From positions 13,640,001 to 13,704,000 of the forward strand of contig NC_086380.1 of assembly GCF_036588685.1 (NCBI RefSeq): 64,000 nucleotides of DNA, written 5' to 3'. The position numbers and the translations under genes are program-made. The DNA is from Mytilus trossulus. Its lineage: Eukaryota. The notes beneath the pieces are model-generated. The model was given only the letters and a program-made list of their open reading frames with translations. It was not told the origin of the DNA and ran no database searches. Positions 1 to 64,000 of this stretch are shown piece by piece (the stretch's first letter is position 1; each line of letters begins with the position of its first letter).

Positions 1-2387
1 AAAACTTCGTGTAGAAAAAGAGTGTTTGTAAACAGTACATTAATTTCTGGACCGATGGCTGGCCTAGCTATGAAAATACGGACTTTCAAACAGAAAACAG
101 CCCATAAAACATGTAAAAAATAATCTTGATGCTCTTATAAACCACCTTTGAAGGCTAAATTAGCACTCATCTGTCTAAAAATGAATTTTATTTCACAATA
201 ACTTTCCTATTTGAAAAATCCACAGGGGCCATAATGCGAAACTAAACTCCTAACTGTGTATTGCTACCTAAGGGCCAGCTGAAGGACACCTCCGAGTGCG
301 TCAATTTCTCGCTGCATTGAAGACCTATTGGTGACCTTCTGCTGTTGTCTGTTCGATGGTCGGGTTGTTGTCTTTTTGACACATTCCCCATTTCCATTCT
401 CAATTTTATGTACATAAGACTGAGTTTTATAATAAAAACTAGTCATTTAGTGTAAGTTATAAAAAACATTGCATATATTATTTTTTTAATTTGAAGTTTC
501 ATATGACTTTAGTGACCTTACAAACAACGTCTTATAAAAAAAATCGCTCCAATTCATATCAATACAATTTGTTAGAGAAGTTAATCATATGCGCAAAATG
601 GGCTTCCTTGAATCACGAATTGATTTCTTATATTTAGCTATGAAGGAAAACTTTATTTTATAAGCTTAACTATGTCTATAATTTATTCCAATATTCAAAT
701 AACGGTAATCGCCATTCTGTAAAAAATAATTCTTATGGTCTTTTCATGAATAGTCTCGAGGGTGAATCCGCTACAGGTGAGAGGTTAATTCGAGTGAATA
801 AGAAAAATCGGACAGGTTTAATAAATAGATTAAAAATTCAAATTTTAAAATATTTGGATTAGAGTGGTGAAGACTCGAGTGAGGTAAGTGAAAACACTTA
901 GGAAACACCAAATTAAATATATAAAATACTTTTTTTCACTTTTCGATACATAAAGGCTGACCAAAATTAATAAATTTTAATCCTCGTTCCTGAATGTGAA
1001 TTACATACCATAATTTTTTTTAAAGTGACTTACTCTTAGTGAGCTTATTCAAAAGAAATTAGATATATATCACGGCGATCTAGCTGTTATTCAGACCTGG
1101 AACGGTAAACACTAGGCCTAGCTAGGGGCACAGTAAGAAATTTAGACAGATAGTAGAAGAATAATATAGCCTTCATAGTGGATTTATATGAACATTTAGA
1201 TTGTTTTTGTTTTTCGAAAAAGATTTGACGCTCGATCTTAAAAGTTTCAATTCAATTTTATGGAAAAACGAACAGAAATGCATATGATTTTTTGGACCTC
1301 TTTATAGATATAAGTCTATGGGTTCAGGAAAGGTATTAATTACTCTTAGACTAATTGATTGAAATTTTCCTTTAGACCAAATTTTTGAGACATTTGTGAC
1401 ATGTTCAATGGGGTGTTTAAAAATTATGAGTGTCAATTTTAAGTTTGTTTCCTAACTGTGTATTGCTACATTTGTACCTACAGACATGTGTTCGAGTGTA
1501 TATCAAAGTCAGAAAATCGCATGTCATACGGACTTTATTAAGAAAATATGCGCCATTTTCATCATATTGGGAAATTTAAAATAATCCATGAATTTGAAGG
1601 CAACTTCAATTTACAGACCCATTTTCAAGAGTCAAACCCTGCTTTGAAATAAGAACCCTTTTTGTCAGTGATGATACATAAATAGACCCTCAAATCTGCA
1701 CATATAGTCATTTTAGGCATGAATATGTTTAAATAAGTGTATTTCAGTTTGTATTCATGTACAATTACTACGTATATATACTGAGACTGCACTGTATGGG
1801 GGGAAAAGTTGTCTTTTTGGGAATATTTTTTTTTTCAAATTGGGATTCTTCTCCAGTGGGAAAGCCTTTATTCTCCACTTATTTAAGGCAAACAATTAAG
1901 GACTTTAAGTTGGGTCATTTTGTTAGCTGTGAGTGTTGTACGCCCACTGACGCTTCACCGTAATTACAGCTAGAGAAAAATGAATAAAAAACAAAGTTAT
2001 CTGTAGACGCTTTTCTTCATCAATATTATCACAATATATAACATGACCAGTAAATTTCATGTTTTTTGTACATTAATAGTCATTATGACTTTATGTCATT
2101 AAATTTTGAAATATAAACAGAGTTCTGAAAGCCGTCACTGAAAACAGGGTTCCTACCAGACCTAATAGGGCAGTTCTTCTCTTCCTCTCTGTCACATTGT
2201 GCCTTCATTTTTTGTATAATATAAGATACCTAGCTACTCCTCTGGACACATTTGTATTTGGGAAGTTTAGTTTTGTTATTTGAACTTACCAGCAATCAGA
2301 AAGTTTTCTGAATCAAAGAACTTCTTCAAGTCTTAAAATACGCCACATTGATTAAAACGTCTTCCTGATTTGTTTAGCATGTGATTT

Positions 2388-2484
2388 TTACGTCATTTTA
2401 TGACGTCATTTCATACTGACGTCACAGCACTTGACGACAGACGCCATACACGACTCTCATCAGTAGGAGGTTTGAAAAACAGGT
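2388..2484 (+). promoter_or_regulatory. Putative lysin promoter and short non-coding first exon with a CRE cluster
   Basis: TTACGTCA at 2388; perfect TGACGTCA at 2401 and 2417; Inr-like TCAGT at 2460; strong donor cag|gtatgt at 2482/2483. The first coding exon starts with an acceptor (6815), so an upstream exon is required. Confidence 0.45.
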
Positions 2485-3699
2485 ATGTTAAAATGATGTA
2501 AAATAAGATGTACTTATATGTAGGAAGATACAAAATATACTTGCATGTTGTGTTATATCTTCCAAATGATTTATACGTCATTTCAGGAACTAAATGATAT
2601 GCTTGGAATGGCCGGTAAATTCGTTTATCTAACTTTTATGTTTAAATAACAAAATGAACGGACTTACTGGACAACAAACTTACCCAGACATCATGGAGTC
2701 TGCCGATAGTATTTATCAATTTTTATTTTTATAGAACCCTTTTTTTTTACTTCAAATACATTACTTTTTGACTTTATATACTTGTACTTTGAACCAGTTG
2801 AAGTTCGGTGTTGAAATGAGACATTTTGTCATTGAAATATAAATAATAAAGTCGACTTCTTTCTTCTTTTCGACTATTAGTAGAGTTGTACATTTGGTTA
2901 AACACAAATACAAATTGTTACAATTTTAATTTTATAAGAATGCATAGCAAATTTTACAAGAATGAAGAAATGTTTTTCTTTGTGTTCAGGCTCACTTCAG
3001 CTCATTATCTTCTTGCTGCCGGAGGGACATATACATAATACAGTTGTATGTTCATTAATTTATGCAAGCTTCTCATCATTGTTTTACTTCTTTTAAAATA
3101 AAGACCGAAAATAAAAAGTGTAAAATGTTTCTATAATGTAACGGTCTTTACGACATGACGTCATATATCGAATGACGTCCTTTTTTTCGCATGTCGCGTC
3201 ACAAACGTCGAGCGGTCGTATACATCTTATCGCTATTTGTCCGCCATTACTGGATATCTCGCAGGTTCCCGTTAAAATTTTGACGTCATAAAACAAAATA
3301 TCTGACGCCATAATGGAAAAGTGATTGTTGTATGCGTCAAAAGTCCAAGCGGCCGAGTCAGACGGGATTTACAATATAATTTATGACAAAAAAACCCTGA
3401 TAAAACTTTAAACATAAACATAACATTTGTGTGTAAACAGCAGAAAAACGTCAAATTTCTTTTTCGCTCAGACAAACCCTAAAACAGTTTGGCACAGACT
3501 GTTTATCATAATACATTTACACAGACAAATATTTCTTGAAATGTTTGTTAAATTATGTATTCTAACCAATGCATTTGTGTTTAATCCATTAGATGATGAA
3601 ATTGAAAACACCTCACCAGGGTTTTGGTCAAATAAACAATAAACATCTGCATCTTTTGTTATCTATTTTATAAACATCGCTCATACATATGGTTGAATT

Positions 3700-3970
3700 T
3701 TTATCATGTACAGTAAGTGTCGTTTGTTTACGTAATATATACGTGTTTCTCGTTTTGTTTATATAGATTAGACCGTTGGTTTTCCCGTTTGAATGGTTTT
3801 ACACTAGTAATTTTGGGGCCCTTTATAGGTTGTTGTTCGGTGTGAGCCAAGGCTCCGTGTTGAAGGCCGTACTTTAACCTATAATGGTTTACTTTTTAAA
3901 TTGTTATTTCACTAAATATTTGGATGGAGAGTTGTCTCATTGGCACTCACACCACATCTTCCTATATCTA
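3700..3970 (-). mobile_element. Common dispersed Helentron-associated repeat; related copies at 17680-18025, 18150-18290, 28818-29000 and 51180-51590
   Basis: Shared terminus gatataggaagatgtggtgtgagtgccaatgagacaactctccatcca. Confidence 0.75.
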
Positions 3971-4801
3971 CTTAAAAGTCTAAAGTTTGTTTGTTTATTT
4001 GGTTTTAGTTTTGTCTTCAAGTGTTGAACACAATCCTACAATACATTTTTCTAATTTAATTTGATTGAATACTGCGCACAGAAAATAATATATGTGTTTA
4101 TCGAGTGATAAAATGAAAATGATCCACTGAAAAAATGTAACCAAATAAACAAGTGACAATTCTGCTTCTATTAGTACTAAGTTGCTTAAAATCAAACCAA
4201 CCATGACCCTAAAATATATTTTTGAAAAAAATGTGTTTTTAAATGAAATAATAGCCAAAAAAATGCAGAAGACGAATACTTTTGGTCAGGTACTTTCTGT
4301 AGATAAGATTAACTTGGTGATAATTTTTGGAGAGGGAACTCGCTTTTGTCCCACGACTGTAGTCTAACTCTTGTATGTCTTCTTTTTAATCATAGTTCAT
4401 TTTATTTATTACGAATTGCATATAGCGTGAAGCCCATTTTTAATGAACTAGTACACAAAAGTCATTTGTATTCATCTTTTAAGGGCCAACCGAAGGTCAC
4501 TACGCCTCCGGGTGCGAACGTTCGCGTTAGGTTAAAGACTTGTCAGTTGGTCTGTATTCTGCTCTTTGGTCGGGTTGTTGTTTCTCGTTTTCCATTCTCA
4601 ATGTTATACAAACAAATAAATTGAAAAATATGCAGTCATCGTGATAAATTTTCTAATCAACAGGCCTGCCCTCAATCTTTTTTTAAGATAATTTCCAGTT
4701 CATATTTATTGAACTGGCGTAGTTAAGATATATAAAATATGTTGCAGAAAATTGTGGAATCACGCACCCGTTTATAAGCTTGGTCCTATATTAGAAACTG
4801 A

Positions 4802-5106
4802 GGCCACAATAAATAATAGGTTTGTTTGCCCAAACGCTACCTACCCAGAAAAAAGCTGCCTACTTAAATTCTTTTATTGTCCTGATTTGAAGAAGTTATT
4901 TTATAATCAAATAGGCATGAAGACTAATAAACTGAAATCCGCTTCACCCAAACAGCGGAGAACCAGCTTAGAAGACTTATAAACATCTGATACTTCAATT
5001 TCTTTTTTTGAAAAAAAAAAGAAAAGAAGAAAATGCCTACCTACCTACCCACTGTCTCAATCTTTGGGTAGGGTTTGGGCAAACCAAAATATTTTTAAGT
5101 GTGGCC
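4802..5106. mobile_element. Harbinger-like MITE
   Basis: GGCCACA...TGTGGCC flanked by a tga 3-bp TSD. Confidence 0.6.
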
Positions 5107-5169
5107 TGAACAATAGCTAGCCTACAGAATAAAAGTATTTTGTTGTTGATACGGACTTTATTAGCAAGA

Positions 5170-5366
5170 ATAGGGCTCTTCACGGTTAGTTCGGCCATGT
5201 TGGATAGGGGGCAGATTTTTTAGAAAGAAATGGAAATAGTATGAAAGTATGGGAAATTCTATGTGTGTTTCCAAGCAAGTTCACTGCTCTGTTTCTATGA
5301 TGTTTCCCCGTATTTTTGCCCCCCTATCCAATATGTCCGAACTATTAACCGTGAAGAACCCTATTA
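5170..5366. mobile_element. MITE with long terminal inverted repeats
   Basis: aatagggctcttcacggtt...ggatagggggca versus tgccccctatcc...aaccgtgaagaaccctatt. Confidence 0.7.
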
Positions 5367-5565
5367 TTCAGTATCAATTTACAAAATACCATTCTGTTTT
5401 TATCGGCAATTTGATCTAACTTTTTTATTGTTTATAATGGCCATAGGAAGTAAAATCAAATAGTTTTAAATGGTTTGGTTGCATCATCAGTCATGAATAT
5501 AGTCGTGTGATAAACGATAATAATGGACGCGGATCTGAACAAGCGACGTTGCTACTCTGATACAT

Positions 5566-6583
5566 CAGGGGCGGATCCAGGATTTCCAGTTAGGTGGGGC
5601 GCAATTTTTGTTTTCGCCGAGCGGAGCGAGGCGAAAAAATTTTGAAGTTTGTTTTAGGTAAAATCATTGAAATATTCTTCTCAAGGAGTGAAATGTAGAT
5701 ATCTCGAACTAATGTGTGATAAAATTAGCGAAGAATAAAGTTTCAAGCTGAAACCACCTTAATCCACACCTGACAACAATCTACAGATAGACGTGCGGAC
5801 AGAAGGACGCAAAGTGAGACGAGACGGATCACAATTGCTCACCTGACCAATATATTTTTTAAACGAAAAGTTCTACTTTTACCAGCGATTTTTAATTGTC
5901 CTTTCATACTATCTGGTTTGGTTTTTTTTTTAATTTTCGGAGGTCGTGCCAGACTTTACTGTGTTCGCCTCAAACAACTAAAATCAGAATGAGATACATT
6001 TACGCAGTTACATTTATTTTCTTGGGATCTCAAGCATACAGTAATACGGTACAATATTCGGCTAAATATTTAGGTTGCAAGTGAGAAATAAATACAGACA
6101 CAGAGATACTAATTTTAAATAAACTAACCTGTCGCTTGAAACAGTATTTCTATCTTTCATTACGGATACTATAAAAGAATCTCACCTGCCGACTGTTTTC
6201 TTGACCGTGTCATGATGAAATTGTGAAAGTAAGTAAGGAATGTTTTGGAACTTCGATTATCAAACAAATTGATTATAAAAACCGCAAATACAATGTAACA
6301 TTTGTTTTTACTGTAACTGCTAAAAACCTATTATATTTGTCATCAAACGCAGCTCCGCGTTTGACACCTTCCTTTGAAATTATTTTAGAACTTTTATAAA
6401 GCGTAGGTCACTTGATTAGTAATCACATTGATTCGGTTAAACTGACTGTTTTATATACTTTGAATGTTAAAAAAGATTGATTCAATGTTCTCTTTTGATA
6501 CTTAAATATGTTGAAGTCAACCCATACTTTCCAAATTTATGGGGGGGCGCACGCCCGCCACGCCCCCGCCTAAATCCGCCCTG
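5566..6583. mobile_element. Non-autonomous DNA transposon, CAG termini, 5-bp TSD (hAT5-like)
   Basis: CAGGGGCGGAT...ATCCGCCCTG; TSD tacat on both sides. Confidence 0.75.
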
Positions 6584-6853
6584 TACATGATGTCATTGTC
6601 CATATATTAAAGTCATATTATAAGTTATATATGTTCACTGTGAAACACTGCGAGCGAGATCACATATCCTCCTTTTCCATAAAAGTTTACACACTTTTAT
6701 GTACCTTTGTATTCTAAGCACAATTATTATTTTGTAGATAATAACAGTGTATACTTTTACAGTCCTAAAAATATCAGCATTGGGTTATTTTTAAATTTTG
6801 TTCTCTATTTTGCAGACAATATTATCAAGACAGGAAGCAGACAGTAATTCATC

Positions 6854-6944
6854 ATGACACGTGTTGCTATGGTAACACTTCTCGTCGTCTTTTGTGCAGC
6901 ACTTATTGTGGAAGCTAAATCTTTACATAAAAATAAGAGGAACA
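6854..6944 (+). CDS. M7: Lysin coding exon 1 (signal peptide and propeptide)
   Basis: Acceptor tttgcag ends at 6815; ATG at 6854; hydrophobic signal MTRVAMVTLLVVFCAALIVEA; donor a|gtaagc, phase 1. Confidence 0.9.
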
Positions 6945-9900
6945 GTAAGCATTATATTTAAAACTTCTCTTTCTAGTAAAAAATCTATTGTACCACTTTT
7001 TTTTGTTTTTTTGAATTTTATCAATAGAATCCTGCTTTTGCTCTCTTTGCATGAAAAACGCTGATTTTGAAGCACTTCATTTCTGCATTGTAATGAATTC
7101 CAGTGGTTAAAATGGCTTTGAGAAATCAACTAAACATTTGGTCCAGTAAACGATTTTTCTAAACTGGACCAGACTCTTATTTTACATGTCACCCCAAGGG
7201 TGACTTGGGAATAGAAATATGGTCACTTGGTATGCTTCCGACCGGCAGTAAAACGCTTGCCGAAGTGGTGCGTCCGTTTGGCTGTGCGGGATGTATTAAG
7301 TTCTCAGCCACGTCCGGTCAGATTTGGGACGTTAAATCTGATGCCTCGTGTTAAGAGAGTCCCTAGCTCTTTGTACGTTTATAAGAACCCTTGCAACAAC
7401 TCTTTGAGGGGTTCATACATTTAGGTGGCCTGTTTTCAGGCAAACTGATTTCTGTCGCTATCCAATATACGCTCATTTTCCAGTATCAGTCCAAATTTCC
7501 CCGACCATCGAGATGGCCTCTATTATTTAAACACCTACCTATAGTATTTATTGTGAACTTGTTCTCGTCCTGAATATGCATGAAATATTTGCCACTGGAC
7601 GTTAAGCAACCAACAATCAATTAATCATTTATTTTACATGTCATTTTCACATATGATTTTATAGATAAAATTTAAAAATGAACATGTCATTTGGTCCAGT
7701 AATGCATATCACGTAATAAACTGGACCAAATCAATTTTTACGACCTTTGGAATGACTGGAAACCTCTTTTTTTTTTGTCCATTATCAGTCTTCACGCTGA
7801 ACCACAGGCCCAGCATCCCAGACTTGTAAATTAATACTGCTTTTTGGCCGGTAAAAATCATCTTTACAGGCCAACAGAATCTAACTAAATTTGTCCCACA
7901 ATTGAGCTCTGGGTCTGTAGATTTAAAAGTTCATTGTGAAGACTGCATTATTCTTAATCTTCAAAAATAATGGCTATTATCATGTAATTAATGGACATTT
8001 TTCTTTTCGGAGGTAGCAGTAAATCCATTATTCTTTTTATAATTTATTTTGTTTACTTTTTTATCTCTATTCTTCACTATTGTTTGGCAATTATTCTATA
8101 TTTTGTATTACACCCAATCTTATGAACTACTTTTCATGCTTCTACAAGTGTTGATAGTATGTAAATATTAAAAGGAACTGAATAAACAAGCCAATGAGTC
8201 TTGACGGGTTAGTAGGGAAGCCGGTTAGTGTCAGGGTAGAGTTTTATTTTTAAGTCGTTGTAACGACTTAGCTTAGTTGTTATAACGACTTAGTATATTC
8301 ATCTTGTTATTATAACAACTTAGCTAACTTGTTTAAACGACTTAGCTAAGTTTTCTTATAACGACTTAGCTAAGTTTTCTTATAACAACTTAGCATATTT
8401 ATCTTGTTATAACAACTTAGCTAACTTGTTTAAACGACTTTGCTAAGTTGTTATAACGACTTAGCATATTTATCTTGTTATAACAACTTAGCTAACTTGT
8501 TTTAACGACTTAGCTAACTTGTTTAAACAACTTAGCTAAGTTGTATTAACGACTTACCATATTTATCTTGTTTTAACGACTTAGCTTACTTGTTTAAACA
8601 ACTTAGCTAAGTTGTTATAACAAGATAAATATGCTAAGTCGTTATAACAACTTAGCTAAGTCGTTTAAACAAGTCAGCTAAGTCCTTATAACCGTAAACG
8701 ACTTAAAAATGAAACTTTACCCTGACACTAACCGGCTTCCGTAGATTAGTGTTTCTAGATATAAGCCTGCCATTTAAAATTTGTTATATGTGAAGTTTTA
8801 TTGTTTATTTGGTTTTAATTTTCGTTTTCATCATCTGATGAGAACACAAATGCAAATTTTTATGATTTTAATTTGGTTAGAATAATAGCAAACTTTTCAA
8901 AAAATATATTTCTTTGTGTTCATCTCGTCAGAAAATTAAAATGAGCATGATTAATATCAAAACCAAATAAAAAAAAAAAACCTCTAGACATTTCTACATC
9001 TTTTGGTATCTATATTATGAAAATCGCTCATACAGTTACTTCGTAATAATTATTGGAAAAATATCGATATTAGTTGAAATGATAGGACTTTTTTTTGACT
9101 GGGAAATCACTTTTGTATATGGTGTTTGAAAATAAAGAATGTATATAATTTATAATAAAAAAACCATGAAAAGTATAAACTAAAATGCGATTTAATGATA
9201 TCATTAACAAGTATCACCAAACCATATTAGTACTAGTCTACAGACCATAAAAATCAATAATACTCTACTTAAATGCACACAGAAAAGAGAAAGGACGACA
9301 AAAGGCCGAGGCAGATCGATTAATCAAATGGAAAATGCACATCTATCGTTTTTTTAAGGATATCCGATACAATTTCAAGGGAGTTAACTCTTGGCGAGAC
9401 GTTAAGCGTTTGAATTCCCGCCAAACGTCACTTTTTTCGGGACGTAATGCATGCAATTTTCCGTAATTAGAAACGTAATGTGGAGTTTTCGATGCTCCTA
9501 TTTCTGTTTCTCCTGCATCTAACTTCTACACCATTAATATTAGTGCATTTCATTCTAATAGGATAACAGTCTAACACACTATTGAAATTTGTTTGTGTTT
9601 TATTGTTTGCGTAATGAAAGAAAATAAAAATGTCAGGTTGTGCAATGAAAATACAATAGGACTAACAATCATTTCTGAAGTACTTTTTTTCATTCTTGTA
9701 GGTGAGAGTTTCAGACTAAAACGCGGATTACCATACGGCTGGGAGAAAAAATTTGATGCTAAAATAAATGGATTCATCTATATAAACCACGTCACTGGAG
9801 AAACGAGATCTTCACCTCCAACTCATGGTATGTTACTATAACTGTTAAATACTTTCAATGTTTCAGAAATAGCTTACATTTTGTTAACATAGGACATAAC

Positions 9901-12900
9901 GATATTGACCGATGAGTGTATAAATGTTTAAAAGTAATCACACAAGAAATCTACCAGAAACTAAGGTTCCCACTCGATCCATGTTCCTGTACGTCATATA
10001 AAAAGGTAAATTCAGACATTCGTCACAAGCGTTACAAATGCACGAAATAAATAATCTAACTGTGTTATTTGCTTATCAAAGAAGTCAACCATGGTCATAG
10101 TTAAGGATGTTTGCTGCTCTGCTTTTTAAGAAAATTCCTGTACCAAGTCAGTGATATATGACAGTTGTTTCCGTTCGTTTGATGTGTTTGCGCTTTTGAT
10201 TTTGCCATTTGATTTGATTAGACACACTCCTTTTTGAATTTTTTTTCGGGAGTTGATTATTTTTGTGATTTTACTTTTTAAACGATATCAACCATGTATT
10301 GAAAAGTCATGACATTCTAACTTTTCTAACTGATGGATGTAAAGTTTTGTTACTCATTCCCGTGGAACTTCTTATCATATCATAAGCATTGTCAATGACT
10401 ACAAATGTATATGGTTGGCAACATGAAATTTTATTGAATTTATACTAGTAAGTGTTGTATAATGATCTTAATTACAAATATTGGTGTCAAACAAATTTTT
10501 AACAATGACCATAACGATGTATTCTAAGCTTTTGAGAAGTACATTCAAACATGTATATATTTTTATTTTCTATGTTAAATGATCGTTTTGTTTTTGTTTT
10601 CAATATATATTATGTAATTGATAGGGTCAAGCGGAACTGGACCAGCTCCAGTACAAGTATCAGCAAGGGAACAAGGATGTGAGTATATTTATCACTATTT
10701 GTCTTCTTTGAAAGTAAACATTTCTTTTGCAAACACCACCGTGTATCATCAGTACACCAGGCCTTAAAGGCATAAAACTTTGCTCAGTGCTCGGAGCACA
10801 AAACATGAACGAAACATGAAATCCAGCAGTTTGATTGGTTGATTCTCGAGTCTGAGTACAAAAATCATGCTCGAAAGATTTATGACCGTGAGGCCTGATA
10901 TAGGTACTAACCAAGCGGGCATGATCGATTTTGACCACTAGTTGTGTTGGGGTTTACTCCATACATTATTGTATCTTGCTTACCGTGATTGTGTTTCGTT
11001 ATGTAATTCGAAATATATGCAAATTTAATTATTAAGCTGAACTCCGTAGAAATCCCGATATTTTATTAAACTATCTTTTTAACTGTATCTTCAGTTCTTT
11101 TTTATGAATCAAAATTAATATATAAAATTTTATTTTCGTACTCCTGTCGTTGCATTAAACATTAGGACTTCGAACATTTGATGTACTACCCAGTTTGAAT
11201 GAATGCTGTCAATAATGATTAATACATAAAAATTACAGTGAGTTGACATAGATTTCTTTGTTAAGTTCCCTCCACGTGCAGACTCGATAATAACTGCTTC
11301 ATAACGTAATATATAATAAGCTTAGGGAAGACGGCAATTATAGATTTCTGGTGCTTCCTAACAAATGTTCACCTATTTTGAAAGAATGCAATCAGTATTA
11401 TTTTAGAAAATATAAGAGATAAATCATAAAGGTATTATTTTTTCGATTTTCATATATAATTAAAGGGCCCAAGTTATATGTTAAAGTAAACCAAAATATA
11501 TGATACAGTCCATTTACTGTCCCTTCAACTTAATTTCATAGAAGGGGGCAAATCTGCCAGTTTCCAATGTATAATGTTCTACTTTTTTTTATTTCAGCAT
11601 GCAAACCAGGCTGGAGATATGCGTTTAATTTCTGTTACTACATATCTGCGTTTGCTGATATACAATCCCACAGTGGGGCACAGGTAAGACTAATTGTGAT
11701 TTTTATATGCTAAAAGTTAATCAGATCTATATGGTGGCCGGATGCGTCCATTTTGCGTTTTCGTGTTTTCTTCCTTCACTTTGCAAACGCGAAATCGAGA
11801 AATTGAGAAATCGGGAAATCGAGAAATTATAGGGAAATCGGAAAATCGAGAAAGCAAAAACGCGAAATGAATTTCTCGATTCCGCATTCTTGCTTTCTCG
11901 ATTTCGCGTAAAAGTGAGAGGAGAAAAGGCGAAATGGCTGCATCCGGCCACCTTAGATCTATGCATTAAAATTCTTACCAAAAATAACATCAGATTCAGA
12001 AGATGTATTGAATCTCTCTCAAAAAAAGTCATTTACCCGTTTGACTGTCGGCGTCACTCTGTACCTACTATGATTTAAGAACAGATTTTTAACAGTTGTT
12101 ACCGATGACAAAATGGAGTTCAAGTTCCATATTGAAAATTGTCACTTTTACCGTTCAGTAGTTATGGTCCTTGTGATATTAGAAAAATGACTAAAATAAA
12201 TGTAGAAAAAATCTGGTTATTAAACTGTCATTCTGACAGCCTCTAGTTATATTGTTATCATCTTTCCATTGCAGGCAGCATGCAAACAACAAGGCGGAGA
12301 GTTGTTTTGGTCACAGTTTGTTTTCGAAAGTTTTTTCCTAAAGAAAACTCTTCAAACAGTAAAGGTACGTTTATCAACCATCTGTTTCAGATTAAAAGAG
12401 ATAAAACATGTGAACTTTTAGGATGATTTTGATAAAATTTTTAGGCAAGCAACACCAATAAAACCCTGGTGTTCCTTAAACTATCGTCGTTGGAGTTGGA
12501 GCTGTGACTTCACAGATGAACATGTTCTCGATATCTTAATGAATTCATAGAAAGTATGAAAAAAAGTTAATTGTGGAACTGATTTTTTTTCACGATTATA
12601 GCCCAAAAATAAGTAAAAATAGATGAAAAATGGGAAAATCATCAAAATTGGGCATTTTCAAAGGGCCGTAGCAAAAAAAGAAGTGCACCACCATATGATT
12701 GTCTTATACATGTAAACCCAAAAATCAGGTTTAATTCTAGAAATTGTTGGCTTCTCAGAGGTGTATATCCTTGATATAAAGAAGCGTCATTAAAAAATGT
12801 TAGAATGTTGTTCTACTGCAGTGCCAAAATCCTAATGATTTTTTTTTATGCCCCATCTACGATAGTAGAGGGGCATTGTGTTTTCTGGTCTGTGCATCTG

Positions 12901-13815
12901 TTCGTCCGTCTGTCTGTCCCGCTTCAGGTTTAAGTTTTTAGTCAAGGTAGTTTTTGATGAAGCTGAAGTCCAATCAATTTGAAACTTAGTACACTTGTTG
13001 CTATGAAATTTTTTCTAATTTTAAGACCAGATTTAACTTTTGACCCCAATTTCAAGGTCCTGAACATAGAAAATAAAAGTGCAAGTTTCAGTTTAAAGTT
13101 TGTGGTCAAGGTAGTTTTTGATGAAGCTGAAGTCCAATCAACTTGAAACTTAGTACACATGTTGCTTATGACATGATCTTTCCAATTGTAATGCCAAATT
13201 ATATTATTTACCCAATTTCACGGTCCATTGAACATGGAAATGATAGTGCGAGTGGGGCATCCCTGTACTTTGGACACATTATTGTTTCGTTCTGATTTTC
13301 ATTAACATCATAAATCCAATCCGATTTTGTTTTTATACGTCCCTTCACGTGACGTTATGATTTGGTTTAAAACCTTCATGTGGTGACCTTTGGATCCATA
13401 TGGAAGAGAGGTTAATTACTATACCTTGCCTTCAGCTTGGGTCCCCTGTATCGAACCCCGCCTGGTTCATAAATCAATTTCGGATCACAAAAAAATAGCA
13501 AAATAGATCCATCTATAAATTAACAATCGGGTGTATCACTATATAATCTCCACGCTAATTTACATCCAGCTTCCTATATTAATACATACTTTTCTTAAAT
13601 TACAGACATCAACCCATTTTTTCTGGACAAATGGAGAAAAACACAACGGCAAATGGGATTGGGGTACTGGTCATCCAGCTTTTACTAATCCTAAATGGAC
13701 ATCAGGACAACCTGACGGTTCAGGAACATGCTTAGCAGTCTACACACACACTGGATTCTTTGACGATCAACCATGTGAAACGCAATACAACTATGTCTGC
13801 AAGACAAAAGCTTAA
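6854..13815 (+). CDS. M7: Sperm acrosomal vitelline-coat lysin (M7/M6 family) precursor, 218 aa; exons 6854-6944, 9702-9827, 10625-10678, 11598-11683, 12275-12364, 13606-13815
   Basis: All five introns are GT-AG with matching phases (1,1,1,0,0), and the exons total 657 nt = 218 aa + stop. Protein: MTRVAMVTLLVVFCAALIVEAKSLHKNKRNSESFRLKR|GLPYGWEKKFDAKINGFIYINHVTGETRSSPPTHGSSGTGPAPVQVSAREQGSCKPGWRYAFNFCYY...AACKQQGGELFW...FWTNG...WTSGQPDGSGTCLAV...FDDQPCETQYNYVCKTKA. A 38-aa prepro segment plus a 180-aa mature C-type-lectin protein is the architecture I recall for Mytilus M6/M7 lysins. M7 versus M6 cannot be resolved without an alignment. Confidence 0.9.
7192..7628 (+). mobile_element. 5'-truncated SINE/non-LTR insertion in a lysin intron
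   Basis: 15-bp TSD ttattttacatgtca (7177-7191, 7629-7643); 3' tail ggacgttaagcaaccaacaatcaattaatca. Confidence 0.8.
8213..8743. mobile_element. IS3EU-like MITE with internal ~21-bp repeats, in a lysin intron
   Basis: TIR TA(G/C)GGAAGCCGGTTAGTGTCAGGGT / ACCCTGACACTAACCGGCTTCCGTA; flanks ggttag / gattag (6-bp TSD, 1 mismatch); internal acgacttagctaagttgttata repeats in both orientations. Confidence 0.8.
9702..9827 (+). CDS. M7: Lysin coding exon 2 (KR cleavage site and WW-like module)
   Basis: Acceptor ttcttgtag, donor g|gtatgt; phase 1-1, 126 nt; encodes LPYGWEKKFDAKINGFIYINHVTGETRSSPP. Confidence 0.9.
10625..10678 (+). CDS. M7: Lysin coding exon 3 (Gly/Pro linker)
   Basis: Acceptor gatag, donor t|gtgagt; phase 1-1, 54 nt; encodes GSSGTGPAPVQVSAREQG. 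Confidence 0.85.
11598..11683 (+). CDS. M7: Lysin coding exon 4 (C-type lectin N-terminus)
   Basis: Acceptor tttcag, donor cag|gtaag; encodes CKPGWRYAFNFCYY, the long-form C-type lectin start motif. Confidence 0.92.
11730..11955. mobile_element. IS3EU-like MITE in a lysin intron
   Basis: TIR TATGGTGGCCGGATGC / GCATCCGGCCACCTTA; 6-bp TSD gatcta (11724-11729, 11956-11961). Confidence 0.8.
12275..12364 (+). CDS. M7: Lysin coding exon 5 (C-type lectin)
   Basis: Acceptor ttgcag, donor aag|gtacgt; phase 0-0; encodes AACKQQGGELFWSQFVFESFFLKKTLQTVK. Confidence 0.92.
12840..13290 (+). mobile_element. DINE-1/HINE-like repeat; related copies at 23722-24000 (+) and 24680-24930 (-)
   Basis: ttttatgcccc..ctacgatagtagaggggcat stem, (gtcc/gtct)n microsatellite, and shared core tttttgatgaag.tgaagtccaatcaacttgaaacttagtacac. 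Confidence 0.75.
13606..13815 (+). CDS. M7: Lysin coding exon 6 (C-type lectin C-terminus with QPD motif)
   Basis: Acceptor ttacag; encodes FWTNG, W..GQPD...CL, FDDQPC...YVCK; stop TAA; AATAAA at 14002-14007. Confidence 0.93.
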   Translation, partial: TSTHFFWTNGEKHNGKWDWGTGHPAFTNPKWTSGQPDGSGTCLAVYTHTGFFDDQPCETQYNYVCKTKA

Positions 13816-15544
13816 TAATCCATAGCGCAAAAAAAAAAATAGAATACAAAATACTTTTGAATGGAAACAGTAGACATTAATATATTATTTTATATTCTTA
13901 CAACAGATATATATTTATCACATGACAAGTGCATGCTGAAATAATATTGAAATTTATGAAAACCCTGTATCGAAATGACTACATTTCACTTGTCTATATA
14001 AAATAAAGAACTAAAGACAACTAGGGTATGCTTCGTATTTTTAACAAATAAAACAAATCAATATGAAATACAATAAAAAAAAAATGTCTGTGTCTTATAT
14101 TTTACCATATTCGTAGATGTCAATAATACCTATACCTGCAGGGGACTGTATGTTAGCATTCACAATTGGGTGCAGGCTATGAAGCTGTTCTATAAATACC
14201 CCACGTCTATTAGACAACAGCTTAACAACACATGAACCTTTATCACAGATTTATATTTAAAAAAGTAAACCATTATAGTTTAGAATATGAGGTTCTCTAC
14301 ATTAATATCGTTAACCATCAGCTGCGAGTGAGCAACACTGCAAGAACGTGAATCTCTTTTTTTGTGTGTGTGTGGGGGGGGGGGGGGGGGGGGGGGTTAC
14401 AGAAAACGAACAAAGCATACTTTACATTGGATTCGAGTGGTTGATTTGGGAATGTACAACGGGCGGCAGCCAAATGTTCATGTTCAGTAATGTCGATTTT
14501 GACTGTTGCCGTTCAGGAGTTACGGTTCTTAATATTGAAAAGATGGTGTTTCTAGTTGTGTCTGTGCATTTAGGTTACTTATGTCGCCGATAACTTTTCA
14601 TTTATGATAACGTCAATGCTAATTTCTTCTCACATCGAAATTACGTAGCGATTAGCTGGTGATATAGACAAAGGAAAGGTATTAAGTTGTTCTTTGCCCT
14701 ACTTTTATTAGACGGCAACTAACAACACAACATACTATTGTGTGTGTAAGCTGTTCTATAAATTGCAATCATCAATGAGACAGCAACGAAACGAAACAAC
14801 CTGAAACTTTTGTCACCTTCAGGTTACCATTTTTCATTTTGTGGACGAATCTTTTCTATAAATACCTAACCGGTGTTCTCTAATTGCACTACGTCAATGA
14901 GACAGCAACCACACTATACATCCTTACTTTTATCACTTACATGTAGGCTAAGCTGTTCTATAATATACAGTTGTTAATTTCTGTGTCATTTGGTCTGTTT
15001 TGGAGAGTTGTTTCATTGGTAATCATACATCTTTTTTTTATTTCCACGCATCAAAAAGATAGTAACTAATATCAATACAAACTGCACTTTTATTACTTTC
15101 ATTTTGCCAGAGTGTAGTTGATGATGATCTATAAGATTATTACCTCATGACAATTGAACTAAGCGTACTTTTGTCCCTTTAAAGTTAGCATGTGTCATTG
15201 AATGCAGGCGAAGATGTTCTGTAATACACGTCAAATAAGGCGGCAACCTATATTACATAACTATCACATGCATGGCCAATTATTAAAAAATGTAAGCCAA
15301 AACCGATATTTTGAGTTCAGTAAACCATCAATAACATCACGGCAAAAGAAAAAAAAAAACGGGCTCGTCTAGATATTCGACATGATATAGTCGGTATGAA
15401 AAACGAAACTACCTATTATTCTATATTTCTTAATTTGTTCTGTGAGTTTGCCGATGTTTCTCCTCGAAGCCTAATGTTTTATTTGCTTTTGTCGTATTGT
15501 TGATGTGATTATCCCATTAGCCATTGTCAGATCAAAACGTCGAA

Positions 15545-16095
15545 TATGCAAGCAGTACATGAAATCCATATCAGGAAAACCACTTCAAACACATAGAAAT
15601 GGTACAAAGAAGATCGGCACGTTTCATCAATACAGTGCTCATAGAACCTGTGTCAGTCACTAGCCTTCTAAATGAGCTAAAACTACCATCATTAGAGACT
15701 AGACGGAAAATAAAAAGTCTGCTTTTTTCACAAAGCTTTAAAATAAAACAAAAATAGCCATAAATATTCCTGATTATGTAAGACAACACGGCCTTACCAC
15801 CAAAGTAAATTTAGAAACTTCAAACTTCAACAAACACATACAAGTACAGCCTCTTTCCATGCACGTACCACCAAAGACTGGAATACCCTACCAATAAAAC
15901 TGCTGAATATAGAAGATGCAGAGGCATTCAAGAACAGCCACACATCTTATTTTTAAAACAAGAAGTCACACAACAAACATTTGATTTTAATTTCACATGT
16001 AAATATGTTTTTAATGAGCACCATTTTGAATGACCTAATTAGTACTTGCGTGATGGGTCTTATACCCTTTGCATTTCAATAATGTAGATGTAGAA
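15545..16095 (+). mobile_element. Degenerate LINE 3' fragment (CR1/L2-like RT C-terminus)
   Basis: Translates to IEMVQRRSARF...LLNELKLPSLETRRK...SLFP..KDWNTLP; tail tgtagatgtag. Confidence 0.75.
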
Positions 16096-18669
16096 CTGAA
16101 CGACAAAGATGAGTTTTCGTCACTTCCATATGACAGTGTATCGCGGTTAGTCTTAAAAGTTTATTAAATGCAAATCATACAGCAATGAGACCGCAACTTA
16201 ACGAAATATGTACTTTTGTCAATTTCATGTTCGCGTGTATGGGCTTAGCTGTGATATGTTATATGAATGGCCTGGAGTGTGAGACAGCAACAAAACATTA
16301 CGACGGAAATTTTTGTCACTTACGTGTTCGCATGTATCATTGTGTGTAAAATGTCCGTCTATTGCATGTAAACATGAGTTGTGTACACTATAAACCCGTT
16401 CTTTTAATTAACGAAACAACATGCATGCACTTGATTCACTTACATGTTAGCATAAAAATTATGTATCATTGTATGTTGGCTACTTGAGGTTTTGGGTAAG
16501 CTGTTCTATCAATTCCCCTCGTTATAACGTCGTCATAGAAATGCAAGAACATTTGACATCAAAAAACGAAATTCTAATTCATTGGGTTTGTAACGATAAT
16601 GTTCATTGCACGTTAACAAATATTTTAAAGAGGTAAATTCTACGTTCTACGTACCAGTCCGTAACTTAGAAAGCCACCATTTTGAATTCCGATTTTTTTG
16701 GGCATGTCATTTCTCAGAAAAAAAAATACATGAAAATCTCATTTTGAGACTCAAAATCTTTTAATAGTCAATGTTGAAACAATGCTGAAGCGTACGAAAG
16801 GTATAAATACGTCTAGAGTTTCAATCGTCTTTAGCAACTAAACGATGTGACGTCATGTGTATACTCACTATGTCAATCATAAACAATAGCCGTATTTATA
16901 CATTTCGTGCGCTTCAGGATGGTTGCAAAATATTTGTCAACGTCCAATGAAGGAGGTCTTATTGGGGGGTTCTGATCCCGGATCCCGCTTGATGTTTTGT
17001 GAGATTTCCGTATCCCGCTAACACTATGTACGAAAGCAATTCTCATTTTTTTGTAATTTTCCGTGTCCCGCTTGACCTCATTTCCCGTTGTCACGACACA
17101 CTAATTTGACTTTCGCGTATCACGCTTACGAAAAAATTGACAAACCCGCGTCACGCTTAGACCCCAATGAGACCCACAATGAAAATAATCGTTACAAACG
17201 AATTACATAAGAATATACGTTTACCTAGGTCCGTTCTTCGTCGGAAAGTAAACTCAATTTGCGACAGTAAAATCTACGTTTTGCGAAGACCAAGCATAAA
17301 CTACAATACAGTTATCTCCTAATTTAACTAATGAAGAACTGGGATCAAACGAACTGAATAATATAAACAGCCACATGGTTTAATTTGAGGGCTTTAGTCA
17401 CTTTTGCGCGAGATGAAAATCAACATGATTTTGGGTAGCAGCAAGGGATCAAAGATGTGTGTATATTGCTAGCTAATAAAACATCTTCAATGTCAGACTT
17501 TGAAGCACTAACGCATACATTTACTAGGCAGTAATTGCATGATTTGACTTTCAGATATGGCACACAACAAAATGAAGATTAGGATATAAGATCATATAAT
17601 ATCTGAACATCAGTTCAAAATTTCACTTTAATTATTTTTAGTGGACACTAATGGGGAGGGTTTGGATCCCGCTAATATAAAAGGGAGGGTTGAGATTCCG
17701 CTAACATATTTTACCCCGCCAAATTCTCTATGTACATGTATGTGCCTGTCCCAAGTCAGGAGCCTGTTTTTCAGTGGTTGTCGTATGTTTATGTGTAACA
17801 TATTTGTTTTTCGTTCATTTTTTATACATAACGTAGGCCGTTAGTTTTTTCGTTTGAAGTGTTTAACATTGTCATTTCAGAGCCTTTTATAGCTGATTAT
17901 GCGGTATGGGCTTTGCTCATCAATAAAGGTCGTTCGGTGACCTATACTTGTTAATTTCTGTGTCATTTTGCTTTCTTGAGGAGAGTTGTCTCATTGGTAA
18001 GCATACCACATCCTCCTATTTTTTATAACTAATAATCAACAAAAATGGACCTCTTTTTAAAACCATTACTTTTGCGCCAATTACTGTTTTTCAGGGGTAT
18101 CAGTTGCGCCAATATTCGGAACTCATTTGCGCCAATTTACATTTTGTACCTAGATATAGGAAGATGTGGTGTGAGTGCCAATGAGACAACTCTCCATCCA
18201 AATAACAATTTAAAAATTAAACCATTATAGGTTAAAGTACGGCCTTCAACACGGAGCCTTGGCTCACACCGAACAACAAGCTGTACACATATCTATCAAA
18301 ATATTAACGATTAATATATCATATATATATGTTGTGTACAAGTTATCATTTTGTACAAATTATAATTTTTACAAAAATATTGTACAAATTATAATTTGTA
18401 TTTTGACGTTGTTTACGTTTTAGTGTCTATAAATTAATAGGAATACTTTCACGCAGGCGCAGTATATCGTAAAGGAAGCACCTGTAGGACTCGTGAAAAC
18501 ATTTGAATAAAGAATTAGTTCTATCTTTTTAATCAAAATTGAATATCATTATTAAAAGTCCGATAACCATTGGCTAGCGAAGATGAGTTTTACATGGCAA
18601 TAAATCTATATACATACAAGTATATTGTGTGTCAATATAAAAAAATGTTATCATCAAAACATTGCTGGT

Positions 18670-18914
18670 TTAATCTGGATTTGAAAAATCTCCAATATCA
18701 TTTTTCGCTTTTTTGGAACAAGCTTTCCGTGTTACATGCCTACACAGACTAGATCGCCATTTAAACATTTCTCCACACAGGCTACACTGAAATGAAGCTT
18801 CGCCATGCACACACTTTACATGATCCTTGAAATAACGCCTATCATTAAAGATCATATCACATTGTGGACACTGGTATTGTTCTTCTACTTTCTTTTTCTG
18901 TTCGGTATCTAATG
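18670..18914 (-). CDS. Variable cassette V4 exon d (2 fingers, terminal)
   Basis: Acceptor ctttttttcag, phase 1; YQCPQCDMIFNDRRYFKDHVKCVH and FQCSLCGEMFKWRSSLCRHVTRKAC; V4 totals 741 nt = 246 aa + stop. Confidence 0.87.
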
Positions 18915-19369
18915 CTGAAAAAAAGAGTAAAAAAGGTCCAGTCCATATAATGAAAATAGAACGCCGCATTTCTGTTGAATGAAACTTCGTGCATATTATA
19001 CTTAAGCTAGTACAAGACATGCATGTTTAGACTTTTACACAAACTACACAGCTTCAAACTTTCAACAAGAAGCGTGATTTTAAGACTGAACAAACACTTC
19101 TATTATCCATACTTCAGATCCACTCTTTTACATACAAATACGTGTGTTTGTATAGACTTTTACTAACTATACTTCAGAGATACAACCCTTTACAAGACAC
19201 AGGCATATGTCTTTGTAGAATAAGACTTCTACTAACTATACTTCAGATAAAGACTCTTTTTACATACAAATACATGCATTTGAACAATGTATAGACTTCT
19301 GTTAACAATACTTCAATAATTCAAATCTTTACAGACAAGTATATATCTTTGTAAACTTCTTGTATCTAC

Positions 19370-21241
19370 ACTTTTGAGCTACAAACATTTAAAGAGAAGC
19401 AAGTGTTTTTGTAGACTTCTACTGTATTTTATTGTATTTCAGAGCTAGACTACAAACCTTTACACCGACACACGTCTCTTTGTAGACTTATAATGTACTC
19501 CAATGCTACACACCTTTACACCGAAACACGTGTCTTTGTTAACTTCTACTGTATTTCAGAGCTACAAACCTTTACACCGAAACACGCGTCTTGGTAACTT
19601 TTAATGTATTTCAGAGCTACAAATGTACGAACCTTTACATCGGAACACGTATCTTAGAAGACTTCTACTGTATTTCAGAGCTACAAACCTTTACACCGGA
19701 ACACGCGTCTTAGAAGACTTCTACTGTATTTAAAGAGCTACAAACCTTTACACCAGAACACGTGTCTTAGAAGACTTCTACTGTATTTAAGAGCTACAAA
19801 CCTTTACACCGAAACACGTGTCTTTGAAGACTTCTGTATTTCAGAGCTACAAACCTTTACAACGGAACACGTGTCTTTGAAGAATTCTACTGTATTTCAG
19901 AGCTACAAACCTTTACAACGGGACACGTGTCTTTGAAGACTTCTACTGTATTTCAGAGATACAAACCTTTACAACGGAACACGTGCCTTTGAAGACTTCT
20001 ACTGTATTTCAGAGCTACAAACCTTTACAACGGAACACGTGTCTTTGAAGACTTCTACTGTATTTCAGAGCTACAAACCTTTACAACGGAACACGTGTCT
20101 TTGAAGACTTCTACTGTATTTCAGAGCTACACACCTTTACAACGGAACACGTGTCTTTGAAGACTTCTACTGTATTTCAGAGCTACAAACCTTTACAACG
20201 GAACACGTGTCTTTGAAGACTTCTACTGTATTTCAGAGCTACAAACCTTTACAACGGAACACGTGTCTTTGAAGACTTCTACTGTATTTCAGAGCTACAA
20301 ACCTTTACAACGGAACACGTGCCTTTGAAGACTTCTACTGTATTTCAGAGCTACAAACCTTTACAACGGAACACGTGTCTTTGAAGACTTCTACTGTATT
20401 TCAGAGCTACAAACCTTTACAACGGAACACGTGTCTTTGAAGACTTCTACTGTATTTCAGAGCTACACACCTTTACAACGGAACACGTGTCTTTGAAGAC
20501 TTCTACTGTATTTCAGAGATACAAACCTTTACAACGGAACACGTGCCTTTGAAGACTTCTACTGTATTTCAGAGCTACAAACCTTTACAACGGAACACGT
20601 GTCTTTGAAGACTTCTACTGTATTTCAGAGCTACAAACCTTTACAACGGAACACGTGTCTTTGAAGACTTCTACTGTATTTCAGAGCTACACACCTTTAC
20701 AACGGAACACGTGTCTTTGAAGACTTCTACTGTATTTCAGAGCTACAAACCTTTACAACGGAACACGTGTCTTTGAAGACTTCTACTATATTTCAGAGCT
20801 TCAAACTATACAACGGAACACGTGTCTTTGAAGACTTCTACTGTATTTCAGAGATACAAACCTTTACAACGGAACACGTGTCTTATAAGACATCTACTGT
20901 ATTTCAGAGCTACAAACCTTTACAACGGAACACGTGTCTTTGAAGACTTCTACTGTATTTCAGAGATACAAAACTTTACAACGGAACACGTGTCTTTGAA
21001 GACTTCTACTGTATTTCAGAGCTACAAACCTTTACACCGGAACACGTGTCTTAGAAGACATCTACAGTATTTCAGAGATACAACCCTTTACAACGGAACA
21101 CGTGTCTTTGAAGACTTCTACTGTATTTCAGAGATACAAACCTTTACACCGGAACACGTGTCTTAGAAGACATCTACTGTATTTCAGAGATACAAACCTT
21201 TACAACGGAACACGTGTCTTTGAAGACTTCTACTGTATTTC
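19370..21241. repeat. 56-bp tandem repeat (~30 copies) derived from the V4 exon c end plus donor
   Basis: Unit aaacctttacaacggaacacgtgtctttgaagacttctactgtatttcagagctac, period 56 (e.g. 20083 to 20139); decays toward 19100. Confidence 0.97.
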
Positions 21242-21348
21242 ATTGTTTTCCCACACCGTTGGCACATCCATTGCTTATCTGTTGTATGACTTAGCATGTG
21301 TTCCCTAAGATGTCCTTTCTGTGAGAAATCTTTATTGCATACTTCACA
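21198..21348 (-). CDS. Variable cassette V4 exon c (2 fingers; absent from the ORF track)
   Basis: Acceptor atattag, phase 0; CEVCNKDFSQKGHLREHMLSHTTDKQWMCQRCGKTMKYSRSLQRHVFRCK; joins exon b as VFK|CEVC; donor aaag|gtttgt, phase 1. Confidence 0.87.
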
Positions 21349-21567
21349 CTAATATATTAAATAAAAAATATAAATATTATAAAAAAATATCAAAAAAAAG
21401 ACAAACGATTTATTTTTTAAAGATCATCATTGATTTCTACTTTTGATAAAATACAGAGTACGTTTGTATCTTGCAGTAATGGAGATAAATCACTTAAAAC
21501 GGCTTACATAGAATGTTTTAAACTTGGCATCCAAGTTATGGGAAATTAACAATATAAACATAAATGG

Positions 21568-21835
21568 TTGGAACATTGTCCTCAAGTAATTTGAAATTTA
21601 CCTTCTCAACAGATATGTTCGGAACATGGTCTTGCGAGTTATTGGAAATTTACCTTGTAAAGAGAAATGTTTGGAACATGGTCTACGAGTTTCGAGTTTA
21701 CCTAAAAACAGAAATATATCAGGAACATGGTCTACGAGTTATGGAAAATTTACCTTAAACACAGAAATTTTTGGAACATGGTCTCAGAGTTATTGAAAAT
21801 TTACCTTAAACACAGAAATATTTGGGACATGGACT
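21568..21835. repeat. ~51-bp tandem repeat (~5 copies) derived from the V4 exon b end plus donor
   Basis: The gg(a/g)acatgg...aaatttaccttaaacacagaaat unit recurs at about 21570, 21621, 21673, 21722, 21773 and 21824. Confidence 0.85.
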
Positions 21836-22108
21836 CCGTGGTCCCGGCGAACATGTTGTTGTAGACTATACTGCCGGCTATAAACTTTTCCACAATCGGC
21901 GTGCCGGCATGTAAATATCAGTGGATCAGCATGACGCTTTCTATGTTCCTTCATTGCAGCCGGACTGGCAAATATTTTACCACAATCACATGTCTGTGTT
22001 TTGCCCAGATGAATCAACTTATGTCTGGACAAATTTGACTTTCTATTAAATACTTTTTTACACTGATTACATTTAAATCCATCACTCTGCTGCTTTGTAT
22101 TCTTTTTA
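21805..22108 (-). CDS. Variable cassette V4 exon b (3 C2H2 fingers)
   Basis: Acceptor cttttctag, phase 2; FKCNQCKKVFNRKSNLSRHKLIH, CDCGKIF..H..H, CRHADCGKVY..HVRRDH; donor aag|gtaaat, phase 0. Confidence 0.88.
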
Positions 22109-22266
22109 CTAGAAAAGAGAAAAGAGTAACAAACAATATCAAATGTAGATATTTATTACTATATTTGATGTAAAGGATATATAGAGATTAATTTTCTAGT
22201 GTTAGAGTAAACGAATGCAGATCATGCATGTGAAATAATATTTGGCATAATAAGAGTCCATTTATC

Positions 22267-23116
22267 GGTGTCTTCCTCGAATGCCAACATTTTATGTGTG
22301 ACCTATTCCTTGAATGCCAACAAAAATATTTCAATGGATGTTTATATAATAACAATAGGTGTTTTTAGAACTATCTAAATGTTTTTAAAAGTATAAAATA
22401 ATTAATGAGCTTGATAAAATTGCAACATTTTATTACTTTTTGATAAGAAAAATGGTAGATTTTAAGGTTAAAATTATGAATTTTAAAGAAATAAATATTA
22501 CATATTAAAACGTTTTTACAATTCCTTGCTTTCTATTAAAAAAAAAGATAACTTGGGAATGGAAGTGTTTATTTACATAAGACTTTTCAGAATTTTTATC
22601 AAAGAAATTTGCATACAGATATATTTAAAAAAAAAAAAAAAATATTAAAGATTTATCATCAATATATCTGAACAATTGCAAACTGAACAAAATAAAACAT
22701 AGTTATCTAACATGAGAATCAAAATTTCAAGAAATTCCATCAAGTAATATTAGAGAAATTACAGCACACAAAACTATATAAATGTTGAAAAAAAACCTTG
22801 AAGTCCAAAGAGAATTTGAACAAACTGGATTTCATGACAATATGCACATGTTGACTTTGTTGAATTTTAAGATGATCCATATTTATTTTTAAGTACAACT
22901 GAATGCAGTAACAGCAACACATGATTTTCGAAAACTTGAAAAACATGAACTTGTTTTAGCTACCTGTTTTTACCTATCTGTTTAATTAGTATGATTGTTT
23001 TGATAAGCATTCATTTTTGTTGTGATAACTACTTGCACTTATTCCTTGAACGCCAACATAATTTTACAGGTAAATTGTCGGTAGATCAAAGGATGTTGGC
23101 ATTCAAGGAATAAACC
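22267..23116. mobile_element. Non-autonomous TIR element (MULE/Merlin-like) in a V4 intron
   Basis: ttcct(c/t)gaatgccaacat terminal and subterminal inverted repeats; TSD catttatc (22259-22266, 23117-23124). Confidence 0.7.
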
Positions 23117-24124
23117 CATTTATCGACACGGACTTTTCATCAACTCCTGGCATGATTACGCGTAATTACCTTGAGGCTATGTTTTTTTTAAAAACATATG
23201 AAAAAATCATCAATGTAGAAACTAGTTCAAAACTGCAATGTTGATGGAACTTCAAGCATTTATCCCCATGCAAACAGTATAGCCAGCTAAATAGGCCTAT
23301 GACGCAGTTTAAATCGTTATTTAACATACATATAATTAAGAGACTTTACCATTGTTCATACAATTTAGTGTCATATATACATAAGCAAATTGCAAAAAAA
23401 AAAGATACAAACAGTATAAGAGGGACATTTTTAAACAAGACTATAATAAAAGTAAACAAAAGAAGTGTTTCTCATCAAGGCTAAAAATCATGCTTGTTAA
23501 AGATGGTATTTGATGAAAATTTCATTAAAAATATGTGAACACTGCAATGTTCTATCAAAATTGTCTGCTGTTCCAATATGTAAAACTTTCTACTATTTTA
23601 GTTTAAAAAGCATGCCATTAATATTGTTAAAAATAGTAGATTTTCACTCTTGATTATTATAATAGACACTCAAATCGTTTTTGGTATACCAATTTCATTA
23701 TGTGTTTAAAACTTTTAAAACTTTTTTATGCCCCATTTATAGACATTATGTTTTCCGGCCTGTGCGTCTAACCGTCTGTCCGTTCGTTCGTTCGGTCGCC
23801 CGTCTGTCCCGCTTCAGTTCCAAGTTTTTGGTCGAGTTCGTTTTTGATGAAGTTGAAGTCCAATCAACTTGAAAACGTAGTAAACGTGTTTCCTATGATA
23901 TGATCTTTCTAATTTTAATGCCAAATTCGAGATTTTATCCCATTTTCACGGTCCACTGAACATAGAAAATGATAGTGTGGATGAGGCATCCGTGTCCTTA
24001 GGTTTTATATATATATTGACATACTGTGAGTGAAACGAACGGATAGAGAGGAAACCAGCGACATTTCACACTTCCGATTATTCAGACATCAAAACTGTCC
24101 CTTAGTAATTTGAAATGTACTTAC

Positions 24125-24165
24125 TTATCTGTATCAGAATTTGCATCTTCTGTGAAATCCGAATC
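24125..24165 (-). CDS. Variable cassette V4 exon a (41-nt acidic micro-exon)
   Basis: Acceptor ttattttcag, phase 0; encodes DSDFTEDANSDTD; donor aa|gtaagt, phase 2, matching the phase-2 acceptor at 22108. Confidence 0.8.
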
Positions 24166-26334
24166 CTGAAAATAAAAATACATTTAAATCGGGCAGACTA
24201 AATGAATATCCTAGTACTTTGGTGGAATTACATATGTATACCAAATCCGGAAGACACAAGGTCCTTTCATGAAAGAAATGACTGAGGCATTATAGTAATA
24301 CGTTCATAATATAAATTGAGATAATTTTATTATGAATGAGCAAATCTATAAAATACTGCTTGTATCAAAGTTGTTATGCAAAAATGGTTTACTCCTAATT
24401 GAATTTGTTGTTTCAAATTGGTTAAGAACCTTCTCGTTATTAGTGATTGTGATAATTTACCAAATTTGACAAAATTAAAGTACCAAAACCTGCAGCTTTT
24501 TACCATCATTAAACAGGAGTGCACATTCTGAAGTGTCTCGCCTTCTTTACTGACCATTTTTTTTTATGTTAAATAGTCCTAAATATAAAATTTTACTAAA
24601 AAATATCACATAAAACTGAACATGATCCAAGAAAATTAGGTCAGGGTTAGATAAATAACAAGAATATGTCAACAGCACTCGCACTATTATTTTCTATGTT
24701 TAGTGGACCGTGAAATTGGAATAAATTCTCTAATTTGGCGTTAAAATTAGAATGATCTTATCAAAGAGAACATGTATATTAAGTTTCAAGTTGATTGAAC
24801 TTCAACTTCATCAAAAACTACCTTGACCAAAAACTTTAACCTGAAGCGGGACAGACGGACGAACGAACAGACGAACGGACGTACAGACCAGAAAACATAA
24901 TGCCCCTCTACTATCGTAGGTGGGGCATAACAATCGTGAAATACATGTTGTCCTTGCAATCATTGAATGCAGAAAATATAGTTGACAAATAGTTTCTAAG
25001 AAACAGACCTAACCTGGAAAGCTAAACATTGATCAATGAACCATGAAAATGAAGATAAGGACAGACGAACCATGTCAGACAGATACAAATGTAAGTACAA
25101 CTTCCAATCAATTTGCACCAAATGTATTGAACCATAAAAATAAAAAATAATGTCAATTTTAGATGATACCTGCCAGACAGACATATTCACCTTACAATCA
25201 TTCCATTCAAGAAATATAGTTGACCTATTGCATATAGTTTAAGAAAACGGACCAAAACACAAAAACTTAACAATGAACAATGGACCATGAAAATGAGGCC
25301 AAGGCCAAATAAAACCTGCGAGACTGATATGTACGTCATAAAATATTACCGTACACCAAATATAGTTGACCTTTTGTATTTACTATTAGAAAAAATACAC
25401 CAAAACACAAAAACTCAACATTGACCACTAAATATAGAATAATAGGTAGTTTCGTTTTTGATACTGACTATATCATGTGGAGTATCTAGACGAGCCCGTT
25501 AGAGCGAGTTTATATAGTCCATATGATATAGTCAGTATCAAAAACGAAAGTACCAATTATTCTGTTTATCGGTAATTATGACGTGACGCAATGTATTGCC
25601 TAATATTTTCAGTATACAGCCAGTACGTTGATACTCGAATATTAGGCAGTAAGATCAAAGGGAAAATATACGAATTACCTATAAACCATGAATATGAGGC
25701 CAAGGTCGGATGACACCTACTAGTTGGCCCTTACAATCATTCCATACACAAAATATATAGTAGACTTATTGTTGAGGTCAGATGAAAACTGGTTGACGGG
25801 CATGAGAACTTTGCAAGGTACGCTCATTTTAAAATTAATATAGTTACATTCTATAACTCATAAGAAAGAAATTAACCTTTAGTAGTTACTGAACAATGAA
25901 AATGAGGTCAAGGATAACGAACATATGCCAGACAGACACATGAACTTCATAACATGAGGCATTCCTAAACAAAATATGAATCACCCATGCAGGTCTTCGA
26001 CCTTCTAAAATATAAAGCATTTTAGAAGTGAGTAAATAGCCGCCGCCGGACCACTGTCCTTAAGCTTATGTTGAGCTTTCTCCGACAAATGAAGCAGGCT
26101 CGACAAAAATGCTTCATATTTTGAAATATGCATTACGTTGTAAGTACTCAAACTGTAAACACATAAAACATCGGAAGACAATTCTATTCTGCAAACTTTT
26201 CAGTTCAGCGATAATTTATATGTCGGACCAAGCTTGATTAAGAAAAGTACGACCTCTGTCACTAGGAAAATTTATTCTGAGTTTTTCCGCATTATTTATT
26301 CGTGTTATCTCTACAGCTGTGCACTCATTGTCAT

Positions 26335-26653
26335 GACCACCTCCCTATTTCCAAAGGGGCACTTGTTTGGTTCCCAATTGTCATCGTGCACCGAAGCTGT
26401 ACGTCTACCTAATGTTGACTTATTCAAGAAAGTTTTCCCATATTCTTGGCATATATATAAGTAGATGGTATGGAATTTGGTATTTGTTGGCCTTGTGTGC
26501 AGTATATTTTTACTCAGATTTGGAGGTACAAATGTATGTGTACAAGTTGTACATGCAAATGCTGCATCGTGTATCTTCTTGTGCTTTCTCCATCCGTCTT
26601 TATTTTGTATTTACATTATCAAATTTCACAACAGTGCACATCATTAGTTTTAG
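26335..26653 (-). pseudogene. Decayed C2H2 zinc-finger cassette
   Basis: - strand translation across stops and a frameshift gives HCCEI*..KYK..WRKHKKIH, FACTTCTHTF and YICQEYGKTFLNKSTLGRRTASVH (C>Y and H>R ligand losses). Confidence 0.65.
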
Positions 26654-27966
26654 CTAAAGATGGAGTCAAGTTTAGCTTTGAAAAAAACCACGAACATCTT
26701 AGGATAAGGTTAAAACTTCTTAGCAACGAATATCCAGAATAAACAGAGAGAACTTACATACCGAGACCCAGACACAGAACAACGAGAAGCGACAAACAGG
26801 AAAATATAAACAACACGGAGCCAATATTATTTGAGTCGGTACATGATCACAATCAGAGCTTCTCGGATCAACATACAAAATTCTTGACCCACGTTTGAAC
26901 TGAAGACTAACGTTATGTAATAATATGAAAGAAACTAAATCCTGCTCTGTGTGTACTGTCCAATACATATACTTATGTTGGTTTAACCATACAGTACCAT
27001 GAGTACTGTACATGTAGATCGTATCATTTAAGTTTATATCGCCGTACGAAGAACACTGGTGAGAAATTCGTTTAAGTTTACGGACATTTTCGTATGAATT
27101 TGGAAATGAAAAGAGATGTTTTATAATAGAAGGAAAACAGTTTCTGGCCTTTGTTAGTCTTGTATTATTTTAACTTTTAGTTTCTTGTGTACAATTTGGA
27201 GTTTAGTATGGAGTTCATTATCACTGAACTAGTATATATATTTGTTTAGGGGCTATAGCTGAAGGACGCCTCAGATGTGCGGGAATTTCTCGCTGCATTG
27301 AAGACCTGTTGGTGACCTTCTGCTGTTGTCTGCTATATGGTCGGGTTGTTGTCTCTTTGACACATTCCCCATTCCATTCTCAATTTTGTTCTTTAAAGTC
27401 GACGAACAGGTTTGCTTTGTCACATATTTTGGTAAAATTTTGCAAACAACTTTTGCTCATTGAACTATTATAAAGAATAATAACTGAAATTCGAGAAGAA
27501 GAAAAATATGCATTTCAAGATCTATTTTCTAAAATATTATTAAAATTCTTTAAAAAAGATGAACATTGATTTGAATAGACAGCACATATATAATTATGTC
27601 GGGTTTTTTTATGTTTTATAAGTTGTCATTATAAAACATATCTAAGTATTTTTTTACTTGTATTTGTACACGATAGTCAATTGCATGCTAATAAAGGTAA
27701 CAATCATTTGTACTTCAAATTTATTTCGTAAGTCTGCCGAATATATCAAGATGTTAAGTCAGTATTGTTATTTCATTGGTTGCTTTTAAAGTAAAAAAAC
27801 GCACTCCCTCGTCTGATATTGTTATTTCATTGGTCGCTTGTAAAGTGAAAACGCACTCCCTCCGATCCGCTGACAAAGTTCCTGAGAGAGAAGATATTGT
27901 CAAACAAAACTAGTGGTATAGTGACATGATTAGGCATGAGATGTTTTAATTTGTATAGTGGCATGA

Positions 27967-28632
27967 TTAGGCATGAGATTTTATGTGTCGGTAGTAACTA
28001 GCAGCCCAGTTAAAAGATTTGCCGCACGTGCTACATACTCGCACATTGTTGCTATGTTTCCCGATCATGTGACCACGATGTGCTGCTTTTGATGTCAGTA
28101 TGATATCACACACTTCACACTGGTATGTTCGTGGCTCATTATTTTCTGAGTGACCTTTTTCAATATGCTGAGTTAAATGTGCTTTGTACAAGAACGCTTT
28201 TTGACAGATGTCACACTTGTGTGGTTTTATGTTTTTATGCTTATTCACGTGACTTTCATAATGCTGTATACTAATAAAGGTTTTATCACAAAAAGTACAC
28301 TTTCGTTTATATTCACCACTGATTTTCTTCAAGTGATAATTAAGTCCAGCAAGACTTGTAAACCTTTTTGAACAGTGTGTACAAATGAGACCTTCTCCGT
28401 GTTTATGTTTAGTGTGAACTTTCAGCATACAAAGATCAGGAAATCTAGAGTCGCATTGGTCACAGAAGAACATGTTCTGGTCGTGGATACGGCGATGTCT
28501 ATACAGACTACTCGGCCAAGGTGTAGTAAAGTCACAGTCGTTACATTTTAGCATCTTCTTTGTCGTTCTATCTGTGCCAGCATTAGATTGGTCTCTGTTT
28601 GACGCTCCTTGGTGAGGTATCTTTCTCTCAGC
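27967..28632 (-). CDS. Variable terminal exon V3: 7 C2H2 zinc fingers (third degenerate)
   Basis: Acceptor cattttcag at 28634-28633, phase 0; 26 open codons (AERKIPHQG...TKK) precede the ORF Met at 28554; - strand AATAAA at 27725-27720. Confidence 0.88.
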   Translation of the reverse strand, partial: AERKIPHQGASNRDQSNAGTDRTTKKMLKCNDCDFTTPWPSSLYRHRRIHDQNMFFCDQCDSRFPDLCMLKVHTKHKHGEGLICTHCSKRFTSLAGLNYHLKKISGEYKRKCTFCDKTFISIQHYESHVNKHKNIKPHKCDICQKAFLYKAHLTQHIEKGHSENNEPRTYQCEVCDIILTSKAAHRGHMIGKHSNNVRVCSTCGKSFNWAASYYRHIKSHA

Positions 28633-30634
28633 CTGAAAATGTAACCATAAAACTGCTCACTTGGTGAATTTGACGCAAATTTCCATATTTTTTTATAAGA
28701 ACATCCGAAATTAAACGGAAAACTTTAAGGACAATTCACATTATGTTCGTAAAGATTGTAAACCGATTATAATTTGAAAGCTTGTGTCTCTTTTTTCCAT
28801 GTCATTCGATGTTTATAGATATAGGAAGATGTGGTATGAGTGCCAATGAGACAAATCTCCATCCAAGTGACAATTTGTGAAAGTAAACCATTATAATTCA
28901 AGAGACTAGGCTCACACCAAATAGCAAACTACAAAGGACTTCCAAAATTTCTAGTGTAAAACCATTCAAACGGGGAAAACAACGGTCTAACCTATTTAAA
29001 AAAATCGTAAGGGTTCTGCGGAATCCAGTGTCTCGCCTACTTTTGCTGTTAATCAAACAAAAATGAAAAGAAAAATCAATAAAAATATTCCTTTCGATAC
29101 TATCTTTTGATTGCAAGGAGTTTCTGTACAAGTTTGAAAATGAAAATGTGCCTAACTTGACCCTAAACTGACAGAATTGCGACACAAAGTGTTTAATATA
29201 TTGATTTCGTATTCGACATGATTGCATACAAATTATACGAAATATTAGTTTTTCATGGTCTTCGAGCTGCGCGCAGGGTCAATGCAAACAGAAAGAATAC
29301 AAAATTGTAAAGCTGGGTGAGTCACCAACATCGTTATATAAACCAGTGAAATATTTTTTAAAGAACAATATTAATATTAAACATGTGTTCCACAGATTTT
29401 TCAACACACTGGTATCTCATGTTATATCTCTCGAACAAGTCGTTATTAAATAGGACCCTTTTAAAAATATATTTTAACAAAAGACACAACGAGCACATCA
29501 TCTCGTACGCAGTGTTACAGACGATTTCATTGAGTGTGTAGGCCAATGCAGTGTTACAGACGATTTCATTGAGTGTGTAGGCCAATGCAATATGTTTTGT
29601 TCACTAGCCTGGTAGCCGAACAGTGAAGTCATTATGAGGTAAGATAGACTATGGTTCTTTTTTTGGAAAAAAAAGTTTGTTTCCAGTTTCGGGAGAAAAC
29701 AATAATTTGTTTTTGACCCTGAGAAAAAAAATTTGTTTCTTTCACCCTCAGCTGTCACTATATGTTATAGTAAAGTTGAAAGAAAAAAAATGTTTTTGAC
29801 TTGTCCCCAAAAAATTTGTCCAGAAAAAAAATTCATTCATATATATCCTGCTTTTATTATGGTACATGCAAAAAGCCTGCAATTGAACAGATCTGATTCT
29901 TTACACCTATTTATAATCAAGATGAGCACTTTTCAAAGGTATTTTCTGATGCTCAACATTGATATTTGCCTAAAGTCTATACACTTATTTTATGATCGTA
30001 ACAAGGACTTAACAAGGGGATTTTCTGATGCTTAACATTAGTTTTTTGCTAAACGATAACATGAATAGATTTCTTGGCTGAGTGCAGCTGGATACAACCG
30101 AAGACGTCCAACACTGAACAGTTATATATACTATATTTCTTGGTGCATCTTTTATATCTGCTAGATGAAAGCATGAGTTCAAATTTCCAATCAATTTTAT
30201 TACAATCTTCTAATAGATTTAACAAACAGTTATAACCAATAAAAAAAAAATTGGTAAAAATAACAATTGTAGAAAAAAAAGTGTTTCTCGTAGTAACATT
30301 TGTGGAAAAAATAGAGTACATGGTTAACAGTATAAGGGAGCTAACATTTGATTTTAGGGGTTACAATTTGCTTAAAAGGCAAGCCAAAAATTAAGATTGA
30401 AAATGGCAGGATAACAAGTTATGTAAAAAGGGAATAAGCTACTATCTAAAAAAGGACTGAATAAAGTGAAAAATTAAAAAAAAGCAGGACAGAGATTAAA
30501 ACTGAAAACAAATGCAGGACTATTTTTTTCACCCTAGCCCCCTTTTTCATCCTAAAAATAAATTAGTATCTTCCTAAGAGTTATCTATAAATATAACTGA
30601 GGCATAAAAAATAATAATAACAGATCGTTCATCC

Positions 30635-31174
30635 TCAATGTTTTTTTCTAGTATGATTAGACCTGCTAGATCTGTATCGAAAGCCTTTGTTGCAAACTTG
30701 GCAATGATATTGGGCTACACCTTTCTTGTGCTTTCCTGTCACATGGTCAGTTAGTAGATCTTTCCTGTCAAATCTCTTAGGGCACATTGAACACTGGAAA
30801 CGTTTAGCATTAAGAGTGTTACAAACTTTCAAGTGCCTCTGGTATGAACCTTGGTATGTGAACTGTTTATTACATTTTCCACACTTGAAAGGTTTATGTC
30901 CAATATGCGTGTTCCTGTGGCCAAGATAGTGGGCGTTGTCTGCAAACGTTTTGTGACAGATCTGGCATTCATGTCTCCTTTTCTCAGTGTCAGAGTGACT
31001 TATTTCATGACGTCTGTGGCCACTTTTTGTTTTTAATTTTTTCCCACAAAAACAGCAAACAAACACATTTTGATAATTGGTCCTGTTGACTGCAGTTGAA
31101 ACAGCTGATGAGTTTTCATTGATAAGTTCATGAAATGACTCATCTAATGCCTCAATTGTAACGTTTTCTGTCAT
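30635..31174 (-). CDS. Variable terminal exon V2: 5 zinc fingers (C2H2, one C2HC)
   Basis: Acceptor ttattacttcag at 31176-31175, phase 0; fingers CCFC..H..H, CQIC..H..H with GHKPFKC linker, CGKC..HLKVC, CSMC..H..KH, CQVC..H..KH; stop at 30635. Confidence 0.88.
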   Translation of the reverse strand: MTENVTIEALDESFHELINENSSAVSTAVNRTNYQNVFVCCFCGKKLKTKSGHRRHEISHSDTEKRRHECQICHKTFADNAHYLGHRNTHIGHKPFKCGKCNKQFTYQGSYQRHLKVCNTLNAKRFQCSMCPKRFDRKDLLTDHVTGKHKKGVAQYHCQVCNKGFRYRSSRSNHTRKKH

Positions 31175-32080
31175 CTGAAGTAATAAAAAAACAACAGATT
31201 ATTTAAAAATGTCTATAAACATGAAAAGTTCATACAAATTCCAAGCGACAACAACCTGACCATAGAGCAGAAAACAGCCAAAGGCCACAATGGGTCTTCA
31301 ATGAAGCGAGAAACTCCCGTATCCGGTGGCGTCCTTTAGCTGGCCCCTTGATAAATATTTATACTAGTTCAGTGATAGGTTTTTTCATCATTTTTTATTA
31401 TTTGTACTTTTGTAGTACTGTTTGTATCAGCGACAACACTTTGACTCAGTCCGTTCCCGAATCACACGCTTGTAATTCCATGGTTGTCTTTGGTTGTTTT
31501 TTACCATATGCGTTTTGAACATAAAATAGGCAAGTAGTTTTCTTGTTTGAATTGTTTTACAATTATAATTTAGGGCCCTGTTATAGCTTGCTTTCATGCA
31601 GTTTGTGTGTTTTTCTAATTGTTTAAGGCATACGCTGACATAAACTTGATTAATTCAACATCATTTTTGTGTCTAAAAGAAAGTTGTCTCATTGTCAATG
31701 TTTATGGGATAAGTCGTTACAGTCACTTCTTCTAAATAAGACCTAGATATAAATGACGGTCATGTTTTGCAAACCACTTTTTATTCACATTGAAAATACA
31801 AAACTATCAGATATTGTTTCGAAAGTTAGGGAGCTACATAAAATGTACCATTTGATTTTTATGGGGGGCTAGGATGAAATTTGAAAAAAATAGGAAGGAC
31901 AGGAGTTTTGATAAAAAAAAAAAGGCAGGATGAATTTGAACTGTAAAAATAATGTGAAAAACATGCCTATGAAAATAAATGTGCCTACCAGAAACGAGGA
32001 GAAAGTTACAAATCTCACTGCTATGTTATGGATGCTTGAGTGTGAAAACTTGCTTTAGTGTGCAAGTAACACAGTATATA

Positions 32081-33647
32081 TGTAACACTCCCAAACGTGT
32101 CCTTCCCCCCAAACGTGTCCCGAGTTTCCCAAACGTGTCTTTTCTCCCTAAACGTGTCCGAAATGTACAATATTTCCCAAACGTGTCCGATTTCATAACC
32201 CCCAAACGTGTCCGATAATTGTTATTCGCCAAAACGTGTCTAATATTTAAAGCCAAAACGTTACACGTCTTTTAGCGCTTTTACAAGAATCCTTTGAATA
32301 AAATCGCTGATAACGTTTACGGCAATTCTATGATGGGAGACACACGTGATGAAGTTGTCATTTATCAGATTAAGTTAGTTAGATGTAGGTTTTAAATGAT
32401 TATAATAATTGCAAAATTAATCTGTTATTATTATGTAACTTTGACTGCAGTTGTTTATTGTCCAGTTGCAAGTATTTCATATTCGTTAAGAGCGAACATA
32501 CACATAGTTCTTGAGTTGAATCAATGGTTAACTTTGTTAATTATTTTGTACTTAAAATTCCGATGATGCCTTTTATATTTATCTGCATATTGCATGGCGG
32601 GCTTTTAACGGTATTTTTTTCACTTTTGTCAATAGTTTGTGTGTTTCAAAAGCCCATCAAATTATAAACTTGTTATCCGGGTTTTAAATAAATTTTAGGT
32701 TTCCACCATCACAAAAGACACACGATAAGAAAAATAACGTGCCAGTCCAGTGCCAAATATTTCATGCATAAGTTTTATAGATTTTTTTTTATGAATGTGA
32801 CCGTTATGTGATCAACGCCGGTTTTAAATGCAAATTTATTTTGTAGTGTATAAATAAACTTTAGACTGTTGATTACGTATTGTCCAGTACTTTATGCATA
32901 TTTAGAGCGCACAATAGTTTTGCAAGTTTTATTGTTTTTACAGTTGTACTGTACACATTAACTTTAAACTTAACTTCAAACTGATGATTGCGTATTGTCC
33001 AGTTGCAAGTATGTCATGCATATTTAGAGAGAACATACAAGTTTTAATGTTTTTGCAGTTCTATTTAGAGAGAAAATAGGCTACCTCGTTTTTTTTTACA
33101 TTCTAATATACAAGTTTTAATGTTTTTACTGTTCTTTTGTTAAGATAAACTCTAGACTGTTGGTTGCGTATTGTCCAGTGAAAGTATTTCATGCAAATTA
33201 GAGAAAACATACAAGTTTTAATGGGTTTTTTTCAGTTCTACTGAATAAATTGTCTTTATACTGTTGATTGCGAATTGTTCAGTTGTCAGCATTAATAGAG
33301 AGAACATTAAAGTTTTAACGCGCAGAGAAAGGGACACTTTGACCCGTTAACTGTACAGTTTAACTCAACATGTTCGCTTACAATTTACAAACGAAATAGA
33401 CGAAATGACGCCCCCACTTTAACCCAGTTTAATTCTTCCGTTTTAAAAAAGTACTAACGTGCTTATGTATCTTTTTAATGAAATGGTAAAATTAGTATAC
33501 GTTAATGAAATAGCAATAACCAAATAACGCTTGAGTTGGACACGTTTGGCGTTTATACAAATGACACACTTTGGCGCAGTTTTCAACTAGACATGTTTGG
33601 GGGAATCAGACACGTTTGAGGGGAAGGACACCTTTCTAAGTGTTACA
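32081..33647. mobile_element. Ginger-like non-autonomous element
   Basis: TGTAACACT...AGTGTTACA termini; tata TSD; subterminal cccaaacgtgtcc repeats inverted at the two ends. Confidence 0.75.
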
Positions 33648-34879
33648 TATATAGTACCAGAAAATCTGGAAGGACTGCATGCATGATTAATTTGTGCAGA
33701 ACAGTATAAGACTATAGTCAGTTTGGGACTGTTCGTCAATGATTGAATACATAAATGTATTAATAATTGATAGTAAATATTGTAAACTAAGTGTATATAA
33801 TATAGTATACTATAGTAAATTAAAATTATGGCACAATCAAAACACATCTTTTTATTTTTCATCTTTACATACTACTATTATAAACAAAGAAAATATAATA
33901 ATGTTACAAAATAATTAGATACCAGTGTCTGCTATTGAGTATTTATATTCCATTTAAAATTAGTTTAAAGTTAAGTGAAATAAGGGATACGCCTTTTATT
34001 AGAAAAAAGTGTATTATCATAATTAATTATGTTCAAAAGTGCCTGTTTAAAACAGATTTTAACACGCCAAGTTTACTTTACAATAAATATATATTTAAAT
34101 TCTCGAAAGACAATGTTCAGATCAGTGCCAAAGTTGCTTTTCATAAATTGTTTGTTAAAAAAAAAAACAACAAAAACGGTTGATATATACATGTATAGAC
34201 GAAACCAGGTGATTGTGTAGTAACAATATTGACAAAACAGATTTATTTTAATTTGACATGACCCTTTTCTTTCGTTCCATACACAGAAATACAATTATTG
34301 AGATGCTCATAATAACTAAATTTGCAATCTCCGTGTCAATATCTATCTTCCCGTACCTTTCTTTCCGTACAATGTGAACAATTTAACGAGAAATTAAACA
34401 ATTTCAAGGCAAGGTTCACTCAATTCCTCATTTTGACATACATTTTGACTTATTTCTCCGTTAATATAGAACGGTTGTAGAAAATATTGCATCTCACAAT
34501 AGAAAATAGTTGTATATGTATATATATTCTTTGATATCATAAAAAAAAATTAAAAATAAGGAGAAACCTACCTTTCTTTTGTCTATTGGTGTTCCGTCAT
34601 TGTGCCGGATGTTAGATACCATCCAGTCCGAGCAAATTTTGCTGGTGTGGTTTAGACACAGTGAAGTAATTTTGTTAAATTGTTCCCAATTTTTTTTAAT
34701 AACACAAATTCATATTTACAGCTTTATACTTTTGAAAAAATCTTAATTGTTGTTTATTCTTACGTACTGCAATCTTGTTAAAAGCCGTGGTTTTAATATT
34801 AACACTTTCACAATATTCACACAGACACTGGATAGGTTTCTCTGGTTCTGTAATTTTACATTCTTTTGTCTATTTTTTT

Positions 34880-36955
34880 TTGTCATTATCTCTATGCCAC
34901 TATCTATATGTCATTATCTGTATGTCACTTTATGTGTGTCACTATCTGTATGTCACTATACGTGTGTCACTATCTGTATGTCACTATACGTGTGTCACTA
35001 TCTGTATGTAACTATCTCTTTGTCATTATATGTATGTCACTATAGGTATGTCACTATCTGTATATCACTATCCGTATGTCACTTTCTGTATGACACTATA
35101 TGTATATCACTATCTGTATGTCACTTTCTGTATGACACTATATGTATGTCACTATATGTGTGTCACTATCTGTATGTCACTATATGTGTGTCACTATCTG
35201 TATATCACAATCTGTATGTCACTATCTGTATATCACTATCTGTATGTCACTATATGTATGTCACTATCTGTATGTCACTATATTAATGTCATTATCTGTA
35301 TGTCACTATCTGTATGTCACAATCTGTATGTCACTATCTGTATGTCACAATCTGTATGTCACTATATTAATGTCACTATCTGTATGTCACTATATCTGTA
35401 TGTCACTATCTGTATGTCACTATCTGTATGTCACTATATTAATGTCACAATCTGTATGTCATTATCTGTATGTCACCATCTGTATGTCACTATCTGTATG
35501 TCACTATATGTATATCACTATCTGTTTGTCACAATCTGTATATCACTATCTCTATGTCACTATATGTATGTCACTATAGGTATGTCACTATCTGTATATC
35601 ACTATCTGTATGTCATTATCTATATGTCACTATATGTATATCACAATCTGTATGTCACTATCTGTATATCACTATCTGTATGTCACTATCTGTATGTCAC
35701 TATATGTGTGTCACTATCTGTATGTCACTATATTAATGTCACTATCTGTATGTCACTATCTGTATGTCGCTATCTGTATGTCACTATCTGTATGTCACTA
35801 TATTAATGTCACAATCTGTATGTCATTATCTGTATGTCACCATCTGTATGTCACTATATGTATGTCACTATATGCATGTCACTATATGTATATCACTATC
35901 TGTATGTCACAATCTGTATATCACTATCTCTATGTCACTATCTGTATGTCACAATAGGTATGTCACTATCTGTTTATCACTATCTGTATGTCATTATCGC
36001 TATGTCACCATCTGTATGTCACTTTCTGTATGTCACTATATATGTGTCACTATCTGTATGTCACTATCTGTATGTCACTTTCTGTATGTCACTATCTGTA
36101 TGTTACTATATGTGTGTCACTATCTGTATGTCACTATCTGTATGTTACTATCTGTGTGTCACTATCTGTATATCACTTTCTATTTGTCACAATCTGTATG
36201 TCACTATAGGTATGTCACTATAGGTATGTCACTATCTGTTTATCACTATCTGTATGTCACTATCTGTGTATCACTATCTGTATGTTACTATATATGTGTG
36301 TCACTATCTGTATGTCACTATCTGTATGTTACTATCTATGTGTCACTTTCTGTATATCACTTTCTATTTGTCACAATCTGTATGTCACTATATGTATGTC
36401 ACTATCTGTATGTCACAAACTGTATGTCACTATATGTATGTCACTATATGTATGTCACTGTATGTATGTCACTATATGTATGTCACTTTATGTATGTCAC
36501 TATATGTATGTCACTATCTGTATGTTACTATCTGTATGTTACTATCTGTATGTCATTATCTATATATGTCTTTATCTTTGTCACTATATGTTTGTCACTA
36601 TCTGTATGTCACTATTTGTATGTCACTATTTGTATGTCATCATCTGTATGTAACTATCTATGTCACTATCTGTATGTCACTATATGTATGTCACTATATG
36701 TATGTCACTATATGTATGTCACTATTTGTATGTCATCATCTGTATGTAACTATCTATGTCACTATCTGTATGTCACAAACTGTATGTCACTATATGTATG
36801 TTACTATCTGTATGTTACTATCTGTGTGTCACTATATGTATGTCACTATTTGTATGTCATCATCTGTATGTAACTATCTATGTCACTATCTGTATGTCAC
36901 TTTCTGTATGACACTATATGTATGTCACTATCTCTATGGCACTATCAGTATCTGT
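34880..36955. repeat. 14-bp minisatellite (tgtcactatctgta)n
   Basis: About 2 kb of 14-bp units with variants; it generates the spurious YVTICMSLSVCH ORFs. Confidence 0.98.
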
Positions 36956-37040
36956 ATATAAAATTATATTGGATATTGTGTCTTTTTGATGAACAAGATA
37001 AACAGCATGCTTCTTTATTTTAAGTTTCAGTTGTTTAACT

Positions 37041-37406
37041 TTACTTGTTTCTGTCTTTTTCTTTTATTCTTCTTTTCTTTTGTGAAGACAGAGTTTCTCG
37101 GTATTGTCTCTTTTTTTCTCTTTGCACTCTTTGTCTTTCTTCTTCTTTCTTTATGTCATGTCTTGTCAGACATGTCAGAATGTTTTTACTTCCCGACTTT
37201 TTAATATGCTCTATTTTTTTCCTTTCACGCATATTTCGCATCCTTATTCTACTTCTTTCTTTATTTTCTTGCTTCTGTTGTTCATTCCACTTTGCTCTTC
37301 TTTCCCGATTTACTTTGGCATGTTTTTGTTTTTTGTTCAATCCTGGAGTATCTGGACTCTGTGCAGATGGACATGCACTCAATCTCATTTTAAATCCTTT
37401 CCCAAT
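37041..37406 (-). CDS. Candidate variable terminal exon V1: basic coiled-coil, transposase N-terminus-like, 121 aa
   Basis: Acceptor tttttaag at 37408-37407, phase 0, open to the stop at 37041; K/R/E-rich (ERSRIRMRNMRERKK...SQKKRRIKEKDR); a CLCEYC remnant lies beyond the satellite at about 34800-34830. Confidence 0.45.
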   Translation of the reverse strand: MGKGFKMRLSACPSAQSPDTPGLNKKQKHAKVNRERRAKWNEQQKQENKERSRIRMRNMRERKKIEHIKKSGSKNILTCLTRHDIKKEEERQRVQREKKRQYRETLSSQKKRRIKEKDRNK

Positions 37407-38041
37407 CTTAAAAATAAATTATAATGTTTAAGTTCACTATGCATCACTTTTACAAAAAATAATCATATATAATTTATAGGTAACAGTGTTTTAATAAAGA
37501 TTTTAATTGACACCCATTTCACTTAGTGAACCATGTCTGGTCTGTGTTAATGTTTGATGTTTTTATTCTTTGTATTGATCTGATGAGTCAAGTCTTTTTT
37601 AACAGATTTTTATAGTTTGTTGTTATGCTGTGCTGTTAAACCACTGTTCCAGGTTAGGGGAGGATTGACTGCTCACAAACATGTTTAACCCCACCACATT
37701 CTTTATATGACTGTCCCAAGTTAGGAGCCTGTAGTTCAGTGGTTGTTGTTGATTCATGTCAGTTATATTTCTTTTCTGTTAATTGCTTAGTTACAAACAT
37801 GATAAATAAGGCAGTTACTTTTCTCGATTGAATTAATGTTTATTATTCGTGTCAAGGCTATAGGGTATGGATTTTTATCATTGTTGAAGGCGGTACGGTT
37901 GCTTACTTTATTTGAACTTTGGTGGAAAGTTGTCTCTGACAATAACACCTCTACTCCTTATTTTAATATAGCAATGTTCCTATTCCAATAGGGGCCTTGG
38001 TGGCTGAGTGGTGTGAGAAGTTACTATGGTAATCCTTAGCG

Positions 38042-39225
38042 TTAACCCTTTCCTCCATTGAAATTTTTGTTTTGCATACTTGATTCGCATAGGATTTTTC
38101 AAATAATCATTGAAAATATGCTTTGAAGTATTAATGCATTGCGAAAAACAAATATTCCATCAAATAAATTTTAGTGGGATATTCTTATGAATATCCTTTT
38201 ATATTCCATACAAATTTTATTTTAAGTCTGATGCAGACACTTTGTAGTCAAAGCATTTCCATTTAGGTACTACACAGGCGCCAAAAGGCGTCATTATGAA
38301 GTAAAGGCAGGGTTGGCAAAGTATTACCCGCCCGCGGGAATTCCCAGGTGGGAAAACCGGGGTTTTGCTGGGCTGGGCAATACTCCCAGAAATAGGGAAT
38401 AGTGGGCATTACTGGGCAATATAATTTTTTAAGCTTATTTTAATATAAAATAGTAAAGTCTTGGTGTAGTTTCATAGTATTACTGCTAAATATATACTTT
38501 TTATACAGATAACCATTGACAGTCATTTCTAAAAGAATGAAAAATTCAATTTCATTCCCTTCTACATTGTATGTAGCCAGAATACAAGATTTGCACATAA
38601 GCACAAATCATTGTTTCAATAATCCATACTTTGAAAAAAAAATATTGCAATGTTTAAGTGAATTGTTTATTTAAATGTTATACATTCATACATTTGTCAT
38701 ATTGCTAAATAAACACCCTAAGGGGTCATGCCATTAACACATGAAAAACACAATAAAATTGAAAGGGCTGATTATTGTTACATAAACAAATCTGCATTAT
38801 AATCAGAATAATTACTTACTAATAAGTGACAGTACATATGTATACTTTATTCAAATGTATTTTTTCTTACATGTAATTCATTTTTGTAATTGTTAATTTT
38901 TAATAGGAGTTATATTTATTTAAAAAAAAGTTTTTTGCTTTATGAATTACATTTGTACAGTTTTACCTGAATCCAGACAAACAAAAAAGGTTATATATAT
39001 CTTAAATGTATAAAATTTGTGTTTGATCACTGAATCCTCTATAAAATTCAGACTAGTATATTATATTACCCAGTATTGCCCAGTATTACCCACTAAAACC
39101 CAGTAAAACCCGGGTTTTCCCAGTATTTCCCACTGGGCTGGGCAATACTCATAAAACCTGGGTTTTTGCCAACCCTGAGTAAAGGGGGTTGCGTCAAAAG
39201 GCATCATTATGGAGGAAAGGGTTAA
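38042..39225. mobile_element. piggyBac-like MITE carrying a nested hAT MITE (38308-39177)
   Basis: Outer element TTAA-CCCTTTCCTCCAT...ATGGAGGAAAGGG-TTAA; inner element CAGGGTTGGCAAA...TTTGCCAACCCTG with 8-bp TSD agtaaagg. Confidence 0.88.
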
Positions 39226-39482
39226 AACACCATAAATCAAATCTTATTCCAATAAAAAAATGGGGTGCATGTGTGTGACGTCACAATGAAAATTGTAGCT
39301 GCCAAAATAATGTGACAAAAGAACGAAATCAATTTCAAACAGATCTATATTAGTATGCATCAGTATCCTTAACAGTGAGTGCATAATAAAAACAGTCTGA
39401 TATATGTCTTATATTTTATTGAATTGAAATTTGTAACAAAATTTGATTCACCTATCAAGAAGAACACTGTAGTCGACATGGT

Positions 39483-39865
39483 TTAAGGATGTACTTAGGT
39501 GAGGTTTTAGAATTTGTGTCAAATGTTCGGACTCCTTGGTGTTTTTTTATACAATACAATGTAAATTATTTTGCCACATAACACCCATTTATTTTTTCAT
39601 ATAAGAAATTACCAAAATTTTAGAAGATTCTTGATTTTCTTTGTTTTGTTTTGAGACCCAATAATATCAATGCAAATATAAGGTAAAAGTCAGAGTCAGC
39701 TTTTTCTCGCCATATTTTAAATCTCAAATATCTCGAAAAGGAGGTCCATGACCTATCAATATTTAGCTTTTTTTATCCTTAATTGATGCTTTACCAGCTT
39801 ATAGTATCAAATTTAACTTCTTAATTTATTAATTTTCACCTAACCTCACCTAAGTACATCCTTAA
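39483..39865. mobile_element. Kolobok-like MITE
   Basis: TTAA-GGATGTACTTAGGTGAGGTT...AACCTCACCTAAGTACATCC-TTAA. Confidence 0.85.
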
Positions 39866-41946
39866 GCAGAAAAAAAATCAGTTGTCTTGGTGTGTCCATA
39901 TATAGACCTTTGGATCCTTGGACTTTTGAAATCCACCTTGGTACAATCTGAAAAAATAAAATTACATGTAAAATTTGACAATGTTCAAGTGAAAAAAAAA
40001 ATTGTTATCAAAAAAGGTCATAAAGGTAGGAAAGTTAAATATTTTTAGCATTTAGGAACAAATTTACTTCAAACATGACAAATACATATGCATATAATTA
40101 TAAATCATGCATTATACAAGGCAATGAATCAAAATAAAAATCAAACTGTTAGTTACAGAATTGTTTTTAATATTTGAACAGATTAAACAATATAAACATA
40201 TAAAGTACTACATCTACAAGGGATGATCAAATAATTTCTTAATTTACCGTGTCTTAAAGCCATGAAAGCTGAAATTTCCAAACATTTAAGAAAGAGATCG
40301 CATGCAGGTATGCTTTTTGTTCATGAATACATTTACTTTCATATCATTTAATGTAAAAATATAGTTACCTGTACCTCTATGACATCAATGGACAATACTG
40401 CTTGGTGGTACATTGTATATGTATCTGAATGCTATTTTGTCATGTTTGTTTCCTTGGATTCATTAAAGTCAAAAACTACATTAAACCATGCAGTTGGTGG
40501 TCTGTGTTACATTTATTTTTCCATAAAGGATCCAATAACGTTACCCAAGATATCTCAATATATGTGTTGATAGACGCCCAAAATTTTCTCTGCTTTCTGC
40601 CATCTTGGTATAAAAAGGCCGGGATTATCCTGGAAGATTGCAGTCTCACACTCAAGATATATTTATCAACTTCAGCAGCCATAGGCTGATCCTGGAAGGG
40701 GGGTCCGTCACTGAAAGCCTTGGTTTCTATTTATTCAAATGGATAGGAGCATGTCTAACATGTCTAAAGAAATAGACATGCAAAAATATTTTTGATGAAG
40801 TTTTACATCTGTTTTAGAATGTTTTATTTATGAAGTTATTAAAGTTCATAGACTATAGTTAAAACATATTCATTGATAGTGGATAGGGAAACAAGATTTG
40901 CAACTTATATTAACCCTTTCCACTTTGCAGGTGCGAGTGCTGCCTTGTAGCGGCATTAGCCTGCTCTTTTTCAAAATCTACAAGGGTGTCTTTTACATGC
41001 AACAGATATGGCTCTCTCTTAACACGGGTCAGCCAGAAACCATAAAAAATGGCTAACTTTGCCAATATCTTTTAACAAATTTGAAAGTAAAAAAACATCA
41101 AATTTTCTACTTTGTGTACATGTATCATTGTTGCTTTCATGTGCACCAAACAATTATTTATTTCATTACATGTACAAATAAATGTATTTAAAACATGCAA
41201 GTATATTATATTTGTGATGTATCATAATGTATTGCAAGCAGTGCCAAGCACATACATTTGTGTACATTTGTACATATAACATACGACATGAATGAACATT
41301 GCACATGTACTGTGCATGATGTGTACACTCTGACTGTTGTAATACATGTACATGTATGGTAATAAAAAGATAATTTTAAGCAATTTACAAAGAACAAGTA
41401 AACCTCACCATGCTCACAGACCAAGGAATTATAACAACTCTTTTTTTTTCAAAATAAATCATCATGTCTTGTTACTCTTGTACAACATGTACAATTTGGT
41501 CAAATGAAGGTAAAATTGAGAACGGTTACCATGGTTACAGGAAATGTGTCATACAGACAGCAACCTGATCAACATGCCTAACATGATCAAAGAGAAGTAA
41601 AAGCCAAAGGGGATTTTTTTCAATTGAACTGTTCAATACAACGCATACAACATACAACATTTAAGGACCTTTTATCATGTTTATAGCTGATTGTGCAGTA
41701 TGCTCAGTGTTGATGGCTACATTTATATTGATCTAAAGTTGTTAATTTCTGTGTCATTTCGTCTCTTGTAGAGAGTTGTCTCATTGGCACTCATACCAAA
41801 TCTTCCTAGCTAGTGTATTGTACATCATGTAAATGTGTATATCTATTAGAGAAAAAAAAAAAAAAAATTCAGCAATTTTCTATTTGTAAATGGGCATAAA
41901 TCTAGAATGGCAAAAGTGACGGCATAAACAATCATAAAAAACTTAC

Positions 41947-42906
41947 TGTGTCTTGTTCTTCTTTTATTACAAAATCTTTCTGACTTTCCTCCTGGTTATC
42001 AGCATCTCCAGCATCATCATTATCATTGTTATCTCCTGAATCTTCCTCAACATCACCACCTTCCTCCCCCATTCCTACTACTTTAGATACTAACTGTTCA
42101 GCATATTGTTTAACAGATTTCGTAGAACTTTTTAACTTTTTATTTTTCCCTTCCAAAGTTTTCTTATTTGGTCTTTTTTGTTTTGATTTATTAGACTGAG
42201 ATGAACCCGATTCTTCTTCCACAGAATCTAACTCATTATCAGAATTATCATCATCACTATTTGGTTCCTTTTTGATAATAAAATCTTGTAATGAACCACT
42301 TTCTGTTGATTCTGATAATTTAGGAGTATTTGATACGTCAGTGTTTTGATTATCATGATTATCATGATTTATGTGATTATCATTAGAATGTACAGAAGAA
42401 ACAGATTTAACAAACATTTGTCCATCACGATTCGTAGCTAAGTAAATTGGATGTGGTCCACTCTTCGAATCCTTATTGTTAACTGTATTGTTCTCAAACA
42501 CCTCATTGGTGTGCTTTTCTGATACTTCATTACTATTGCCCTTTTGAAATTCTTTTCGATTCAGTAGAGATTGGAAGTCTAACTTTTGGCAGAGATTTAC
42601 AAAATCCTTAATGTCTGAATCCCCAGTAAGATCTACTTCTCCTGTATATAAATAGGTTACTAATGTCTCTACAATATTCTTATTAAATTCTGTTAAATCA
42701 AATGTATTTATATCACCACATAGAAAACCTATTGACTTCAAGTGGCAGCTCTCTGCAGCAGCTAACACGACACGGTGAACTGGGACTAGACCAGAGTTAG
42801 TCTCTATGTAAAAATCACTATATTTTCTTTCTTTCCTTAGAACATTCAAAGTTTTCAGCAGTTTTTCCCCATACCTATCTTCTTTAAGAAAAACTTTTGC
42901 CATCAT
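41947..42906 (-). CDS. BTB/POZ-domain constant exon of a BTB-zinc-finger (ZBTB/lola-like) gene, 320 codons
   Basis: BTB signature LLKTLNVLRKERKYSDFYI...VHRVVLAA...LVTYLYTGEV...FVNLCQKLDF; acidic/basic linker with SUMO-like IKKE and IKEE motifs; acceptor ctttacag at 42912-42911; donor aca|gtaagt at 41946, phase 0. Confidence 0.92.
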
Positions 42907-45664
42907 TGACCTGTAAAGATATATAAAATACTAGTTAGTCAGGATTTTTGTTCCTAACATTAAACACTTTAAATGACAAAAAATTCTTAAAAAAAAAAAA
43001 GTTTTAAGATGTGGGGCAAGTAAGTGAGAAGTCTTGAGGGAAATGGGAAACCTTGTAATATAAAGAATCAATTGCTTAGCGGAGTGCAGCTGGAAACAAC
43101 TGAAGAGGTCCAACCCTGAACAGTTGGGGCAAAAATGGACACAATATTCGTGCTTGAAAAAGGCATGATTATGATGACAGGTCTGAACTTAGATTGTAAT
43201 TAAATATTTACAAAAAAGAACTTTAATCACTAGTCAAAGAACTTAGAATTGGATATATGATTTGAATTTGTATTCTATTTTCTGCTTTTGTGCAATATTA
43301 TACACTATGTGGTTGGAAATCCTCCCCCCCCCCCCTTTTAGTCTGCCTAAAATAAAACAAAAAAAGTATTTTTTTACCCACCCCAAGTCTTTAACAGAAT
43401 ATGACATGCATATGGCAGATTTTACAGTATTGTGTTCTGTCTCCTACTTTCATGTTGCTAACGTGACGGAGACAAAAATAAGTAACGTTAGCGACATTTG
43501 GACATGTAACATGAGCAACAACATCTTTAAAAGTTCAAATGTATGCACACAGTGATGTTTAATATATGCCTGGAGTAATAAAATTGTACAGTCTGGTTTA
43601 GAATTTCTAAATATACAGAATGTCATTTGCAGGTGTACTTTATATCAAATGAATACACATGAAACCAATTCGTAATAGTAACATTAGCAACATCTACTAT
43701 CATGACATTACGTTTTGTTGCGAACGTCTTTTTGATGGACGGAATACATTTAAGGTCCTCTTGTAACGATATTACATACAACTAACCTTCTTTGCTACCC
43801 CATCATGTGAAGGAACTGACTCCGAATCTAATTCTGCAAAGGGCGATATCGTAACTCCTATACAGGAGAGTTACAGATCTAAATATATGTTGCTCACGTG
43901 ACACTGATTTGGACGGAAACCTCAAGTAGTAACGTTCGCAAAAAATAAAACAGCCAATGATATTGATTCCTCAAGTCCTTTGACCCCCTTACGTCATCCA
44001 AATTTAATATGATTGCTATTTTCAATTATTTATAAAACCCGGGATAAAAATAACTACAATTGCCTGTCTGAGAACCAACAAGAAAATTGCGATCGTGACA
44101 TACCACAATGGATGGAAAAGACGTGACGTTAGCAACAATATTATTAAATTACCTTTTTTAGCCTTTACCAATAAAAATCTGCCTTAAAGTTATGATTAAA
44201 ACACAAAAGAAGACTTTTTATTAAAATATAAGTCCATGTGATAAGGCTCAGCTTATAAATAATACTTCAAAATTCCACTCCAAATAAGCTGGATGTCAGT
44301 AAAGTAGGTCATGATGTCTATTCCATGTCCAATATTTTGAAATTGAAAACCCTCTAATTCTAACAAAAAACACAAGCACAGAGTAATTTTTATTTTTATT
44401 TACTCAGAAAGACACATTTTATTCAATAACATAATGCATTACTCCATTACACAGTCTGTTTCACAGTTTCAGCAATTGCTTTTTTGATGGATACAAAAAA
44501 ACAATAATTCCTTCTTATTGTAAAATCTGCCATAATCAAACTAAAATTATTATTCCTTACTCAGCATTTTTTTAAATATTAGAAAAATAAAAAAAAAATT
44601 GACAGCTAACCACCTCAGGACAATATTTCTTCATGCATATTTTTAAAGTAGTGAAAGGGAGGTAATCCTAACATTTAATTTATACTTTTTTAAAATGATT
44701 TATTCATTAACCAGGAAACCCTTGTTTCTTAATTTCTGAATGGTTTGACTCCCAAGTCAATCATAACCATCCCTTTGTGGTAGGGGAATCCGGGTCCGTT
44801 CGCTCCCACTTATGTTTCACCCCCTTTCACTTTCACACCCTACATATTCGCGCCCAATTTTGATTGGTTTTGTGTTGAATAACTTTGTAATCAAGTTTTG
44901 GCAAGTGTATTCTTATAAGTATAATTGTTGTCATTGTCTCAAAATAAAGTGAGAAACATTTTTTTGTGTTGAATAAATCTTAATCATATTTTGGATATTG
45001 TATTGTTATAAAAAATAATCCTTTCTAAATAAAGTGGAATTCTGTCAATGTTTTATTTTGTGTTGAATAACTCTTCATCATGTTTTGGTTAGTGTGTTGC
45101 TATTACCATGATTACTTTGTTTCATTGACTTGTTTCAAAATGAATTAAGATTCTTACTACGTTTGTTTGTGTGTTGAATAAATTTTATCATGTTTTGGTC
45201 ATAATATTGTATTGCTATATATTTCATTGTTTCATTGTTGAGATCAAAGGGACCAAGCTGTTAAAAACAATTATCTTTTGTGTTTAAAACAGTTTTTCAT
45301 TTAAAATATTCAATGTTTCACGCATACCAAGCTATAAATACATTCAGTATTAACACCAAAGCAATATAAAACAACTATCATGATTTTAAAATTATTCAAC
45401 TGAAATTTGAATTAAAATTGGGCGCAAACGTGTTGAGTGCGAACGGACCTTGGGAGAAAATTTAAAAAAAAAAGAATTTAAACCATTCAGATATCCTCAT
45501 GTCCATTGTGAGGACAAGGATAATAGCACGAAATGTTAGGTTAAACAGTTAAAGTATATAAATTTGAATTTAAAGATTGAACTAGAACATTTTAAAAGAT
45601 AAACTTGTATCACCTGGTGTAAGAAAATGTGTGTCAAAAAACTTCAAACTTGTACAAAAACCCT

Positions 45665-48500
45665 GTACAGAACAGAACAGAACATATTTTATTTCCAATT
45701 AAGGGCCCACATGGGGCATACATGAATAAGGAAAAAGAATATTAATTTGATAGATATATAGATACAAACATTATTTTACATACAGTAACAATACAATAAC
45801 TAACTCATATTCACTTTAATAAATTTACCAACAGCATTAAGGACCTGATTGTCTTCACAGTTTAATAAATAAATAAATTTATGCTGATTATCAAGTATAG
45901 AAAAAATTGGAATTCTTTGGCAAACAAAGTCAAAGAGAGCATCTCTATCTGATTTAAAATTTTCACAGTTAGTGAAAAAATGGATTTCATCTTCAACACA
46001 GCCAGAGGAGCATTTTTTGCAAATTCTTTCATTTCGTGGAATATTTGAAAAATGTCCAACTTCAATTTGAAGCTTATGAGCAGAAATACGTAATTTGCAT
46101 ATAGATCTTCTTAAATCAAAGTCCTTAATTAAAGACAGATAATTTTCATAACCAAAATTCTGCTTCAATTTCACATAATTAAACAGTTTTCCATCAGAAG
46201 CTTTATTTTGGCTAGCATACCAATTGCTAATATATTTAGTGTGAATTAATTTGCTAGATATGTTCAAAAATTTATATTGTCCGAAATGTTTTACTTCTTA
46301 ATGTTCTTGTTTAATTTCAAAAACTTCTAATACTTTCTTAGCAAATGAGAACCAAGAAGTTATGTTACATTTGTGAAGCTCTTGGCTGCATTTATAAGCA
46401 TCTTTCAATAGACTGAATTCAGTTGTAAGATTTTCAAATCTATACCAGTATTTTACAATTGACTTTACAATGTCATAATGTAAGGGGAAACGCCCCAGTT
46501 CTGATAATACAGCAAAATAGACACTCCTTTTGTGCATGTTGTGTACACCAAGTATAAATTTAGAAAATTTAAGATGGAGATTCTCACACTTAAGATTTTT
46601 AAAAATATTTTCAAGATTAAATAAGGAAGACTGATCAGAAGCTTTATTTTGGCTAGCATACCAATTGCTAATATATTTAGTGTGAATTAATTTGCTAGAT
46701 ATGTTCAAAAATTTATATTGTCCGAAATGTTTTACTTCTTAATGTTCTTGTTTAATTTCAAAAACTTCTAATACTTTCTTAGCAAATGAGAACCAAGAAG
46801 TTATGTTACATTTGTGAAGCTCTTGGCTGCATTTATAAGCATCTTTCAATAGACTGAATTCAGTTGTAAGATTTTCAAATCTATACCAGTATTTTACAAT
46901 TGACTTTACAATGTCATAATGTAAGGGGAAACGCTGTAATTTATTACAAGAAAAATTATAACCTCCCCATACCTCTGAATTATATAACAGAATGGGTTTA
47001 AGGGTATGATCAAAAATATGAACACAAGATTTTATTCCAGGAGCAAATTGATAAAATCCTTTCTAAGTTTATAGTAGGCCTTAAGAGCCTTATTATAAAG
47101 TTCAGTTATAGCTAGATGAAAACTTCCAGATGCAGTAAAGTGAACACCTAAATATTTGTAATGAGCGACACATTCAATCAAGTTATTCTGCAGTCGAAAA
47201 TTCGCCTGAATTTTTCATTTGTTTTCCTTCCAGCCTTATTAAAAATTATGACTTTAGTCTTTTTAATATTAACTTTGAGGCACCAGTCAGAACAATATTT
47301 TTCTAGCTGATCAAGTCTACTTTGAAGCCCTGTGGCTGATGTTGACATAATCACAATATCATCTGCATACATCAAACAATTTAATTTCTCAGAGTGCAGG
47401 GAAACTGCATCCAGGCAGGAGTCAAGATAAGATGGGAAGTCATTTATAAAAAATAAAAATAATGAAGGACTCAACATGCGCGTAGCTACGTTTACGTCAA
47501 AACGCCCGGGCGTACACTTGAATTTTCACGGGTAAACAAATATTTTAACCTCAATAAATCAAAAAGAACTGGCGAAAGCATATCAGCCTTGTAAATCTTT
47601 CTTCAATGGCTTGAAATTATAAAATTTGCTTTAATCAAAAAGTATGTATTTTATATTTGTTCAGTTTCTGTCAAAGTCTGAATCTACTGTAAAGTCATGA
47701 AGTTTACTTACATTTACCAAGTCAGTTTAATTTCAATAATTATCTGCTGAGATTCGATATATGGTTTGCATTTTTAGTTGTGCCTTCAGACAACATTTAT
47801 GTCGCGAAAGCGACACATAGCAATCCTAGATTTCGTCAGAGGCGTCATTCATGACAAATTTGTAAACCTTCAGATTGTCATGAAAATTGGGCAGAAGTTA
47901 AATGAAATAAAAAGAATAAAGAAAATGATTGATTCTTTTAAATGCTGCTGTGGACCGGAGAATGAATTCACTTTTTGTGGGAAGCAATTCCAGGCGATAT
48001 CACGAAATCCGTTGCGAATCTTAGCATATATGACAATTTATTATTTCATGTCCATTTCTGAAATTTGCACAAAAATGGGGTTTCGATCTAGTGATTGCTT
48101 CACCCAACTGCTCCTTTTCAACATATATATAATATATTTAAAGTAACTGGTTTGGACATTTTCTCTTAAGCCAATGACAATAAGTTTCCAAATCAACACA
48201 ATGGAAAACATAAAAGATAAAACAATTAGACTCTAAAGTGTGTTGGTATTGATGAATTTTATGACAAATTATATCTCATTCTCAAAACCGCTGTCCATCA
48301 GCAACCTAGCTGAGCTTCGGGTGTACACTTAAAAATGGCCAAGCTACGCCACTGCTCAAGTTGTCTCCTTGTCTTACACCTTATTTAATGCTAAAAGGGT
48401 CAGTGAGAGAAGCTCCAACTCTTACACATGCTTGACTATTGTTATACATTATAATTTGTACAAAGTTACATCTTTTAATTTATTAAACAAATTTAACACA
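45665..48500 (-). mobile_element. Truncated, rearranged LINE (RT with YADD; C-terminal zinc-knuckle-like CKKC..EDEIHF..C) in the BTB gene upstream/intron region
   Basis: GVRQGDNLSP motif split by an insertion; LMYADDIV; KLRISAHKLQIE; tail aataaaaatat(gttct)n. Confidence 0.9.
47475..48354. mobile_element. hAT5-like element inserted into the LINE RT
   Basis: CATGCGCGTAGCT...AGCTACGCCACTG; 5-bp TSD ctcaa (47470-47474, 48355-48359); removing it restores GDNLSP. Confidence 0.8.
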
Positions 48501-49723
48501 GATGCCTAATTGACTACATCAAGTGCCAATTTAACCAGGTGCCAATTTGACTAGGTGCCGATTTGACTATACTGTATTCTGTATTCTGTAGGTGTCGCTG
48601 TTGACACTGGATTGTCTCCCTTGTAATTTTTGAAATCTCGCGTGTATATATATATCACTCTGGTAAACCACTCACTTGTACTTTAAAATATATAATTTTA
48701 GGTGGCAACTGCGCTTAACATCATTTGACAAAATTTAAAAATATATACATTTATTAATTAAGGGAAAAAAATATTTAAAAATAAAAAAATAATATTTCAT
48801 TAATCAAAACGGCGCGACTCGCAAATAAAGTCACCCAAAAAACGCATTAGTGTTTCATTAGAGACGGAGACATTGTCGTTTTTTTCCATTGACAATAAAA
48901 GTTCCAAATCAATATGCAACGATCCTGTGTTAAGTATATCTCATGTATAAGTTTTTGTCTTGCCTCTTCATAGTTTTCACAAAATAATAAATAATGTTCC
49001 ACAGTTTCTAATTGACCACAATCACACTTGGGGTCAATATTTTGATTGATTTTGTTTAGGTAATTTTTAAAAAAATATCCGGATCTTAAATTTCTAATAA
49101 TTTTTGCTGTTTTATGATCTGGATAATCAAATGTTGATTTATTGCTGACAGTCTGATGAAAATTGTAATAAAATCTTCCTGTATCACTGTTATCCCATCT
49201 ATATTGCCATATACATATATACTGGTTGCAGATTTAACCAGGTGCCGATTTGACTAGAATTCGCTGTAAGGACCATCACCTGATGTATTTTACTAGAAGT
49301 GTTTACATGACCAGTTTGAGGTTACTTACTAAATTAATGTAACTACTTTGACGTTTAGGCATTCAAGTGAACACAGACATAAAAGTAAACAGTAAATAAT
49401 TTAGGCAAAGCCAAAAGTCGGCAGGTCGATCGTGAACAGGAAGTTGCACCTTAACGTTAAATACCGGACCGTTGACGTCGTTCTCACCGATTCCGGAATG
49501 ATTACACTTCAAGATTATTTTTAATAATTGCTAATAAATAATTTTCATTGTATCATGCACAGCTTTTTTATAAGAAAAAATATTCAAAGATTTTTGTTTA
49601 ATTACTGAAGCATCAATCAGTATAAATCACAGAAAAGAAAATCGTTTGGAAAACGTTATTTAATTTTTGAGCATGCACTGAACCAGCCTGAGACATATAT
49701 ATCACATATGTCTCTGACTGAAC

Positions 49724-49869
49724 CTAGTCCAAATAATTATGACGTCTGGCAAGGCTATTTTTTTTTTTCTGGGACGCCTGTATCTATTTTTTTTTCTGGG
49801 ACGCCTGTAGGAAGGCGTCCCAGAAAGAAAAAAAATAGCCTTGCCAGACGTCATAATTATTTGGACTAG
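49724..49869. mobile_element. Foldback MITE
   Basis: ctagtccaaataattatgacgtctggcaaggctattt and its exact reverse complement; actgaacctag repeated at both flanks. Confidence 0.75.
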
Positions 49870-51599
49870 CACTGAACCTAGATCTATTAAACCTGAGACT
49901 ACTATAACACATAGTAGTCTCAGATTAAACTGTATACAAATCCTTGGAACCACAAAGCGAAAAAAGTAAATAAAGCAAAAATCAATAAACACATTGTTTT
50001 CAGATATGTCAGAGAATTAAGAATTTTATTAAAAATTCTATAAATTAAATAAACAGTTTTCAACTTTGTTGTCTCTTTGCCACATTCCTCATTTCCATTC
50101 TCAATTCTATTTGAATTGTATCTCATTTACATGGCGGTCGGGCCTTTTTATAGTAATTTATATGGTATGGATTTTTCTTTATATTGAAGGCCGAGCAGTG
50201 ATTATATAGTTTGCGTAAACTCCATGTCATTTGAACTCTCAGCTGGGTGTTGCCTCGTTAGTAAGCATACCAACCCCCTTATTTTATATAAACTGGTTCA
50301 CATACAGGACAAGTTATTGCTCTAGTGAAGCTGTCCTTAATACATGCTTAAAATTGTAATATCGGTAGTTGGAGAAGCTGAATAATACACTTTTCTGTTA
50401 CTATTTTTTTACAAGTTATCATGCAGTATGGGACAAATCCCATTTAATCTTTTCCGTGTGCATGATTCAAACATACATTCAAAGAGTATTGGGTAAAATG
50501 AATGACTGTTTATGTTCTGTATTTCTCCGTATAGACACGGGATAACACTGACAAAGTTGTATTGTGTGAAGGTTATAGTTCCTGAATGTTTCTTCCCAAA
50601 AAGATTAGGCGATATAGATTATTGGCGAACCTTCAGACTATGTTCGGGATACAGGTCGGAGAAATTATGACTCGCTAGAAAATTAGGGTATATTGTATTG
50701 GGGCAAAAATGTAACTTTATGTGCAACAGTCCACCTAGCGCACATAGAGCACGCTTTATCCTCTATACACGAACAGTGGCGTATTCAGAACTTTTTATAC
50801 GGGGGCACCATACAGTCATGCTTCATTGTTTCCTTATATTCCCAACCAAATTTTTATCACGAAAAAAATGCACATTTACAAAATTAAGGAAAAAAAGATC
50901 ACCGTAAATTAAAATTTTTGACTGTTTTTTTTGTTTTTTTGTTTGTTTGTTTTTTTTGTTTTTTTTATCTAAGCTAGAACAGTAGTTAATGTCTTAGATA
51001 AAAATCATGACAAAAAAATAAAACTTATATATATATTTATATATATGTAAAGTACTTTTCATAAACGAACAACATGTCCGAAATCTGAATAATAAGTACG
51101 GTCAATTAAAGCTTCATTTTTACCACATCTTTATTAAATGTTTATAAATCCAGACAAGAAGTCGGAGGATGATATAAAAAAGAAGATGTGGTATGATTGC
51201 CAATAAGACAACTATCCACAAAACACCAAAATGACACAGACAATAACAACAATAGGTAACCGTACGGCCTTCAACAATGAGCAAAGCCCATACCGCATAG
51301 TCAGCTATAAAAGGCCCGATAAGACAATGTAAAACAATTCAATCGAGAAAACTAACGGCCTTATTTACGTAAAAAAATGAACGAAAAACAAATATGTAAC
51401 ACATAAACAAACGACAACCACTGAATTACATGCTCCTGACTTGGGACAGGAACATACATAAATAATGTGGCAGGGTTCAACATGTTAGCGGGATCCCAAC
51501 CCTACCTCTAACCTGGTACAGTGGTATAACTGTACAACATTAACGACCTATAAAAATCAGCTGAAAAGGCTCAACTCACCAGATTGACGAAAATACAAG

Positions 51600-64000: not shown

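Follow-up and report, generated by a model that had tools for sequence, protein, structure and literature searches.

In mod(mdg4), a constant BTB domain is combined with FLYWCH ends, the cassettes lying on both strands and being joined by obligate trans-splicing, and in fru and broad with about four finger pairs. In lola, ~20 isoforms share a hexamer-forming, TTK-type BTB; the fingers number 1-2 per isoform and trans-splicing is partial (PMC11426971). BTBs of the TTK group carry a defining FxLRWN motif in their N-terminal extension; the group is arthropod-specific, its isoforms usually having one or two C2H2 fingers, with no TTK motif reported in Mollusca, and the non-TTK BTB-C2H2 genes of Drosophila are reported to produce one isoform each (PMC11426971). 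To exchange whole DNA-binding ends while the BTB stays constant has hitherto been treated as a hallmark of this arthropod group.

A comparable layout is described here in the mussel Mytilus trossulus, within a window of 64 kb (i.e. the whole stretch of DNA analysed: NC_086380.1, positions 13,640,001 to 13,704,000). It is very probable that the locus is one gene encoding a BTB-C2H2 transcription factor, in which a constant BTB exon is cis-spliced to alternative stop-terminated ends. As in the lola-type layout, a single donor is followed by several downstream acceptors of the same phase, each opening a unit with its own stop. An earlier note on this DNA had proposed a constant BTB with mutually exclusive zinc-finger ends, and this proposal finds support in the RefSeq annotations of four Mytilus species as well as in spliced contigs.

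The shared BTB exon

The constant BTB exon (41947..42906, minus strand) is an ORF of 320 codons running from 42906 to 41947, whose 3' end, ...GAC ACA, is followed by GTAAGT, i.e. a phase-0 donor with the intron beginning at 41946; its 320 aa are identical to residues 1-320 of XP_063448964/65/66. The sole domain returned by Pfam is BTB (PF00651; residues 20-116, E 9.7e-10), C-terminal to which lies an acidic and basic linker. The earlier note was thus right in reading one BTB exon with a phase-0 donor at 41947 and without any DNA-binding domain. As a putative acceptor (...tctttacag, with the AG at 42912-42911) sits 4 nt 5' of the ATG, the BTB exon is probably preceded by another, 5'UTR exon.

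The N-terminus reads MMAKVFLKEDRYGEKLL and the BTB begins VFLKEDRY, the FxLRWN (TTK) motif being absent, as is any LRWN. Among PDB sequences, matches to the BTB were weak and concerned the KLHL, BACH1, CP190, NAC1 and ZBTB BTBs, with no TTK-type chain up to E = 10. Relatives of the BTB exon outside Mytilus were not found by single-sequence and profile searches, the sensitivity of which is limited by a word-based prefilter. Besides, the Atlas clusters pointed to a bric-a-brac-like identity (score 0.91), which was rejected as a fold-level likeness because the BTB is devoid of the TTK motif.

The BTB is predicted to homodimerise, with a score of 0.77 vs. 0.01 for the best of three controls, a pass that may nonetheless reflect the model's memory of solved dimers; among proteins of known structure, 21 of 30 pairs passed the mark applied to this score, against none of 23 single chains. 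Contacts common to the runs reached at least 92% and the pLDDT at least 85, and in the modelled homodimer residues 2-9 would contact residues 88-96, and residues 12-24 would contact residues 44-55. Classical ZBTB factors dimerise via the N-terminal extension, beta1 pairing with the partner's beta5, and via an alpha1 interface.

Zinc-finger cassettes and the models and contigs that join them to the BTB

All units of the locus are on the minus strand and in order downstream of the BTB exon, every C2H2 motif of the window lying on this strand between 18718 and 31057. The acceptors at 37406, 31174, 28632 and 24165 each comprise a pyrimidine tract and an AG and lead in phase 0 into the next ORF; the four entry points and stop-terminated units set out in the earlier note hold at all their coordinates. 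The unit entered at 37406, V1, is finger-less and is treated separately below. V2 (30635..31174) is one exon, whose 179 aa contain 5 C2H2 fingers and correspond to residues 321-499 of XP_063448966.1 (X3) at 100% identity; it opens with an ATG right at the acceptor and ends at a stop in 30637-30635. V3 (27967..28632), also one exon, encodes 221 aa identical (100%) to residues 321-541 of XP_063448965.1 (X2), with 6 canonical fingers plus 1 degenerate finger and a stop at 27969-27967.

V4 is spread over four exons. The first, V4a (24125..24165), is a mini-exon of 41 nt, DSDFTEDANSDTD, that closes in phase 2; it is followed by V4b (21805..22108), which carries fingers 1-3 and matches XP_063448964.1 at 100%, by V4c (21198..21348) with fingers 4-5, and by V4d (18670..18914), where fingers 6-7 precede a TAA stop at 18672-18670, an ATTAAA lying 137 nt 3' of the V4 end. 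The last 45 nt of V4c, together with its donor, recur in ~32 repeats within the next intron. Altogether V4 totals 246 aa, with 6 canonical fingers and one C-x1-C finger, and, as had been pointed out, it contains no Met ahead of its first finger. Pfam assigned zf-C2H2 and zf-C2H2_4 to the cassettes with E from 1e-15 to 7e-20. The finger count of 5, 7 and 7 put forward initially stands as such for V2 and, given 6 canonical fingers each in V3 and V4, includes one atypical finger in each of these two. The decayed finger cassette suspected by the earlier note is present as well, in the form of a 99-codon open stretch (26314..26610) with broken Cys/His ligands, which resembles V3 weakly (E ~1e-3 in a set of 12 sequences).

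Joining the 320 aa of the BTB exon to the 121, 179, 221 and 246 aa of the terminal units gives predicted isoforms of 441, 499, 541 and 566 aa. The arithmetic of the earlier note therefore holds, and the last three lengths are those of RefSeq isoforms to which the predictions are identical. Placing each RefSeq protein on the individual exons gave the following: X1 (XP_063448964.1, 566 aa) is BTB+V4, at 100% on the exons given above, X2 (XP_063448965.1, 541 aa) is BTB+V3 and X3 (XP_063448966.1, 499 aa) is BTB+V2, both at 100%, the junctions in M. trossulus resting on RefSeq models. The same set of X1 (V4), X2 (V3) and X3 (V2) is annotated in M. edulis and M. galloprovincialis, and M. californianus has X1 (V4) and X2 (V3), with an X3 bearing a different, fifth cassette. 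From an M. coruscus-like mussel, one contig of 1834 nt encodes BTB+V3 (537 aa) and one of 2029 nt encodes BTB+V4 (564 aa), each in one frame and intron-free. Since the BTB and V3/V4 exons sit 13-18 kb apart in the genome, the length of these contigs relative to their ORFs indicates that they are spliced mRNAs. The joining of BTB and unit is thus modelled in RefSeq isoforms for V2, V3 and V4, seen in congener contigs for V3 and V4, and for V1 modelled only in M. edulis and M. californianus.

These data bear directly on whether the locus could instead be a row of neighbouring genes, i.e. a BTB-only gene and three zinc-finger genes with their own promoters, the joint isoforms being prediction artefacts. 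Older annotations do list the pieces apart: in M. edulis the KRAB entry CAG2244071.1 is V2 alone, the KRAB entry CAG2187187.1 is V4 alone and KLHL38 is BTB+V1, the name KLHL38 being also used in M. coruscus; in addition, V2 has its ATG at the acceptor. However, V4 lacks a Met ahead of its first finger and opens with a 41-nt exon starting directly after an AG, the lone donor shares phase 0 with each of the four acceptors, BTB+V3 and BTB+V4 are found in one frame on the intron-free contigs and the junctions agree in four RefSeq annotations, which makes separate genes highly improbable. Because V2 and the relatives of V1 have an ATG exactly at the acceptor, some independent translation of these two from separate transcripts is conceivable. 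The one-gene reading also explains why the RefSeq isoforms received unrelated names (ZNF347-like, myoneurin-like, HIC2-like) and why the gene was divided in older mussel annotations. The expectation that automated annotation would split the locus was borne out in these older M. edulis and M. coruscus entries (KLHL38, KRAB) but not in RefSeq, which models it as isoforms X1-X3 of one gene; this fact is therefore already in public databases. The earlier note was not aware of a description in Mytilus; literature searches likewise found no account of this locus or of any molluscan gene resembling lola, but the isoforms are already modelled in RefSeq.

Trans-splicing, in which the BTB and the cassettes would be transcribed independently and joined afterwards, has precedents in lola and mod(mdg4) (PMC11426971; PMC13490949), and V2 and the V1 relatives could be independent transcription units. 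Against it, all cassettes follow the BTB exon in order and on its own strand, over no more than 24 kb, so that ordinary cis-splicing is enough, and no sequence feature demands anything else; such a mechanism is accordingly regarded as very unlikely here. Under cis-splicing within one gene, the lone 5' splice site after the 320-aa BTB/linker exon would join one of the several phase-0 acceptors, each terminal unit having its own stop and presumably its own poly(A) site; poly(A) hexamers behind the stops showed no enrichment over background (3.1 per kb). The choice of end would probably result from proximal splicing and cleavage competing with read-through to the distal cassettes. The products would share a BTB predicted to homodimerise and differ in their finger arrays (5 in V2, 6-7 in V3 and 7 in V4), a fourth product being finger-less with a tail that would derive from an exonised piece of a decayed multi-copy ORF.

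The finger-less unit V1

V1 (37041..37406) is a basic terminal unit of 121 aa followed by a TAA (37043-37041), in which no Pfam domain was detected. Residues 1-118 of the 355-aa P0038, a copy of a dispersed multi-copy ORF, match it at 84% identity. The remainder of a decayed copy of this ORF lies behind V1 (34729..37027), as delineated by tblastn of P0038 and P0042 and by TRF: fragments of the parent ORF occur at 37027-36944, in another frame, and at 34866-34729, and between them a satellite with a 14-bp period and ~148 copies extends over 34881-36951. The parent ORF of V1 is thus interrupted by a stop, a frameshift and this 2-kb satellite, the stop of V1 in M. trossulus arising from the decay itself, and V1 is the exonised N-terminal fragment of a decayed copy. 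The acceptor of the coiled-coil cassette placed at 37406 by the earlier note is real, but the notion of a purpose-built cassette has to be given up in favour of such a fragment. As to the identity of the parent ORF, Pfam was blank for ORFs of 758-1159 aa and Atlas gave unnamed clusters with scores of at most 0.82. The two longest copies inspected are 99.5% identical across 6.6 kb; such near-identical copies could stem from recent transposition or from an assembly duplicate.

Whether the V1 product matters is a finely balanced question. It may be a by-product, and the reading in which only the zinc-finger isoforms are functional, V1 representing splicing noise into the intronic remnant of a repeated element, falls just short of an even call. 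It accounts for V1 being the 5' piece of a broken multi-copy ORF and for the lack of any Pfam domain, and no V1 isoform of M. trossulus was present among the proteins returned by the searches. On the other side, models joining the BTB to a basic tail exist in three other species, the M. edulis protein CAG2187189.1 (88% identity) passing from the BTB into V1 at an identical junction and codon, and a V1-related basic tail with the core motif retained being found in M. californianus isoform X4; moreover, the 121 codons are open and an AATAAA stands 22 nt past the stop. The first codon of V1 is ATT in M. trossulus and ATG in its relatives, and the tail of the M. coruscus KLHL38 has no significant counterpart inside the window.

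Cassette history and relation to known BTB systems

In a tree of the cassettes, each type forms a cross-species clade with an ultrafast bootstrap of 99-100%, the branches being short within types and very long between them. In V4, M. trossulus and M. californianus have the same recognition residues in all 7 fingers, yet these residues differ from cassette to cassette; purifying selection probably acts on each cassette, maintaining recognition residues particular to it. A terminal finger ...F(K/N)WRSSL..H is common to all cassettes and to the zinc-finger exon of the paralogue described below, consistent with local duplication, and the finger cassettes may have originated in this way from an ancestral single terminal zinc-finger exon. 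The set varies by species, with 4 units in M. trossulus and 5 types across Mytilus, and cassettes would have been gained and lost across species. In M. californianus the V4a mini-exon also leads into the fifth cassette, for which no match above 37% identity was found genome-wide in M. trossulus.

A head-to-head paralogue (G000:C8:13716160-13719044), orthologue of M. californianus XP_052072769.1, neighbours the locus. It has the same BTB type (36-38% identity), a BTB/linker exon ending ...EEQ... and then a zinc-finger exon with the same terminal finger triad and FNWRSSL end, but only one zinc-finger exon and one RefSeq isoform. No further cassettes were found within 30 kb of it, nor was the multi-cassette design seen in paralogues, this gene and the BTB genes at C8:31.2 Mb being ordinary single chains. 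From its sequence the Mytilus gene is outside the TTK group, because its BTB has no FxLRWN, and would be lola-like in its working only; the host is a mollusc and there are 5, 6-7 or 7 fingers per cassette. The lola-type layout is probably convergent, because there is no TTK motif, this motif is reported absent from Mollusca (PMC11426971) and the nearest paralogue has a single cassette in one zinc-finger exon; the earlier note had leaned the same way.

It is tentatively suggested, as a possibility rather than an expectation, that a lophotrochozoan has independently evolved a lola-type combinatorial transcription-factor locus, built on a non-TTK BTB of the classical dimeric kind. If so, the shared BTB would bring isoforms together as homo- and heterodimers that combine different 5-7-finger arrays, the finger-less isoform from an exonised repeat fragment would be a natural modulator, and cassette turnover, as with V2 vs. 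the M. californianus fifth cassette and with the pseudo-cassette, would rewire the sets of targets. A mussel gene with a non-TTK BTB and long arrays would indicate that such a design can evolve independently. With four units and a single-cassette neighbour paralogue, the locus offers a small, young system for the birth of such loci, and the pseudo-cassette and the species-specific cassette add to its value for studying their origin.

Compared with lola, the Mytilus gene likewise has common 5' sequence with the BTB and alternative 3' units with their own C2H2 fingers and stop, some isoforms being finger-less, i.e. a shared oligomerising BTB with a variable DNA-binding end; it differs in its non-TTK BTB, its one common coding exon, its 5-7 fingers per array and the absence of any sign of trans-splicing. 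With mod(mdg4), fruitless, broad and tramtrack it shares a constant BTB and a C-terminal DNA-binding or interaction module set by the 3' exon, but the BTBs of these genes belong to the TTK group and kinship with the Mytilus gene would be that of the BTB fold at most. In architecture it resembles the vertebrate ZBTB factors and Drosophila CG6792: an N-terminal BTB/POZ domain with its extension, for which a homodimer with exchanged strands is predicted, is followed by a long linker and, at the C-terminus, by ~5 or more C2H2 fingers; unlike them, the Mytilus gene swaps whole finger arrays.

A constant BTB exon and its alternative ends

On the minus strand of the Mytilus trossulus window (G000:C8:13640001-13704000), the BTB ORF spans 320 codons (42906-41947) and closes with ...GAC ACA immediately before a GTAAGT donor. 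An acceptor-like ...tctttacag lies 4 nt 5' of its ATG, which makes an upstream non-coding exon probable. Four units follow 3' of this exon, each entered through a phase-0 acceptor (pyrimidine tract and AG) and each ending in its own stop codon, namely the finger-less basic end V1 (37406), the single-exon zinc-finger cassettes V2 (31174) and V3 (28632), and V4 (24165), a zinc-finger cassette of four exons, V4a to V4d. The exon ends, acceptors and stops thus hold as the earlier note had read them, i.e. a BTB exon with a phase-0 donor followed by four stop-terminated phase-0 units. In a six-frame scan of the 64-kb window, all C2H2 motifs fell on the minus strand at 18718-31057, and the array is therefore bounded within the extent first proposed (18670-42910).

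Searching with the BTB exon retrieved M. trossulus RefSeq proteins that are isoforms of one gene, all mapping to the minus strand at 100% identity: X1 (XP_063448964.1, 566 aa; BTB plus V4 at 24165-24125, 22108-21805, 21348-21198 and 18914-18673), X2 (XP_063448965.1, 541 aa; BTB plus V3 at 28632-27970) and X3 (XP_063448966.1, 499 aa; BTB plus V2 at 31174-30638). These are the very junctions and lengths that had been predicted. Since the finger array determines the name, no two isoforms bear the same '-like' name. The same trio occurs in M. edulis and M. galloprovincialis; M. californianus has X1 and X2 as elsewhere, and its X3 carries a fifth cassette instead. In an M. coruscus-like mussel, contigs of 1834 nt and 2029 nt encode BTB+V3 (537 aa) and BTB+V4 (564 aa), respectively; as the corresponding exons stand 13-18 kb apart in M. 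trossulus, contigs and ORFs of such lengths can only be spliced mRNAs. The expectation that automated annotation would split the gene applies to older sets, in M. edulis as KLHL38 (BTB+V1) and two KRAB entries (V4 alone, V2 alone) and likewise, with KLHL38, in M. coruscus, but not to RefSeq.

Exon geometry, phases, stops and gene models are directly shown here, and spliced BTB+V3 and BTB+V4 mRNAs in congeneric material. Mechanistically, one BTB donor would be cis-spliced to competing downstream acceptors, the choice being presumably coupled to polyadenylation behind each unit, and the resulting isoforms would dimerise and may differ in DNA specificity.

The finger-less end V1

The M. edulis protein CAG2187189.1 passes from the BTB into a V1 orthologue at the identical codon (88% over 64 aa), and X4 of M. 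californianus (402 aa) has a basic tail related to V1 (45% over a 31-aa core, E 8e-6). A HMMER scan across all 1.84 billion representatives yielded only nine relatives, in all of which the V1 sequence forms the N-terminus of a longer protein. At least 23 dispersed matches to this family, whose conserved motif is ...C.CEYCENV..., lie in the M. trossulus genome; among them are intact ORFs reaching 758-1159 aa, in none of which a Pfam domain was found: L039 (G000:C17:4935001-4943000, ORF at 2972-6451, 1159 aa), L040 (G000:C7:18379001-18387000, 3120-6326, 1068 aa) and L041 (2228-4504, 758 aa). The first two, on separate contigs, are 99.5% identical across 6.6 kb. The family is probably a mobile element. 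Behind V1, the remainder of such an ORF survives on the minus strand in pieces, at 37027-36944 in a differing frame and at 34866-34729, separated by a 14-bp satellite (34881-36951, ~148 copies, ~2 kb; plus-strand consensus TGTCACTATCTATA). This broken remainder, together with the N-terminal position of V1 in its longer relatives, identifies V1 as an exonised piece of a dispersed, multi-copy ORF that has decayed here, probably one from a mobile element; it may encode a functional product or a by-product. The satellite also generates many long spurious plus-strand ORFs.

Origin and turnover of the finger cassettes

Pairwise identity among V2, V3 and V4 is ~30%, and their recognition-helix residues differ. 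Cassette orthologues are 78-95% identical (BTB domain comparable, 90%), and all 7 V4 fingers have the same recognition residues in M. californianus as in M. trossulus. In the tree, every cassette type forms a cross-species clade (support 99-100%), with very long branches between types. A terminal ...F(K/N)WRSSL..H finger is common to all cassettes and to the zinc-finger exon of a paralogous BTB-ZF gene (G000:C8:13716160-13719044, plus strand; orthologue of M. californianus XP_052072769.1). This paralogue, head-to-head ~33 kb upstream of the gene and ~12-15 kb past the window's right end, comprises one BTB/linker exon and one six-finger exon, with no extra cassettes within 30 kb. Most parsimoniously, a single terminal zinc-finger exon was duplicated locally before the Mytilus species diverged.

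Turnover is ongoing. A decayed cassette is still present in M. trossulus (26610-26314, minus strand), and the five-finger fifth cassette of M. californianus X3 (XP_052072774.1, residues ~318-503), which lacks an M. trossulus orthologue (37% identity in the best genomic match), follows a V4a-type mini-exon, which consequently serves two cassettes in that species.

The intron after V4c contains a 56-bp unit (19450-21242, ~32 copies, 93% match), each unit copying the last 45 nt of V4c (…QRHVFRCK) plus its GT donor, so that ~31 look-alike donors follow the real one; RefSeq X1 splices at the first. Repeats of 51/100-bp period (21532-21832, ~6 copies, 77% match) overlap the V4b 3' end and the first part of the intron that follows. 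A short element translating to ...FQ(V/I)DWTS.SSKT..TKNL.LKRDR... occurs in the intron after V4a (24100-23700, minus) and at 12990-12844, and looks like an interspersed repeat.

The BTB domain and comparison with known systems

The sole Pfam domain of the BTB ORF is BTB (residues 20-116, E 9.7e-10). This domain lacks the FxLRWN motif by which the arthropod TTK group (lola, mod(mdg4), fru, broad, ttk) is defined and which is reported missing in Mollusca (PMC11426971). Its PDB sequence matches are weak and comprise KLHL/gigaxonin, BACH1, CP190, NAC1 and ZBTB BTBs, with no TTK-type chain among them. Modelled as two copies, the BTB scored 0.77 vs. 0.01 for the best of 3 controls (pLDDT at least 85; at least 92% of contacts common to separate runs), and so passed the mark; among proteins solved as pairs, 21 of 30 attain it, and among those solved as single chains, 0 of 23. 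The pass may stem from solved BTB dimers memorised by the model. In the predicted dimer, residues 2-9 touch 88-96, matching the classical strand-exchanged ZBTB dimer.

Sequence searches found no relatives of the gene outside Mytilus. Drosophila BTB-C2H2 genes outside the TTK group are reported to have a single isoform each (PMC11426971). Literature searches found no description of this locus, or of any lola-like molluscan gene; the isoforms are already present in RefSeq. The mussel gene works like lola but stands outside the TTK group, nearer to the classical ZBTB factors, where the exchange of entire finger arrays is uncommon.
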